From: Psammoneis japonica
Lineage: Eukaryota
Assembly: GCA_008632985.1 (NCBI GenBank)
Contig: QPGO01000274.1
Coordinates: 1 to 53,858 of the forward strand
Direction of reading: 5' to 3'
Length of the DNA: 53,858 bases
Shown here: positions 1-53,858 of the stretch, piece after piece
Numbering within the stretch: position 1 is the first letter of the stretch
How the letters are laid out: each line of letters begins with the position of its first letter
The notes under the pieces: model-generated
Told to the model about the DNA's origin: nothing
Databases searched by the model: none
The model's input: the letters and a program-made list of their open reading frames with translations, nothing else
Program-made: the position numbers and the translations under genes

Positions 1-69
1 TTCAATGACTTGTTTCAACATTTCAGCGGACTGGCTGTCAAAAACAAAATTCGTGAACAACATCATCAG

Positions 70-1951
70 TCCGGCAATGCCGGCCCTTTCTCTCGTCGGC
101 TTTGTGCTGTTGTGCAACCCGGGATGTTTCCTTTCACGCAAGGTTTGGGTCATTGCATCGGCGAACTTTCCTGCTTCGTCGACATCACCACCCAGCCCGA
201 GGTTCCTGTTGGTGTCCTCCCTTGCCTTTTGAACCACGGCCTTTGCAGATTCGCAATCGGAAGTGAACAGATGCTTGAGCACCATTTTCCCAAGTTTTTC
301 GTGCGCTTCGATGTGCTTGACGCCGTCACTGCCTTTCTCCTTCGGCTGCATCGCCTCCTCGTCTGCGACCACCTTCCTGCATCGCAGCTCACCCAACATC
401 CATTTGTGCGTGTTCAGTTGCGCGTCGTCGAGCAAACTGATGAAAGTCCTTAAAGCTTCGCCTTGAACCCGATGTGGTGTCGGCTTGGATGACCTCGCTG
501 GCATCTTTTGCAAAGGAACAAACTTCTTTCCCCAAAACAATCATGCTTGATGTGCGGTTCGGATTTTCTTCAACGCACGGAGACAACATCGCCAATGGGT
601 CTCTTTCGACATCCTGTCCATGAGTGCTTGTTGTTCACAATTCAATTTTTTCCCCAACAACTCACTGAATTGCCTTGGGGGAAACATCTGCATCAGTGCC
701 AGGTCAACGCCCAACACGCGGTGCTGTCCATCGAGGAAGGAGTTCCGAATGGCTGCAATTGCTTGCAACATCAGCTTGCATTCCAACATGAGAATGGATT
801 TGTTGCGTGTCGTCTTGTTCTTGCAGTGTGTGAAAGGGGCGAAATTTGCGTTTTGAATGACAAAAGTTCGGCACAAGATGTTTTGCAATCTTTTGTGCAA
901 GGATTCAAAATTTGCCATCTTCCTCAAAGAATTGCATTGTTGATCCAAAAGCACATGAAGTGTGCATGTCAGGAAAAGTCCCTTCTGCCGACTGTTTCCA
1001 GTTGTCTTTCACATTCATCAATTGCGTCCTTGTGTCCGCATTGTCGCCCTCCATCTTGGCGTGTGTGAGCAATGCAGACAGCCCGAGCGCGTGTTCCTCG
1101 GCAACAAAGGATGCGCCGGCATTGCTCGAACTTGGTTCGCTGCAATCACGGCAGAGCTCACAAGCCGGAAGCACCTTTCCAAATTTTGCAGTTTCATGTG
1201 TGACCGCACAGGGCGTCACTGTGTGCGGCACAATGTTGAATGATTTGCTGGAAAGCCCATGCGCACTCTGCAAAGTCCCCACACGGTTCTTGTCGGAGAC
1301 TGGTGCCAGCGGGTTGTAATCTGGGTTGTAGATCTTTTCGTTGTTGGCATGCCTTTGGTTGACATCTGGTTGACTGAGAGGACACATGGCTGCAACATCG
1401 CGGTTTCTTGCACAAGTCACCCCCGCGAACAGAGAGATGACCACCGGACTGACGTTTGCGTTGACCCTGTCGAAGCAATCTCCCATGTCTGCCCCCTTTT
1501 CTCTGTTGTTCTTTCGTTTGTTCATCAGTTTTTCCCAATCTTCGTTGGTGAATTCCTTCAGTTTGCAGGGGACACCTTTCGACAGGGGACATGACGGTGG
1601 CTCCAATTTCTTGAAGCACTCGTCATCTGATCTCACATCCCCCATCGGATTCTTTGGCACTGTTGCGTCCTTCACGATCACTTTGCCACAAATGACCCTG
1701 AAAATGGTGTGCACCTGCTCCACTGTCAATTCTTCATCAATCGGTGTGATTTTGTTGTGGGCTGCTGCCACACACCCAGGACTGCCCATCTCTCGCAACA
1801 TCAAGGTTCCCACCAAATTTCCAATTGTCCATTCTTCGCCGATCAGGTCTTTCATCATTTCCCTGTCGTCCTTGCTGATGGCTGCGTGGAATCTCAACGC
1901 CTGTTTGCCGTTGGTTGCACAAGGGAAAAAGGTCAAAATGTCGTTTGGCAA
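70..1951 (-). pseudogene. Degraded gene for an uncharacterised protein
   Basis: Protein-like ORFs 905..1951 (348 aa) and 541..954, with same-frame continuation past a TGA to about 70. Cys/His-rich and Tyr-poor. No family recognised; boundaries approximate. Confidence 0.4.
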
Positions 1952-2058
1952 CTCTTGTTGCCCTGGTGAGAAATGGAGATGGCGTCGTCTCTATTTTGCA
2001 CAACACGCTGTGTCAGACAGACATCCTCACGCCGGTGCATGATCGGTGCGGGCACGTG

Positions 2059-2511
2059 TCAATTTTTCCAAACAAACTTGGTGACGGACAGACCGTGTGA
2101 AATGGAGACGGCATCGTCTCCATCTCGCGCAACACGCAACATCGGACAGACGCTTTTACAATGCCGGGTGCAGTGACGCACGGTCACAAACTTCAACAAT
2201 GGAACCAGGAACCAGGAATCAACGCATGCTCGCCATTTCAGTTTGGCATTTTTGCCCTTGGCCACCCATTTCTTGTTGAACCGCAAACAAATGCCATGGC
2301 AATCGTCCTCCTTCCACCAGTCGCAGATTTCGTTGTGAGTGCCCCCTTTTTCCTCGTTTTCTTTAAACTCGCAAGGCAAGGCATCCACAAACACCCAATC
2401 GGCACCGTCATCCCCCCTGCAGCAAGTTTTCACAGTTGTGCCTGTTGGTGCATGATGACAGTCACCGCCGGGATCGTCTTGTGCTGTGAGCAACGAGCTC
2501 GGCACGTTCAT
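2059..2511 (-). pseudogene. Small hypothetical protein, probably TpA-eroded
   Basis: ATG at 2511 (MNVPSSLL...) within ORF 2059..2619; globular-looking sequence (DWVFVDALP, WWKEDD). The 3' end is uncertain because native stops may be mutated. Confidence 0.3.
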
Positions 2512-5500
2512 GGTGTTGTGTCTTCTTTTTGTGTTTCGTTTTTGTTGTTTTGTTCGTGTTTGTTGCCTTTTTCCCGCGTGATGGACGCAACCCGCGTGAA
2601 TTGTGATTTGATTCGTCAATCAACAAATGCACACGTCATCACTTTTCCATTGAGCGACGCATTGGTTTCCTTTGCTGCGCAACTGACATCCTCTCCGATT
2701 CGATGCAATGAAAATTTCGCCCAAGACCACATCAATGCGGGATCGCATCAATTTCGCACCCCCTGCTGACTGCTTTTTTTTTTAATGTCAACTTGGCCAA
2801 CCAGAAACCGGACCTTCCCATTCGACAAACGTGGTGTGCCCGCATCTTTTCCTGTTTCAAGATGGACGAACCAACCCGCTGTGATCTTGTCATGTCCATG
2901 ATCCAAAAGTGTGGACATGTCACCACCATGAAAAATTTGTTTCGAACGATCTACAATGCTTCAAATGATGAGGAGGCAAAGAGGCTTGCATTTGAACAAA
3001 TGGCTGCAGAATGCGAACGATTGCAAGGCGGTCCAATCGAACTGCCGGAGCATTGGACAATCACTGCGGACGAGGAGATTGACACTGTCACGGAGCTGTT
3101 TCCGCACAGAAAATTGAGAGCTGGCGACATCATTTTTTTTACACAAAGGTGCAGATTCCATCTGCGGCGCGAGTGTCGACGCCGACGAGTTCACACAGGT
3201 GGTTTGCAAGGGTGTTCATGCAGAGTTGCATTTGAATTCCCTCACAGACAGGCTGAAGGTCAACAGCAAAGGGCGTTTTGCTGTTTGTGGAGAGCCTGGA
3301 GACTTGCCAGTTCATGTCAGGGGCTTGGTTCCCAAGCAGGTTCCTCTGTCCAACCTGCCCCACATTCAATTGGGCATTGTCAAGACCGCTCATGCTGGAG
3401 TCGACATCTTCATCTGTCTTCACCATGTCGGCTGTCGCTGCGCTCCAGACAAGCCTCACTTCACAGACGAGCTGATTGCTGTTCTGAATGTTTGCCTGAA
3501 CCTTGCCAGAAAATGCTGCAAACGTTTGGAAAGTCATTCAGCTCTTTTTCCTCCTGAAGATGAAGTCGGTGAGGAAACAGAACAATGAACAATTTGGCAG
3601 AGAATTGTCCGAAAGCAGCTGTCGGATTTTTCCCCATTCGAAGCACCCGAAAGCAAGCACAGGGACAACAACAAAAGAATGAAAAGGCTTGGTTCTTGCA
3701 ACAAAATCAGGGGACATTTTGCGCAATTTCACTTCTCTGCTGTGTTTGAGGTTTTGACCAAGATTGCGTCGGAGGACGTGGGTTGGACGGTGGCAGAGGG
3801 CATTTGGAATCACATGGAAACGGGGTTTGATCGCAAAAAGCATTTTTCTGCCGCTGATTTGCTGGCGGCTGCAAAGGATTTGAAGGAGAACTGCCTCCTC
3901 ACCGCACAAGCAGTGGGGATGAAGACGTCATGCAGTGGCAGTGGCGAGCACATCTCGTGCATTGAGGTGGGCGCAACAGCAACCAACGTGGCAGACACGC
4001 ACAACGAGTGTGTGCAGCACATGACCGACTTGCTCAAATGTGCTGCAAATGTCCTTGATGCAAAAGCAATCAAAAACGCAGAACAAAGCCTGTTCTTCAT
4101 TGACTTTGGAGCCAACATTTTGCCCGACAAAGACGTGTCTTTTCTCTTGAAACTTGACTCTGCTGCCACACAAGTGAAAGAAATGATGCAGGAAGAACGA
4201 ACCGGGGAAAACCACGATTCGTCCATTCTGCCCGCTCAGCCAAACAATGGCCAGATTGAGGACATGTTGGGCCAGGATGTTGAAGCCACTGGACACCCCG
4301 CCGATGGCAATGTTTCAGACGAGGATCATGTTCCGGAAGCCGCTGATTCCCTGCACATCCTGGATGAATGGGAAGCCCTTGGGCGTGGTTTCGAGGGCAA
4401 TCAACATTCTCAGCTGGTCACGAAAGAAAAGTTTGGCAACATTTCAACAGGTCACATTCTCACAAAAACATGCCGCCTGCGTGATCATGACGACGACGAT
4501 GATGACGTCGATCACCTTTTGGACCCGAGGGCTGGACATGTTCTGGCTGGGTGTCAAGTGCACATGCCCGCGATTCGAAACTGGGCCAGAGACCTGAATC
4601 GCTCCAATTGGGGCAGGGCATTTGGGAGTCTCCCGGTGCTCGTAGAGTCCCTTTTGTTGGGTGATTCGGCACAGGTGCAGTCAAATCGCAACAGCATCAG
4701 TTTGTCCAAATTGATCGATGAAATGGAGGACATCATGACCCGCGCCCTCGACCAGATGGTGACTTTCGATGAGAGGGGTGTTCGTTTTGAAGGTCACTGC
4801 GCAGTTGCGGGAAACACATTGGGTTGCCTTCTCCAACAATCAGAGTATCACAATGACAGCGATTCTGTTGCTGCCACGGCACCGGACTGGCCATCTCTGT
4901 TCAATCCCATGGGGGCAATCCGAGTGGCCCAGGAAAGCCAAGTCAGGAACTGCTGTGAATCACTCCGCGAACGATGTTTCCCTTGTCTTCGAAAGCTTGC
5001 TTCACATGATCTCGGTTCGACCGACGACACCGTCGAACAAGTGGATGTTCGTTCCTTCAGCGCTGAGCCAGGACTGCCATTTGTTCCAAAGCTGAGCTTG
5101 CAGTCCTGCTCTGCCGGCCGGGTTTCTTCACCCCAAAAATCCTCGAGAATGCAATGAAGGACGTGACGAGTGGACCATGGACGTTCCCGCACATTGCCGA
5201 ACAGAACTTTCACAAGAGGAAAAGCTTTGGACCTGTTGTGGATGTGGGGTTGACCCCAAATTGTTGCCTCTGAAAGCTGCCGACACAATCCGACTCAATG
5301 AACGGTCCAACATTGTGATTGAAACACAGTCACACTCAAGAATCAAGGCGGCGCTTCTGTCCACTGTCAAAACACCTTCTCATCCACAGCAGCAACTCCA
5401 ACGATGCCGACCTGGCAGAAAACGTCAATCTTGCAGTCCGACCCGATTGTGGTTTGTTCGAAGAACCTGATCTGGGTGTTCTCATGACCCGGTCTTCCGA

Positions 5501-5770
5501 GTCAATCCAATGTCTTGTTTCACAACTGCACACGGTTGTTGTCCACATGTGTGACAAGGAATGGCATCACAAGCTTGTCACTTCGAAAACTTCCACTGGC
5601 AGTGGTGCACCCCGGGAATGGCCAAATGTGTTGACAGATTTTTCGCAGTTTCCAACGACTCTTTCCGACGCCCTCGAGTTCATGTCCCGGAACCAACAGT
5701 CCACTTGTTTCAAGCACTGCTCCCATGCTGTTGTGAGAGAATGTGAGTTTTTTGTCATTCCCTGTCCTCC

Positions 5771-6060
5771 GCCAAATCGATGCACCCCTGTCTCGATTCC
5801 GTAACCGTGGTCGCACCATGGACAGACGATCGCGGGATCGATGCCACACCGCACCGATCCGCCATTTGTTGACGGACAGACCGCTGCATCATCGATGCGC
5901 GGCATGTCGCACCGACCACTGCCAAATCGAAACCCTGTCTCGATGGGGCAACCGTGGTCGCACCATGGACAGACGACCGCCAGATCGATGCCACACCGCA
6001 CCGATCCGGCATTTGTCGATGGACAGACCGCTTCATCATCGATGTGCTGCATGTCCCACC
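5771..6060. repeat. Two diverged ~150-bp tandem copies, probably intronic
   Basis: gccaaatcga...aaccgtggtcgcaccatggacagacga...gatcgatgccacaccgcaccgatcc occurs twice. Confidence 0.85.
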
Positions 6061-6146
6061 AATTTGTTGGCTGGCATTCATCATTTCCAATTAATTTCTT
6101 TCGCTGACACCCCTGTTGTTCCTTTCGTTTTCATCAATTGATTCTC

Positions 6147-6537
6147 GACGCGTTCCAGCCGCAGGTGGGACTCCGTGTGACATTGGGCCCGCAGAATTCT
6201 GCGTGCGAGCTCCGCAGTGCGAGAATTCAATCAATGGACACATTTGTCTTCAACATCAAATAAACGGCCAAGTTTGTGGCACAATTGTGCCTCTCACCAC
6301 TCGACTTTTTTTGCAAACACGCCTGCCCCACGCGATTCTTAAGACATTGTAGAATCGCGCTGTAACAAAAAATGTCAAAAGTTGTTGGACGGATCGCTCA
6401 ACAAGTGCACCGTAAAATGACACAAAATGTCAAAAAAATCACGTAGAAATCTACGTGCGCGACATGCGACGTGATTCAAAAAACTGTCGATGTCACAGTT
6501 CAGCAGTGCGAGGTCCCACCTAGACCTGGAACACGTC
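6147..6537 (+). mobile_element. MITE family A, copy 1 (391 bp)
   Basis: Imperfect ~27-bp TIRs gacgcgttccag..aggtgggac / gtcccacctagacctggaacacgtc. 4-bp TSD TCTC (6143-6146, 6538-6541). Homologous to three other copies in the window. Confidence 0.92.
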
Positions 6538-8068
6538 TCTCTGTTGTGATGTTTTTGGCGTGGTCAACAGCCCAGTTGGCTGAGTTGTGCTTTGGTCCTC
6601 GAGATGCCAGTGACAGAGGGTGGAAAAAAAGTCCAAGCACCAACCCACATTGGTTTGTGGAGGGTTTTCTCGACCGACTGAGGAAAAAGATTGTGGGTGG
6701 TGGTTCAAATGTGGATTTTCCATCATCCATTGTCTGACTGCATGCGTCGAAAGATTTTCTCTGATGTGTTTGTCAGTCGCTGTCCTGTTGTTGCTGAAGG
6801 TGCAGACCGCTCCCCTCCCATTGTTTGGAGCACCCAAGGTTCCAGGATGATGCGTTGTTCTGGCGAGTTTAAATCTGTGCACACTCCTCCAGGTGGGACT
6901 CCGCCTGCTCTCGCCCCGGATTCCTTGGTGGGTCCCCTCAGCAGCGACCGTGATTTGCTGAATTTGAGACAATTTGTTGACCGCGACATGTTCTGGACTT
7001 GTCTTGTGGACAAAGCTCACTGTGATTTTCCCAAGCAGATCAACGTCGGTCAAATCATCGTCGCACGGTGTGTCGCATGTTCTCTTGTGGAAATGAGGAG
7101 GGAGAAGGGCACGGGAAAATTGGCCATGGGCCAAGCGATGAAAAGAGCATGTGACATGAGTTTGTCTCCAGGAATTGAGCTGCTCCATTTTTTCGACTCA
7201 AAAGCAAAATGCTTGACGTTTGTGAAGAACGCCATTGGCACTCTCCACGCAAAGAAGTTTTGGGACGAAACACAACCTGAAATCACATCACACCCACTTG
7301 GCATGGACAACAGCCTCCTGGCCACCTGGAGGTGCATTCTCCGCAACAGTGGAGAACCCAGTGACACACTTGGGTTTGTTCGAACTGGCAGAGACAACTC
7401 CGGCGCAGCAGTCTCTGGACCTGATGTTTCAATCAAGGGCCGCAATTCCGAAGATGAAACAAGGTTGATGGAGGAGCACATTCAAGGAGGAGACGATGTG
7501 TCCATGCTGAAGTTGGCCGCAAAGTGTGTTCTCACGGATGCAGTTTTGGAAAAACTGAGTGTGATCCGAACCTCTTGGACAAACAACCGCATTGATGTTG
7601 CCCGTGCCCTCAAGCAAAGGGAGCTGGACAGTTCTCACCCTTCCCCCGCACGCAATGCCAACCAGGTTTTGCTCCGCAATCTTTGGGGCGAGCAAAGCAA
7701 CAAGACTCAGTTGAAGAATGCACAGATTCAGTTGGTGTGTGGCAGCACACCCTTTTTGTGTTTGTGTTGCAGCCGCAAGCCACCGACTCCGTTCCCGAAA
7801 TTATTTTTGTGCTCATGACCCACTCGACATGCCACACCAACCGACTGATTTTCACGCAAGATCAATCTGGTTTCATGTTGAAGCAGCAAGATTTTGGATT
7901 TTCATGGCAAGCCCCCCTTCCCCCAAATTTTGTGAATTTTGTCACTGTCTCACAATTTTTCCATTTTTGCTTTTGTCAAACGACGCTGCAGCAACTGGAG
8001 CAATTGACTTTTTTGAAAGCACGTTGATCACAAGGGAATTGTCAGATTCGACGCCGCCACCGACGACC

Positions 8069-8377
8069 ATGATGACTGATGACATGACCCCCACACGGCT
8101 TTGTGACAAGACCTCGGTGGCTGCAAGCTCATTTGGTGAAAACGAGCACGACCCAACAGGAACACCCAAACAGTCGTGCACAAAATCAGTTTTGCCCCAG
8201 CTTCCCATGCCTGACAACATTTCCACAGGGCACATTTTGCTTGCAACGAGCCGCTCCTGTGATGACAAAATTGTTTCTGTTGGCCAACAGATGCACAAGA
8301 CAGGAGACTCGTTGTCCGGTTTTCAATTTTGTGTGCCCGCGGTTCGAAACCAAACCGACAATGTCACCCAGACGTAG
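8069..8377 (+). pseudogene. Gene fragment paralogous to part of ORF 3679..5157
   Basis: DNISTGHILL...SGFQFCVPAVRN matches GNISTGHILT...AGCQVHMPAIRN at about 4435-4580. Confidence 0.6.
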
Positions 8378-9095
8378 ATGGCGTGGTCTCGGCAAGCGCT
8401 TTGGGGTCTCGTCGATTGCATTGAAAGATCATCAACGTCTGGCTTGGCATTTTACAATTCAGCTCTCATTTTTTCCCTGGTTGCCGCCAATGGAAATCTT
8501 TTTTTTTTTCCGTCACCCCAGATTGACACGGAAGCCTGTCAATTCCTTGTTTTTTCCATTCGGATGTCATTGAATTGTCCATTTGACCACCGCGACTTTG
8601 TGCAATGCTCCAAGCTAAATTGGTGCGGGACCGCACCGATTTCTCCATGGAGTGGAAATGACACCATCCATGTCCGCATGGTTTATTTCCAAATTGGCTG
8701 CCCCGCCTTCTTCTCCAGCTCCAACCCTGCTTTCTTCTCCGGCTCCAAGCAATGACGGTGCTCTGCAGCACAGATTTCGCTTTTGTCAAACCAGTGCGTC
8801 ACACGTCTCCTCGATCCCACTTTTTGCGATGGATTCACTGCGTCACTGTTTTTTTCACTTGAAGTTGTAAGATGCCCCTTGTCTTGTTGAAGCCGGAAGA
8901 CATTGCATTTTCGAGGGAACCTGTTTGTCATTTTTCCACCATCCTGTCACACTTCTCACAATTTCCAAACTTTGGCTGTTCACAACACAACGGATTCGCC
9001 GCATGTCTTTTCTCACGGACACTGACCCCTCTTGGAAGAGGGAACTCAGTGAAGTTTCTGAGTTGTTTTGTGAGTTGACAGCAAATCAAACCACC

Positions 9096-10040
9096 ATGAG
9101 GCCCGGCTTCATGAAAACCGCACTTCTCGAAAGCGACGAGGTTGTTGAGGAAGGCGAGATTTGTGAAACAATGAAAGACCTCATGGGTCTTGGAACAAAG
9201 TCATCATGGGCCTCGGTGGAACACAAGTCCAAATGCTCCGACGATGACACAAAGCAGATCTCACTCAGGTCTCCTTGTCAATTTGCACTGCGCACCAACT
9301 GACCAAACATGCTTTGAACACAGGGGAGGTTCTGTTTGGCTCTTTGTTTGGACAGATTCATTTGCATCTTGTCAAATTTGTTTTCCCAGCGGTGCTTTTT
9401 TGGGAAGGTGAGATTTTTTGTTGTGCACCACGTTTTTCATTTCCTTGCAGGTGATCCTGACTTCTTTTTTGCACCCCCTCATTCAGATGGAAAACATCGC
9501 TGGTCCAAAGCATCACGTCCGTTGATGCGGGATTTCCAAGACAGTGTGGTGTCCACCATGGATGGCAGTTCTCAGTGCATCTGCCTCAAGTGCGCTCCTG
9601 AGGTCATGGGTCTTTGGAACATTTACAAGACTGTGGCCGCAAATGGCACGGCGCACACGTTGACTGGAGGTCCTCTGCCACGTCCGACTTTTTGTTGTCC
9701 TTGGTTGGAAATCCTTGTTCACTGCTTCAACAGCGCACATCCGAATCTGTGCAACATCTTTGTCTGCGTCACCCAGCATGCTGAATCTCAAGATTCATCC
9801 GAAGATTCATCCGTGGCCAGTGTCTCCAAAAAAAGGAAAGCCACCAGTGACGAGGTGGTGTCCGACTTGTTGTTTTACAAAAAGGACATGGTGGAGGAAA
9901 CTTGCCATGAGTGTGTCTCATTGGCGATGGAGTTTGATCTTTCTGACCGCAACATTCTCGGAAGCCGCTCTTCTGACAAGAACGTCTGTCACTTCTGTCT
10001 TTTCAGCGACTCTGACTCTGAAGATGACTCCGCCGCTTGA
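9096..10040 (+). pseudogene. Hypothetical protein gene, probable intron near 9408-9450
   Basis: ATG at 9096 (MRPGFMKT...), in-frame TGA at 9300, GTGAGA...TTGCAG intron-like segment, acidic C-terminus. Confidence 0.4.
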
Positions 10041-10551
10041 AGACACGCACTGCAGTGTGCAATTCTTGCTTCTCTCGTGCCTTTTTTGACCGAGAAATAG
10101 ATGCGCGGTCGTCTCCATTTCGCACGACTTTGTATTCCAATGCCTCGTGTGGGATGACTGAATTTAATCGTTTTTATTTCACAACAACTGTCAGTGATTT
10201 TCATCTTGTTGCACTGATTTTCGAAGGCAGTCCCAGTCCACCAAACAAATTTTTAGTTCTGTGTCTGTGTGTGTGTGTGGCAACATCCGCAAAAATTTAA
10301 CCGACATTTGCACTTTTTCAATGACAGCAGCAATGTTCAAATGACATTTTTTCGTCTCTCCTTTGCATCCACGGTTTGCGAACAGTCAATGCCCAACAGA
10401 TGTGTGCGTGTGTCAATTTATCATCCGAAATCAAAAAGGGACCACTGGCTGCAAAATGGACCCGCAAGTCATTCCATGTTTTGATTTTGCATGTTTTCAC
10501 ATGAGATTTTCGTACGAAGCGCATTGAAATGACGGATGTTTTGAATCTCTC

Positions 10552-10788
10552 TCACATTTGACAAAAAGTCATTTGCCCAACCCACTTGGCTCACTCTTGA
10601 CAGATTTGCAGATGTCGACACATCTCTGGATGTGCTCGACAGATTTCCCGATGTCGACCAACCTCCCAATCACATTTGACAAAAAGTCATTTGCCCAACC
10701 CACTTGGCTCACTCTTGACAGATTTGCAGATGTCGACACATCTCCGGATGTGCTCGACAGATTTCCCGATGTCGACCAACCTCCCAAT
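10552..10788. repeat. Near-perfect tandem duplication, period 118 bp
   Basis: tcacatttgacaaaaagtcatttgccc...gaccaacctcccaa at 10552 and 10670; copies differ at tctctgg vs tctccgg. Confidence 0.95.
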
Positions 10789-11246
10789 CTTCGTGTTTCC
10801 TGTTGAAGGCCAGAAAAGGCGAAACAGGTGCACCACGGTGTCCAAACTGCATCTGACAAATGGGTGCAATGCCGTGTCCAAGTTGCGTTTGCTGTTGAAG
10901 GACAGACAACGCGGAACAGATGCACCACCGCATCTAATTTACGTCCGCTGTTCATGCACCGCATTTGTCCTGTCCCAAGCCCTGGCCTCAGCTTTTGGAA
11001 TTCTGGTGCAAAAACAACCCACTTTTTGGGATTTTTTTTTAAACACTGCAATTTTTTTTAATTTTTGTTTTTGTTGCTTTTTTTGTTTCATTTTTTATTT
11101 GTTTGTTTTTTTTGTGTGAGTTTTTTATGTGAGCTTTACAACAAACCCATGGTGACATGTTTGAACCTTGCAAGTTACCTCCTTTAACCTTGCAAGTGAC
11201 CTCTGAGCCAGGGGTTGAGCATTGGCCACAACTTCTTTTCATTCAT

Positions 11247-11421
11247 GAGTGCCCAGTCATGGCACAAAAAAAAAATGTTTTGTTTTTGTGCCACGACTGA
11301 CTCCAACAGTCCCGAGTGCTGTGAAACCCACACGGGCGGGGAGCAGACTTCCCAAGCAAGTCACGAGTGTCCAGTCATGGCACAAAAAAAAAAATTCATT
11401 TTGTGCCACGACTGACTCCAA
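11247..11421. repeat. Two direct copies of an inverted-repeat (hairpin) unit
   Basis: cagtcatggcacaaaa...ttttgtgccacgactg at 11254-11299 and 11372-11413. Confidence 0.85.
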
Positions 11422-12479
11422 TCCCTTTTCATTCCTGTGATGGAAACAAGCACACACTGAGTGAGTGACAGACAGACCTCCAAGCAAAGAAGGCTGTCGC
11501 TCGCCCCACCGCTGTTGCGGCCCGCCCTTGTCCTCTTCCTTCTTGGGAGTGCTGCACTCAGCACAAGCAGAAGACATTGGCTGTCTCTCACCTTGCCCCC
11601 TCTTTGATGCTTGGCGTTGTGGTGTCATCTTTGCGGAGTGCCTCTTTTTTCTTCTGGTGCCTTCATTTCCCCTTTCCATTTTCCCCCTTTCATGCGGTGG
11701 GCAGTCCAACAGTTCACAATGCAAGATTCAAGCCACACATCTTTGTCAATGGAAGGGTCCCACAGGTGCAAATGACTCTTCTTAAAAGTTGGCTTTTCAT
11801 CCTTTGGCCGTGGCTGTTGTCCTTGTTTGTCTGGCAAATCAAACAAAAACATCATTGGGGGTGGAAAATGACTCCGATGCTTCACCTTTGTCAACAGGGA
11901 TGCATTTGCTTGCTGGAGCCCATGACCCTGCCGGCGGCTCTTTTGGGGATGGAAGCTCTTCAGGAAACAAGGAGGGCTGGGGTGATGAGGCGCCCATGGC
12001 AAACAGAAAAGACAGATGCTGCTGACAGTGCCGCTGCTGCTGCTGATTGTGTGCCGACAGCAGAAGACAAAGCAGAAGGCAGAGAGACACCACGTGCCAG
12101 AAGTTCACACTGCACGCATGCAGACCCTGCCTGCACAGGCTGTTCAAAAAAGTCACCTCTGTTGTGCTGTCATGGCTTGTCCCAACCAGGTCAGAAAGGA
12201 GCACATTCATGGAAGCCAAACACCAAGAAGCCTTCAAGCCTTCAAGCAGACAGCAGACAGTGCTGCAGACCCTGCTGGCATGAAATGCAGGACTGGGCGG
12301 CGAGGAGCTAGAGAGAGTGGAGAGCAGGGAGGGTCTCACAAGTTCTGTGTTAATTTGTTTTCACTCAGGAGCTTTTAATCATCACAAATGCAGCCTCCAA
12401 ATTGTGACCATGACACTAAAACAATTTGCAGAACTGCATTGAAGAATGGGACGACGTCCCCAGAGATGAGCTGGGGACA

Positions 12480-15400
12480 TTAAGATGCACACTCCTCCAA
12501 CTTTCTCTTGGTCCCTCTTTCTTGTGCAGGTTCTTTCTTTTGAACCAAATGGGGCTTGTTTGTCAAGAGCCAAAAAACAAAGCTCGCGTTGCTGTGGCGA
12601 CCCGCCAACACACGCGGCCACAGCGAATCGGGCCTTTTGTCTTTGCTGAGCCGCAACAAGTGACGTCCAGCCTTGTTCATTTGGCAAAAGCAATCCATCA
12701 CCCGTTGAGTCTCCCCAATCGGCATTGTGACGCGTTTCAAAGAGTGCGAGGCTTCTCCAATTTCTTCAGGTGTGATTTCCAGCTGAGGGTTTCCCCACAA
12801 ATTAAGTTTTTCAAGATTGGGCAGCGCCAAAACCTCTCGCGGAATTCCAGTCAATTGTGTGCAATTAGAGAGATCCAACGATTTCAATCTTTTGAGCAAC
12901 CCCATCGCAGGAGGCAACTCAACAAGGCCATTGCAACAGGCCAAGCCCAGTGACTCAAGACCCACAAGCTGGGAAACGCTCTCTGGCAACTCAGTGAGGG
13001 ATCGACACCCTGTCAAACTGAGCCTTTTCAAACTTGAAAGTTGGAAGAGCTCATCTGGCAACTCAGCAAGTTCTGTGCACCCCTCGACAACCAACTCTTC
13101 AAGTTTTGCAAGTCATCCAATCTCTCAGGCAAGGTGACAAGACGCAGAGAACCATCTTTGGAAGCAACCGTCAACTCTTTTAGGTTGGTCAACTGTCCAA
13201 TCTCTGGAGGCAATCGCTCAAGACGATGGCAGTGGATCAGCGTCAATGTCTTGAGGTTTGCAAGTTGTCCAACTTCGCCAGGCATGGCAACAAGACTCTC
13301 AGCATTGAAGATGGTCAACTCAATCAAGCTTCTCAATCCTCCAATCTCAGCAGGCAAGGCCACAAGACTCTCACTCCCGAAATCCTCAACTTGGTCAAGC
13401 TTCTCAACTGTCCAATCTCAGCAGGCAAGGTGACGAGACTGATGCTTTCAACAACCAGCACTTTGAGGTTAGACAGCTGTCCAATCTCTGGAGGCAACTG
13501 CACGAGAATCTCGCAACCCCGCAATTTGAGCGTCTCAAGGTTTGCAAGTTGTCCAATCTCAGCAGGCAAGGTGACGAGACTCCAACTTTCAACAACCAGC
13601 TCTTTGAGATTAGACAGCTGTCCAATCTCTGGAGGCAACTGCATGAAACCGTGGCAACCCTCCAATTCGATCGTCTCAAGGTTTGCAAGCTGTCCAATCT
13701 CAGCAGGCAAGGTGACGAGACTAAAACTTGCAACAAACAGCACTTTGAGGTTAGACAGCTGTCCAATCTCTGGAGGCAATTGCACAGACTCTTGCAATGC
13801 CTCAATTTGAGCGTCTCAAGGTTTGCAAGCTGTCCAATCTCAGCAGGCAAGGACAGAAGACGCTCATTTGTGGAAACTTCTAAGGTTGTCAAGCTTCTCA
13901 ACTGTCCAGTCTCTGGAGGCAACTGCTCAAGACGCGAACATCTTCGAAGGTGCAGTGCTTTGAGATTGGACAGCTCTCCGATCTCTTGAGGCAACTGCTC
14001 AAGATGCAAACTTTCAACAAACAGCAGACGCGTTCCAGCCCCAGGTGGGACTCCGTGTGACATTGGGCCCGTAGAATTCTGCGTGCGAGCTCCGTAGTGC
14101 GAGAATTTAATTGATGAATGTGTTTGTCTTCAACATCAAATGAACGACCAAGTTTGTGGTGCAATTATGCCTCTCACCACTCGACGTTTTTGCAATTGCA
14201 CCTGCCCTGCGCGATTCTTAAGACAGCATAGAATCGCACTGTGACAAAAAATGTCAAAAGTTTTTGGATGGATCGCTCAATGAGTGCACCGTAAAATGAC
14301 ACAAAATGTCAAAAAATCACGTAGAATTCTACGTGCGCGACATGCGACGAGATTCAAAAAACTGTCGATGTCACAGTTCAGCAGCACGAGGTCCCACCCA
14401 GACCTGGAACGCGTCAGCACTTTGAGATTAGACAGCTGCCCAATCTCTTGAGGCAACTGCATGAAACCGTGGCAACCCTCCAATTTGATGGTCTCAAGGT
14501 TTGCAAGTTGTCCAATCTCAGCAGGCAAGGTGACGAGACTCCAACTTTCAACAACCAGCTCTTTGAGGTTAGACAGCTGTCCAATCTCTGGAGGCAACTT
14601 GCCAAGATTGTCGCAACCCTCCAATTTGATCGTCTCAAGGTTTGCAAGTTGCTCAACTTCACCAGGCAAGGCCTGGAGCCAATGGCCACGGAAAACTTCT
14701 AAGGTCGTCAAGCTTCTCAACTGTCCAATCTCTGGAGGCAACTGCTCAAGACGCAAACATGCTCGAAGGTGCAGCACTTTGAGATTGGACAGCCGTCCAA
14801 TCTCTGGAGGCAATTGCTGAAGACGGATGCAGTTGAGCAGCGTCAACGTCTCAAGGTTTGCAAGTTGTCCAATCTCAGCAGGCAAGGTGATGAGACTCCA
14901 ACTTTCAACAACCAGCTCTTTGAGGTTAGACAGCTGTCCAATCTCTGGAGGCAACTTGCCAAGATTGTCGCAACCCTCCAATTTGATCGTCTCAAGGTTT
15001 GCAAGTTGCCCAACTTCACCAGGCAAGGCCTGGAGCCAATGGCCACAGAAAACTTCTAAGGTCGTCAAGCTTCTCAACTGTCCAATCTCTGGAGGCAACT
15101 GCTCAAGACGCGAACATGCTCGAAGGTGCAGCACTTTGAGATTGGACAGCCGTCCAATCTCTGGAGGCAATTGCTGAAGATGGATGCAGTTGAGCAGCGT
15201 CAACGTCTCAAGGTTTGCAAGTTGTCCAACCTCAGCAGGCAAGGTGACGAGACTCAAACTTTCAACAACCAGCTCTTTGAGATTAGACAGCTGTCCAATC
15301 TCTGGAGGCAACTGCTCGAGACGGAGCAATTTGAGTGTGACCAGCCAGTGCATCATGACAATTTCAGATGGCAATGTTCTCAAACAACCTGGAGGAATTG

Positions 15401-15539
15401 CCGTGCAGGAGGCGTTGACGAATCCTTCGCATCCTGGCTCAATTGTGACATGCTGGGAAGACGCCAACTGCTCCACAGACTGTCCTGTGGCTCGAGCCAA
15501 TGCAGCAAGGATTTGTGCAGACTGCTGTTTAGCATCCAT
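12480..15539 (-). pseudogene. Leucine-rich-repeat protein LRR-A, copy 1 (MITE insertion, frameshifts)
   Basis: Many LPxEIGQLxNLxxL repeats. C-terminal MNKAGRHLL...LWPRVLA...FVFWLL domain. Split into ORFs 14277.., 13404.., 13333.., 13028.., 12480... Confidence 0.92.
14027..14415 (+). mobile_element. MITE family A, copy 2 (389 bp), inside LRR-A
   Basis: Termini gacgcgttccag...ctggaacgcgtc; TSD AGCA. Excision restores the LKVLFVESL reading frame. Confidence 0.95.
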
Positions 15540-16122
15540 CTCTTTGTTCTTCAGATGCAAGGATCCGACACAAAGCGATGGACGTCAGGGTTGATGCGGA
15601 TGACAGCGTGTTGGCAAATGGCGGTTGCTGCCATTGTGGTTGCAGAGGAGCGAGGAGTGGGGGAGGATGGATGTGTGCTGTGCCCCCTCACGCACATGTG
15701 CAAATTCATCTCCGAATGGCAGTTCACAGCGTGGGTGTGCCCCGGGGCCATGCCTGCACGACATGCATGCGCGACTGCAACAGCACAGAAAGCACAGCAA
15801 CTGTGCGTTGCAAGGTGTGTCCCCTCACATGTGCAAATTCATCTCTGCATGGCAGTTTGTGACGTGGCTCAGTGTGCCCCGGGGCCGTGCCCGCACGACA
15901 TGGCATGTGGGCACACGCGACTGCTGCTGCATGCACAAATCCATCTCCAACTTGCACTGCTGCAACAAGCACTGCTGTGACAAGCACTGCTGCAACAAGC
16001 ACATCACATCATTTCACCGCCTTTTTGTTGTTCTGTTGACAAGGAGGGAGTTGCTTCGACCCTCGTTTGGCTTTGCGCCTGCCTGTGTGGCACGTTCCAA
16101 AAGAAGAGCACCATCACGCACC

Positions 16123-17301
16123 ATGGAGGATGGCAAAGCGCTGCATGGCCTCAGCACATTGGCTCGAGCAGTGGGGCTGTCTGAGGAGGCTTTGATGGAG
16201 CGCAAACAAATTTTCCCAATCTTGAGTGAAGATCGTTGGGCGAGAATGAGAGAATCACCACCTGAAACAGGCTTGCTGCACCGACTGACTACACTGGACT
16301 TGTCATCCTGCCGGCATCTTGAGCAATTGCCGCCACAGATTGGACGGTTGACCGGCCTCAAAGTGTTGCGCCTTGTTTGTTGCACGAGTCTTGTTGATTT
16401 ACCTGATGAGATTGGACAGTTGCGGAGCTTGGCGGAGTTGCATTTGTGTGGGTGCACAGAGCTAAAACGACTGCCGCATGGAGTTTTGCACCTTACAAAC
16501 CTGGGGGAGCTGGAGATCAAACACTGCACAGAAGTCACTGAGTTGCCAGATGAACTCTTCTGACTGCCAAATTTGAAATGCTTGCAGTTGGAACATTGTG
16601 ATTCCCTCACTGCGTTGCCAGCGAGAGTTTCCCAGCTGACAAGTCTCGAATCGTTGCACGTGTCACTTTGTGGCAAAATGTCAGAAATTCCTGTTGAGAT
16701 TGGCCACCTCTCCAACTTGCAAACGCTTGAGCTGCGCGGATGCAGAGGCTTGAATGATTTCCTTCAAAATGGCACAAGCGGCATGGTGAACCTGACTGGA
16801 CTGGATTTGAGTGACAATGCTGACATCATTGAGTTGCCTGTTGCAATCGGGTCACTTGAATCTTTGAAAGAGTTGTGTTTGATGGGTCGCACGCAATTGA
16901 CTCGCACTCCAAAAGAGGTTCTGGGGCTTCCAAATCTCACAGATCTTAATTTGTGGGCATGTCGTGAGCTGAAGACAACACCGGAAGAAATTGGAGAGGC
17001 TTCGCATTCTTTGAAGCACATGGAAATGCCGACCGAGGAGACTCAAGCGAAGATGGATTGCTTTTGTCAAATGAACAAGGCTGGACGTCACTTGTTGCGT
17101 TGCAAAAGAGGCGCACCCGCTGCCATTTGGCCAAATGTGTTGGCGGGTCCTTCCAGTGATGAAAACTTTGTTTTTTGGTTCTTGACGCACAAACCTCACT
17201 TTGTCCAGAAGCACCAGGGAAAAAGAGGAACCAAGAGAGCTGTCGAGGAGCAGGACAGCACAGTGCGGCAGGACGTTCGTCAACAGATTGCTCAGCCATG
17301 A
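16123..17301 (+). pseudogene. Leucine-rich-repeat protein LRR-B, copy 1 (premature TGA at 16561)
   Basis: LRR repeats plus the same C-terminal domain as LRR-A. TGA here corresponds to CGA at 23982 in copy 2. Confidence 0.92.
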
Positions 17302-17326
17302 AGCTCAGACTGCGCAGCAAAGATTG

Positions 17327-17547
17327 TCGTCCTCAATGTCTGCCATTGGGACGACACAAACCTGGCAGAGCTCCGTTCTTGTCTCTGCTCTAGAGTGCCC
17401 TTTCCTTTCAAATTCATCTGGTTGAAAATGCTGCAGTCATCCTCAATGTCTGCCATTGGGATGACACAAACCTGGCAGAGCTCCGTTCTTGTCTCTGCTC
17501 TAGAGTGCCCTTTCCTTTCAAATTTATCTGGTTGAAAATGCTGTAGT
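17327..17547. repeat. Tandem duplication, period 110 bp (also at 24748-24968)
   Basis: cctcaatgtctgccattggga...ggttgaaaatgctg at 17331 and 17441. Confidence 0.95.
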
Positions 17548-17763
17548 TGGCTTGACACTCGCAGCAGGCCCCTCTGCCTCGTCAGCCAGCCAGCGGGTGG
17601 CAGAGAGTGCCATGCTGCACTGTAGAGCTAGCTTAGAGCAGGCAGCAGTCTCTTAAGGGCAGTGGGGAGCACAGTGCTGCACTGTCCCCTGCCATGAATC
17701 TAAAGATGCTCGCGATGGATCCGTTGCAGTGGTGTCCCAATTAAACACATTAAAGCATTTTTT

Positions 17764-19190
17764 CTAATGGGAGTCTTTCGACAGTCTTTCGAGACGGTCA
17801 ATGATGCCTTTTCCAGGAGAAAATTCCTGGCCGACCATCGCTTGAACCTTTTGGACCAGCGCCCTTTCCGCAGCAACAGAGAAAGTCCCACATTTAAAGG
17901 TGAGCTCTTTGTGGCATTCGCAGGAGCAACCCCTGCAGCCGCTGCACATTGCACAGTGACAGTCCTCGCACTTTTTCATGCATCCAACTTCCTTTCTTGC
18001 TGTGAAATGACCTGTGTGATTGATGGAGCTGATTTCACAAATCACAAAATCATCCATCTGTTTGAAGACCTTGTGCAAGCCTTCGGCACAACAGGTTGTG
18101 CCAATGTTAAAATCCTTGCTCAACAACTTGTTGCACCCGTTGCACTGCACGCACACATTCGACAACTCCTTGCTGCAAATCTTGCAAGAGCAATCGTCGC
18201 CGCATGGGTCGATCCTCAGAGTGGCCGAGTCTGGCAGCTCAGCAATGGTCACAGCATCAGGCAGCTCTGGCAGCTCTGCAATCGATGCAGCATTGGCACC
18301 CTTCTTCTTCCTCTTCCTCTTGTTTGTCTTTGCCATCTCCTCAAGTTTGGCACGTTCCTCCGCTAGAGAATCATGCTGCTCCTTTGACCCCTTTGCTGTC
18401 TCCTTGAACTCAACATGTTCTTCCACAATGTGGCTGAGCAAAGGAAGGATTCCCTTCAGAATGGTGTCAGTGGAGGGAAAAGCATTTGCTTCCAATCCGC
18501 GTGACATGCCAGCAGTGGGCGGCAGCCAAGAGCCATCCACAACTGGCTCGCAGGTGCATCTCTGTGCCATCCTGAGAAGGCACAGCTCCGGAATGCCTGG
18601 GATCTTCTTGCCAGCTTTGAGACCAGCTGGATGTTCGTGATCAGCTTCAGCTTCATGTTTCAACTCTGTGTGCAACTCTGCACATTCGAGCATTGTCACC
18701 GTTTCACGGGTGATGCCTTTGATGGACACACCACGGTGCATCCAGTCCCAAGCCACTGAGACACAAACTTCCGTGGCAGTGACATCACCACCCATCTTGT
18801 TCACTGCTTTTTCACGGAGGTTGGCATGGCAGTCCGAATCATGCAGTTTTGATGGCGCCATCTTCCAAAAAGCATGCATCCTGCCCTTGTTGATGTGAAG
18901 GAACTGTCCAGGTTCCAGAGCAAAAACAGACGGACAGCACCTGTTGTGACCGTGCGAAACAAAACAGTGATGGGAAACGAAAGTCGGAGAATGTGCAAGA
19001 TTCAGACGACGCAACTTGCCCCAGTTGCTTCATCTCCTTGATTGTCTGACCAGTTGGCCAATTCAGGTTCTTGCGGTTCTCCTCATGAGGGAGGCCGTGC
19101 ACAGCGTCGCAGTCCTTGTCACTGCCGTTGAGAAGGTCCACAGCCTTTTTTTTTGAATTTTTCCGGCAGTCGTCGCAACATCACGACTTC
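17764..19190 (-). pseudogene. 5'-truncated duplicate of the JmjC gene
   Basis: Matches 25185-26610 but is cut at the duplication junction, so it lacks the HxD motif. Confidence 0.88.
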
Positions 19191-19897
19191 TTAAAAGCTG
19201 GCTTTTCATCCTTTGTCCGTGGCTGTTGTCCTTGTTTGTCTGGCAAATCAAACAAAAACATCATTGAGGGCGGAAAATGACTCCGATGCTTCACCTTTGT
19301 CGACAGGGACGCATTTGCTTGCTGGAGCCCATGACCCTGCCGGTGGCTCTTTTGGGGATGGAAGCTCTTCAGGAAACAAGGAGGGCTGGGGTGATGAGGC
19401 GCCCATGGCAAACAGAAAAGACAGATGCTGCTGACAGTGCCGCTGCTGCTGCTGATTGTGTGCCGACAGCAGAAGACAAAGCAGAAGGCAGAGAGACACC
19501 ACGCGCCAGAAGTTCACACTGCGCGCATGCAGACCCTGCCTGCACAGGCTGTTCAAAAAAGTCACCTCTGTTGTGCTGTCATGGCTTGTCCCAACCAGGT
19601 CAGAAAGGAGCACATTCATGGAAGCCAAACACCAAGAAGCCTTCAAGCCTTCAAGCAGACAGCAGACAGTGCTGCAGACCCTGCTGGCATGAAATGCAGG
19701 ACTGGGCGGCGAGGAGCTAGAGAGAGTGGAGAGCAGGGAGGGTCTCACAATCTCACAAGTTCTGTGTTAATTTGTTTTCACTCAGGAGCTTTTAATCATC
19801 ACAAATGCAGCCTCCAAATTGTGACCATGACACTAAAAACAATTTGCAGAACTGCATTGAAGAATGGGACGACGTCCCCAGAGATGAGCTGGGGACA

Positions 19898-22800
19898 TTA
19901 AGATGCACACTCCTCCAACTTTCTCTTGGTCCCTCTTTCTTGTGCAGGTTCTTTGTTTTGAACCAAATGGGGCTTGTTTGTCAAGAGCCAAAAAACAAAG
20001 CTCGCGTTGCTGTGGCGACCCGCCAACACACGCGGCCACAGCGAATCGGGCCTTTTGTCTTTGCTGAGCCGCAACAAGTGACGTCCAGCCTTGTTCATTC
20101 GGCAAAAGCAATCCATCACCCGTTGAGTCTCCCCAATCGGCATTGTGACGCGTTTCAAAGAGTGTGAGGCTTCTCCAATTTCTTCAGGTGTGATTTCCAG
20201 CTGAGGGTTTCCCCGCAAATTAAGTTTTTCAAGATTGGGCAGCGCCAAAACCTCTCGCGGAATTCCAGTCAATTGTGTGCAATTAGAGAGATCCAATGAT
20301 TTCAATCTTTTGAGCAACCCCATCGCAGGAGGCAACTCAACAAGGCCATTGCAACAGGCCAAGCCCAGTGACTCAAGACCCGCAAGCTGGGAAACGCTCT
20401 CTGGCAACTCAGTGAGGGATCGACACCCTGTCAAACTGAGCCTTTTCAAACTTGAAAGTTGGAAGAGCTCATCTGGCAACTCAGCAAGTTCTGTGCACCC
20501 CTCGACAACCAACTCTTCAAGTTTTGCAAGTCATCCAATCTCTCAAGGCAAGGTGACAAGACGCAGAGAACCATCTTTGGAAGCAACCGTCAACTCTTTT
20601 AGGTTGGTCAACTGTCCAATCTCTGGAGGCAATCGCTCAAGACGATGGCAGTGGATCAGCGTCAATGTCTTGAGGTTTGCAAGTTGTCCAACTTCACCGG
20701 GCATGGCAACAAGACTCTCAGCATTGAAGATGGTCAACTCAATCAAGCTTCTCAATCCTCCAATCTCAGCAGGCAAGGCCACAAGACTCTCACTCCCAGA
20801 AATCCTCAACTTGGTCAAGCTTCTCAACTGTCCAATCTCAGCAGGCAAGGTGATGAGACTGATGCTTTCAACAACCAGCACTTTGAGGTCAGACAGCTGT
20901 CCAATCTCTGGAGGCAACTGCACGAGAATCTCGCAACCCCACAATTTGAGCGTCTCAAGGTTTGCAAGTTGTCCAATCTCAGCAGGCAAGGTGACGAGAC
21001 TCCAGCTTTCAACAACCAGCTCTTTGAGATTAGACAGCTGTCCAATCTCTGGAGGCAACTGCATGAAACCGTGGCAACCCTCCAATTCGATCGTCTCAAG
21101 GTTTGCAAGCTGTCCAATCTCAGCAGGCAAGGTGACGAGACTAAAACTTGCAACAAACAGCACTTTGAGGTTAGACAGCTGTCCAATCTCTGGAGGCAAT
21201 TGCACAAGACTCTTGCAATGCCTCAATTTGAGCATCTCAAGGTTTGCAAGCTGTCCAATCTCAGCAGGCAAGGACAGAAGACGCTCATTTGTGGAAACTT
21301 CTAAGGTTGTCAAGCTTCTCAACTGTCCAGTCTCTGGAGGCAACTGCTCAAGACGCGAACATCTTCGAAGGTGCAGTGCTTTGAGATTGGACAGCTCTCC
21401 GATCTCTTGAGGCAACTGCTCAAGATGCAAACTTTCAACAAACAGCAGACGCGTTCCAGCCCCAGGTGGGACTCCGTGTGACATTGGGCCCGTAGAATTC
21501 TGCGTGCGAGCTCCGTAGTGCGAGAATTTAATTGATGAATGTGTTTGTCTTCAACATCAAATGAACGACCAAGTTTGTGGTGCAATTATGCCTCTCACCA
21601 CTCGACGTTTTTGCAATTGCACCTGCCCTGCGCGATTCTTAAGACAGCATAGAATCGCGCTGTGACAAAAAATGTCAAAAGTTTTTGGACGGATCGCTCA
21701 ATGAGTGCACCGTAAAATGACACAAAATGTCAAAAAATCACGTAGAATTCTACGTGCGCGACATGCGACAAGATTCAAAAAACTGTCGATGTCACAGTTC
21801 AGCAGCACGAGGTCCCACCCAGACCTGGAACGCGTCAGCACTTTGAGATTAGACAGCTGCCCAATCTCTTGAGGCAACTGCATGAAACCGTGACAACCCT
21901 CCAATTTGATGGTCTCAAGGTTTGCAAGTTGTCCAATCTCAGCAGGCAAGGTGACGAGACTCCAACTTTCAACAACCAGCTCTTTGAGGTTAGACAGCTG
22001 TCCAATCTCTGGAGGCAACTTGCCAAGATTGTCGCAACCCTCCAATTTGATCGTCTCAAGGTTTGCAAGTTGCTCAACTTCACCAGGCAAGGCCTGGAGC
22101 CAATGGCCACGGAAAACTTCTAAGGTCGTCAAGCTTCTCAACTGTCCAATCTCTGGAGGCAACTGCTCAAGACGCAAACATGCTCGAAGGTGCAGCACTT
22201 TGAGATTGGACAGCCGTCCAATCTCTGGAGGCAATTGCTGAAGACGGATGCAGTTGAGCAGCGTCAACGTCTCAAGGTTTGCAAGTTGTCCAATCTCAGC
22301 AGGCAAGGTGACGAGACTCCAACTTTCAACAACCAGCTCTTTGAGGTTAGACAGCTGTCCAATCTCTGGAGGCAACTTGCCAAGATTGTCGCAACCCTCC
22401 AATTTGATCGTCTCAAGGTTTGCAAGTTGCCCAACTTCACCAGGCAAGGCCTGGAGCCAATGGCCACGGAAAACTTCTAAGGTCGTCAAGCTTCTCAACT
22501 GTCCAATCTCTGGAGGCAACTGCTCAAGACGCGAACATGCTCGAAGGTGCAGCACTTTGAGATTGGACAGCCGTCCAATCTCTGGAGGCAATTGCTGAAG
22601 ATGGATGCAGTTGAGCAGCGTCAACGTCTCAAGGTTTGCAAGTTGTCCAACCTCAGCAGGCAAGGTGACGAGACTCAAACTTTCAACAACCAGCTCTTTG
22701 AGATTAGACAGCTGTCCAATCTCTGGAGGCAACTGCTCGAGACAGAGCAATTTGAGTGTGACCAGCCAGTGCATCATGACAATTTCAGATGGCAATGTTC

Positions 22801-22960
22801 TCAAACAACCTGGAGGAATTGCCGTGCAGGAGGCGTTGACGAATCCTTCGCATCCTGGCTCAATTGTGACATGCTGGGAAGACGCCAACTGCTCCACAGA
22901 CTGTCCTGTGGCTCGAGCCAATGCAGCAAGGATTTGTGCAGACTGCTGTTTAGCGTCCAT
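19898..22960 (-). pseudogene. LRR-A, copy 2 (MITE insertion, in-frame TGA stops near 20531-20545)
   Basis: ORFs 21698..22981, 20543..21484 and 19898..20512 form one LRR frame once the MITE is removed and two TGAs are read through. Confidence 0.92.
21448..21836 (+). mobile_element. MITE family A, copy 3 (duplicate of copy 2)
   Basis: Same TIRs and AGCA TSD at the homologous site, so the insertion predates the 7.4-kb duplication. Confidence 0.95.
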
Positions 22961-23543
22961 CTCTTTGTTCTTCAGATGCAAGGATCCGACACAAAGCGAT
23001 GGACGTCAGGGTTGATGCGGATGACAGCGTGTTGGCAAATGGCGGTTGCTGCCATTGTGGTTGCAGAGGAGCGAGGAGTGGGGGAGGATGGATGTGTGCT
23101 GTGCCCCCTCACGCACATGTGCAAATTCATCTCCGAATGGCAGTTCACAGCGTGGGTGTGCCCCGGGGCCATGCCTGCACGACATGCATGCGCGACTGCA
23201 ACAGCACAGAAAGCACAGCAACTGTGCGTTGCGAGGTGTGTCCCCTCACATGTGCAAATTCATCTCTGCATGGCAGTTTGTGACGTGGCTCAGTGTGCCC
23301 CGGGGCCGTGCCCACACGACATGGCATGTGGGCACACGCGACTGCTGCTGCATGCGCAAATCCATCTCCAACTTGCACTGCTGCAACAAGCACTGCTGTG
23401 ACAAGCACTGCTGCAACAAGCACATCACATCATTTCACCGCCTTTTTGTTGTTCTGTTGACAAGGAGGGAGTTGCTTCGACCCTCATTTGGCTTTGCGCC
23501 TGCCTGTGTGGCACGTTCCAAAAGAAGAGCACCATCACGCACC

Positions 23544-24722
23544 ATGGAGGATGGCAAAGCGCTGCATGGCCTCAGCACATTGGCTCGAGCAGTGGGACTG
23601 TCTGAGGAGGCTTTGATGGAGCGCAAACAAATTTTCCCAATCTTGAGTGAAGATCGTTGGGCGAGAATGAGAGAATCACCACCTGAAACAGGCTTGCTGC
23701 ACCGACTGACTACACTGGACTTGTCATCCTGCCGGCATCTTGAGCGATTGCCGCCACAGATTGGACGGTTGACCGGCCTCAAAGTGTTGCGCCTTGTTTG
23801 TTGCACGAGTCTTGTTGATTTACCTGATGAGATTGGACAGTTGCGGAGCTTGGCGGAGTTGCATTTGTGTGGGTGCACAGAGCTAAAACGACTGCCGCAT
23901 GGAGTTTTGCACCTTACAAACCTGGGGGAGCTGGAGATCAAACACTGCACAGAAGTCACTGAGTTGCCAGATGAACTCTTCCGACTGCCAAATTTGAAAT
24001 GCTTGCAGTTGGAACATTGTGATTCCCTCACTGCGTTGCCAGCGAGAGTTTCCCAGCTGACAAGTCTCGAGTCGTTGCACGTGTCACTTTGTGGCAAAAT
24101 GTCAGAAATTCCTGTTGAGATTGGCCACCTCTCCAACTTGCAAACGCTTGAGCTGCGCGGATGCAGAGGCTTGAATGATTTCCTTCAAAATGGCACAAGC
24201 GGCATGGTGAACCTGACTGGACTGGATTTGAGTGACAATGCTGACATCATTGAGTTGCCTGTTGCAATCGGGTCACTTGAATCTTTGAAAGAGTTGTGTT
24301 TGATGGGTTGCACGCGATTGACTCGCACTCCAAAAGAGGTTCTGGGGCTTCCAAATCTCACAGATCTTAATTTGTGGGCATGTCGTGAGCTGAAGACAAC
24401 ACCGGAAGAAATTGGAGAGGCTTCGCATTCTTTGAAGCACATGGAAATGCCGACCGAGGAGACTCAAGCAAAGATGGATTGCTTTTGTCAAATGAACAAG
24501 GCTGGACGTCACTTGTTGTGTTGCAAAAGAGGCGCACCCGCTGCCATTTGGCCAAATGTGTTGGCGGGTCCTTCCAGTGATGAAAACTTTGTTTTTTGGT
24601 TCTTGACGCACAAACCTCACTTTGTCCAGAAGCACCAGGGAAAAAGAGGAACCAAGAGAGCTGTCGAGGAGCAGGACAGCACAGTGCGGCAGGACGTTCG
24701 TCAACAGATTGCTCAGCCATGA
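23544..24722 (+). CDS. LRR-B, copy 2; open frame of 392 aa with no Tyr, function doubtful
   Basis: Uninterrupted from MEDGKAL to QIAQP*. LRR repeats and MNKAGRHLL C-terminal domain. Confidence 0.75.
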   Translation: MEDGKALHGLSTLARAVGLSEEALMERKQIFPILSEDRWARMRESPPETGLLHRLTTLDLSSCRHLERLPPQIGRLTGLKVLRLVCCTSLVDLPDEIGQLRSLAELHLCGCTELKRLPHGVLHLTNLGELEIKHCTEVTELPDELFRLPNLKCLQLEHCDSLTALPARVSQLTSLESLHVSLCGKMSEIPVEIGHLSNLQTLELRGCRGLNDFLQNGTSGMVNLTGLDLSDNADIIELPVAIGSLESLKELCLMGCTRLTRTPKEVLGLPNLTDLNLWACRELKTTPEEIGEASHSLKHMEMPTEETQAKMDCFCQMNKAGRHLLCCKRGAPAAIWPNVLAGPSSDENFVFWFLTHKPHFVQKHQGKRGTKRAVEEQDSTVRQDVRQQIAQP

Positions 24723-25184
24723 AGCTCAGACTGCGCAGCAAAGATTGTCGTCCTCAATGTCTGCCATTGGGACGACACAAACCTGGCAGAGCTCCGTTCT
24801 TGTCTCTGCTCTAGAGTGCCCTTTCCTTTCAAATTCATCTGGTTGAAAATGCTGCAGTCATCCTCAATGTCTGCCATTAGGATGACACAAACCTGGCAGA
24901 GCTCCGTTCTTGTCTCTGCTCTAGAGTGCCCTTTCCTTTCAAATTTATCTGGTTGAAAATGCTGCAGTTGGCTTGACACTCGCAGCAGGCCCCTCTGCCT
25001 CGTCAGCCAGCCAGCGGGTGGCAGAGAGTGCCATGCTGCACTGTAGAGCTAGCTTAGAGCAGGCAGCAGTCTCTTAAGGGCAGTGGGGAGCACAGTGCTG
25101 CACTGTCCCCTGCCATGAATCTAAAGATGCTCGCGATGGATCCGTTGCAGTGGTGTCCCAATTAAACACATTAAAGCATTTTTT

Positions 25185-28100
25185 CTAATGGGAGTCTTTC
25201 GACAGTCTTTCGAGACGGTCAATGATGCCTTTTCCAGGAGAAAATTCCTGGCCGACCATCGCTTGAACCTTTTGGACCAGCGCCCTTTCCGCAGCAACAG
25301 AGAAAGTCCCACATTTAAAGGTGAGCTCTTTGTGGCATTCGCAGGAGCAACCCCTGCAGCCGCTGCACATTGCACAGTGACAGTCCTCGCACTTTTTCAT
25401 GCATCCAACTTCCTTTCTTGCTGTGAAATGACCTGTGTGATTGATGGAGCTGATTTCACAAATCACAAAATCATCCATCTGTTTGAAGACCTTGTGCAAG
25501 CCTTCGGCACAACAGGTTGTGCAAATGTTAAAATCCTTGCTCAACAACTTGTTGCACCCGTTGCACTGCACGCACACATTCGACAACTCCTTGCTGCAAA
25601 TCTTGCAAGAGTGGTCGTCACCGCATGGGTCGATCCTCAGAGTGGCCGAGTCTGGCAGCTCAGCAATGGTCACAGCATCAGGCAGCTCTGGCAGCTCTGC
25701 AATCGATGCAGCATTGGCACCCTTCTTCTTCCTCTTCCTCTTGTTTGTCTTTGCCATCTCCTCAAGTTTGGCACATTCCTCCGCTAGAGAATCATGCTGC
25801 TCCTTTGACCCCTTTGCTGTCTCCTTGAACTCAACATGTTCTTCCACAATGTGGCTGAGCAAAGGAAGGATTCCCTTCAGAATGGTGTCAGTGGAGGGAA
25901 AAGCATTTGCTTCCAATCTGTGTGACATGCCAGCAGTGGGCGGTCGCCAAGAGCCATCCACAACTGGCTCGCAGGTGCATCTCTGTGCCGTCCTGAGAAG
26001 GCACAGCTCCGGAACACCTGGGATCTTCTCGCCAGCTTTGAGACTGGCTGGATGTTCGTGATCAGCTTCAGCTTCGCGTTTCAACTCTGTGTGCAACTCT
26101 GCACATTCGAGCATTGTCACCGTTTCACGGGTGATGCCTTTGATGGACACACCACGGTGCATCCAGTCCCAAGCCACTGAGACACAAACTTCCGTGGCAG
26201 TGACATCACCACCCATCTTGTTCACTGCTTTTTCACGGAGGTTGGCATGGCAGTCCGAATCATGCAGTTTTGATGGCGCCATCTTCCAAAAAGCATGCAT
26301 CCTGCCCTTGTTGATGTGAAGGAACTGTCCAGGTTCCAGAGCAAAAACAGACGGACAGCACCTGTTGTGACCGTGCGAAACAAAACAGTGATGGGAAACG
26401 AAAGTCGGAGAATGTGCAAGATTCAGACGACGCAACTTGCCCCAGTTGCTTCAACTCCTTGATTGTCTGACTAGTTGGCCAATTCAGGTTCTTGCGGTTC
26501 TCCTCATGAGGGAGGCCGTGCACAGCGTCGTAGTCCTTGTCACTGCCGTTGAGAAGGTCCACAGCCTTTTTTTTGAATTTTTCCGGCAGTCGTCGCAACA
26601 TCACGACTTCATTGTAACCTGCGATGCAAAGGTGTCCCGAGTCTACGGTGCCATGGCCGTCTTGGTGAAACCCAGTGAAAGATGGTGGTGTGGTGACGCA
26701 CAAATTGGGGCCCATGAAAGGACGCGCTTCAGGATTGATCTGCACACTCGTTGAAAGCAAGGAGGAAACCGGTGCATGAGATGCAAGCACTTTGTCTAGC
26801 GGGATGCAATTTGTGGCACTGCAACACTTGCCGCGATCATCAGGCAGTGCTTTCCTCCCGGAAAGAATTCCATGAGCTTCAAAGAGGATGTCAAGTCCTC
26901 GCACAACTCCAGCAGCACCTTCTTGACATTGACATCATGCATGTGCAAGACCGTCTTCATTGGATCAATTTTTTGCTTCTTGTTTGTTGCGTCAACAAAC
27001 TCGAACTCATTGCTCCCAGATGTGCCATTCATCCCACCGAGACGCTCATTGAGACAACGGATGCAATCTGCAATCGTCATGGAAACAAGCTCAGGATGTT
27101 CCTCACATTCCACCGAATCCTTTTTTGCTGTGTGTGTTTTAATCTCAAAGTGGCAATGATCCGACGTTTGATGCGCCACACATTGGGGATGCCACACTCA
27201 TGGCCTCAGGTGACCAGCAAAACCTTGGGTTACAACTGAAATGTCGTCACGTTCCATCATGTGCAAGAGAAACCTCTCGTCCTCCCCGCGAATCACAGGA
27301 TCATCCATCTTGTCCATGCGGAAGTTGCCAAGGAGAACCCGGGAGTCTTCATCCCAAGTCCAAATGCAAAGACCCGTGTTGGGTAAATTTGGGACATCTG
27401 GAGGATCAGGCATCCGGCTGCCTGGCAACTCATCATCCTTTGGCAGCTCGAGCTCTTCTGGGCTTGCTTTTTTCCGTTTCGCACCTCCTTTTTTGTTGTT
27501 GGAGTTTCGGTTCATGAGGCCGTGCGTGCATCCACGGTTGTTGATGGCGTTCTTCATGTGACTTTTAAATGCCCTCTCCCCGATGCACAGTATGAAACAG
27601 AAAGCATCCTGACAAATTTTGACTTTGGTTCCTGGCAGCACAAAATCATGCGTGGGACCCAAAACGGAAAAGAGAGGCATTCCGGCTTGGGGAGGCATTG
27701 GCAGTGCGGGTTGTGCGGCTTGCTTTGTCAACTTGACCATCTCGTCATGCTTGTCTTTTCCTGTCTTCGGAATGCATCCAACAAGGAAGCCGGCACAAGC
27801 TTTTGCATTTTCCATTCCCTCAGAAGGATCAAATGCTTTTTTGAGGCAGCAGCATGACGAACTGGATTCTTTGTCATTCCTCCCTTCGGCCCACCTCTTG
27901 CATGCATCAAAACCGGCATCCTTTGTCAGAAACTGGCACAAACTGTCGGCGGCAGCATCGATGGCTTGCGGAGTTGCGCTTTTCTTCTTCTTCAAAGTTT
28001 CCTTCAATTTCTCAAAAACCAAGCTGCGCTTCTTCACCTCGTTCAACTTCTTCACCTCTCTCGGCTCGCCAACATCACTGGCAGCGTTGGCGACCTCCGC

Positions 28101-28256
28101 GGTGCTCTCATCCGGCATGGTCATCTCATTCTCATTGGACTCATCACTCGTCAGTGTCCTCCGTCCAGTTGCCACGTTTGGGGTGTGATGAGGCGCGACC
28201 TCCATCATGGTCACTGCCTCACCCAACTCATCACTCATCGGTGTCCCACCCATCAT
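25185..28256 (-). pseudogene. JmjC-domain protein with Cys-rich N- and C-terminal zinc-binding regions
   Basis: PFMGPNL.VT..SFTGFHQDGHGTVDSGH (HxD), LEPGQFLHINKGRMHAF (distal H), VSVAWDW, C-terminal CxxC clusters. Introns at 26740-26831 and 26362-26440 join exons in frame. In-frame TGA at 27198-27200. Confidence 0.82.
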
Positions 28257-28301
28257 GCAATCGACTCGTCTTTGGGATTTTGTTTGTGCTGGTGCAGCAG
28301 C

Positions 28302-28528
28302 AAAAGTTGAAATGACGGATGCCGAAAAGTCAAACATCTGGTCCATGACGTCGTTGTTGAAGTGCACAAGGAAATGCCGTGTCATTTTTTGGGCCTTGCA
28401 ACGCAGTGCTGCTTCCACACAAAAGTTAAAATGACGCACGCCGAAAAGTTAAACATCTGGTCTATGACGTCATTGTTGAAGTGCACGAGGAAATGCCGTG
28501 TTGCATTTTTGGGCCGTGCAACTCAGCT
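28302..28528. repeat. Diverged ~120-bp tandem duplication upstream of JmjC
   Basis: aaaagttRaaatgacg...gccgaaaagtYaaacatctggtcYatgacgtc...aggaaatgccgtgt occurs twice. Confidence 0.85.
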
Positions 28529-28830
28529 GCCGGCAGTGGGTGTCACACATGCATCACATCTGGTTGCATGGGGGGCTGGACTGCCGGCAGTGGGGCACAT
28601 GATGCATCATGAGCACATCACATCTAACTGCATGGGGGGCTGGACTGGGGCCTGCCGGCAGTGGGGCACATGATGTGTCACACACGCATTGTGTCTGATT
28701 GCATGGGGGGCTGGACTGGGGCCCACCGGCAGTGGGGCACATGATGTGTCACACGTTCATCATGTCTAATTGCGTGGGGGGCCAGACTGGGGCCTGCCGG
28801 CAGCGGGGCACATGATGTGTCACACATGCA
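28527..28830. repeat. Degenerate ~70-bp minisatellite
   Basis: Recurring gcatggggggctggactgggg..ccggcagtggggcacatgatgtgtcacac. Confidence 0.8.
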
Positions 28831-28922
28831 TCACAGGTGTGTCGAGGATCTCATGGGCCATCATGACAGATCAATCACCTCAGGCTGCTCACAATCGCCA
28901 ATGCATTTGTTTTGCTTGCGCA

Positions 28923-29270
28923 TCAAGAATCTCCTCCCGGTCCAACGAACCAGGTCTTGCACAGAGGCCGGCACCTCATCCACACACTTGCAGGTGCAGA
29001 ACTCCACTGCTTCCACTGTGGCTTTGCCATGTGAACAATGCAGCTTGTCTTGTCCCGCATTCGTGACGCGTTTCTCAATCTTGATGACAACTTTCCCCTT
29101 GTCACACCTGATGCATTCGAAAACAGATCTGGCGCCAGTGTCAGTGGCTCGTTTGCAGACAATCCCTTCCCTTTTTGGAATGCCCAGAATCGTTTGGAGA
29201 ATTCTGAACGACTCGAAAACTCCTCGCCCACCACAGGGCTCCAGTCTGCAGACAATTCCTCACTGTCCAT
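28923..29270 (-). pseudogene. Possible gene fragment with a weak MuDR/FAR1-like N-terminal motif
   Basis: VGEEFSSRSEF resembles the GxxFxSxxE motif; no transposase catalytic core seen. Confidence 0.2.
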
Positions 29271-30840
29271 CTTTCTTGTCCTGTCAAGAAGTTGTTGTGC
29301 AGCAGACTTGATGCACCAGACTTCCCAAGCACAGCAATGACGTCATGCGACAGTCAAAAGTGTATGAAAAAAAGTTGAAAATGTGGGTCATCACGTCATT
29401 GACGTCCGGAGGCCGAGATTCAAGACGATCTGGATTCCCGATTCCTGTTCCCACAGAGCATTTCGGCACAGTTTCTACATGCAGGTAAGACTGTGCACCC
29501 ATCGCACAAATTACCACCTGTTGACCTGTTGATCGACGTGGCACCAATCATTCATTTTTCTGCATGCATTGACATGTGAACAACACCAGAACAAGAGCCT
29601 CCACCGGCACATGTGCCATTCAAGTAGAAGGGTGCATGCCACAAGGAAGGGGAGAATCCACCAATGGAGGGACAACACCTGTTGTTTGCTGCTGGCACAC
29701 ATTGACCCATTCATGGTGGCGGCGCGATGGATGCAGCACACCATTGCTTTTCCCTTGCAGCTCGATTGTCTCATGCAGATGACCAGAACAACGGTTTAAT
29801 CAACGTTCATTGCCTTTTTCAACTCCAATGACTGCGACCGATTTGCCAGAACTTAAATGGAAAACTGTTTTCCATTTAAGTTTTGGGCAAATCGGTCATC
29901 GAATGACCTCATCACGCGGTCTTTTGTCCGCACAAACCATGACTGTAGTTCGCTGCTTACATTGAACAACTTTCACTGCTTCAATTGTGGATGCAGTCCT
30001 GACTCGCATGCACACCAGACGACATTCCATCCAATGGCTCGCTCGCTCATCAGCCATTTAGCTCAGCAGCCTCTTCTGTCTCCTGGTTCCAGCACATCCA
30101 AGCACTTGCTTGTTGCTCTTCACAAACAAGAAAAAAAGCCAACACCTTGCTGCTGGCAGTTTCCCAAACCACCACCAACAATGGCAGCAAAACAGTCCTT
30201 CACCAACAAGGATTTGTTGTCTTTGTGGGAGCAAGGCGAGGATTGCATCAAACTTTTGAAGAAATCGGCCGGCCAAATCGAACCCATGCTGGAGATTCTG
30301 AGAGATGATTCTCCCTTGGGAAAGGCAAGAAGAGCTGTGCTGATTGGAGCAGAGTGGACAACCGAAACTCCACATGTGACGTTTGAAGACTTCTGGACAT
30401 GCCGGTTTTTATTTGAAGAGGGGTGGACTGTGCCTGAATGTGCCAAAGGAGACACTGCCATGGTGACACCCAACATTCAGCATGTGCCATGTGAGGATGC
30501 AGAAACTCGAGCCACAAGTGCCATGAAGGTTCTGCTTAAAATCCATGGGGAAAGCACTGGAGGAAGAGGGGAATCCAACGCATTGGCTCTGGCGGGAATC
30601 CGAAAAAGAAAGCAGTCTGACAGAGGGCCAAACAAGAAAGGGAATGTGCCCTGGGCCTGCACTTTTGACGAATTCCACCAGCGTTTCAAAATTGCCATGA
30701 CAGCAAGGGACACAAGACGCGCTTCGGCACGTCGGGGAAGATCCAGTGGCCAAGGGCTCTCCATAAAAGATTGTCAAGCCTGGGCTGAGGTTGCCAAAAA
30801 AGGAGGTGCTGTGGGAGGCAAGGTTGACACCAGCAAGAGC

Positions 30841-31105
30841 ACCAAGAGGGCCAAACAGAAGGACCATGGCAAAGGTGGCAGGACTTCTTCGCCAGGGGGA
30901 GCTTCAGCCTCAAAAGTGATTGCCGCCCAATCAAATGGAGTGGCGGCGGACAACGAGATCACCAAGCAATCTCAGGACGCCAGCAACATCGCCAAGAGGA
31001 CGGAACAGGAGGACCATGGCAAAGGTGGCAGGACTTCTTTGCCAGGGGGAGCTTCAGCCTCAAAATTGATTGCCGCCCAATCAAATGGAGTGGCGGCGGA
31101 CAACG
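30841..31105 (+). repeat. 150-bp coding tandem repeat (DHGKGGRTS.PGGASASK.IAAQSNGVAADN x2)
   Basis: Direct repeat visible in both DNA and protein. Confidence 0.9.
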
Positions 31106-32413
31106 TGACCACCATCCAATCCAATGAAGAAGCAGCAGCAGACAAGGAACCTTGTTCGCCAGCAGTGATGTCAAGTCGGTGGACAAGGAACAAACTGGTG
31201 CCAGTGATGATGACAAATCCGTTGCTGCAAGTGGGTGTGCTTGCCCAAGCCATGATTGCATCATGAAGGTTTTGAACACAGATGGCTTTGAGAGTCACAT
31301 GAAGGAAGTGCTTGACGGAAGAACAATTGACAAATGCTGTCTTCAGGAAGGAACTGCCAGCCAGAAAGCGTGTGTTCTGGATGTTCTGGAACGGCATCGT
31401 AGGACAATGAGTGCTGCTGGCAAAGAAGACGCTGCTTGTGAAGAAGCGGGATCTGCCAGCTCCAAATTCAGTTTTGAACGGGCAATGCATTCAAAAAGCA
31501 ACCAAGACGGAGATGCCGCCCGGCAGCTTGTGGATGCCATGGTCTTGTGAGCAAGGAAGTGGAAATCCATTTGACCCACATGCTTGGCGGCACTTGCCGA
31601 TGGAAAGGTGCGAAGGCTGCAGCTCCTCCAGGCGGTCTGTCTCCTGACCAAGGAAGACTGCGGGGACGACGAAGTTTGCCTGTTCTTTGGCGATCCCACA
31701 GAACCAAGATGGGCCGTCAGGGGCGTTCATGATCAAAATCCTGTCTGCAATTTCTTGTTCTTAATGAATGATTTCCTGAAATCTCAAATTTGTGACTTCA
31801 TTGATTCCCGATGTGGTCCATCTCATCATCTGGTCAAGAGACATGAAGACAACGCAATTTTGGTTAGCATCGGAGACACCTGCGACTGGCATTACGATGG
31901 GCAGGTTGCCTTGCATGACAAAGAAAGTCCAGACATGCCATCTTCCTCAAGTGACATCATTGTCAACACTTGGTCACTGGGAACAAATCCTGACACCCCG
32001 TTTGATGCAGTCAATGGCATCAATGGATCCTTGGAGGTGGGAGAGCGAATGGATGAATCAGGTCACAAGCGCAGCAACAAACTGAACATGTGGGGTTTGT
32101 TGGCATCTGTGCAGGGTGTTGGCAGCCAACAACGGCAACATGGCCACCGGGGCAAGGTTTCTGGATCCTTCCTCAACAAAGGTTGGGTGAGGGGTGCTCT
32201 AAGTGGACGGGCATTGCTGGTGGGCAAGGCCAAATGCACAGGCATCTTCAAAGCTGTGCTGGGAGACATTGTGTCCAAGAACATTCTCAAAGTGATGAAG
32301 GATGCCGACAACCAGTTTTCCTTGCGTGAGTTCGACTTCTCAGCAAGTTCAGCACAAGGTCTTCTTAACGGGGAGTCGTGGGGAGCTTGGCCATGTTGGT
32401 GTGGAGAAATCCA

Positions 32414-32804
32414 TCCACGCATTCCAGGTCTAGGTGGGACCTCGTACACTGAACTGTGACATCGACAGTTTTTTGAATCGCCTCGTATGTCGCGCACGTA
32501 CATTTCTACGTGATTTTGGCGAAATTTTGCATGATTTTACAGTGCAATTGTCAGGCTGTCCATTGAACAACTTTTGATGTTTTTTTCTTCTACGCCATTC
32601 TCGAGTGTCTTAAGAATGGCGTGGGGGCAGGCGTGTCATCCAAAACTGCGAGTGCCAACATGGACAGATGCACTGCAAACTTGGCCGTTTTTTTTGTGTC
32701 GAAGACAAACACATCCATCAACCAGAGCACGAACTGCAGAGCTCGCACGTAGAATTCTACGGGGCAAATGTCACAAAAAGTCCCACCCAGGACTGGAACC
32801 CGTC
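32414..32804 (-). mobile_element. MITE family A, copy 4 (reverse orientation, more diverged)
   Basis: Reverse complement of family A; TSD TCCA (32410-32413, 32805-32808). Excision gives in-frame GAA ATC CAG TTG. Confidence 0.88.
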
Positions 32805-35479
32805 TCCAGTTGAGCAGAGGCGGAGGCCGTCCACACCAAAACTTTCAGCTGCCAAAGATCAAGGAGGCTCGTCCAGTTTCAATTCAAAGACTTGCAAGGT
32901 CAATTGGCCCACCTGGAGAAGCTTGGTCCCACCTCACTGCGGCTGAATCTGTCAAATGGGCATTTGGACAAGGGTTGGCAGGGTTCCGTGTTCATTTTTC
33001 AGACAAAAGAAAGCTCCCCATGTTTGTTGGAGTCCCACACATTCAGGGGACATTGTTGCAAGAGGGTGAATCTCACCCTTTGGACCAGGTCCTTCCATTG
33101 CACAACATGAAGAACAAGAAGCAGCGAAAAAACACATGGAACTCCCCAATGTCAGCCATCTTCCAGCCCCAACCACACAAGAGTCCTCCTTCTAAAAGTT
33201 GCAGTGAAGATGCCACACATGGGTCTGGCGGCTCAGGCACAAGAGCTGGTTCAGACAAAATCAGCAGCCGGGATTCGGTCGATGCCTTCACACCCACATC
33301 GCAAGTCCTCAATTTACAAAACCAAGAAATGCTGGCAGCCAACGCATGAAAGGCTGCCATTTGCTTGTACAAACCTGAACCAGATCATGAGTCCTGTGTG
33401 AAATTTCTTGGTGTCTTTGTTTGTGGTGGAGTCAACCATGCGGAGCTGACTGAAGAGGAAAAAACAGATCTCAGGAACGTTTGTGAGGACACCAAATACA
33501 TCGTCTGTACAAGTTTTGCGGATGAAGTTGTTTTTAAGCTTAGCCTCAAGCGCATTCCCATTCCGCAAGGACTCCGGGCTGAGCACATGCATGTTGATGG
33601 GAGGGTTCCAGCACAGTCAGTTCTGAGCCGCACAGTTCCCAAAACAGAATTTGAAGAGGCGCGGTCACCTGGCAGCCAGCACCATGTCACAGGGCCATCC
33701 ATTGTGCAACAAACATTGGAAGAAACAAACTGGGCGGAGCACACTGCAGCATGGGATGGGCCTGTCCCAAGACTTTGGGGCATGCACACAAAAGATGATG
33801 ATGGGTTGTCTGATGCGGACAATGTGTCAGATGTGGCAAAGAAACCAAATGAAGTGGCAAAAGTGACAATCAATGACACCGTCCAGCATGTGCCACTTGC
33901 CGCAGTTGCAGCCAAGGCAAGGATGGCTGGCCACGGAACAAATGAGAGTGATGGGGCGCCCAGAGTTTTGGGACCTGAATTTGCAACATTGGGAGCTGCG
34001 CTGCGTGTTTGCCCCACAGGACACCCTGTGCGAATGAAGAATGTCACTCCAAACCGGTTTAAAAGGGCAAACATGGCTGAACGCGAGGGCGCCAGTTTGA
34101 AAACTCTCCGAGAAGAGCATGATGTGGTGTGGGCAAAGAAAAACCCAGAGAAAGTCGCAGACTTGCTGCGTTCTGCTGTCGCAAATCAATTGATTGCCAA
34201 CCCAAAGACTTGGGAAGATTTTGCTGTTAAGATTGGCAAAGAAGATCATCCATGCAAAGCGGAGCCCCTTGATGAAAGCTTTTGGGCGATGATGAAGCTC
34301 AGTCCCGACCAGATGGAAAAGATGTGTGACTTTCTCAGGACCGAGCTGGGTGAGCGGAACCTGAAGGTGTCATCATTTTTCTCGGGTCAGTGCAAAACAG
34401 ACACAACCGATCTCAATCAAGTTCAAAGGATTTTGAAGGAACTCCATGGCAAGCTGGTCGTTCTTGTTAAAAAAGTGTTGTTTCAAACTGAAGAGGACAA
34501 AATGCGGGCTGAAGTTCAATCGGGTTTAGCTCAATCACTCAGGAGCATCACTGGCACTGGAAATGCAGATTCCAAGACAGACAAAATGTTGTTCCTAGCG
34601 GCTGGTGCACTCCAAGACTTTGAGATTGTTTGCAAGCATGTGTTTGGGACCCCAAACAAACGGAGCCAGGTTTGTGGAACAGGCAGTCGGCAGGCAATGG
34701 ATTGGGTGTCCTTGTCTCTGCCAAAAACCCCAAATGGAGACAAACCGTCCTACTCTGAGATGCTGTTGCTGATGTTGGAGGGGCTTGAGACAGAGGCATG
34801 GCGTTCCCAGATTCTCCGAAATGCCATGGATTTGATTGTTGTGGACGGCAAGCTGGTTGACAGGGAGACAGGGGAGCCATTGAGTGCGACAGACGCCGAG
34901 CAAATTTGTTGTGATGTTTGCTGCAGGCTCATGTCATGGACTTTTTCCAGCCGCAACAGTCAATTTCCAAAAGGGTGGAACAGGTGTTCTCATCCCGTTT
35001 TGTCTTTAACCGAATGTCTCCCTGCATCCGAAACTGACAGGCAGTTGGCAGTGAAAAAGGTGCAGGAGTTTCTTGACATGGATGACAGGAAGCCACCAAG
35101 TGACCCCTTCCTGATTCAAACTGAAGTGGACCACTCAGATGCGTTCGACTCAGACGATGACGTCAAACGCAATGCAAGAAATGAAAGGGAGAGGCAAAAT
35201 GAAACCCTGTCTGAAGAAGAGTCTGAGCCAGAATCTGAGCCAGAATCTGAACCAGAGGCTGTGCCCAATGGCAAAAAAAGAACATCGAGAATGAAGCAAA
35301 CAACCAAGAGACCACAAAAAAGCTGCAAGAGAACATCCTAAAGAGGCAACACACAGTTTCCGCCAAGAGACAACGGCGGCAAGAAGCTGCAGCCGCACCA
35401 CATGAAGAGCTTAGACAGAGCGCAAGATTGAGCAATGCCACCCACAGAACTCATTCCCATGACTCTGATGATTCCTCCT

Positions 35480-36180
35480 GCGACAGTCATGTTTTGAAAA
35501 AAATGCAGATTGCACCAGTTTGAGCATGACACTGCAGCAATGCGGCAGGAGCTGATGCAGCCCAGTCTGAATGCTGTTGTGTGCATCATGCATGGCATCA
35601 CAAGACACCATGCACTTGCAATGTGTCCCCAAAACTTTGCATCATGCATGTGCAGCGGGAGGAGCTGATGCGATGTGTCATGCACAGCATGTCATGCATC
35701 TGTCATGTCACATTTGCACGCGCCAGGAGCTGATGCTGACTGCACCTTCTCTCCACAGAACTTCTTCCTGGCAGAGAGGGTGTTGAAGGTGGCATCATCA
35801 CCAAAAAATAAAACCACATGTGGCAATGCGGCGGGAACTGACACCAGCTGGTTGGCATCGTGTGGTTTGCATCACATGACATCATGTCATGTGATGTCCC
35901 AAAAACTTTGCTTGTGCCACTTGAGGAGCTGATGTGTCATGCACAGCATGTTGCATGTCTGTCATGTCACATTTGCAAGCGCAAGGAGCTGATGCGGCAG
36001 GAGCTGATGCCAGCATGTTGGCATGGTGTTGTTTGCATCAGATGACATCATGCATCCATCATGTCACAGAAAATTTGCATCAAGCACATGCCACGTGAGG
36101 AGTTGATGTGTCATGCATGTGTCAAAGGCCTGTCACATCATGCATGCATGCACAAGCAGGAGCTGATGCTGCAACTGCAC
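35480..36180. repeat. Degenerate TG/CA-rich repeat region
   Basis: Many ggagctgatg units; the block tgtgtcatgcacagcatgt...ctgtcatgtcacatttgca occurs at about 35674 and 35933. Confidence 0.75.
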
Positions 36181-36923
36181 CCACTGCAGAACTTGTTCAT
36201 TCTTGCGAAAGTGCGCGATGCTTTCAGCCTTTGATTTGTCTGGTGGACAAGCCTTGAGTGCTTCTTTAAGTTCGTTTCGGTTCGGTCGGCCTTCATTGGC
36301 AGCCTCAAGAAAGTCCTCTCCTCCAAGTTTCTCCAAGTGTTCCCACATGGTTGAAATGTTTTTAAAATCTTTGTCTCTCTTGGTTTCACTGTGAAACTCA
36401 ACATGTTCACCCCACGCTTCTTCCACAACTTCTTCAGAGTGCACACTAAAAGGATCCTCCTCAACCTTCTCCGACTGTTGATCACTCTCCTCCTCCACCT
36501 CTTCCTCCTGATGCTTCTCTGGCTTCCCAGACTTGGGCGTGTTTGAATCCTCGAGCTTCTTGTTGTCCGTTTCCTGGTGCTTCTCCGGCTCTTGATCACT
36601 CTCCTCGTCGCTGGTGTTTTGAAAAGGACGGTTCGGATCCCAAGAGGATCCTTCCAAGGAACACAGTGCTTGCATTTAGTGCCATGATTCTGGCAGCAAG
36701 TGCAGAGGGTTGTGGCTTTGTCGATGGCATGTTTAATCCCATGGTTCTTGGCACAAGGGGTGCAAATAAATTTGGTCGGAAACTCCTCGTCCAAGGTGGG
36801 CATTGCCAGGTTTGTTGTCCCACCACCCAGGGAAGCAGCATGGCAACGGGCTGCTCCCTCATCCATGGCAGTTTGGATGGCTTCGTTTAATTCGCGCCTC
36901 TCCCTCTTTGCTTGTTCGGACAT
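36133..36923 (-). pseudogene. Hypothetical protein with CxxC motifs and an acidic linker, frameshifted
   Basis: MSEQAKRE...CTPCAKNH...CTCCQNHGTKC, then a frame change to the acidic ORF 36133..36675. Confidence 0.4.
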
Positions 36924-37507
36924 GGCAAACCCTTGCAGATCGCAACACAAACTCGGATTGTTGGTTGTGTGCCCTGTTGTTTGTGTTTGTTGACAACAAC
37001 ATGCAACACGGCGATCCTACGAGAAAGTGCACGTAGCCCCCCCTGCTGTTTGTTTTCTGTGCGCGTGCTGCGTGATCGAAGCAAAATGATGAAGAAAAAA
37101 AGTTGAAAAGTTGATTCATGACGCACGATGGGCAATTGGCGAAATTTTTTTGATTGGCTGAGAGGTGTTTCCCCGCATCATGAACACACATGATTGTGAA
37201 AGGTGTTGATTTGGCTGCCCCCCACGCACGCGCCCCATCCAACTGTCATGCACAGAGTGCCTCTACAGCAATGTGCAGCACTGGAGAGCAGCAGGGCCCT
37301 GCTCTGCGCAGCAGTGCTGCAGTGGCTAGCTGCTTCTAGAGCAGAGACTGGCAGCAGAGACTGCTCTTCTCTGCTAGAGCAGCTGCTGGTAGAGAGAGCA
37401 GAGCTGGCTGCTCCAGCTGCCACATCAGCATCAGACCCAAGACCCACCATGAGACAAAGCAAACGAGTGCATCGATCGATCCACCACACGCTCTGAGCCT
37501 GTGCACC

Positions 37508-39168
37508 ATGAGCACGGAACCGGCTTCTGCCGTGGTCCAGGAGGCAAATGACACGCCTTTGATCTCTGTGGGGCAGGAGTCGCACTTTGACACTCTTCTC
37601 ATCTGCTTTGAGACGTCTTGTCATGAGGTGGCGGCTCCGAACAAGCAACTTGTGCCAACGTCTGAGCATCCCAGCAGAAACCCCCCAAAAACCAACAACA
37701 CCATGCATGGGAAAAAGGTGCTCACCGTCGCTTGTGCCATTGCTCGTCATGATAAAAAGGAGTGCCCCTTTGGGCTGAAGGCAAGAAGCAAAATGGCTCC
37801 TGAAGGTGGGTTTGGCGAGCCGACAAAGCTGAAAGTCGAGCACTGCTCTTTCAACTGCACTTGCGACGAAAAAGCCAGAAAGACGCACATGGGTTGGAAA
37901 AGAAGACATGAAAAGCATGAGGAGCGTCGCACGAGGAAGAATCGGCAGAGTCATCGTAAAATCTGTCACATCCATGCACTTGACAGCAACTGTGACAAGC
38001 CGAGCTGCGATTGCTGCAAGACCAAGGATTGCAAGGGAAAGCAGGCCAATGGGGAACGCACCTGTGTGGCGTGTCAGTCAGGAGCAAAATTGAAGGGCAA
38101 CAAGTCCAAGCGAGCTAAAATTGTGAAAGGAACAATCCAGGAGGACGATTTGGTGCGGTCGCCGCCGTTTCTGTTCTGGAACCCACGTGAAGGTGAAGAG
38201 GACAAGAAACTGCACACAAGGGACCAAGCAGAAGAGTCGCTGCAGATGCATGCCACCCGCCGCCCCTTGGTTTCAAAGCAGAGGATTTGCCTCCAGCTCA
38301 TGAGCATGGGATGTTTCAAGTGTTTGGGAGACAGGATGTCACTGATCTGGAAAGGACGAAACTGCTTGGACAGTTGAAAGATGGTGGCAATGGCATCTCT
38401 GTGAGAGAGTCGTGGAGCGAAGGTGACACCCCCCCAAATCATGCATTTCCTTGGGACGAGTGTCCTGTCTTTGAGGCCGCTCGACTTGGTGCCACAGCTC
38501 CCGCAACAAAGAACAGGCATTTGATGCATGCCGTTGTCATCCGTCACCCTGACCATCCTGACAAGCGTGACAAGGCTGACACACAACAACAGATTGAAAA
38601 GGAGCCGGACCCAGAAAAGGTGGCTGAACTTCTGAAAGTTGTGAAGTTTCTGTTGTCCAGCGGGATCTTTCATGCTCAACGAGATGGGCAGCAACTGGGC
38701 ATCACCATCCATTTTCCTCACATTGACACCTGTGGTTCTAACACTCTGTTTGTCCCATTGCAGGGCATCAGTTTCAATTTTGTTGCATTTCACCATGCAT
38801 CTGAACCCAAAGAGCCGGAATTTCATGACTCTGAGGATTGTCGTGCATGCCTGGATTGGAAGAGGAGTTTGGTGGATGATGAATGGAGAAAGGTTGAGGC
38901 AGCAGAATCTCTTTTCAAGAAGTTTGTCAAAGATGACAAAAGGTGCCACAATCACCATCGCATTCTCACCTTCAAGCTGGACTCAGAAGTGGAAGGTCAG
39001 GCGTTGATGTTTCCGGCTGGGGTTCATCCCCATTTCACAACAATTCCCAAACAGGAGAAACCCCGGATTCTTGGGATCCTTCATGAAAAGATGGTTAAAA
39101 ACACGCAGCTGACAGTCCAAGAGTCCAGTCAGTGTGGGCAAGCAGATCTCCATCTTTGTTGCTGCTAG
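37508..39168 (+). pseudogene. Zn-finger protein with a C-terminal putative HxD...H dioxygenase/cupin domain
   Basis: N-terminal C...CPFGLKA...H-C (WRKY/FAR1-like) and CxxC clusters. C-terminal FPHIDT...TLFVPL...ALMFPAGVHPHFT...RILG. Frameshift near 38370. Confidence 0.5.
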
Positions 39169-39249
39169 ATTGTCACCATCACCATCATGCAAGCAGAGCC
39201 ATCACAGTCATGCATGGGAGCACATCATCCCTGCATCATGCATGCACCA

Positions 39250-39870
39250 CACACAGCCGATGCCGACATCACTCTAGCTGCTGGCTGGTGCGGGTGGAGT
39301 CGGGGTCACGAAGTTGCAGTGTGGTGTCATTGCAGTGGCATCAAACATGTGCCATGCGGAGCTGACGCCGACTGCCAATCTAGCTGCTGGCTCTAGAGCA
39401 GATTCGGGATCACGCGAAGTTGCAGTGTGGTGTCATTGGTGTCACACATGTGCCATGCGGAGCTGACGCCGACCACTGATCTACAGTGCCGATCGCGCGA
39501 AGTTGCAGTGTGGTGTCGTCAGCATCACACATGTGCCACACAGAGCTGATGCCGACTGCTGATCTAGCTGGAGCAGATTTGGGATCACGCGAAGTTGCAG
39601 TGTGATGTCATTGGCATCGTGCATGTGCCATGCGGAGCTGACGCCGACCACTGATCTAGCTGGCTGCCAATCACGCGAAGTTGCAGTGTGGTGTCATTGG
39701 CATCACACATGCATCAGACCACATTGCACGCAATGGCAGCTGATGCCGACTGCTGGCGCTGGCAGAGCAGGGACAGGCATCACCCAACACAGCTGATGTG
39801 GACTGCTGCCACTGGCTGGTGGGGACAGGCATCACCCGAAGTTGCAGTGGTGTCACTGGCATCACACATC
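39250..39870. repeat. Degenerate ~80-110-bp tandem repeat
   Basis: Several copies of cgaagttgcagtgtggtgtcattggcatcacacatgtgccatgcggagctgacgccgac. Confidence 0.85.
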
Positions 39871-40149
39871 ACTCAACATGAAGTCCACTAAAGCTCAAAG
39901 ATTGATTTTGTCACTGCGACTCTACTCTCAACAGAACACCAAAGGCATCGCAAGATCACGCCGCATGGACAACCTCATCCCAATCCGTTCCGGTCTTAAC
40001 TCTCGACAGAACGCCCAAGCCATTGCAAGATGTTGCCACGTTGACAACCTCCTCCCAATCCGTTTCGCTCTTGGCGACTTGCCTCAGCAAAAAAGAGCCC
40101 TTCGCCTTCATGTTTTTGTTCTCATCAAATTTTTTCATGCTTTCGATGG

Positions 40150-40977
40150 TCATTCGAAACATTCCGTCACACCAAAAGTGGACACCACACAAATCATGTT
40201 ACGTCGGCCACCCTTCGTTTTGTTTGGCAACGAACGATGCATCATCCTTGCATTGAACAGGAAGCATGTTCCTCTGTCTCCACACAACAGGCGGCTTTTC
40301 CATCCCTTCCGTTCCATTGTTCTAAGCGTGTTCTTGTCGTCAAATTCAGAGTTGACACTCTGTGGCCACATTTCGACTGAGCCATTCAACTCAGTTGTTT
40401 CATCCAGAAACAAAAACAGTGTGTGCACACTTTTGCCTGCCGGAATTTTTTCCAAGAAATCGCGGTGCATGTTTTTGGTGGTCCAGAAGTTAGATCGTGA
40501 GCTTGCTGGAGGCGCGTGCACTGGCCTCATGTTTGACACTAGAATGTCAGCGCGGTCGCGAAGAGGGAAGTTTGATGGAGCTCTTTGGACAAGTTGCTTG
40601 AAAGTGTCCTTGCCTTGCGCACATTCCTTGTCACAAGATTTTGATGTTAGATCAAACAAGTGTCGGTGAGAGCGGGACCCACTCTGAAATGTGATGTCTT
40701 GTTCCACTTTGTCGACAAACTTTTCAATTTGGTTGACAATCACCGTTGTTGCCTGGAAACAATGGATGGGTTCTTCTCTCTGTTAGCCTTCGTTTGCGTC
40801 ACCAAAGTCCTTTTGCTTTTTGGTTTGCTTTTTTGAAGCGACTCTTTTGGCGATGCCACTTGGTTGTTTTCCACACGTTTGGTGGTTCATCACATTGTTG
40901 TGGCTCCGGCAAAATTGTGTTGGCCAGCGAGCATGCTTCCTGCAACCTTTCTTCTGGCATGTGCGTGACTTCGACAT
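40150..40977 (-). pseudogene. PhyH-family 2OG-Fe(II) dioxygenase with an N-terminal C-x4-C-x9-C-x2-H finger
   Basis: NMHRD...LFLDETTELNGSVEMWPQS...GDRGTCFLFNARMMHRSLPNKT..RR is the PhyH pattern. ORF 40783..40977 (CQKKGC...FCRSH) is in the same frame, separated by one TAA. Confidence 0.75.
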
Positions 40978-41138
40978 CTTTCTCAGCCTCTTCGCTGGTC
41001 ACCTCGCAATCAATTTCTCAGCTTGCGTAAGACGTCCTCATGGCCGAGGCAAAACTGTTTGTGTCACTTGAGATTTTTGTGTTGAAGCTTTTTAGCCTGT
41101 CCGTCAACCAGAACACCCGCGATGCTCAGCACAACACA

Positions 41139-41391
41139 CTCATCGTGGAACCCCACAAATGCGTGGGGACCCGTAACCCGGAAAAGTGTAGAGTTGTGCG
41201 TGCATGTGTGGGGACTCCTTGCGCAGGCTTTGCACCAGAGCCATCTCGCGAACCAGGCGTTTTTTCGAAATTTTGTCATAGAAACTGTGCCAGTTTTGCA
41301 TGTGCAGGCTGCATGTTTCAGCACCACATGCAAAAATGCGCGCAGACCTCTGCAGGAGGGTCCCCGCGCATTTGTGGGGTTCCACGATGAA
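41139..41391. mobile_element. MITE family B, copy 1 (~253 bp)
   Basis: 33-bp TIRs tcatcgtggaaccccacaaatgcgtggggaccc / gggtccccgcgcatttgtggggttccacgatga; flanked by CA on both sides. Confidence 0.9.
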
Positions 41392-41469
41392 CACATCACG
41401 AGCTCATTGCACAGGTTAACTCAAATTGGCAAAAGGCACCCGCCATTGCATGCATTGAAAAGTCTCTTA

Positions 41470-42208
41470 GCTAGAAGCAGGACCCAATGGTTGACAATGT
41501 CCACGGCCAAAGCCTTTTGGCCCAATCCCGGGTCCTTCACAGATGCACCGGGTGCAAAGTCGGTTGCGCGGTTCACCCGTGTGAGATCCCCGCAAGAAGC
41601 ACCCGCCATTGCACCCGCCAACTCAGACGAGACGACACAATCTACGGCTAGAAGCAGGACCCAATGGTTGCCAATGTCCACAGCTGAAGCCTTTTGGCCC
41701 AATCCCGGGTCCTTCACAGATGCACCGGGTGCAAAGTCGGTTGCGCGGTTCACCCGTGTGAGATCCCCACAAGAAGCACCCGCCATTGCACCCGCCAACT
41801 CAAACAAGACGACACAATCTACGGCTAGAAGCAGGACCCAATGGTTGACAATGTCCATGGCTGAAGCCTTTTGGCCCAATCCCGGGTCCTTCACAGATGC
41901 ACCGGGTGCAAAGTCGGTTGTGCGGTTCACCCGTGTGAGATCCCCGCAAGAAGCACCCGCCATTGCACCCGCCAACTCAAACAAGACGACACAATCTACG
42001 GCTAGAAGCAGGACCCAATGGTTGATGATGTCTGTGGCCAAAGCCTTTTGGCCCAATCCCGGGTCCTTCACAGATGCACCGGGTGCAAAGTCGGTTGCGC
42101 GGTTCACCCGTGTGAGATCCCCGCAAGAAGCACCCGCCATTGCACCCGCCAACTCAAACGAGACGACACAATCTACGGCTAGAAGCAGGCCCCAGCAGTT
42201 GACAATGT
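41470..42208. repeat. 177-bp tandem array, 4 full units plus a partial one
   Basis: ctagaagcagg starts at 41471, 41648, 41825, 42002 and 42179. Confidence 0.97.
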
Positions 42209-42337
42209 GCGCGACCGAACATCAGTGTCCACAGTGCATTTACATTTTTCACACAATTGCACAACTGACACCACCGTGCCATGTCGCAGTGATCCTTGCA
42301 TCCCTGCCCTTGTCCCAAGGGTTTTTTCTTTTGTCAT

Positions 42338-43847
42338 CTAATTTTGGTGTTTCCAAATTTTAATTTTGGTGTTTCCAACTTTCCCAATGCGCAGCTTCCG
42401 CCTTCCTTCTGCAATCATCAAGGCCAACTCCTCGTTGTTTTTCTTGTCCATGGCTTCTTTCTTCTCTTTTTTCACAAGTTGCTTGATTTTGTCACGCAGG
42501 CTTTCGAGTGGTCTGTTTTGCAATCCAGGTGAATTCGCGTGAAGAGTTTTCCAAAAGCCGTGCTTGCGCTTGCCCAGGCGATTCTGAATTGAAGGGCTTG
42601 AAATCATCACCTTGTACGTGGCCTTCAACTCCTCTTCCTGTTTCTCAGTCCATTTTTCTCCTGTCCTTTTCCTGGCCATGCTGCCCGAGGAACTTTCCTG
42701 CTTCCCGTCATCTTTCTGTTGCAACTTCACAAGGGCATTTGACCACTCATGGAGGAGCTCGTCCAAGTTAAGTTGTAAGTTCATCAAACAAAGCTGTGGT
42801 TCTTCCTCATCCTCCTGGTCAGAAAGTCCTGGTTCGTCCTCATCCCACTTGACACAGACCAGAGGCCCAAAGTGCTTCGTAAATGCAGCCGCAGGTGCCA
42901 CCACCAAATCTTCCTTGGCAGCTTTCTTGGCAGCTTCCTTGATTTCCTCCAGTCCATGCCTGAGTGCGTGTTGGAAGGGAGGGTTCATGTGGAGCAAGGC
43001 ATGCCGATTGGACAGAATTTTCCTGTCAATTCGTTCCCTGTGGACCAATTGGCGCAGGAAGAAGCTCATCAGCAAAATGAGAAGTTCGTCAGCAGAATCA
43101 CATTTGCAGGCAAACATGCGTCTGTTGCAGTGACTCACCAACACTCATCCACGGCATTCACTGGCACACTGATCCACAGAGATTGGTCAGAGGCATGCTT
43201 TGTGAAAGACATGGCATTCCTCAAACCTGCAAGCTCCACATGAATCTCAAGTTGTGCCTGAATTGTGTGGAAATCTGAAACAAACATGCTGGAGGACGCT
43301 TCCAGAATGCCTGCAGTGCCATTGGCAGCCCTCGTTGCCTCCACCAGTTTGTTGTGAATGTCAATCAGCCTTCCATGCAAGTTCTTCCATGCTTCCTCAT
43401 CAAATTCGCACAATGGGACAATCTTGACATCCCCGCCTTTGCCTTCGGGCAAGACTTTAATGCCGTTCTTGATTGCATTAATTTTGGGCACTCCAATCAG
43501 GCCCTGTTCCTCTGGCAGTTGCTTTCGGTGTTCTCTGCATGGGTCCTCCAGACAGGCTATGATGCATGCCCCAGCAATCTTTGCATGCAAGGCCGGATTG
43601 CACCACTTGTCCCACCTGTTGTGCTCCTTTGCTTCTCGCGTTTGCAACGTCCACAAAGCAGAGTTGATGGCACCCCAGTTGCTGACAAGGGCCTCCTCAT
43701 CCAAATGAGCATTCGAACAGGCGATTGCCTGAACTGCTTGGTGACAATGGCCCTGATGTCTTCTGCAAGCAGATTGCAAATGGGAGAGACTTGCCCCTCA
43801 GTTGTTTGCTCCTCAGTTGTTTCAGTTGCCATGTTTTCTTCTTGCAT
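42338..43847 (-). pseudogene. Gene with a C-terminal Myb/SANT-like helix-turn-helix domain
   Basis: KWTEKQEEEL...FWKTL...LQNRPLESLRDKIKQL. GTGAGT...CCACAG intron at about 43039-43138; upstream frameshift. Confidence 0.55.
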
Positions 43848-43934
43848 CTGTCTGAGGCAATGTGGCTGTCTAATGTCCAAACGCAGACTTCACTTCATCG
43901 AAGACATGAAATCGAAGATGAAGAACAAAAAACG

Positions 43935-44171
43935 CAATTTGTGGAGGGACCCGCAACCCGGAAATGTGCAGAGTTCTACGTGAATGCATGGGGACTGTTC
44001 GCGTGGGTTTTGCACCAGAGCCATCTCGCGAACTGGGCGTTTTTTCGGATTTTTGTTGTAGAAACTGCACCAGTTTTGCGTGTGCAGGCTGCATGTTTCA
44101 GTGCCACATACAAAAATTCGCGCGGAGCTCCACAGGAGGGTCCCTCCGCATTTGTGGGGTCTCACGATGAG
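43935..44171. mobile_element. MITE family B, copy 2 (left TIR truncated)
   Basis: Colinear homology with 41160-41391; right end gggtccctccgcatttgtggggtctcacgatgag|ca. Confidence 0.85.
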
Positions 44172-44527
44172 CATGGGGCGTGATGTGGGGCGTGCATCAT
44201 GACATGGTGTGACAGAGCAACAACATGGGCGCCACCACTTTTCACTGAACACAACCAGCCATCATGAGCAGCACACCGGCCACTCCTTCTGCAGCCAATG
44301 GCTCAAGCCTGCCGCCGCCGGCTTCTGGAGCCTCAATTTCCCTCTCCAGCCAGTCGCCAACTTCTGGAGCCAATGTTTCCAGCCCCAGCAAGTCACCGCC
44401 TGCACCGTCTCCTTCTGCAGCCAATGGCTCACGCTGACCGCTGCGGTCTGATGGAAACCCTGTCACAAAATCGCTCTGGGATCACCATGCAAGATTCAAG
44501 GATTGGAGCAAGGCTGCCACCCAAAAA

Positions 44528-47491
44528 TTGAGGGAGATCCAGAAAACGAGTCACTGTGACCCCAACAGCATCTACATGGAGCTGCAAGATTGCACAGGCA
44601 TGCACATGAGCGTGTGGCGCACGCACTGCGAAAAAAGTTGTGGCGACAAGATTCTGGGGATTTGTCTGTTGCTTTGGCTGGACTTGTGTGACAAGAGCAC
44701 AGAGACAGCAACTTCGCTCAGTTGGTGGACACAAAAGGATTCGGTGTTCATGTTCACACACCAAGACACAGCTGCTGAGAAGCAGAGCATTCGTCTGCAC
44801 ATTTTTCGAGTGGAACCTTCAGAAGCACATCGGTTGCAACAAGATTCAGAGGAACTGACATTGCAAGAAGATGCCCAAGAAGATTCCGAAGCACAGCCAT
44901 CCTCAATGTCCGAAGCACAGTCACCCCCCATGTTTTTGCCCATGGTCTTGGGTTCAACCCATGAATCAAAGGATCCGCATTGGGCACCATTGCAGCCTTC
45001 CAAGTCAAACATGACTGCCAAATCAGAAGCAAGGTTGGTCAAAAACCACCTGCTTTTGCTGGCCAATGAGTGCAAGCTAGAAAGTTTCCTGGAGCATGTC
45101 CAAAACAATTGGGCAGAGGGAGAATCTGCTGGTCAGTTGGTGGAAAAAATTGGCAAAAGCTTTAGAGAAGGCAAGCTCCACATGTGGCTTGAGGCCCTGT
45201 GCGCAACGCAGCCAATGCAGGTGTTGCAAAATGTGATCGCACTGAGTTCAACAAGAGTTGACCCCAGAGAGGTGATGGAAGACCCAAAAATGACTCATTT
45301 CATGAAGTGTTGCTTGTTGCTCCGGAGGGTGACAACTGTTGCAGTTTCACCACATGGCACCTGCTGCTTGCTCCCTCATTTGGTGTTCAGGCTCTTGAAG
45401 CTGCAACAGCCAACTGTTGGTCAAGAACGGCCAGGTGTGTGCGAGCTCGACAAAGGAACCGGACCAAGGGACAGAGCCAAGTTGTTCCCATTGCAGAAGA
45501 AATTGCTGAGAAAAGTCGACATTCACATGGAGTCACTGGGTGTGGCATTGGGAGCAGATGCACCTCTGCCTCCTTTGATCACAAGGATGGCAGACAGTGC
45601 AAAGAAATTGCCCGCACTGAGGTGAGAGCTGGTCTTGTGTCATGTTGGTTTGTGTTTGGGATGTGTCTGAGCCCTCGGCCGCTCATTGCCGCTGTCTCTT
45701 TTTGTCCCAGTCTTGCTGAGGCAATGTCGAAGTTGCTCAACGAGCAACGCCATGTCATCACTGCACTCAAGGACCAAATTGTGGAATGTTCAAAGCTCTC
45801 CTCTCAATGGAAAGAAAAACAATCAAAGGAAGAAACACAATCAGGAGATGACGCAGATGCAGACTCATCAAAAGGAGAAGAAACCCCATCACAAAATGTG
45901 ACCAAACGAAACGTCAAGGAAGGAAGCACGAAGGTGCTTGAAGCTTTCATCACTCAACGGAGGGCAATTTTCGAAATCGCATGTTTCAGTGTGTTTCCCA
46001 CTTGGTGCAACCACCCCGGGGCGAAGAGCTGTGTGGCGCAGTTTGGTGAGATGATCGCTGCCACCTGTGAGGTGGTTGACAAAGCAATGGAGGAATGCGT
46101 GGAAAACAAAGTTGGTGTTGACACCACAGTGAAAGGTGCTGACAAACGTGTCTTGTCTGTCCTTGTTCAAACAGAAGTGACACTGGGTCTGCTGTGGTTT
46201 GTGTTTGAACACTGCTTCAGCATCAAACCTCAAAGCGATGTGGTCAAGGCAGCTCTGTCACCTGCACTCTCCTCCGTCTACGCAGGATCTCTTTGCCAAA
46301 AGTCTTCAAAAGAAGCACGACACAGAAATCAGGAAGAAGGTGTTGAAGCATTTTGTTGGGTGCTGTGAGAAACTAGAGGGGAAGGAAAATGAGGATTGGG
46401 TGTGGTTGTTTGGTGGAGACTTCAGCTCCAAAAACTTTGTGGGGAACCAATTGAATGACTTCTTGGGGTTGTTGAAAGACGTGGACAAAACGAAAGTGGA
46501 CACAGAACGGCTGAGCAAGACCAAACCCGAGACCAACGTTTGGTCCAGAAAGGTGTGCGATTTGCTGGGAAAGCCGGGGCAGCAAGAGAGCACAAGGCAG
46601 CCAAAAGCACCGAAGAAAAAGAACAAGAACAAGAAGGGCAAAAAGAAAACAGAAACGGAAAAGGAAGACAAAAGAAGGAAATCGCAACCACAAGAAACAG
46701 ATTCCAATGAAAACGATGATGTCACAGATGAGGGCTCCGACGCTTTGGGCGACGATGACCCCAAGAACAGACCCAAGAGTGATGAGGACTCTGACGCTTT
46801 GGGCGACGATGACCCCAAGAACAGACCCAAGAGTGATGAGGACTCCGACGCTTTGGGTGACGATGACCCCAAGAACAGACCCAAGAGTGTGCCGTCAAAA
46901 AGACGACATGTCAGTGAATCAGGCACCAAGTTGTCGACCACAGAGGCTTTTGGTCTCATGACGTGCCCAGAGTGTCTCAAGGCATGCCACAGCAGCAAGG
47001 ACAGGAAAAATGTCAAAGCTGAAGCCGCGCATTGCTGCCAAAGGATGGTGGTGGATCGGGGCATTGTCAGCAGATGTGTGAGCCATGTGGGGGGAACAGA
47101 AGCGGGACTGGATCTGTTTGAATCATTGAAAGACTTCATCAACAAGCTGACAGACCTGCCACACATGGACATTTGGTTGTTGTGTTTGATGGAAGGCAGG
47201 GAAGAGGCCTGGAATGCTTGCGGAAACACATCTGCTGACAAAAAGTCACACCTTGCTGATGTGGAGCCATGGAACTTGTTTCAAGACGAGACCCTTGATG
47301 CGCTCTATCCCAGAAAAACGGAGAAGGCCTGGGGAAAGCACGATCCTCGGTCCATGTTTGGCAAAGACTGCTTGCGTGATTCAGTGGACGACTCTCAAAT
47401 GAACACAAGTCAACTGTGTGTTGGTGGAGTGTCCCCGGTGACACTTTGCCAGAAAAAGGCTTTGTTGCAGATTCCTGTTGGAGCTTTGTGA
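44528..47491 (+). pseudogene. Large uncharacterised helical protein gene
   Basis: ORFs 44528..45625, 45307..46368 and 46199..47491. Intron-like GTGAGA...CCCAG at about 45622-45709; frameshift near 46320. Confidence 0.5.
46727..46888 (+). repeat. 54-bp x3 coding repeat (DEDSDALGDDDPKNRPKS)
   Basis: Three direct copies visible in DNA and protein. Confidence 0.95.
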
Positions 47492-47567
47492 ATCCCAGCA
47501 TCATGAAAACCCCCTGCGGACTTGTCCTCCATGAGTTTGTTTCCGAGTTGCTGCAAGCACACCTGAT

Positions 47568-48892
47568 TTGATTCCACAAACAGCAAGCAGCCGAAAACCC
47601 AAGTCCCGAAAACGCAAGTCAACAAATGATGAACAGGACGGAAGCAATGTTGTGGACATGTTCAATGACTCTGAAAGCGAAGCTGATGTCGACAAGAAGA
47701 ACAACAAGAAGACGAAGAAGACGAAGAAGACAAAGCCACCGTTGTTTTTTTTCCAGATGCCTGTTGCGAATCTTTGTCGCATGATGAACTCATTGCCTGG
47801 GCAGAAAGGCTGGGGCGGATTGCATCAGAGAACTCTCTCGTGGTTGCGACTCTCAAGAAAAGCGCAGCTGCCGCAAAAGCACTGGAGGAGAAGAAAAAGC
47901 CTGCACTCGTGGATGATGCAGATGCTCCTCCTGCTCGCAACCACAAAGGCCGAGTGCCATTCACAAAAAGAGAAAAGAAAATTCTTGCCTCACCCAATGC
48001 ATGGGTGAACGACGCGGTGGTTGACTTGTGGGTGAGCAGGTGGTGAGTCGCATCTCTTTGTCTCTTTGCATGCGTTGCTCCAGCTGGCCACACTTCGACC
48101 TCACCGCACGTTCCTTTTTGTTCTTGTTGTGTGCGCAGGATGACTTGGAGGCAGGAGGGCTGTGCAAGCAACGTGGGCACAACAAGCACAATGTTTTGCA
48201 AAAAGCTTGAGGAAGAAGGAGGCACTGCCCAGGTGGAGTCCTGGATCACCAACGAAGGCGTGTTTGGAAAAAAAGTTGTTTTCCTTCCGATCCACAAGGG
48301 AGAAACTCATTGGGGGCTTTGCGCGGTTGTCAACTCCGGAGCAGTGCTGGATGAAATGAACAGCACTGGCCTTGGTTCTTGTTTGCTGTGCTGTGGTTTA
48401 CTTGCGTGGATTGTGCAATCACAGGACGAATCAGAGATTGGCTGAATTCACTGTGGGAACAAAGTGACAAAGCCCGTGAGGGCAGCGAAGGTGCTGGCGA
48501 AAAGCCATTCAATGAAAAATCAATGCCGCAAGTTGAGGTCAAAGGTGAGGTGTCTTTTGTGGCTCAGCGCTGTTCATGCTTTCAATTTCTTGCAAAATGC
48601 TCATCCCTTGCCAGGTCCATTTCAGCTGAACAGCCATGACTGCGGACTGTTTGTTTGTGCATTTGCTTGCAGATTGCTCCACTGCGTCGCTGACCATGAA
48701 ATCACCAAGGAGGACGTTTCAAACAATTTTGAAAGTGTCGTGGCTCATGTCGATTTTTCTCAGACTGACATCAACTGCTTTGGGAAGGACCACAAGATCC
48801 TCACTGACCAATTGACACAAATGCACGTGCTGTCTGGGACCCCGCATCATCAAACGAAGAAGAGAAGAAACAAGTCACCAAGCAAAAAATAA
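47568..48892 (+). pseudogene. Ulp1/SENP-like C48 cysteine protease
   Basis: WVNDAVVD, VFLPIH..THWGLCAV, QLNSHDCGLFVC motifs. Introns at 48043-48138 and about 48545-48614. Catalytic Asp region frameshifted or eroded. Confidence 0.82.
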
Positions 48893-49029
48893 AACAGAGG
48901 CACCCCAGCTCATGACAAACACACTGACACCTGCTTGCTTTGTCATGATGTTTTGTGTTTGGTTTTGTTTTCGAGTGACAGTCTGGCATGGTTCGGATGT
49001 GCAGAGTGCAGGCAGGCCCGCGCGAGTGA

Positions 49030-49096
49030 CAAAAGTTAAAAAGTTGAAAAAAGTTGAAATGACAAAAGTTGAAACGATGAAAAAAGTTGAAATGAT
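49030..49096. repeat. Cluster of AAAAGTTRAAA motifs, possibly regulatory
   Basis: Five copies within about 65 bp upstream of ORF 49303. Confidence 0.55.
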
Positions 49097-49302
49097 GGTC
49101 AATGACATCGAAAAGACGTGGCACGCAACCATGGCACCACACACACATTGCATCACCTGCCTGCCTTTTGTTGCAGTCCAGCCTTTGGGAGCAACAAATT
49201 GTTGTTGTTGCCTCATGGGGCCATTGAGCCGTTCTTGTTGTTGCTCAGCACACTCTGCTTCGCCATGTCTGCATCGTCATCATCCTCGAGGCACAACCAG
49301 GA

Positions 49303-52241
49303 TTGCTGGTTGAAATGGTTGAAGAAGTTCCTCAAGTGACTCCACCCAAATTGTCAATGAACAAGGCAGTGCACAAATTAAGAAGAAGGGAAAATCTTGT
49401 GAGAAACAGCAAGTCTCAGGGCGGTCCAGATTGGGACAAGGTGACAAAGGGCTCTTCACAAGCCAAACCAAAACCACCCACTGAGGAGTCAATCAAGGAT
49501 GACTCCAGCAACAACAAGGAAGAGGTCAACCTGGACAGCCATGGACTCGACGACTTGACGGACATGATGGAAGAAGAAACAGAACGTCAAAAGTTGCAGA
49601 AAAAGCCAGCCGTGCCCCGCCGCTCAAGGAATCCTGCGCCAACCCGTCAGTCACAGAGGCATTCAAGGAAGCCATCATTTTTTACTTGTGACAACAGCGG
49701 TCATCCCAGAAGCGGGTCAAAACACAGCCAAAGAAGAAGAGGCTCACAGAACAGGAAGAGAAGCACCAGACAGCATTGGAGGCAAAGGGGGAAGAAGAAA
49801 AAGAAGAGGGCGTCTGAGGGAAAAAACGAGTTCCTGGAGGCGTTTGCTGGCGTCCCTCCAATTGGCGGCAGCCATGCTGAAGAAGAGACTGCTGGTGAGA
49901 TGGCCCCCGCAGCTGAGAACAAACAGATGGAAACATCAGAGTTGACGAAGAACGACATCATGGAAAAAATGTCTCTGTCAGGTGATTTAGATTCGTTCTG
50001 TTCTTTGAACAGGAAATCGAGTGCAATGTCAAGGTCACTTGATCAGAGTGGGTCAGTGGAGTTTCACTCCCAGCTCAAGCACATTTCAGCAACCACTTCC
50101 TGCCGAGCGGGCCTGTTGCACCCAAAGGGCTGTGGCCCGAAAGTGGGAAACAGAGAGGCGACAGCACTGGGATTGGAACGATGCCCCAATGTCTCCATTT
50201 GCCGATTCATTTCAGGCAATGTCCCACTGCACCTTAACCTCTTCTGGGCTGAGCCTGACTGCATGGCATGCAAGGACAAGAATTTCTTCACACAACAGCA
50301 AATCAACGTCGCTCAACATGCGCTTGAGATGGCACGCCTCGAGATGATGTTGCTGCACCCGGAGCTGCGTTCGTTCAGACACATGGAATCATTCAGCCCC
50401 CACAAGGAAAAGAAGAGTTCAGCGGCACAACTGAAGATTGACGAAGCATCTAAATTCTTAGAAAGGTTTGAGAAACAACTTGCAGTGTTGGGGGCTGAAT
50501 CAAAAGAGGGCTCACTTGCAACCCACCCCAAATTGAAAGCTCAAGGAGAGCTCATCAAGGGCAAATTGGGTTTGTCGGAACGCAGCTTTGCTGACAGCCT
50601 GCACAAGAACGGCTTGTTTGTTCTCTCTGCTGCCGGTCTAAAGAATGTCTTTGCCACGAAGTGCAGCCAGCCCCATCACAGCCTGATGAGCACAATGAAC
50701 GCTGGAGTGCCTGTGAAAAAAATGCTTTGGCTCAAACAAACAAACACGCTGATGAAGTCATTCACAAGAAGGTTTTTCCCAATCTGAAGTCTGTGTCAGA
50801 AACAGAGCCCGACATGTGTCCAGTGCACGTGGACATTGGGATGACACTGGTGTCAAAAGTTGAAGATTCAAAAACTGCGTCGGTCTTTGTTTCAGACAAC
50901 AATGCCAAAACACTTGTGGCTCATTTAAATCGGATGCAAAGATGGAATGAAGACGGCGCGGCTCCGCAACCTGCGAGCACAAGAAATGCAGATCACGGAG
51001 ATGACATGGTTCCGATGCTGAATCGCCGGGGCCTGCCAATGACGAGGACAAGGTGGCAAACGAGCAACAAAATTGCTTGCCGGTGGTCAGGGCAGAGCCG
51101 CGTCAGAGAGTGAGAGCACTGACAATGAGAGCTCCTGCAACGAGAGCTCCCATGATGAGAGCTCCGACAATTGGAGCTCCGGCAATGAGAGCTCTGACAA
51201 TGAAGATGAATCTGCATGGGGAGAGGAGAACAATGGCAAAAAGGACGATGAGTTCAATGAAGATGATGCGGGTCATGCGTGCGGCGAAGATGAAGCAAAC
51301 AACCTTCTTGTTGACGAGAAGGTGAAGTTGAATTCAAGGAGTCGGGGTTCTCACTTCACTGGGCCAGTTGTGACAGACATGACAAACTCACACTGTGGTG
51401 TTGTTCGGGTGAAATGTTCATTCTCGGACGAAGGGTGTGAGCTTCATCATGATGGGGCTGGTTCCCCATTGAGTGGCCAGTTCTACACCGGCACAGTAGA
51501 GAGTTGATGAGGAGGAAGAGTCACGTTGCCATGTGGAAAAAGTTGACAAATCTCCCCACCACCGTTGCTGGTTTTCTTCGAAAAGATGAGTCTACGAAGA
51601 AAGATGAAGAGCGAGAGAATTTGCGCAACTTCATTGAGTTCTTGAAATCAGATGAAGTCAAAATGATGCTGGCAGACATGAGAAACCTTTCATCATTCAG
51701 CGCACGGGCAGAAATCATGTGTCGTGTTCATGGCTCAGAGGGCTTTGACCTGGTCAAGGAACTCCCTCCATTTTATGACTTTGTCAGAGTGGTCCAATCT
51801 GACAACGTCAACGACTCTTTGGGTGACTTAATTGCAACACCTTTGAAGCAGTCAATTGACAAGCTGGTCCAGTTCTTTGAGGCTGAGTTTAGTGGCGAGG
51901 GCAAAGCAACCACAGAAACAAGCAGCTTGTCCGCCGAGGCAAAAACAGCATTTGTTTGCCATGCAGAGATTGTTTCCATTGGTTTGGCTGACAGTCTCTT
52001 TGAAAACAGGGGGGTGATTCTGAAAAAGCAATGGGACAACATGAAGAGGAGGGGGCGTGTGCATGTGCCAGATGGAATCAGAACGGCACTCACTGACAAA
52101 CAAAAAGAAATCACTGGACTTGACTGTGGTGCAGAGGCGCAAGGGACAGCTCTCCCATGGTTCTCAGAAGTCATTGACAAGGGAAGCAACTGGTGGTCAG
52201 GCAAGAAACCAACAAAGAACTTTGCAACATTGTCTGCATTT
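49303..52241 (+). pseudogene. Large uncharacterised gene, frameshifted, running into the gap
   Basis: ORFs 49303..50787, 50661.., 51073.. and 51504... Motifs GDLDSF, SGQFY, ARAE. Confidence 0.5.
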
Positions 52242-52892
52242 NNNNNNNNNNNNNNNNNNNNNNNNNNNNNNNNNNNNNNNNNNNNNNNNNNNNNNNNNNN
52301 NNNNNNNNNNNNNNNNNNNNNNNNNNNNNNNNNNNNNNNNNNNNNNNNNNNNNNNNNNNNNNNNNNNNNNNNNNNNNNNNNNNNNNNNNNNNNNNNNNNN
52401 NNNNNNNNNNNNNNNNNNNNNNNNNNNNNNNNNNNNNNNNNNNNNNNNNNNNNNNNNNNNNNNNNNNNNNNNNNNNNNNNNNNNNNNNNNNNNNNNNNNN
52501 NNNNNNNNNNNNNNNNNNNNNNNNNNNNNNNNNNNNNNNNNNNNNNNNNNNNNNNNNNNNNNNNNNNNNNNNNNNNNNNNNNNNNNNNNNNNNNNNNNNN
52601 NNNNNNNNNNNNNNNNNNNNNNNNNNNNNNNNNNNNNNNNNNNNNNNNNNNNNNNNNNNNNNNNNNNNNNNNNNNNNNNNNNNNNNNNNNNNNNNNNNNN
52701 NNNNNNNNNNNNNNNNNNNNNNNNNNNNNNNNNNNNNNNNNNNNNNNNNNNNNNNNNNNNNNNNNNNNNNNNNNNNNNNNNNNNNNNNNNNNNNNNNNNN
52801 NNNNNNNNNNNNNNNNNNNNNNNNNNNNNNNNNNNNNNNNNNNNNNNNNNNNNNNNNNNNNNNNNNNNNNNNNNNNNNNNNNNNNNNNNNNN
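52242..52892. other. Assembly gap (651 N)
   Basis: Run of N. Confidence 1.
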
Positions 52893-53089
52893 GAGGAGAA
52901 AAAATGATGTCGAGGAGGACCACAACAGCAACAACGACAGTGACAGGGATGCCCACACTGCCATTGAATCTTTCGCCTTTGCCGGCGACTCCGACGATGA
53001 ACCATTGCAGGAGCAAGAGTTGACGAGTGAGGAAACCACGAATGTGGAAGGCAAGCGTTGGATGACCATGGTTCAAAGGTTTCTGACGT

Positions 53090-53680
53090 GGAGAAAGAGA
53101 CCAAAAACCTCCATTTGCTGCAAGAGACAGAGCACCTTGATGCAGCTGGAAAAATCTGCATGAGCGTGGAAGCACCGCTGCAGGAGCACGGGTCAGCTGT
53201 GGTGCCCATCCTTGTGCGTTGGGATGACTGCCCTTGTGATGATTCTGAAGAGGAGAAAGAGACCAAAAACCTCCCTTTGCTGCAAGCAACAGAGCAGTTT
53301 CACTCAGATGGAAAACATCTGAGTGATGGCTTTGACAATGCCAACAAGGGGGAGACAGCTGTTGTGGCCCTTGACATGAGCGTGGAAGCACCGCTGCAGG
53401 AGCAAGGGTCGGCTGTGGTGTCCCCCTCCAAACGTTGGGATGACTGCCCTTGTGATGATTCTGAAGAGGAGAAAGAGACCGAAAACCCACCTTCCTGCAA
53501 GAGACAGAGCAGGTTCTCTCAGCTGGAAAGCATTTGAGTGATGGCCTTGACAATGCCGACAAGAGGGAGACAGCTGTCATGGCCCTTGACATGAGCATGG
53601 AAGCACCGCTGCAGGAGCAAGTGTCGGCTGTGGTGTCCCCCCTCAAACGTTGGGATGACTGCCCTTGTGATGATTCTGAC
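53090..53680 (+). repeat. ~216-bp tandem repeat encoding an acidic unit (MSVEAPLQE.GSAVV...RWDDCPCDDSE)
   Basis: catgagc.tggaagcaccgctgcaggagca at about 53159, 53375 and 53590; probably the tail of a degraded + strand gene. Confidence 0.85.
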
Positions 53681-53858
53681 AATGAGGGTGTCAACTGTGA
53701 GCACACAAATGCTTTCATTGACAATGCAGACAGGATTCGGGGTGGTGGACCCGGTGTGGGTGTGGGTCCTGCTGAGACAAAGAAGCAGCAGTTTTTGGAC
53801 ATGATGAAACAGCAGGGGATTGTGAGCAAGGGGGGGAATGCTGACCAAGACACCTGTT

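Follow-up and report, generated by a model that had tools for sequence, protein, structure and literature searches.

Probable in-place, strand-symmetric loss of TpA to TpG and CpA, close to saturation, in a nuclear domain of at least 54 kb

The locus described here raises the question of why a long stretch of eukaryotic DNA should be almost devoid of the dinucleotide TA, and whether this reflects mutation directed at TpA. The window, by which we mean the whole stretch of DNA analysed (53,858 bp), contains 296 TA by dinucleotide count where about 3295 are expected (observed/expected ratio, O/E, 0.09), with CpA at 1.57 (5253 CA, 3393 expected), TpG at 1.55 (4995 TG, 3258 expected) and CpG at 0.60 (1993 CG, 3355 expected). 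These figures bear out the original prediction that TA is almost absent and TG and CA abundant; its estimate of about a dozen TA in positions 1-6140 compares with a count of 13. As a mass balance over the window, a deficit of about 3000 TA and about 1360 CG stands beside an excess of about 3600 TG plus CA. Rho_TpA is at most 0.25 in 52/52 1-kb windows, with a lowest value of 0.02, and does not exceed 0.36 in any 300-700 bp segment. Using the cut-offs of a preprint on Bigelowiella natans (Mettrop et al., bioRxiv 10.64898/2026.01.13.699255), the TpA threshold was reached in 52/52 1-kb windows and the CpA+TpG threshold in 24/52, the latter score being our own symmetrised formula, which may differ from that of the preprint. 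The features of the window are collected in the table.

Table. Features located in the window, in order of position.
Feature	Position	Strand	Evidence or detail
TpA-purged domain	1..53858	.	TA O/E 0.09; spans the entire window, with no borders inside
MITE-like family 2, copy 1	6147..6537	+	alignment of copies
MITE-like family 2, further copies	14027-14415, 21448-21836, 32417-32811	third copy -
Tandem duplication, 7.4 kb	11778..26610	+	units 11778-19190 and 19187-26610; 98.9% identical
Leucine-rich-repeat (LRR) ORFs	12483..17298	both	Pfam LRR_14, LRR_R13L1-DRL21, LRR_4, LRR_8
LRR ORF examples	14280-15584, 15604-17298	-, +	Pfam
JmjC-like duplicate, 5'-truncated	17767..19190	-	cut at the 7.4-kb duplication border; protein 97% identical to the other copy
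JmjC-like gene with C-terminal Cys-rich zinc-finger region	25188..26942	-	tblastn of homologues, three pieces in two frames
JmjC-like gene, three exons	26942-26838, 26739-26440, 26357-25188	-	tblastn and intron reading
PhyH (phytanoyl-CoA dioxygenase) domain ORF, no Tyr	40153..40782	-	Pfam PF05721, E = 3.9e-8
MITE family 1, copy 1	41140..41390	+	251 bp, perfect 24-bp terminal inverted repeats
177-bp tandem repeat, 4.2 copies	41470..42208	+	CA/TG doubles between units
MITE family 1, copy 2	43946..44173	+	high-copy in genome: depth 700-1500 vs ~70 in flanks
Ulp1 (Peptidase_C48) domain remnant	48047..48889	+	two weak Pfam matches, E = 3.9e-4 and 8.7e-4
Assembly gap, run of N	52242..52892	.	base count

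The depletion has direct effects on reading frames. The stop triplets number 122 TAA and 98 TAG against 1163 TGA, and since TAA and TAG are so scarce, long ORFs are present in all six frames. Four ORFs had been singled out as lacking Tyr; each does contain 0 Tyr, a result that is partly trivial because TA-free DNA has TAY codons in no frame. The two strands are struck equally by the purge, as had been proposed: TG and CA are balanced (|z| at most 2.0) in 24/26 2-kb windows, and the two unequal windows are the duplicated LRR arrays. Two candidate biases of the mutator were considered and set aside. The base 5' of the surviving TA is T in 141 cases, C in 93, G in 50 and A in 12, and here an editing bias is inseparable from C to T changes that restore TA; the splice-site-like motifs GCAAGT (62) and GTGAGT (11) differ in number in the window as if one product were favoured, and a hand estimate from the dinucleotide counts indicates that this mostly follows dinucleotide composition.

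The JmjC-like gene, for which 104 metagenomic homologues were found, allows the direction of change to be read at the protein level. In an alignment of 35 rows (33 of the 104 homologues and both window copies), the window protein carries C, H, C and C at columns where the homologues have Tyr in 26/26, 18/33, 22/33 and 32/33. Using tblastn with all 104 homologues, conserved C was retained at 16/16 positions, conserved G at 11/11 and conserved Y at 0/2, both lost Y codons reading TGC. In the N-terminal exon, Y is present in 12/13 homologues at a window C and in 14/14 at a window H. The predicted GPNL-C-VT motif, with Cys in place of Tyr, lies at 26692-26712(-) and is aligned with Tyr in 12/13 homologues. 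Overall, conserved Tyr positions are Cys (TGC) or His (CAC) in the window, where the protein contains 0% Tyr against 1.5-3.9% in the homologues, so that the proposed comparison of window genes with intact relatives, carried out on this gene, finds mostly Tyr in the relatives. A second polarisation of Tyr was sought with the 663-aa ORF and the PhyH ORF, for which no homologues were found. Both introns of the JmjC-like gene (2/2) start with GCAAGT and end with AG; this start is what GTAAGT would be expected to become after a change of TA to CA. The host of the window is a eukaryote with spliceosomal introns.

The repeats that are embedded in the window serve as an internal clock and give a direction, showing action copy by copy, where the DNA sits. 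Over 232 columns, the two copies of MITE family 1 differ by 7 CA/TG doubles. The three independent copies of family 2 have CA opposed to TG at 13 sites, all three of CA, TA and TG at 2 sites, and TA beside a single product at 6. Pooled over paralogues (7457 columns, 27 HSPs, the pairs being non-independent), CA/TG doubles number 81 against 18 in the next class. These copies show that the purge postdates MITE insertion and struck each copy independently where it was inserted. Together with the Tyr positions of the homologues, the CA/TG/TA sites of the MITEs confirm the proposal of a DNA-level mutation of TA to TG/CA.

Locality was assessed with an independent assembly, the Logan contigs of run X1. 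At positions 43987, 44005 and 44013 the window copies of MITE family 1 read CA|TG, TG|CA and CA|CA, and the depth-weighted majority of the family in X1 gives TA (1379/1792, 1638/1763 and 1080/2042, respectively); the flanks of other copies in X1 also contain TA. On the basis of this one family and these three informative sites, the purge appears to be local and not genome-wide, and unlinked copies mostly escape. The stretch from 42.4 to 52.2 kb is single-copy by depth, one MITE excepted, and the description of the window as a repeat-rich island finds no support there. As single-copy DNA is purged and unlinked MITE copies are mostly spared, the targeting looks domain-wise and not repeat-induced, and the analogy with fungal RIP drawn in the original prediction is unsupported on this point.

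These observations also bear on a purely compositional reading, in which TA is rare genome-wide or is selected against (avoidance of nuclease sites or of UA-labile RNA). A mild under-representation of TpA is universal, which gives this reading its starting point, but near-invariant Tyr residues are lost, introns, MITEs and non-coding DNA are equally purged, the products are TG or CA at random and TA is retained in other genomic MITE copies; we regard it as very improbable. Much the same low credence is given to a sequencing, assembly or base-modification artefact in which a true TA is misread as TG/CA. The assembly and X1 differ at 161 positions in 9.8 kb, 152 of them transitions, which indicates some instability of calls at YpR; the X1 contigs nevertheless repeat the TA-poor sequence at about 70x, where the proposed check had looked for TA in the reads, and the same run reads TA in other MITE copies. 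Moreover, TA is restored in only 6/36 of the difference events listed (40 rows), 3 of the 6 inside the MITE, and most of the differences oppose CG to TG/CA and do not regain TA. In the B. natans system, 19 mutations were confirmed by PCR and Sanger sequencing, according to the preprint (bioRxiv 10.64898/2026.01.13.699255).

Among the differences listed between the assembly and X1, 16 have TG/CA in the assembly against CG in the reads and 6 the reverse, and the TpA process alone is an insufficient explanation for these; 4 TG/CA doubles are also present, above the expectation from CpG decay by our own estimate. The 7.4-kb duplication gives a similar picture. Its units differ by 65 mismatches in 7425 columns, of which 39 are CG versus TG/CA, 5 TA versus TG/CA and 3 CA/TG doubles, and comparison of the units places the duplication after most of the purge. 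When the 5 TA-versus-product differences were polarised with outgroups, 1 TA had been lost and 2 TA had been gained; the purge does not clearly seem to have been running after the duplication, the CpG-type changes prevailing (39/65). The outgroup-polarised changes since the duplication comprise 12 CG to TG/CA and 6 in the reverse direction. For the 6 reverse changes, a secondary CpA to CpG activity of the mutator was considered and found unsupported, since CpG decay proceeding in parallel in the outgroup can explain them. The decay of CpG to TpG/CpA, resembling that of methylated DNA, is an ordinary second process beside the purge.

Using Pfam, 188 ORFs (18 + 66 + 104) were scanned, including 66/75 of those of at least 170 aa (the other 9 being in the 18-ORF set or copies in the second duplicate) and 104/130 of those of 100-169 aa (the remaining 26 lying within the LRR and duplicated block). 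The only domains found in these ORFs were LRR, PhyH and Ulp1, and the LRR ORFs recur in the second duplicate at 19901-24719. The Ulp1 remnant contains the predicted QLNS-H-DCG motif, found at 48623-48646(+), and is broken by an in-frame TGA at 48443-48445. The JmjC-like, LRR, PhyH and Ulp1 genes have most likely lost their activity and persist as relics. Among the 188 ORFs, Pfam detected no hallmark of viruses or transposons (capsid, polymerase, packaging ATPase, reverse transcriptase or DDE), no tRNA gene was found in the window, and no relative of the JmjC-like protein was found in IMG/VR using two peptide patterns. The DNA of the window may be of foreign origin, many of its ORFs being without any homologue. 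The evidence came out against integrated DNA of viral or other foreign origin as the target, with no hallmark and with introns present, and the foreign-DNA part of a defence reading is unsupported in the window by hallmark domains, by IMG/VR relatives and by the intron-bearing JmjC-like gene.

A further alternative is that ADAR-like A-to-I hyper-editing acted on RNA that was then reverse transcribed and re-integrated. According to work cited by bioRxiv 10.64898/2026.01.13.699255, ADAR favours U on the 5' side; yet the purge is unbroken over 54 kb including introns, both strands and intergenic DNA, the MITEs were purged in place, and a reverse-transcriptase domain is absent from the ORFs scanned with Pfam, so that this route is scarcely credible. 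Editing of transcripts only, by ADAR or ADAT, was rejected because the assembly and the independent read assembly both carry the change at the level of genomic DNA.

We consider it likely that the window belongs to a nuclear chromosomal domain, 54 kb or longer, that has undergone near-saturating, in-place, strand-symmetric TpA to TpG/CpA hypermutation. Each TA would have been settled at random, either as TG, when the A of the displayed strand changed to G, or as CA, when the A of the opposite strand did, TpA being self-complementary so that both strands are substrates. The consequences are visible in the sequence: Tyr codons have become Cys or His codons, TAA and TAG have vanished and left TGA as the only stop, and a change of TA to TG/CA can create no in-frame stop. 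Targeting would probably be by domain, through the chromatin state or the foreign status of the island, and not by a RIP-like recognition of sequence homology.

The most likely chemistry would be an enzymatic deamination of adenine after T to hypoxanthine, which is copied as G; we hold it at slightly less than an even chance. The natural substrate of the ADAT/TadA enzymes is A34 after U33. ADAT2/3-TadA and ADAR convert A to I, which is then read as G, and prefer a 5' U/T, which matches the footprint of the window; their established substrates are RNA, activity on DNA being reported in only a few cases. Alternatively, the thymine in TpA could be oxidised to 5-hydroxymethyl- or 5-formyl-uracil, for instance through a dioxygenase of the TET/JBP type, and the product would mispair with G and give T to C. 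Hydroxylation of thymine by JBP/TET enzymes occurs in kinetoplastids and dinoflagellates, and 5-formyluracil pairs wrongly with G. TpA being self-complementary, the symmetric footprint would be identical to that of adenine deamination; in the letters alone the two chemistries look the same. Against this, the 2OG-oxygenase-like genes of the window (JmjC-like and PhyH) are themselves purged victims, and the preprint prefers an ADAT2-like deaminase, as a hypothesis only (bioRxiv 10.64898/2026.01.13.699255). We view thymine oxidation as unlikely, the rest of our credence being assigned to no particular chemistry.

A literature search for the TpA signature returned bioRxiv 10.64898/2026.01.13.699255 as the sole match. 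This preprint describes how viral DNA integrated in B. natans is hypermutated from TpA to TpG/CpA: of 231 de novo mutations found in two viral regions of mutation-accumulation lines, 230 changed A to G or T to C, all 230 at TpA, at a rate of about 6e-7 and in 11/15 lines. It also reports a TpA-poor, CpA+TpG-rich footprint in 124 clusters and 324 coding sequences of the genome and an ADAT2-like candidate enzyme, and its authors read the mutation spectrum as defence. As in the window, the target described there is TpA, the products are TG/CA, the process is strand-symmetric, and low TpA goes with high CpA+TpG; it is also local to domains there, as it appears to be in the window. By contrast, the active NCLDV insert of B. 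natans is half depleted (Rho_TpA 0.45, according to the same text) and the window stands at 0.09 over 54 kb; the window also differs from this viral DNA in its introns, embedded MITEs and CpG decay, with no viral hallmark found. By analogy, the signature of the window most likely corresponds to the B. natans system run to completion. The kind of hypermutation is thus already known from the preprint, which reduces the novelty implied by the original prediction.

Other known systems resemble the purge in part. Fungal RIP is likewise a heritable, dinucleotide-specific transition hypermutation of selected DNA, which ruins genes and can be recognised afterwards by the altered composition, but it turns CpA into TpA and raises TpA, the opposite of the window, and it is triggered by duplication and strikes all copies. 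Deamination of methylated CpG has the same sinks, TpG and CpA, and is active in the window too, but its target is C rather than A or T, and it is unable to remove TpA. APOBEC3 acting on retroviruses and endogenous retroviruses is a host deaminase that edits foreign DNA and leaves fossil footprints; unlike the purge, it converts C to U on single-stranded cDNA, giving a strand-asymmetric G to A, and in another dinucleotide context.

Apart from the defence reading, the TpA mutator might be a domain-wide eraser linked to silent chromatin rather than a device directed against viruses or repeats in themselves, a proposal that we put forward tentatively and hold to be rather doubtful. It would account for a purge taken to saturation across 54 kb or more of DNA that carries introns, is cellular in type and mostly single-copy and shows no viral hallmark, for the sparing of unlinked copies of the same MITE, and for the joint draining of TpA and CpG, both self-complementary YpR steps, into TpG/CpA.

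Heritable hypermutation of A:T to G:C that is limited to TpA within chosen chromosomal domains represents a new form of genome editing in eukaryotes, known so far from a single preprint; should the window come from an organism other than B. natans, the system would be more widespread than one published species. Because the MITEs point to an in-place action that is domain-wise rather than homology-wise, the search for the targeting narrows to chromatin, RNA guides and the identity of the island. A genome-wide screen combining Rho_TpA < 0.25 with CA/TG doubles between paralogues could find the system elsewhere. The window offers a view of the end state, with Tyr-free frames, TGA-only stops, GC-AG 5' splice sites and false long ORFs, and the latter, occurring in all frames, are a trap for gene prediction.

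At the base composition of the window about 3295 TA dinucleotides would be expected, but 296 occur (O/E 0.09), while CA (5253 for 3393 expected) and TG (4995 for 3258) are both raised by about 55% and CG (1993 for 3355) has an O/E of 0.60; together TA and CG fall short by about 4360, broadly in line with a surplus of about 3600 in TG and CA. Rho_TpA is at most 0.25 in 52 of 52 1-kb windows and not above 0.36 in any 300-700 bp segment, so the entire window is affected by this near-complete change of TA to TG or CA (the purge), without an internal border. Of 26 2-kb windows, 24 have TG and CA in balance; the other two are the duplicated leucine-rich repeat (LRR) arrays. This agrees with the strand-symmetric action of the original prediction, whose count of about a dozen TA in 1-6140 was also correct (13). 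CpG O/E is 0.81-0.85 in 1-6000, the most TA-free part, versus 0.44-0.70 in most of the remainder, with 12000-40000 as the stretch compared; no consistent link between CpG and TA was found, as 44-48 kb is equally TA-free, yet has a CpG O/E of 0.48-0.57. Among stop trinucleotides, TAA (122) and TAG (98) are scarce beside TGA (1163), and this scarcity makes ORFs long in all six frames (38 of at least 250 aa). The claim that long ORFs have no Tyr is true, but it is true of any frame, coding or not.

As TA is self-complementary, two copies purged independently should come to differ at the same site, TG standing opposite CA. The MITE family 1 copies differ by seven CA/TG doubles in 232 columns, together with four TA-versus-product sites, and every other double type is seen at most once. 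Three independent copies of MITE family 2 give 13 CA-versus-TG sites, two sites with CA, TA and TG, six TA-versus-product sites and only seven of CG type. Paralogues within the window, when their alignments are pooled (27 HSPs with 7457 dinucleotide columns in all; the pairs are not independent), show 81 CA/TG doubles; the remaining double-transition classes listed count 18, 14, 8, 7 and 4, and neither CG/TA nor AG/GA doubles occur. These doubles indicate that the MITEs were inserted with TA intact and were later purged in place, copy by copy. CA/TG doubles also occur between the 177-bp units of one tandem repeat.

A Pfam scan of 188 ORFs from the window gave matches of three kinds only, to LRR, PhyH and Ulp1, and found no capsid, polymerase, packaging ATPase, reverse transcriptase or DDE transposase; the content does not look viral. 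No homologues were detectable for a 663-aa ORF or for the PhyH ORF. An in-frame TGA (48443-48445) divides the Ulp1 domain between two ORFs; TA to TG/CA change cannot yield such a stop, which must then come from a different kind of mutation, such as CGA or TGG to TGA, unless it lies in an intron not recognised as such.

Features of the window
Feature	Position	Strand	Remarks
MITE family 1	41140-41390 and 43946-44173		251 bp, perfect 24-bp terminal inverted repeat
MITE family 2	6147-6537, 14027-14415, 21448-21836, 32417-32811 (reversed)
Tandem duplication, 7.4 kb	11778-19190 and 19187-26610		98.9% identical; LRR arrays and 5'-truncated second JmjC-like copy
Leucine-rich repeats	12.4-24.7 kb		Pfam
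PhyH domain	40153-40782	minus	Pfam
Ulp1 (Peptidase_C48) domain	48047-48889		Pfam; weak, stop-interrupted
JmjC-like gene, Cys-rich C-terminal region	26942-25188	minus	104 metagenomic homologues, ~35% identity
Introns of JmjC-like gene	26838-26740 and 26439-26358	minus	both start GCAAGT, end AG
In-frame tandem repeats, 177, 54 and 150 bp	41470-42208; 46727-46889; 30826-31121		inside long homologue-less ORFs

By tblastn the JmjC-like gene falls into three exons in two frames, and its introns mark it as nuclear and eukaryotic. The common GTAAGT donor becomes GCAAGT by TA to CA change, and donor-like hexamers in the window (two counts each) are GCAAGT 33+29, GTGAGT 7+4 and GTAAGT 1+0; the purge may have turned GT-AG introns into GC-AG introns. 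When 33 of the 104 homologues were aligned with both window copies, columns with Tyr in 26/26, 18/33, 22/33 and 32/33 homologues read Cys, His, Cys and Cys in the window, and Tyr content is 0% in the window protein versus 1.5-3.9% in homologues. On DNA, with all 104 homologues, the two conserved Tyr columns are both TGC in the window and a 49%-Tyr column is CAC. The motifs GPNL-C-VT (JmjC-like) and QLNS-H-DCG (Ulp1), in which Cys and His had been predicted to replace Tyr, are both present as quoted; in the N-terminal exon, where two Tyr (TAC) survive, the Cys position of the former is Tyr in 12 of 13 homologues and the His of V-H-GLPH is Tyr in 14 of 14. Intact homologues therefore do not carry Cys or His at the JmjC-like sites tested, and the replacement stands. 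Among columns conserved in at least 70% of the 104 homologues, the window keeps Cys at 16/16, Gly at 11/11, Leu at 12/16 and His at 6/8, so the gene is no generally decayed pseudogene and the damage is TA-specific.

An assembly artefact is very unlikely, since the Logan contigs of a public DNA run (X1), a read assembly independent of the GenBank one, span 42.4-52.2 kb at ~70x and reproduce the TA-poor sequence rather than restoring TA; X1 contains 68% of sampled 31-mers from 43.0-52.0 kb. The two assemblies differ at 161 places in 42400-52200 (~1.6% of sites), 152 of them transitions. In 40 of these 161 rows, which comprise 36 events, differences lie almost all at YpR dinucleotides and are mostly CG versus TG/CA: 16 events have TG/CA in the assembly and CG in the reads, six the reverse, six TG/CA in the assembly and TA in the reads (three inside MITE family 1), four are TG/CA doubles and four others. 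They could stem from divergence between strains or haplotypes, or from CpG being hypermutable.

MITE family 1 has a read depth of 700-1500 in X1. The depth-weighted majority of its copies carries the TA-making letter at 43987 (1379/1792), 44005 (1638/1763) and 44013 (1080/2042), where the two window copies read CA|TG, TG|CA and CA|CA, and TA is present in the flanks (loose ends) of other copies. As judged from this one family at three sites, most other copies keep TA, and so the purge appears to be local to the domain and not to track a repeat family through the genome, which would be its main difference from RIP.

The MITEs were inserted first, the bulk of the purge followed, and the 7.4-kb duplication came last. 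The duplicates show 65 differences, including 39 CG versus TG/CA, five TA versus product and three CA/TG doubles. At sites with an outgroup paralogue, changes since duplication polarise as 12 CG to TG/CA and six reverse, though parsimony may have mistaken parallel CpG decay for these six; one TA was lost and two were gained. The domain looks close to burnt out, its main current process being CpG decay of the ordinary kind seen in methylated DNA; TG/CA doubles exceed the number estimated for CpG decay alone, a hint that some TA were purged until recently.

Full-text searching for the TpA to TpG/CpA signature yielded one work only (bioRxiv 10.64898/2026.01.13.699255). This preprint followed 15 mutation-accumulation lines of Bigelowiella natans and places 231 of 302 nuclear point mutations in two regions, one an integrated NCLDV and the other a provirophage; 230 of these 231 changed A to G or T to C, every one of them at TpA. 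It gives a rate of ~6e-7 per site per generation, with an effect in only 11 of the 15 lines, counts 124 genomic clusters of TpA-poor, CpA- and TpG-rich windows and 324 TpA-poor coding sequences, and puts forward an ADAT2-like protein as a candidate deaminase. The 'reverse RIP' originally predicted is thus real, but a case of its kind has already been published. Compared with the cases in that preprint (bioRxiv 10.64898/2026.01.13.699255), the window shows the same footprint carried further, with a Rho_TpA of 0.09 versus 0.45 in the active B. natans NCLDV insert; its genes have introns and are of cellular type, no viral hallmark was found by Pfam in the 188 ORFs scanned, and copies purged independently in place are seen directly.

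The process is a DNA-level, in-place, strand-symmetric and apparently domain-restricted change of TA to TG/CA. Its most economical chemistry would be an enzyme that deaminates A next to a 5' T to hypoxanthine, which would be copied as G; the substrate A34 of ADAT/TadA enzymes adjoins U33. A less likely alternative, which would leave the same footprint, is that T in TpA is oxidised to a base pairing with G. Since unlinked MITE copies escaped, the purge would probably be targeted via chromatin state or island identity, and a role in defence is plausible. Surviving TA tends to have a pyrimidine on its 5' side (T 141, C 93, G 50, A 12) and a purine on its 3' side, strongly YTAR (TTAA 69, TTAG+CTAA 70, CTAG 32), and RTAY is shunned (ATAT 0, ATAC+GTAT 7, GTAC 6); this bias could reflect flanks that the mutator prefers, or else the manner in which new TA arise.

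Follow-up and report, generated by a model that had tools for sequence, protein, structure and literature searches.

Fungal RIP is a C>T process that acts mostly as CpA>TpA and enriches TpA. An excess of CpG>TpG/CpA changes is the usual signature of 5-methylcytosine deamination. Hypermutation of genomic DNA from TpA to CpA or TpG is newly reported, and its mechanism is unexplained. In Bigelowiella natans, de novo mutations were found only at TpA (>TpG/CpA) in two integrated viral regions (Mettrop et al., bioRxiv 2026, 10.64898/2026.01.13.699255). In the text available to us, the same preprint describes 124 TpA-poor, CpA+TpG-rich clusters in B. natans, a TA observed/expected ratio (o/e) of 0.45 in the NCLDV region, and a TpA rate ~1000-fold above that of the rest of the genome, the process being episodic and confined to some lineages. 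Its Discussion takes RIP as a comparison, considers ADAR, APOBEC and ADAT2/3 editing defences, and invokes an ADAR/ADAT-like preference for A>G with a 5′ T neighbour (10.64898/2026.01.13.699255). In the literature searched, no second account of TpA>CpA/TpG erosion came up besides this preprint.

Here, a window of 53.9 kb (the whole stretch of DNA that was analysed) was compared with these systems. At a probability of roughly 0.7, it would contain tandem 7.4-kb copies lying in TpA-eroded nuclear DNA, with CpG decay and continued TpA loss accounting for most of the divergence since the copies split.

Composition and gene content of the window

Dinucleotide counts over the whole window gave an o/e of 0.091 for TA, 1.57 for CA, 1.55 for TG and 0.60 for CG. 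Depletion of TA was uniform (o/e 0.03-0.16 in each 2-kb bin), and other A/T dinucleotides were not depleted (AA 1.27, TT 1.32, AT 0.84). The mass balance holds, with a TA deficit of 1866 and a CG deficit of 758 set against a CA+TG excess of 2250. CA and TG were raised equally on both strands, and, the LRR repeat motif apart, CA versus TG showed no strand asymmetry; a deaminase would therefore have genomic DNA as its substrate, with both strands affected equally. In 80 metagenomic loci that code for relatives of the JmjC-like gene described below, TA o/e never fell below 0.3 (minimum 0.43, median 0.66).

The window is a draft sequence with a 651-N gap. Contigs from the public run X1, at a depth of 50-130, differed from it at only ~90 places over 18 kb with no mass return of TA; the low TA is therefore a property of the reads as well as of the assembly. 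Because the window may have been assembled from the X1 sample, X1 lends no independent support to the composition. Among the public runs, X1 had a share of 0.61, X2 and X3 were essentially empty, and no RNA run containing the sequence was among those listed.

Pfam matches in the window were confined to LRR, PhyH and, weakly, Ulp1, most long ORFs being without a match. Four further ORFs of the window gave no Pfam family, and for the ORF at 33350-35338 (663 aa) the scoring of 8000 candidates yielded no homologue. Neither Pfam nor, for the JmjC-like gene, IMG/VR gave any viral or transposon hallmark.

The last exon of the JmjC-like gene was placed at 25188-26361 on the minus strand by homologue alignment. 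The corresponding 421-aa stop-to-stop ORF (25188-26450) is without any Tyr, its conserved-Tyr columns holding Cys, His, Cys and Cys. Similarly, the upstream exon (FHQDGHGTVDSGH) was aligned at 26441-26934 on the minus strand; it keeps one of three conserved Tyr columns, the others being Cys and His. Seven columns have Tyr in half or more of the homologues; there, the window has one Tyr, four Cys and two His, and the Tyr codons hit include conserved and even invariant ones (30/30, 24/25, 24/25 and 17/17 in the homologue columns). A 79-nt intron (26362-26440, minus strand) would separate the exons, judging from the sequence and from a homologue alignment that is continuous across it. This putative intron has GCAAGT as its GC donor and CAG as its acceptor, and the donor would be the product of GTAAGT after TA>CA.

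The JmjC label of the sequence-only reading held up through structure and motif and not through sequence searches. Using Pfam at E<=0.01, no family was found for either exon; JmjC was matched in none of the 27 alignment members (Cupin_2 in one, at 0.009), and a PDB sequence search with the profile of the gene gave no match. The fold was tested on the homologue P0019 and not on the window's own spliced protein. For the P0019 model (mean pLDDT 67.6), the top Foldseek hits were JMJD3, PHF2, PHF8, KDM7A and UTX, with E~1e-6 and a TM of only 0.25-0.30, and the predicted fold matches that of JmjC demethylases. The window itself retains FHQDGH...HINKGRMHAF, the HxD...H metal-binding motif of JmjC oxygenases. 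A metagenome scan with the single JmjC-like protein found no relative, nor did an IMG/VR scan with the alignment of the gene. In the protein atlas, JmjC families dominated the matches, all of which were below 0.9 and serve as leads only.

The probable tandem duplication and other repeats

Two units of ~7.4 kb, neither assigned to a strand, form what looks like a real tandem duplication. Unit A (11778-19190) was delimited by self-BLAST, the mismatch table, indel contexts and ORF comparison, and unit B (19187-26610) by self-BLAST, the mismatch table and the junction. The units are 98.95% identical over 7425 columns in self-BLAST, the alignment consisting of 7412 aligned columns with 65 mismatches and of 13 gap columns. 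Their junction at 19187-19190 is gap-free and shows CTTC microhomology. Unit A ends mid-exon in a gene that goes on only past unit B, the right end of B continuing into the rest of the JmjC-like gene. From its damage, unit A appears to be the decaying copy: it has the JmjC-like 3′ part as a truncated duplicate (17767-19180, minus strand, by homologue alignment), carries a nonsense change (CGA>TGA) at 16561, lacks single bases at three places compared with B, and has Gly for one invariant Cys.

The duplicated 7.4-kb segment would carry LRR genes as well as the JmjC-like 3′ part. The LRR ORFs lie at 12483-15584 (minus strand) and 15604-17298 (plus strand), with B copies at 19901-24719, and match Pfam LRR_14, LRR_8, LRR_4 and others with E down to 1e-43. 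Counts of GCAAGT (62), GTGAGT (11) and GTAAGT (1) had been considered as a sign of donor erosion and were dropped, GCAAGT being part of the repeated LRR unit.

Following alignment of the units, the 65 mismatches were sorted by context. Transitions between CpG and TpG/CpA made up 41, TA versus CA/TG singles five, and three adjacent CA-versus-TG doubles six; the rest were 8 other transitions and 5 transversions. The CpG class compares with ~4 expected from background (P=5e-27), and CG was ancestral at 13 of the 18 CpG sites polarised by paralogues, the remaining five looking like CpG gains. On this spectrum, the bulk of recent A/B divergence is plain CpG decay. The five TA singles are no excess, since the background transition rate alone would give ~3.2 (P(>=5)=0.21). 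All TA differences that had been picked out earlier are real, but they are a selection in which the CpG class, the largest, was left out.

Several repeats lie in and beside the units. A 110-bp tandem repeat of two units was found by unit comparison at 17326-17547 on the plus strand, with its B copy at 24747-24968. In it, 17458 G/24879 A (ATTGGGA versus ATTAGGA, within ccattggg and ccattagg) and 17544/24965 (ctgcagt versus ctgtagt) look TA-derived when the neighbouring 110-bp unit is used for parsimony and remain ambiguous, because this outgroup unit faces the same erosion. The repeat also has one inter-unit CA/TA site (aaattcatc in unit 1, aaatttatc in unit 2). A direct repeat that had been described as 120 bp long proved to be of 119 bp, with two copies 87% identical by sequence comparison at 28301-28393 and 28420-28512 on the plus strand; the three TA versus TG/CA differences claimed for it are there, every TA lying in the second copy.

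A high-copy element of ~390 bp lies in the LRR array at 14026-14418 on the plus strand, with its B copy at 21448-21836 and others at 6147-6537 and, inverted, at 32417-32811. It was recognised by its X1 depth of 15,000-46,000, compared with 50-130 on either side, and by loose ends at positions 14025, 14419 and 21448. The element is less TA-eroded than its surroundings and has TA-rich patches. Its copies differ by 7 TA singles, 9 CA-versus-TG doubles, 4 CpG transitions, 2 other transitions and 7 transversions. Judging from such differences, the older repeats carry the same TA-loss signature as A and B, and the many CA-versus-TG alternations in families of 3-4 copies indicate that parallel loss is common.

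Majority-rule polarisation of the 3-4-copy families gave an apparent 31 TA gains versus 10 losses and was rejected as biased, because a hypermutable ancestral TA survives in the minority copy and singletons of the outgroup copy are left unpolarised. Caution is advised in TpA-eroded DNA, where parsimony against paralogues mis-polarises hypermutable sites.

Direction of the TA changes and rival explanations

Directions were assigned using paralogous repeats, protein homologues (just 30-58% identical) and a third haplotype in public reads. At 13470 on the plus strand, TA in A (GGTTAGA, within gaggttagac) faces CA in B at 20890 (GGTCAGA, within gaggtcagac). T is present in all six best paralogous LRR repeats (~90% identical), and TA is taken as ancestral and lost in B. 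At 26531 (T) and 19110 (C), read on the minus strand, B has TAC for Tyr (KDYDA) and A has TGC for Cys (KDCDA). The homologue column holds Y 11, F 9, H 2, others 3 and C 0 (n=25), and TA is taken as ancestral and lost in A. At 19051 C/26472 T on the plus strand, CA in A (gaccagtt) and TA in B (gactagtt) correspond to Gly and Ser; the homologue column is variable and the X1 contig has the B state.

For some of the CA-versus-TG doubles, the sequence-only reading had considered an ancestral TA, noting that an ancestral CG would leave the same trace. At 18191-18192 (B, 25612-25613; minus strand), the double falls in one codon, giving Cys in A (DDCSC) and His in B (DDHSC). The homologue column holds F 15, Y 13 and M 2, with no R, H or C (n=30). 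Tyr (TAY) is the only single-step ancestor of both Cys and His, so that the same TA is taken as lost independently in A and in B. At 18594-18595 (B, 26015-26016; minus strand), with Gly-Ile in A (PGIP) and Gly-Val in B (PGVP), the homologue column (I 22, V 5; n=30) weakly favours a TA ancestor. The remaining double, at 18624-18625 (B, 26045-26046; plus strand), reads ACCAGC in A and ACTGGC in B. The third haplotype in X1 has ACTAGC, and thus TA; relative to A, the record concerned (record 3, 18194-19109, with exactly 6 other letters) shows C>T at 18624 and no change at 18625.

In all, at least six polarised TA losses have occurred since the split, one at 13470, one at 19110, two at 18191-2 and two at 18624-5. 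This compares with 0.23 expected (P~1.5e-7; P=2.5e-6 with a more conservative background), the counts being small and the background rate resting on 8 transitions. Per dinucleotide, TA loss ran at 27-49x the background transition rate and CpG loss at ~36x (regional long-term average), TA loss clustering in the 1.8 kb at the right-hand end of the unit. Gains of TA numbered at most three among 2852 CA/TG copies, about the background rate, which places TA near a very low mutational equilibrium.

That erosion continued after the copies split, as had been proposed from the letters alone, is supported on small counts, and TA was not the derived state at most of the polarised sites. Not every site cited for it contributes: 13470, 26531 and 18191-2 do, whereas the two ambiguous sites of the 110-bp repeat do not, and 19051/26472, the inter-unit site and the 119-bp repeat give no direction.

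The counts alone leave room for a history in which no TA-specific process acted after the duplication, the TA singles being ordinary C>T/G>A changes at abundant CA/TG and the doubles being ancestral CpG decayed on different strands. The singles are close to their expected number, two of them are TA-derived by parsimony, and CpG decay is active at 41 sites and also yields CA-versus-TG doubles, {CA,CG,TG} patterns being present in older repeats. Such a history is nevertheless highly improbable: TA is ancestral at 13470 and 26531, Tyr or Phe occupies 18191-2 in 28 of 30 homologues and Arg in none, the third haplotype has TA at 18624-5, and the excess of at least six losses over 0.23 largely refutes it. 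Still less credible is the removal of TA by selection or GC-biased gene conversion in place of TpA-specific mutation. Nothing specific favours it beyond the mild under-representation of TA in most genomes, the relatives examined here included, and the loss hits conserved and invariant Tyr codons as well as a truncated gene copy. The undepleted AA, TT and AT do not fit general GC-biased conversion, and CA and TG rose equally on both strands.

Two further alternatives concern the copies themselves. An assembler may have joined two haplotypes or dispersed paralogues end to end, making the differences allelic or paralogous. The draft state of the window with its N gap would allow this, two places fit 1174 of 1452 placed X1 contigs, and no X1 contig among those listed was shown to bridge the junction at 19187-19190. 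An X1 contig moreover combines A-like with B-like states in a mosaic, which means that more than two haplotypes exist. We regard such a join as improbable, since the gap-free junction with its microhomology is what a real tandem duplication would give and copy A stops mid-exon of a gene continuing only beyond copy B; even in assembler-joined copies, the polarised losses would still show erosion since divergence. Somewhat more weight, although still well short of likely, goes to an older origin of the block 18191-18656, either as a gene-conversion tract from an older paralogue or as the sole part escaping A/B homogenisation, with most TA events predating the duplication. The block has 17 mismatches in 466 bp (3.6%) versus ~0.7% elsewhere in the unit and includes all three doubles. 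TA-variable sites are clustered likewise, at 7 of 20 candidate TA in 17400-19190 compared with 1 of 36 outside these bounds, which were set post hoc (Fisher P=0.002), and the X1 mosaic would also agree. However, just two of the 17 differences (18193 and 18523) are transitions that belong to neither the CpG nor the TA nor the double class, and an old tract should carry more of such background changes; 13470, 19051 and 19110 fall outside the block. An older tract would alter the timing alone, without conflict with TA erosion; for sites in the block, 'after the duplication' may then mean 'after the sequence split'.

In the preferred reading of tandem copies within TpA-eroded DNA, the surrounding eukaryotic nuclear DNA, at least 54 kb long, would have lost ~90% of its TpA to T:A>C:G transitions, the strand deciding whether TpA becomes CpA or TpG. 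Two processes would have acted since the split, namely CpG>TpG/CpA at 41 of the 65 mismatches and continued TpA loss with at least six polarised events and at most ~11. By analogy, the cause would be a TpA-targeted DNA mutator like that of B. natans. As a possible chemistry, the adenine of 5′-TpA-3′ could be deaminated on either strand and then read as G.

Comparison with known systems

With the hypermutation of B. natans, as described in the available text of the preprint, the locus shares the TpA>TpG/CpA direction, a TpA-poor and CpA+TpG-rich composition, a regional and patchy occurrence and degraded coding sequence. T:A>C:G change at TpA of the B. natans type was found here in the composition, in at least six polarised events and in six of the seven Tyr columns, where Cys or His has replaced Tyr. 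Compared with the same text, depletion is far deeper here (o/e 0.09 over at least 54 kb versus 0.45 in the NCLDV region). B. natans shows the process in viral inserts; the present window carries LRR, JmjC-like and PhyH sequences and a weak Ulp1 match, and the Pfam and IMG/VR searches brought up no viral or transposon hallmark. Since the duplication, the rate has been tens of times the local background, versus the ~1000-fold genome-wide contrast in B. natans, and CpG decay runs alongside here, of which the available preprint text describes none. For episodic activity like that described in B. natans, the clustering of TA-variable sites is the one hint at this locus.

We tentatively suggest, at odds somewhat below even, that a TpA-directed mutator drove a host-like region of at least 54 kb, without viral hallmark, to near-complete TpA loss and is still patchily active, with the same rate per site as CpG decay. 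If true, the process is not limited to viral inserts and may act genome-wide or in a second lineage. Its consequences would include erasure of Tyr codons (Tyr to Cys/His) and of TAA/TAG stops, open frames on all six strands, and conversion of a GTAAGT donor to GCAAGT, the GC donor of the putative intron. Young natural duplicates serve here as an internal clock; they point to an ongoing process and not a fossil signature, put the rate of TA loss on the CpG-decay scale and suggest patchiness.

With CpG methylation-driven decay, the locus shares the CpG>TpG/CpA excess and the under-representation of CpG (o/e 0.60); it differs from plain CpG decay in that CpG is far less depleted than TpA, although recent decay rates are similar. 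The process may be an adenine-deaminase genome defence running opposite to fungal RIP. The likeness to RIP lies in context-specific transitions that wreck duplicated or foreign DNA and are seen as dinucleotide skews. The direction is the opposite, TpA being depleted 11-fold here and CpA/TpG enriched, which is not the pattern of RIP.

Dinucleotide composition of the window

The 53,858 bases of the window contain about 50% G+C and a single run of 651 N. TA occurs only 296 times, representing 0.091 of expectation (observed/expected, o/e) over the whole window and 0.03-0.16 in all 2-kb bins. Corresponding values were 1.57 for CA, 1.55 for TG and 0.60 for CG, and the other A/T dinucleotides were not depleted (AA 1.27, TT 1.32, AT 0.84). 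As a result of TA depletion, the stops TAA (122) and TAG (98) are nearly missing compared with TGA (1163), giving rise to 160 stop-to-stop frames of at least 120 codons over six frames; ORF length is therefore not evidence of a gene here. CA and TG are enriched equally, with no strand asymmetry except within the repeated leucine-rich-repeat (LRR) motif, so the process acts alike on both strands.

Among 80 metagenomic loci encoding relatives of the JmjC-like gene, TA o/e had a minimum of 0.43 and a median of 0.66, and none fell below 0.3. Compared with the medians of these loci, the window has a deficit of 1866 TA and 758 CG and a surplus of 2250 CA+TG, a fair mass balance. The long-term direction, TA loss, is not in doubt. 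Over 18 kb, only about 90 positions, chiefly transitions, separate the window from contigs of the public sequencing run X1 (depth 50-130); the TA-poor sequence is thus present in reads also, although X1 may be the source of the window itself. Surviving TA over the whole window was strongly biased by context: TTAA 69, TTAG+CTAA 70, CTAG 32, CTAC+GTAG 49 and TTAC+GTAA 37, with TTAT+ATAA 18, CTAT+ATAG 8, GTAT+ATAC 7, GTAC 6 and ATAT 0 being rarer. Erosion seems quickest at RTAY and slowest at YTAR, a bias that may represent the wider motif of the mutator.

The JmjC-like gene (25188-26934, minus strand) carries the same depletion. Its last exon, 421 aa, contains no Tyr. Seven columns have Tyr in 50% or more of the homologues, and there the window reads Cys four times, His twice and Tyr once; in four of these columns Tyr is found in 30/30, 24/25, 24/25 and 17/17 homologues. 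A putative 79-nt intron (26362-26440) has the GC donor GCAAGT, the product of GTAAGT by TA>CA. With its metal-binding motif preserved, the gene may be either dead or tolerant of these changes. The JmjC label given in the sequence-only reading appears fair for fold, not for family membership: the HxD...H metal-binding motif is kept, and the AlphaFold model of the homologue P0019 (mean pLDDT 67.6) had only JmjC demethylases as top Foldseek matches (E ~1e-6, low TM of 0.25-0.30), but Pfam matched neither exon, a JmjC match was obtained for 0/27 alignment members, and a PDB sequence search returned zero matches.

Elsewhere, a 663-aa ORF (33350-35338) gave no Pfam match and no homologue among 8000 scored candidates, and a PhyH-like dioxygenase fragment lies at 40153-40782 (minus strand, E 4e-8). 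Two adjacent plus-strand ORFs at 48047-48889 weakly match Ulp1 protease (E ~4e-4 and 9e-4), possibly as a transposon remnant. At 41470-42208, a 177-bp unit is repeated in tandem 4.2 times.

Differences between the tandem copies

Units A (11778-19190) and B (19187-26610) are 98.95% identical over 7412 aligned columns, with 65 mismatches and 13 gap columns, and join without a gap at a CTTC microhomology. Both carry LRR ORFs on either strand and the 3′ part of the JmjC-like gene on the minus strand, the gene being complete only past unit B; unit A breaks off mid-exon. In copy A, a CpG>TpG change at 16561 turns CGA into a TGA stop in a plus-strand LRR ORF that is retained as 565 aa in copy B, three 1-bp deletions relative to B (13126, 13378 and 13785) disrupt a minus-strand LRR ORF, and Gly at 18102 replaces a Cys invariant in 30/30 homologues. 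Copy A thus looks like the decaying copy.

CpG versus TpG/CpA transitions account for 41 of the 65 mismatches and occur across the unit (11862-18656). What chiefly separates the copies is therefore change at CpG rather than at TA, and ordinary CpG decay has been the leading recent process. The remainder comprised five TA versus CA/TG transitions, six mismatches in three adjacent doubles (CA in one copy, TG in the other), eight other transitions and five transversions. Every pair listed in the sequence-only reading was found in place; the list is real but selective, given the CpG majority. The differences described in a 120-bp repeat are likewise present, the actual period being 119.

The block 18191-18656 contains 17/65 mismatches, including all three doubles. 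Here the X1 haplotype is mosaic, with some states like A and others like B: its contig 18194-19109 is A-like at 18199-18595, B-like at 18609, 18655-6, 19033 and 19051, and TA at 18624-5. The contig represents either a third haplotype or a copy that arose by recombination or gene conversion; the sequenced material therefore contains more than two versions of the locus. The block may be older than the remainder of the unit, or exchanged among copies; 'after duplication' there consequently means 'after these sequences split'.

Background was set by the eight other transitions over ~3900 sites that are not CpG, TA or mutable CA/TG positions, i.e., 0.205% per site pairwise. From this, ~2.9 TA-creating differences were expected at 1426 CA/TG and 0.23 TA-destroying differences at ~55 TA. 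The five TA singles are unremarkable by themselves (P=0.21); the direction of change decides.

Direction and rate of change at TA

Sites were polarised using paralogous repeats within the window, protein homologues (84 from a word search and 384 from a full HMMER search; alignments A1 and A2) and the third haplotype from X1. At 13470, T is found in 6/6 of the best LRR paralogues; TA is therefore ancestral and was lost by copy B. Site 26531/19110 encodes Tyr in copy B but Cys in copy A, and among 25 homologues the column holds 11 Y, 9 F and no C, so TA was lost by copy A. The double 18191-2 encodes Cys in A and His in B (30 homologues: F 15, Y 13, M 2, no Arg). Since Tyr (TAY) is the sole codon one step from both, TA was lost independently in both copies. 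At 18624-5, where the copies read CA (A) and TG (B), X1 contig 3, which spans 18194-19109 and departs from the window at exactly six positions, has T at 18624 and retains A at 18625, giving TA. The double 18594-5 (Ile versus Val; homologues I 22, V 5) casts a weak vote for ancestral TA.

Other cited sites fared less well: 19051/26472 could not be polarised, like several others, and 17458/24879 and 17544/24965, offered as support for erosion, are TA-gained by parsimony, because the adjoining 110-bp unit carries TG and CA in both copies. This outgroup unit is itself subject to the same erosion. As loss is ~50 times faster than gain and an inter-unit CA/TA site already exists, gain and loss are about equally likely at both sites, which were counted as ambiguous.

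In total, at least six independent losses of TA after the sequences diverged stand against the 0.23 expected (P=1.5e-7; P=2.5e-6 with a more generous background), with at most three TA gains. Continued TA erosion after duplication is thus supported by independent polarisation, with small counts. TA-variable sites were uneven, at 7/20 candidate TA in 17400-19190 versus 1/36 elsewhere (Fisher P=0.002, bounds set post hoc).

TA loss amounts to 0.055-0.10 per dinucleotide and lineage, 27-49-fold over a background of 0.002, and CpG change to 0.075 (~36-fold). Gain of TA does not exceed 0.001 per CA/TG, and its ratio to loss (0.011-0.019) is of the same order as the observed TA/(CA+TG) of 0.035, placing TA close to a very low equilibrium. 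Of 19 CpG sites with a paralogue, CG was ancestral at 13, apparently derived at five and uninformative at one. The five of 18 polarised differences that look like gains (CA/TG>CG) could hint at a weaker A>G activity at CpA; outgroups there are only 76-89% identical, making parallel decay likely. CpG o/e is 0.74-0.85 in 1-10000 versus 0.44-0.61 over the duplicated units (12000-26000). CpG decay since duplication has been as fast as TA loss, yet overall CpG depletion is far milder; CpG hypermutability may be recent, or repeat-specific.

Older repeats carry the same TA-loss signature. A ~390-bp element (14026-14418, 21448-21836 and 6147-6537; inverted at 32417-32811) reaches X1 word depths of 15,000-46,000 versus 50-130 in the flanking sequence, and its borders show loose ends. 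The element is thus present in very high copy number, and its insertion into the LRR array predates the A/B duplication. Its TA content, 7-8 per 300 bp, exceeds that of its surroundings. Two direct copies differ chiefly at TA-derived sites (seven TA singles and nine CA|TG doubles, with four CpG, two other transitions and seven transversions). Three-copy repeat sets showed {CA,TA,TG} twice and {CA,CG,TG} once.

Relation to known hypermutation systems

C>T changes in fungal RIP are mostly CpA>TpA. RIP, by making C>T changes, runs opposite to the process in the window (10.64898/2026.01.13.699255). Literature searches yielded no report of TA loss of this kind other than that on Bigelowiella natans (10.64898/2026.01.13.699255). 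In mutation-accumulation lines of B. natans, 231/302 new substitutions fell within two integrated viral regions, those in the viral regions all at TpA (>TpG or CpA); activity was confined to some lines, and the genome holds 124 TpA-poor, CpA+TpG-rich clusters (10.64898/2026.01.13.699255). An ADAT2-like adenine deaminase is proposed by the authors as the agent (10.64898/2026.01.13.699255).

The signature of the window matches this TpA hypermutation, as described there (10.64898/2026.01.13.699255). A TpA-targeted mutator of the B. natans kind probably acts on the window DNA, and parallel CpG decay would reflect cytosine methylation of the region. In contrast to the B. natans viral regions, no viral hallmark was found in the window by Pfam or by an IMG/VR search with the JmjC-like alignment. 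Depletion is deeper (TA o/e 0.09 versus 0.45 in the B. natans NCLDV region), and the average rate since duplication is tens of times background versus ~1000 times (10.64898/2026.01.13.699255). The window is best classed as a further case of this recently described signature, notable for its depth of depletion, its host-like gene content and its rate of TA loss relative to CpG.

What the first reader, a model, noticed from the sequence alone, without database searches (positions are those of the whole stretch)
26362..26831. Both JmjC introns have GCAAGT donors, apparently mutated from GTAAGT
Seen: minus-strand introns 26740-26831 and 26362-26440 both start GCAAGT and end CAG, and splicing joins the frames (CLMIA|INPEARPF; QLG|CCPSVF). 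TA-free GTGAG donors elsewhere (5743, 43138, 48043) are intact. Known: natural GC-AG introns are rare. Inference: this polarises the change as TA>CA and shows that it can damage splice sites.
Basis: partly seen in the sequence, partly recalled or inferred. Interest (0 to 1): 0.7.

Follow-up and report, generated by a model that had tools for sequence, protein, structure and literature searches.

The report
TA-erasing mutation rewrote two splice donors
Two intron start signals in a broken copy of a diatom-type chromatin gene read GC where intact relatives read GT, because a targeted process that rewrites TA to CA or TG across repeat-rich DNA hit them; this process has so far been described in one unrelated alga.

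Summary
Observation confirmed. Both introns (26831-26740, 26440-26362, minus) read GCAAGT..CAG. At the same positions, 5 of 5 intact paralogues in this genome and 46 donors from environmental relatives read GT; none reads GC (one further call was a mis-match). An independently TA-depleted paralogue lineage also has GC at both. The change is therefore GT>GC, part of a TpA-specific A:T>G:C hypermutation. It marks 176 of 388 sampled 1-kb windows, hits both strands and outpaces CpG decay. It also has a sub-context, favouring the A of TA[C/T]: in 28 independent retrotransposon copies GTAAG became GCAAG 59 times and GTGAG 12 times, so two GC donors are the expected outcome. The GTGAG donors are not controls (no intact copy found, and GTAAG can become GTGAG). 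Loss of splicing is untested, and the copy is also broken by a stop and by tyrosine loss. The closest known case is TpA hypermutation in Bigelowiella natans (2026 preprint). A DNA adenine deaminase is my best guess for the enzyme (about 50%). The scan noted this process, and hit donors, on other pieces of this genome.

The parts
26740..26831 (-). Intron A, 92 nt, GCAAGT...CAG. The donor +2 base (26830) reads C where relatives have T.
   Evidence: GT in 5 of 5 intact paralogues; 23 GT and 0 GC among 38 distinct junctions from environmental loci (13 no intron, 2 unclear).
26362..26440 (-). Intron B, 79 nt, GCAAGT...CAG. The donor +2 base (26439) reads C where relatives have T.
   Evidence: GT in 5 of 5 intact paralogues; 23 GT and 0 GC among 42 distinct junctions (18 no intron, 1 regex mis-call). 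The homologous intron is skipped by an X2 contig.
26441..26739 (-). Middle exon, JmjC core with HQD intact; family-invariant Tyr of PNLY reads Cys
26832..28448 (-). Upstream coding frame (start not defined), interrupted by one in-frame TGA
   Evidence: aligns to the intact C290 frame
27198..27200 (-). Premature TGA stop upstream of both introns; a CGA>TGA origin is possible but not shown
   Evidence: the intact paralogue reads through
25185..26361 (-). Last exon: rest of JmjC (MHAF) and a ZZ-like Cys-rich finger; invariant Tyr of MGYC and SNxY read Cys
18941..19019 (-). Intron B in the truncated tandem copy, same GCAAGT donor: the change predates the duplication and counts as one event
11778..26610 (.). 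Tandem duplication of about 7.4 kb (98.9% identical); 41 of 65 mismatches are CG vs TG/CA, 5 are TA vs CA/TG
1..53858 (.). TA-depleted domain (TA o/e 0.09, CG o/e 0.60, CA 1.57, TG 1.55), continuing to the end of the 79-kb contig

Best explanation
These are ordinary, conserved GT-AG introns of a diatom-type JmjC + ZZ-finger gene. This copy lies in a repeat-rich domain where a targeted process converts A:T to G:C pairs only at TpA. SHOWN: (1) direction GT>GC; (2) TpA specificity, both strands, each copy mutated independently in DNA; (3) a sub-context: written on the strand of the A, TA[C/T] is hit more often than TA[A/G], so at GTAAG the pair under the T is hit first, giving GCAAG about five times as often as GTGAG; (4) once one strand is changed the site is no longer TA and is left alone (TA>CG is very rare); (5) the same preference strips Tyr codons (TAY). 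INFERRED: the copy is a pseudogene; the process is steered to silenced, CG-methylated repeat chromatin and acts as genome defence; the chemistry is deamination of adenine to hypoxanthine in chromosomal DNA by a TadA/ADAT-like enzyme, fixed at replication (about 50%); GC donors lower or abolish splicing here (about 75%, untested).
For: Donors. Spectrum: intact C290 to depleted C47, 84 TA became 41 CA, 32 TG, 2 kept, 9 other, 0 CG; T>C 75 of 170 at TA against 6-7% at other T; with outgroups 15 of 32, against 8 of 78 and 4 of 44 on intact branches. Independent hits: a 95.5% identical repeat pair has 60 sites reading CA in one copy and TG in the other, 41 single TA hits, and 364 CG kept against 40 lost. 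Context: GTAA became GCAA 133 and GTGA 38 times (169 kept, 341 observations, 14 sites, 28 copies); GTAAG 59:12; 26 of 28 copies and 12 of 14 sites lean to GC; 29:4 in 8 other pairs. Surviving TA are mostly YTAR, almost no RTAY. Still active after the tandem duplication: 5 of 52 TA sites differ against 4 of 533 TC sites. Gene decay: one stop, 2 Tyr in 1030 codons against about 25 expected, three invariant Tyr read Cys. TadA/ADAT2-like genes are present. Same TpA>TpG/CpA spectrum measured de novo in B. natans.
Against: No direct parent copy: the nearest intact paralogues are 69-73% identical, and two of them have GTACGT, so GTAAGT is inferred. The GC lean is not absolute: 2 of 14 sites reverse (1:3 and 4:13), one young pair gave 2:3, and 20:1 of the 29:4 came from one depleted region. 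The GC-donor excess in depleted DNA (16 of 795 against 6 of 1237 controls) vanished without this window (p 0.07-1 in 9 settings), and one of its hits (33900) lies antisense to a long frame and is probably false. No strand-coordinated runs in any pair tested, so nothing points to a processive single-strand enzyme. The deaminases found look like housekeeping types that most eukaryotes have. A TadA-7.10 RNA off-target motif reported as TAM (passage in PMC8845244) fits TAC but not the weak TAA seen here. Sequence alone cannot tell an A lesion from a T lesion.
Confidence: 0.85

Rival explanations
1. Same targeted process, but the lesion is on the T: a thymine oxidase marks [A/G]TA in repeats (5hmU, then 5-formyl-U), which mispairs with G and is fixed as T>C.
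For: RTA with T changed and TAY with A changed are the same event, so fit equally. 5hmU is tied to transposon silencing in dinoflagellates (title and abstract start of PMC11572971 in the listing). Mispairing of 5-formyl-U with G is recalled, not from a call.
Against: No Tet_JBP match in the genome, but the search's controls did not ring either, so absence is not shown.
Confidence: 0.25
2. No dedicated mutator: error-prone repair or replication in methylated heterochromatin happens to give A:T>G:C at TpA as a by-product of 5mC handling.
For: TA and CG depletion go together (r = 0.75 over 388 windows); diatom repeats carry CG methylation (passages of PMC9998398).
Against: TA loss runs ahead of CG loss in young copies (up to 135 of 165 TA against 20 of 191 CG); the strict TpA rule and near-saturation suit an enzyme with a motif.
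Confidence: 0.2
3. The donors did mutate to GC but are still spliced, so the change did not damage the gene; the stop and Tyr losses did.
For: Both keep AAGT at +3 to +6. About 15-18% of human GT>GC donors give 1-84% normal transcript, more often with strong U1 pairing (abstract of 10.1101/479493).
Against: Most GT>GC changes give no normal transcript in that study; the exon sides (GCG, GGG) are far from the CAG consensus (recalled). Diatom data are lacking.
Confidence: 0.2
4. Natural, functional GC-AG introns that arose in this paralogue lineage independently of TA loss.
For: No direct intact parent was found; the copy is divergent and lacks the middle intron of its paralogues.
Against: 0 GC among 5+5 paralogue donors and 46 environmental GT donors; the only other GC donors are in TA-depleted copies; the gene has lost nearly all TA.
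Confidence: 0.03
5. Sequencing or assembly artefact, for example a modified base misread.
For: The only run holding the locus (X1) may be the source of the assembly.
Against: X1 contigs carry the depleted copies letter for letter beside intact ones; sister copies share the same CA or TG choices while unrelated copies differ site by site, which is inheritance, not read noise.
Confidence: 0.02

Closest known systems
TpA-specific hypermutation of integrated NCLDV and virophage DNA in Bigelowiella natans (Mettrop et al., bioRxiv 10.64898/2026.01.13.699255; read: abstract through conclusion, parts 1-3 of 5, plus a word search; supplements closed)
   Same: A:T>G:C transitions only at TpA, giving TpG or CpA; regional; clusters of TpA-poor, CpA/TpG-rich DNA; transposon domains enriched; ADAT2 proposed, not shown.
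   Different: Rhizarian alga there, diatom-type genome here. There two viral regions with TpA only mildly depleted (Rho 0.45); here near-saturation (o/e below 0.1 in 116 of 388 windows), with sharp borders, retrotransposons and host-type intron-bearing gene copies hit, and CG loss alongside. The main text has no hit for 'intron', 'diatom', 'trinucleotide', 'context' or 'CpG', so the TA[C/T] preference and the donor effect are not described there. There the rate was measured; here it is read from old copies.
Repeat-induced point mutation (RIP) of ascomycetes (RID/DIM-2); abstract starts in the listing, otherwise recalled
   Same: Repeat-rich DNA is rewritten at one dinucleotide on both strands until near saturation; gene copies caught in it decay.
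   Different: RIP is C:G>T:A, mostly CpA>TpA: the opposite direction. It raises AT and creates stops; here GC stays near 50% and TAA, TAG and Tyr codons are removed. Homology pairing and sexual-cycle timing are untested here.
Natural GC-AG U2 introns and GT>GC donor variants (Lin et al., bioRxiv 10.1101/479493; abstract only)
   Same: GC at +1/+2 with a consensus AAGT tail and AG acceptor.
   Different: Here GC is confined to TA-depleted, decayed copies and absent from all intact homologues examined; no splicing evidence.
JmjC histone demethylases (KDM6/JMJD3, PHF2/8, KDM7)
   Same: A spliced homologue (P0045) scores 0.95 to a JmjC cluster and its model matches JMJD3 at E 3e-10; HxD...H kept.
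   Different: No Pfam JmjC or PDB sequence hit; model is weak (mean pLDDT 50, TM 0.18); followed by a ZZ-like finger; substrate unknown.

Membership tests
B. natans-type TpA hypermutation | A:T>G:C transitions restricted to TpA, giving CpA and TpG | tested here: met
   T>C 340 of 822 at TA against 3-9% at other T
B. natans-type TpA hypermutation | Regional, clustered TpA depletion with CpA/TpG gain | tested here: met
   Bimodal: 176 of 388 windows below 0.25, 192 above 0.4; sharp borders
B. natans-type TpA hypermutation | Targets of foreign or mobile origin | tested here: inconclusive
   A reverse-transcriptase element is hit, but so is this host-type gene with conserved introns; viral origin of the window was not tested
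B. natans-type TpA hypermutation | De novo rate about 1000-fold raised, on in some lines only | not testable with these tools
   Needs mutation-accumulation lines
B. natans-type TpA hypermutation | ADAT2-like candidate enzyme present | tested here: inconclusive
   TadA-like and ADAT2-like frames found (L167, L170); presence says nothing of activity on DNA
Fungal RIP | C:G>T:A at CpA, raising TpA | tested here: not met
   TpA is removed; C>T at CA is 2 of 101
Fungal RIP | Triggered by duplication itself | tested here: inconclusive
   Three 99% identical copies of the JmjC unit (C290, C81a, C81b) keep 319 and 239 shared TA, so duplication alone has not yet triggered it; they may be too young
Natural GC-AG introns | GC donor conserved in intact homologues | tested here: not met
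Natural GC-AG introns | Spliced at the GC in RNA | not testable with these tools
JmjC domain | Double-stranded beta-helix with HxD/E...H | tested here: met
   On homologue P0045; invariant H206, D208, H307, kept in the window copy
JmjC domain | Pfam PF02373 hit | tested here: not met
   0 of 4 window frames and 0 of 12 homologues

The most novel reading that the evidence does not exclude
Diatoms and chlorarachniophytes share a chromatin-guided DNA adenine deaminase defence, a natural adenine base editor. Its TA[C/T] preference is the sequence of Tyr codons on one strand and of GTA splice donors on the other, so it disables captured or duplicated genes without making stops. Because it turns GTAAG into GCAAG about five times in six, it would also be a mutational source of GC-AG introns.
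Probability: 0.3. Interest if true: 0.9.

Novelty: new variant of a known kind. Interest (0 to 1): 0.62.

Why it matters
The two donors are a clean, outgroup-checked record of direction for a mutation process that has rewritten a large share of this genome and runs opposite to RIP and CpG decay. Regional TpA hypermutation is in print for one rhizarian alga; my four searches listed no paper on it in diatoms, and the library lacks most subscription papers. The TA[C/T] preference gives a fingerprint for testing candidate enzymes and for comparing the two algae. A natural enzyme that edits adenine in chromosomal DNA would matter for genome defence and for base editing. In practice, gene finders will mis-model such regions: donors turn to GC, stops vanish and frames stay open.

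Tried and rejected
No RNA holder was listed for window 25100-28500; this is no evidence on expression. GTGAG donors as controls: no usable intact copy. Genome-sample intron scan: GT excess in normal DNA held (p below 0.01 in 7 of 9 settings; GC p at least 0.33 in all 9), but the GC excess in depleted DNA did not survive removal of this window. Candidate third GC donor at 33900: antisense to a 663-aa frame, no other copy, rejected; candidate at 8123 unresolved. Strand-coordinated tracts: runs tests not significant in 6 pairs, 4 series and 29 copies. Tet_JBP search uninformative. Pfam and PDB sequence searches gave no JmjC hit. Shared survival of the GYN tyrosine in two depleted lineages: TTAC and CTAC sites often survive, so not taken as selection. 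GC-biased gene conversion: not TpA-specific, and GC stays near 0.50. TA depletion in relatives: 0 of 80 environmental loci fell below TA o/e 0.35, but that search favours intact genes. A second repeat family was listed but not analysed. Rows dropped before counts: 1 of 29 copies sharing over 85% of outcomes; pairs under 80% identity, under 300 bp or with TA difference under 0.2; 20 intermediate and 2 N-rich windows; duplicate junctions among the 80 loci.

Full report
OBSERVATION. On the minus strand, 26831-26740 (92 nt) and 26440-26362 (79 nt) both begin GCAAGT and end CAG. Removing them joins three frames into 1030 codons with one internal TGA at 27200-27198, upstream of both introns. GCAAGT occurs 62 times in the window, so the motif alone proves nothing. 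The whole window is TA-depleted (o/e 0.09; CA 1.57, TG 1.55, CG 0.60), as is the rest of the 79-kb contig. A 7.4-kb tandem duplication holds a truncated second copy with the same GCAAGT at 19019, so that donor changed before the duplication and counts once.

THE GENE. Homologues include a Fragilariopsis cylindrus and a Bacillariaceae protein in one of six clusters looked up, so the family is diatom-type. Pfam gave no JmjC hit for 4 window frames or 12 homologues, only weak ZZ-finger hits, and a PDB sequence search found no JmjC protein. A spliced homologue scored 0.95 to a JmjC cluster, and its weak model (mean pLDDT 50) matched JMJD3/KDM6 at E 3e-10. 'JmjC' is therefore supported by fold and by the kept HxD...H residues, not by profile.

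ARE THEY INTRONS, AND WHAT WAS THE DONOR? The genome holds five paralogues in normal DNA (TA o/e 0.50-0.56) and two in depleted DNA (0.02-0.03). At intron A the five read GTACGT, GTAAGT and three times GTAAGT; at intron B GTACGT, GTACGT and three times GTAAGC. They form two subfamilies, so this is two independent witnesses per site. The two depleted copies, one lineage derived from the second subfamily, read GCAAGT and GCAAGC: an independent repeat of the same two changes. In 80 environmental loci, after collapsing duplicates, intron A gave 23 GT, 0 GC, 13 without intron and 2 unclear of 38 junctions; intron B gave 23 GT, 0 GC, 18 without intron and 1 regex mis-call of 42. GTAAGT was the commonest hexamer at both, 8 of 23 each. 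Laying runs on the intact C290 copy, one X2 contig skips exactly the 82-nt GT..AG intron homologous to B, and another joins the exon end of the other subfamily to the same acceptor position. X2 is labelled 'DNA?', so that it is RNA is my inference; the joint rests on one contig with 29 letters on the short side at 80% likeness. The second was tested only roughly: a frame-bridging scan showed GT but never GC donor excess in normal DNA (12 of 464 GT and 3 of 615 GC against 9 of 1278 controls; stable). The matching GC excess in depleted DNA depended on this window and is not claimed.

THE PROCESS. From intact C290 to depleted C47, 84 TA became 41 CA, 32 TG, 2 kept, 9 other and no CG; of 132 CG, 72 became TG or CA. 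With outgroups, T>C was 15 of 32 at TA and 2-5% at other T, against 8 of 78 and 4 of 44 on intact branches. Eight pairs gave 180 CA, 153 TG, 58 kept and 16 other of 407. In a 95.5% identical repeat pair, 60 sites read CA in one copy and TG in the other, which needs a TA ancestor hit separately on opposite strands; 364 CG were kept and 40 lost. In 29 copies of a reverse-transcriptase element, TA loss ran from 12 of 145 to 135 of 165 while CG loss stayed at about 4-20%. TA loss is thus not a by-product of CpG decay, though the two share domains (r 0.75). In 39 hand-placed 10-kb samples, 176 of 388 windows were depleted and 192 normal; the sample is not length-weighted. The process was active after the window's tandem duplication (5 of 52 TA sites differ, 4 of 533 TC). 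No strand-coordinated runs were found. X1 contigs hold both intact and depleted copies, including this window's, although X1 may be the assembly's source.

WHY BOTH WENT TO GC. Surviving TA are mostly YTAR; relative survival is 0.56 for TTAA and 0.009 for ATAT. Written on the strand of the A, TA[C/T] is hit more than TA[A/G]: 0.54 and 0.52 against 0.33 and 0.24; TTAC 133 of 341 against GTAA 38 of 341. In a GTAAG donor the favoured A is the one paired with the +2 T. In 28 independent copies GTAAG gave GCAAG 59 times and GTGAG 12; 26 of 28 copies and 12 of 14 GTAA sites lean that way. Two GC donors then have a probability near 0.7 once TA is lost, so the pair is the expected outcome. Against: two sites reverse, one young pair gave 2:3, some TA[C/T] contexts with a 5' G are low (0.20-0.22), and an earlier scan note reports GTG in one copy and GCA in another.

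DOES IT DAMAGE SPLICING? The sequence is changed; function is untested. In human genes about 15-18% of GT>GC donors still give normal transcript, more so with good U1 pairing (abstract of 10.1101/479493), and both donors keep AAGT. The copy is broken in other ways: the stop, 2 Tyr against about 25 expected (P 4e-9), and three family-invariant Tyr reading Cys. The order of these lesions is unknown.

MECHANISM. Shown: TpA-only, both strands, heritable, regional, near-saturating, TA[C/T]-leaning. Inferred: targeting to silenced, methylated repeat chromatin (diatom repeats carry CG methylation; passages of PMC9998398), and adenine deamination to hypoxanthine by a TadA/ADAT-like enzyme (about 50%). 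Candidates exist but look like housekeeping types (9 matches). A thymine-oxidation route gives the same pattern (25%); the Tet_JBP search was uninformative. Error-prone repair tied to methylation is third (20%). A TadA-7.10 RNA motif of TAM (passage in PMC8845244) fits only in part; a 'YAC' preference of base editors is recalled and was not confirmed in the two papers checked.

COMPARISON. It works like the TpA hypermutation measured in Bigelowiella natans (bioRxiv 10.64898/2026.01.13.699255; parts 1-3 of 5 read, supplements closed, where flanking-base data may lie). Spectrum and regional pattern are met; de novo rate and enzyme cannot be tested. It differs in lineage, depth, targets and accompanying CG loss; that main text does not mention introns, diatoms or wider context. 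It resembles RIP in effect but fails RIP's defining direction, and three near-identical copies of the JmjC unit remain almost unmutated. Four searches (listings only) showed no diatom report. The scan has noted the process and hit donors on other pieces of this genome; these notes are unchecked and were not used as support.

VERDICT. Observation confirmed; direction supported; controls and functional claim not shown. A local, well-polarised instance of a new variant of a recently described process, with a measured reason why donors go to GC. Interest 0.62.

Noticed in passing
L022-L025 (G000:C81) and L016-L017 (G000:C290): An 8-kb unit with the intact JmjC gene and 530-bp tandem repeats exists in three 99% identical copies; two sit as normal-TA islands inside depleted domains. 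Either very young insertions or a unit that escapes the mutator; a demethylase as anti-silencing cargo is a guess.
   Followed up: partly
window 26441-26520, minus: The window copy lacks the middle intron of all five intact paralogues, with a joined frame; in the two depleted paralogues that intron's donor region is deleted.
   Followed up: no
   Followed up: partly
window 6147-6537, 14027-14415, 21448-21836, 32417-32811: A 390-bp repeat related to the flank of the reverse-transcriptase element in L062 (801-1190), at different stages of TA loss; probably LTR-like, not tested.
   Followed up: partly
window 10959-12476 and G000:C275 beyond the window (L176-L177): Two further 94.5% copies of a 1.5-kb stretch lie near the contig end; 24 CG losses fall on the window copy and 9 TA losses on the other.
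   Followed up: no
L169:313-1785, minus: A deaminase-like domain fused in one frame to what looks like a 2-oxoglutarate/Fe dioxygenase (recalled motif, not scanned); probably purine metabolism, but it joins the two candidate chemistries.
   Followed up: no
L165, L166, L168, L171: Tandem dCMP-deaminase-like domains present on two contigs as near-identical copies.
   Followed up: no
window 8123-8228, plus: Possible further GC donor (GCAAGC...CAG, 106 nt) that joins two frames; no homologue checked.
   Followed up: partly
run X2 on L016:8321-9565: Contigs at depth 370-400 match a more distant paralogue not among the fetched loci.
   Followed up: no
window 52241-52891: Assembly gap of 651 N.
   Followed up: no

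Follow-up and report, generated by a model that had tools for sequence, protein, structure and literature searches.

Positions 30181–35341 on the forward strand of the window, the whole 53,858-nucleotide stretch of DNA analysed here, hold a gene remnant that we read, with the evidence leaning modestly this way, as a pseudogenised member of a family of single-chain enzymes that alter pyrimidine bases of DNA, thymine being the likeliest, and in which SRA-like, dioxygenase-like and AADT-like modules are combined. The initial annotation had seen in it a base-oxidising and base-transferring enzyme, a reading that is supported and that neither the fusion check nor the similarity check described below refuted. 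The family architecture comprises a variable N-terminus, a domain with the pattern HxD...H...R-x5-R, an SRA/YDG-like domain and a helical module resembling the phage amino acid:DNA transferases (AADTs), the homology differing in strength from one part to the next.

Sequence comparison confirms that this region represents a single long gene, now broken:

30181–35341, + strand: whole gene remnant of about 1590 codons once the inserted MITE is discounted, running from an ATG to a TGA stop and colinear with the relatives P0001–P0003

The forward-strand open reading frame (ORF) pieces fall in frame 1 (29857–31263), frame 0 (31128–31550 and 31575–32456) and frame 2 (32753–33346 and 33350–35338), with the start codon at 30181 and the stop that closes the last open frame at 35339–35341. 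Searches with blastx place 31629–32318 on residues 560–793, and 32726–35329 on residues 800–1707, of one protein of 1730 residues, and the colinearity with relatives continues across the MITE. Homology of this kind decides that the gene is real. The initial annotation had described a reconstructable frame of about 1600 codons; the single gene of nearly that length stands, but the frame is recovered only with four 1-nt insertions and with one stop read through, and when the MITE is excised with the 3 bp that look like its target duplication (391 nt in all), the two flanks still differ in frame by one base.

That the long frames might instead be a by-product of stop depletion in TpA-purged DNA, with no gene beneath them, has almost no probability. 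The window is indeed extremely poor in stops: its forward strand has 122 TAA and 98 TAG against 1163 TGA, each of the first two being roughly ten times less frequent than the third, and both strands contain long ORFs. The ORF lengths, however, lie well above those of dinucleotide shuffles: in the first 52 kb there are 13 ORFs of at least 400 residues compared with 0.03 in the shuffles, and the longest has 663 residues compared with 420 across 30 shuffles. The non-gene reading is ruled out by homology, since relatives match at E 1e-81 and share 32% identity across ∼850 residues.

The copy in the window is dead, as the initial annotation had also held; it has been broken by indels, a MITE, a nonsense codon and TpA-to-CpA/TpG hypermutation. 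The lesions are as follows:

31153–31630, + strand: four single-base gaps relative to the read-derived contigs of run X1, one after 31153, one after 31518 and two among 31574/31580/31630
32417–32804, no strand assigned: MITE lying in the linker that separates domain 1 from the SRA-like region, with terminal inverted repeats of ∼24 bp and, probably, a TCC target duplication
33347–33349, + strand: in-frame TGA in the SRA-like region, probably derived from CGA, with Arg at this column in P0001 and P0002

Within the shifted part, TGA codons at 31548–31550 and 31572–31574 stand in frame; when the four insertions are restored, a frame of 746 codons is open from 30181 to 32416. The MITE, which had been recognised from the outset, is real: in addition to its inverted repeats, three more copies of it, 76–77% identical, occur elsewhere in the window, and its summed contig depth in run X1 is ∼92,000 compared with ∼60 in the flanks. 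Erosion has also removed tyrosine codons. Tyrosine makes up 0.4% of the window protein, compared with 2.6–2.8% of its relatives, and at 17 columns where at least two of three relatives have Tyr, the window copy carries His in six cases and Cys in three. TpA is purged across the whole 54-kb window (TA observed/expected ratio 0.09, CA/TG 1.55), and the CA/TG double differences from run X1 are those of an ongoing, independent decay of ancestral TpA.

Mettrop et al. (2026, bioRxiv 10.64898/2026.01.13.699255) report that viral DNA integrated in Bigelowiella natans has undergone TpA-to-TpG/CpA hypermutation, propose an ADAT2-like adenine deaminase as its cause and, in the sections consulted, make no mention of this gene family. 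The same signature surrounds and erodes the gene in our window, although depletion goes much further in our window, with a ratio of 0.09 compared with the 0.45 given for their NCLDV region. Any link between the gene family and the TpA erosion is speculative.

Proteins of this family, 1,600–1,750 residues long, are rare and unannotated. Exhaustive searching of 1.84 billion representatives with HMMER yielded 14 relatives, and three of these are full length (E 1.4e-81, 2.5e-53 and 1.1e-37). These three are single metagenomic proteins of 1583–1755 residues with which the pieces of the remnant are colinear, and of the 158 columns invariant among them the window copy retains 106. The question of whether the fused regions might belong to two separate genes is answered by these sequences: both regions lie in one protein in all three full-length relatives, and again in the P0005/P0025 lineage. 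Pfam gave no match in the conserved regions, in the window pieces (E≤1), in the 14 relatives (E≤0.1) or in nine members (E≤10); no module, in up to 14 family members, matched Pfam, PHROG or PDB sequences; Foldseek returned nothing at E≤1e-3; and the three relatives looked for in IMG/VR were not found there. Outside the three principal modules the following features are seen:

30181–31153, + strand: Lys/Ser-rich, poorly conserved N-terminal region, read in window frame 1, with no match to relatives at E≤1
30826–31121, + strand: in-frame tandem duplication of 2 x 150 bp, the copies 90% alike
31245–31349, + strand: motif 'PS...G...IDE..L.D', conserved and lying upstream of domain 1, with weak colinear blastp matches (E 0.65–0.75)
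35132–35341, + strand: conserved acidic DAFDSDD motif, followed by a Glu/Ser/Pro repeat, a Lys/Arg-rich tail and the stop

One motif in the N-terminal region resembles the relatives by eye only. The blastp partners of the 31245–31349 motif are residues 441–475 of P0001 and 378–414 of P0003, and its motif residues are invariant in the family alignment.

Domain 1 resembles the AlkB superfamily and is putatively an Fe(II)/2-oxoglutarate dioxygenase:

31629–32416, + strand: putative Fe(II)/2-oxoglutarate dioxygenase domain, AlkB-superfamily-like (blastx to P0001 560–793, E 3e-32)
31890–31898, + strand: HxD (His-Tyr-Asp), candidate iron ligands, with His and Asp in 7/7 of the relatives that cover the column
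32145–32147, + strand: second invariant His (9/9), candidate third iron ligand
32190–32210, + strand: RGALSGR, 17 residues beyond the His, in which R-x3-S-x-R is invariant, with R, S and R each in 9/9

The AlkB-pattern motifs proposed in the initial annotation lie where it had placed them, with WHYD at 31887–31898, HGHRG at 32139–32153 and RGALSGR at 32190–32210; a Gly is also found at position −6 relative to HxD in 7/7 relatives. Comparison with E. coli AlkB shows the same triad and Arg pair (H131, D133, H187, R204 and R210), with 17 residues from His to Arg and 6 from Arg to Arg, so that the spacing of RGALSGR equals that of RYNLTFR. In the AlkB alignment the invariant residues include N120 and Y122 as well as H187, R204 and R210. 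Domain 1 does not, however, retain the N-x-Y found before HxD in AlkB (PF13532), the consensus 'clVN.Y' lying opposite 'ailVsi' plus a gap; the interval from HxD to the second His is 85 residues in P0001 compared with 54 in AlkB; and the family has no match to the Pfam model.

Profile comparisons give a mixed picture of the AlkB likeness. With hhalign, domain 1 scored 24.0 against a broad 2OG-FeII_Oxy_2 profile of 21 sequences (E 0.0078, 43 columns, probability 5%), compared with a permutation null of 12.4 ± 2.2 that reached the real score in none of 111 runs. This alignment covers the HxD strand and the strand that follows, and a greedy, low-confidence extension of it brings the second His and the R...R pair into register. 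Two narrower AlkB profiles stayed at the level of the permutations, the real score being reached by 39/69 for the enterobacterial profile and by 28/58 for the 22-species profile, and an initial hhalign comparison with AlkB had given a probability of 0.08. The 2OG-FeII_Oxy_3 profile was likewise not significant (17/117), and the Pfam model for TET/JBP (PF12851) had no match in family members. The AF2 model of domain 1 has a pLDDT of 36, and structure searches with it returned single-helix matches only (Z≤3.7). In the nearest ESM Atlas cluster (score 0.82), 25% of the members contain 2OG-FeII_Oxy_3, which serves as a lead only. The AlkB likeness is weaker than the likeness of the C-terminal module to the AADTs.

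Between the MITE and the C-terminal module lies a region with similarity to SRA/YDG domains:

33023–33430, + strand: SRA/YDG-like region, of which 33146–33430 is supported by hhalign, with the motifs HGSGGSG, Q..N..N.E.L, ICLYKP and FLGVFV

Domains of this kind are readers that flip modified pyrimidines out of the helix; UHRF1 and SUVH, for example, are SRA readers of 5mC. Against eight bacterial SAD_SRA sequences the region gave an hhalign score of 30.7 over 80 columns (E 3.8e-4, probability 36%), which none of 126 permutations reached (null 10.6 ± 1.9, maximum 15.9). A profile built from two SAD_SRA sequences scored 15.7, and was reached by 14/107 permutations. The aligned columns cover the YTGxGG, DQ..N.AL, VRV and Y.GLY motifs of SAD/SRA (PF02182), although these motifs are degenerate here (GSGGS, LYRP, y.GL), the C-terminal half alone is aligned, and the family has no match to PF02182. 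The initial annotation had missed this domain.

The C-terminal part of the protein has a confident AF2 model:

33860–35161, + strand: all-α module of ∼430 residues, AADT (aGPT-Pplase)/HhH-GPD-like (AF2 pLDDT 82.4, pTM 0.87)
34670–34699, + strand: VCGTGSRQAM, a G-x-G hairpin motif with both Gly in 19/19
34892–34927, + strand: DAEQICCDVCCR, in which Glu (34898–34900) and Cys (34910–34912) are aligned with Glu243 and Cys247 of gp46/PUGT

These two motifs, together with FLAAGALQDFE at 34592–34624, are found where the initial annotation had seen them. The module is predicted to have a two-helical-bundle, DNA-glycosylase-like fold that comes closest to the phage AADTs. An unbiased VIA-align search of 48,161 PDB chains gave gp46/PUGT (8z2m), the 5-phosphomethyl-dU glycinyltransferase of Pseudomonas phage PaMx11, as the top match (243/287 residues, rmsd 4.4), with a Z of 9.4 that lies below the caution line of ∼13 noted by VIA-align for helical models and that can be reached by a common helix arrangement. 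It is followed by QNG1/DUF2419 (Z 8.2 and 7.2) and HhH-GPD glycosylases (Z 4.3–6.2); ranks 1–10 are HhH-GPD-type or related folds throughout, and in a second structure list ranks 1–15 belong to the HhH-GPD-type group, after which Z falls from 5.5 to 3.0.

Alignment of the module with 10 phage AADTs by hhalign extends over 77 columns (score 27.0, probability 2%), and no permutation out of 33 reached this score (null 14.7 ± 2.0, maximum 19.0). For all three modules the permutation null breaks the local order of columns and is, for that reason, lenient. In this register E347 of the module falls on E243, and C351 on C247, of gp46, with Glu and Cys each present in 20/20 relatives, and the similarity proposed at the outset is supported both by the nearest structure and by the Glu/Cys dyad. 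PMC11472151 presents Cys247 of gp46 as the proposed C6 nucleophile and Glu243 as a metal ligand, and PMC8989533 reports that M6 gp51 and ViI gp247 lose their activity when the Cys or the Glu is mutated.

The likeness to the AADTs (PF18724; gp46/PUGT 8Z2M/8Z2N, M6 gp51) comprises the structural neighbour, the colinear profile alignment and the Glu-x3-Cys motif. The differences are considerable. The module has ∼430 residues compared with 291, and whereas the phage enzyme is a small protein, here it ends a protein of 1,600 residues in eukaryote-type DNA. PF18724 was not matched by the window pieces (E≤1), the 14 relatives (E≤0.1) or nine members (E≤10), compared with 1.6e-27 for gp46 itself. The Thr next to the catalytic Glu (T244) is not kept, being V, F, Q and Q in four sequences inspected, and the other residues invariant in the 10 phage AADTs (D22, D24, P25, Y27, E92 R93 R94 R97 and K150), with their DxDPxY and ERRxxR motifs, fall outside the 77 aligned columns. 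Of the aGPT-Pplase pattern quoted in the initial annotation, ExxxC fits real AADT sequences and the remainder does not.

We consider it unlikely, though worth weighing, that the family has an unrelated function, as a nuclear or viral protein confined to one lineage, in which the invariant His/Asp/Arg and Glu/Cys residues serve some other role, such as metal-dependent DNA binding, and the likeness to AlkB, SRA and AADT is a matter of fold or chance. Curated models recognise no part of the family, the hhalign probabilities are just 2–36%, one of several profiles tried on domain 1 scored, and middling Z values come easily to helical folds. Three independent modules nevertheless all point to base-flipping DNA-modification families, each scores above every one of its permutation runs, and in two of them the aligned residues are known catalytic ones.

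An equally improbable alternative makes the protein a remover rather than a writer, in which an oxidative AlkB-like dealkylase, an SRA-like reader of lesions or modified bases and a glycosylase- or QNG1-like hydrolase would strip alkylated or hypermodified bases, for instance from invading DNA. The structural resemblance to QNG1/DUF2419 and to many HhH-GPD glycosylases is consistent with such an enzyme, as are the G-x-G hairpin and the similarity of domain 1 to the AlkB superfamily rather than to TET/JBP. HhH-GPD enzymes have a catalytic Asp ∼20 residues beyond the hairpin; in this family the corresponding region is variable, and inspection by eye shows no conserved Asp in it. The top structural match, moreover, is a transferase and not a glycosylase, and the residues invariant in the family are the Glu-x3-Cys of the transferase.

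On the favoured reading, in which the protein modifies pyrimidines, the SRA-like domain would find or flip the target base and the dioxygenase would hydroxylate its 5-methyl group, converting T to 5-hmU. The cysteine of the C-terminal module would then attack C6 with expulsion of the activated 5-substituent, after which a nucleophile would add, as in phage thymidine hypermodification. No kinase that would make the AADT substrate is seen, a point that also favours a remover; because a Walker A motif is absent from 5/6 relatives, and its single instance is not conserved, no enzyme is visible here for the phosphorylation that the phage pathway includes.

As described by Lee et al. (2021, PMC8989533), phage clusters combine a 5-methylpyrimidine dioxygenase or dUMP hydroxymethylase with a 5-HMUDK kinase and an AADT, and viral contigs carry Fe/2OG dioxygenases beside AADT genes, with multi-domain fusions in viral metagenome contigs. 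The architecture described here resembles these in bringing together a putative Fe/2OG dioxygenase and an AADT-type module; it differs in that the phage dioxygenase is of TET/JBP type and is accompanied by a kinase, whereas here the dioxygenase-like domain resembles AlkB and an SRA-like domain is inserted. The intact relatives of this dead copy hint that complex chemistry on DNA bases is not confined to phages.

Long open pieces lie on the forward strand between 29.9 and 35.3 kb of the window, spread over three frames, with an ATG at 30181 and the end of the last frame at 35341. Chance is no explanation for these frames, despite the scarcity of stop codons: the window holds 57 ORFs of at least 200 aa, compared with 8.2 ± 3.2 in dinucleotide-preserving shuffles, and 13 of at least 400 aa, compared with 0.03. 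When 1.84 billion representatives were searched exhaustively with HMMER, a read-through of 32753–35338 retrieved 14 related proteins. Three relatives are full-length, P0001, P0002 and P0003 (1730, 1583 and 1755 aa; E-values of 1.4e-81, 2.5e-53 and 1.1e-37, respectively). All relatives are metagenomic, and any name given is 'hypothetical protein'. Blastx aligns window 31629–32318 with residues 560–793 of P0001 and 32726–35329 with residues 800–1707; the segment order is identical in P0002 and P0003, and a weak colinear match carries the homology upstream to 31245–31349. Because the window pieces are colinear with single proteins, we conclude that the gene of about 1600 codons proposed in the initial annotation is real, and that its AlkB-like and C-terminal halves, suggested there to be fused, do belong to one protein in the relatives.

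Pfam at E ≤ 1 gave no match on the open pieces of the remnant except one of low complexity. Word-based homologue searches returned no match for a 663-aa piece and only itself for residues 500–860 of P0001, the ESM Atlas gave no usable match for the 663-aa piece, and phmmer with two remnant pieces, together with the family HMM, found only chance matches among PDB sequences. PHROGs held nothing relevant to the family; IMG/VR, scanned with the family alignment (A3), P0001, P0002 and P0025, yielded none of these relatives, and JGI metagenome contigs scanned with A3 and P0001 gave no match. No terminal repeats flank the remnant. One further lineage, P0005/P0025, forms a 90% cluster of 35 metagenomic members, many of them short fragments (72–668 aa), on several contigs of near-equal size (about 5.4 kb), so that relatives may also be repeated, decaying copies elsewhere. 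A ubiquitin-like domain at the N-terminus of P0001 (residues 66–138; E 3.3e-5, just below the Pfam cut-off) is missing in the other relatives and in the window copy.

The window copy is dead, as had been supposed. It is broken by a MITE, by single-base shifts relative to contigs from a public DNA run (X1) and by an in-frame stop. The positions of the MITE copies, and of a stretch in the middle region, are as follows.

6147–6531, minus strand: MITE copy
14020–14414, minus strand: MITE copy
21441–21835, minus strand: MITE copy
32417–32804: 388-bp MITE, bounded by terminal inverted repeats, in the linker that follows domain 1
33146–33430, plus strand: SRA-like stretch located by hhalign, its N-terminal half possibly from 33023

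Members of this MITE family are about 390 bp long, with terminal inverted repeats that start ACGCGTTCCAGG and probable 3-bp target duplications. In X1 their contig depths add up to about 92,000, compared with about 60 in the flanks, implying very many copies. No X1 contigs join across the element, hence no empty site was seen. Restoration of the frame by simple excision was rejected, since the flanks, read from the ends of the element and a 3-bp target duplication, are one base off. In the X1 contigs one base is inserted after 31153, another after 31518 and one each at two of the positions 31574, 31580 and 31630; with these the frame stays open from 30181 as far as the MITE (746 codons), so that the shifts in the window are either assembly indels or allele-specific deletions. 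The stop, a TGA at 33347, stands where P0001 and P0002 carry Arg. A further 23 bp at 32964 are missing from X1.

The DNA around this member of the family is of eukaryote type, with MITEs, CpG decay and leucine-rich-repeat (LRR) genes next to it. A block of ∼7.4 kb, present as a tandem pair, fills about 12400–27200; each copy includes a MITE, and LRR ORFs lie on both strands (such as 14280–15584 and 21701–23005; LRR_14 at E 1e-43). The remnant is preceded by a 71-bp tandem repeat array (28540–28860) and followed closely by dispersed repeats with a spacing of 166–286 bp (35540–36120), both rich in CATG and TGCA. An ORF on the minus strand at 40153–40782 matches the C-terminal half of the PhyH (phytanoyl-CoA dioxygenase) model at E 3.9e-8, and is another 2OG-oxygenase fragment within the TpA-purged region. 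Partly overlapping plus-strand ORFs of 395, 368, 436 and 519 aa, in different frames at 44438–47491 and 49228–50787, have no Pfam match and may likewise be remnants of large genes. An assembly gap of 651 N lies near the window end (about 52000–53858).

The C-terminal module (33860–35161) was modelled in AlphaFold2 from an alignment of 21 relatives. The model is confident and all-helical, with a pLDDT of 82.4 and a pTM of 0.87. Foldseek found nothing in the PDB at E ≤ 1e-3; the rows of highest probability, all weaker than this threshold, are 8z2n, a structure of the phage PaMx11 protein gp46 (PUGT), and AGOG glycosylases. An independent comparison with 48,161 representative chains in VIA-align places gp46 first (8z2m; Z 9.4, rmsd 4.4 over 243 of 287 residues), then QNG1/DUF2419 (Z 8.2 and 7.2) and HhH-GPD glycosylases (Z ≤ 6.2). 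All of ranks 1–10 belong to this AADT/QNG1/HhH-GPD group, as do ranks 1–15 of a second-look list, after which Z falls from 5.5 to 3.0. The match alone is not proof, since by the tool's own warning helical models easily reach such Z values. Among these neighbours are glycosylases, and the family protein might be a repair or de-modification enzyme, a reading that we consider unlikely.

For the relationship with the phage amino acid:DNA transferases (AADT), to which gp46 belongs (Pfam ADDT, PF18724), profile comparison adds the following. Compared with gp46 alone in hhalign, the family gives one local match, in which Glu347 and Cys351 of the family fall on Glu243 and Cys247 of gp46. Against 10 phage AADTs, 77 columns align family positions 256–353 with gp46 153–249 (score 27.0, E 0.023); with the AADT columns permuted, 33 runs gave 14.7 ± 2.0 and at most 19.0, none of them reaching the real score. 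Both the Glu and the Cys are present in 20 of the 20 relatives that cover the site. For PUGT, Cys247 has been proposed as the C6 nucleophile, with Glu243 as a metal ligand (PMC11472151), and M6 gp51 and ViI gp247 lose activity on mutation of either the Cys or the Glu (PMC8989533). The Thr after the catalytic Glu is not kept in the family, and the N-terminal AADT motifs, which lie outside the 77 aligned columns, are not seen. In a tblastn search of 50,697 phage records the C-terminal module had only two chance matches (E = 5).

Domain 1 has several residues expected of the AlkB-like dioxygenase named in the initial annotation. An invariant Gly at position −6, His and Asp are shared by all 7 relatives covering them, and an invariant His, Arg, Ser and Arg by all 9, with the same spacing as in Escherichia coli AlkB (His-to-Arg 17, Arg-to-Arg 6); the AlkB N-x-Y has not been retained. 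AlphaFold2 gave no confident fold for the domain (pLDDT 36), and VIA-align with that low-confidence model gave single-helix matches only (Z ≤ 3.7). Hhalign against a narrow AlkB alignment yielded a probability of 0.08 for the whole family and a score of 13.4 for trimmed domain 1 (null 14.1 ± 3.0); a 22-species AlkB profile gave 14.2 compared with 14.4 ± 2.9, with the register lost. The 2OG-FeII_Oxy_3 profile was likewise not significant (16.0, null 13.3 ± 2.5; 17 of 117 permutations reach the score). With the broad 2OG-FeII_Oxy_2 profile of 21 sequences, however, the HxD strand and the one after it align over 43 columns at E 0.0078; the score of 24.0 (null 12.4 ± 2.2) is reached by 0 of 111 permutations, and when the alignment is extended greedily the second His and the R...R pair stay in register. 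Support is modest, since four profiles were tried. We regard domain 1 as AlkB-superfamily-like and as a probable Fe/2OG dioxygenase, although we do not call it an AlkB.

Between these modules the family alignment shows a conserved pattern, GSGGS ... Q..TN..N.AL ... LYRP ... Y.GL. We take this to resemble the SRA/YDG domains. Hhalign of the middle region against a two-sequence SAD_SRA profile scored 15.7, a value that 14 of 107 permutations also reached, and is not significant. With a profile of eight sequences the score is 30.7 over 80 columns (E 3.8e-4, probability 36%), whereas 126 permutations gave a null of 10.6 ± 1.9 and none exceeded 15.9. The bacterial SAD_SRA sequences came from 802 sampled genomes, in which the Pfam model served to identify them.

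Judged by analogy, the three modules that show these profile similarities would work together on DNA pyrimidines, through a reader or flipping step on the target pyrimidine, hydroxylation of its 5-methyl group and a Cys-mediated substitution at the 5-substituent. The scheme is modelled on the phage pathway, in which dioxygenase genes adjoin AADT genes (PMC8989533). A kinase-type Walker A motif is absent in 5 of 6 relatives, so that the leaving group would differ, a kinase would be encoded elsewhere, or the module acts otherwise. That the protein has an unrelated function is a reading to which we also give low weight.

TpA is almost purged from the window, with an o/e of 0.09 overall and of 0.00–0.16 across all 2-kb bins, compared with 1.55 for CA, 1.53 for TG and 0.59 for CG. 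In consequence TGA is some ten times as frequent as TAA or TAG, and both strands hold long ORFs. The protein bears the same mark: Tyr makes up 0.4% of the window copy, compared with 2.6–2.8% in the relatives, and at the 17 columns with Tyr in at least two of three relatives the window has His in 6, Phe in 4, Cys in 3, Tyr in 2 and Ile and Trp in one each, as would be expected from changes of TAY to CAY or TGY. The window copy keeps 106 of the 158 columns invariant in the relatives. Compared with the X1 contigs, window 29800–35400 shows about 166 differences in 5.6 kb. The first 40 differences listed, which represent 32 events, comprise 7 adjacent CA↔TG doubles, 4 TA-versus-CA/TG singles, 10 CpG-type events, 10 others and 1 CC>TT double. 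Each CA↔TG double represents an ancestral TpA settled independently in the window and in X1, and the erosion thus went on after their split.

The same signature is described in a preprint on Bigelowiella natans, in whose mutation-accumulation lines integrated NCLDV and virophage DNA hypermutates almost exclusively at TpA, to TpG or CpA; 124 TpA-depleted clusters are reported and an ADAT2-like deaminase is proposed (Mettrop et al. 2026, bioRxiv 10.64898/2026.01.13.699255). Depletion in the window is far deeper, with an o/e of 0.09 compared with 0.45 in the NCLDV region of that preprint. A strand-specific sequencing artefact was rejected as the origin of the depletion, since CA and TG are mixed locally in the window and the mutation process is documented experimentally. 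The window is among the most TpA-purged stretches imaginable, which ties the region to the TpA hypermutation recently reported from one chlorarachniophyte. A link between the gene family and this process is speculative. It seems highly improbable that intact members are thymine-directed DNA modifiers of a protist or its viruses whose product at TpA is read or processed as C, so that the TpA-to-CpA/TpG hypermutation would be the work of this enzyme class instead of an adenine deaminase, with the window copy a casualty or retired source of that system.

AADT-type thymidine hypermodification has been characterised in bacteriophages, and none of the papers in the library covered by our literature search unites AADT with SRA, AlkB or algae. 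Iyer et al. (2013) are said to have predicted aGPT-Pplase-like systems in some eukaryotes. The present family, which is without annotation in any library searched, appears to unite an AlkB-like oxygenase, an SRA-like reader and an AADT-like catalytic module in one chain of 1,600 residues. It offers a concrete candidate to be tested for or against a role in TpA hypermutation. If our reading is true, complex pyrimidine modification would occur in a protist or its large viruses, and the self-contained enzyme that carries it out would naturally suggest itself for use in the chemistry of DNA labelling or sequencing.
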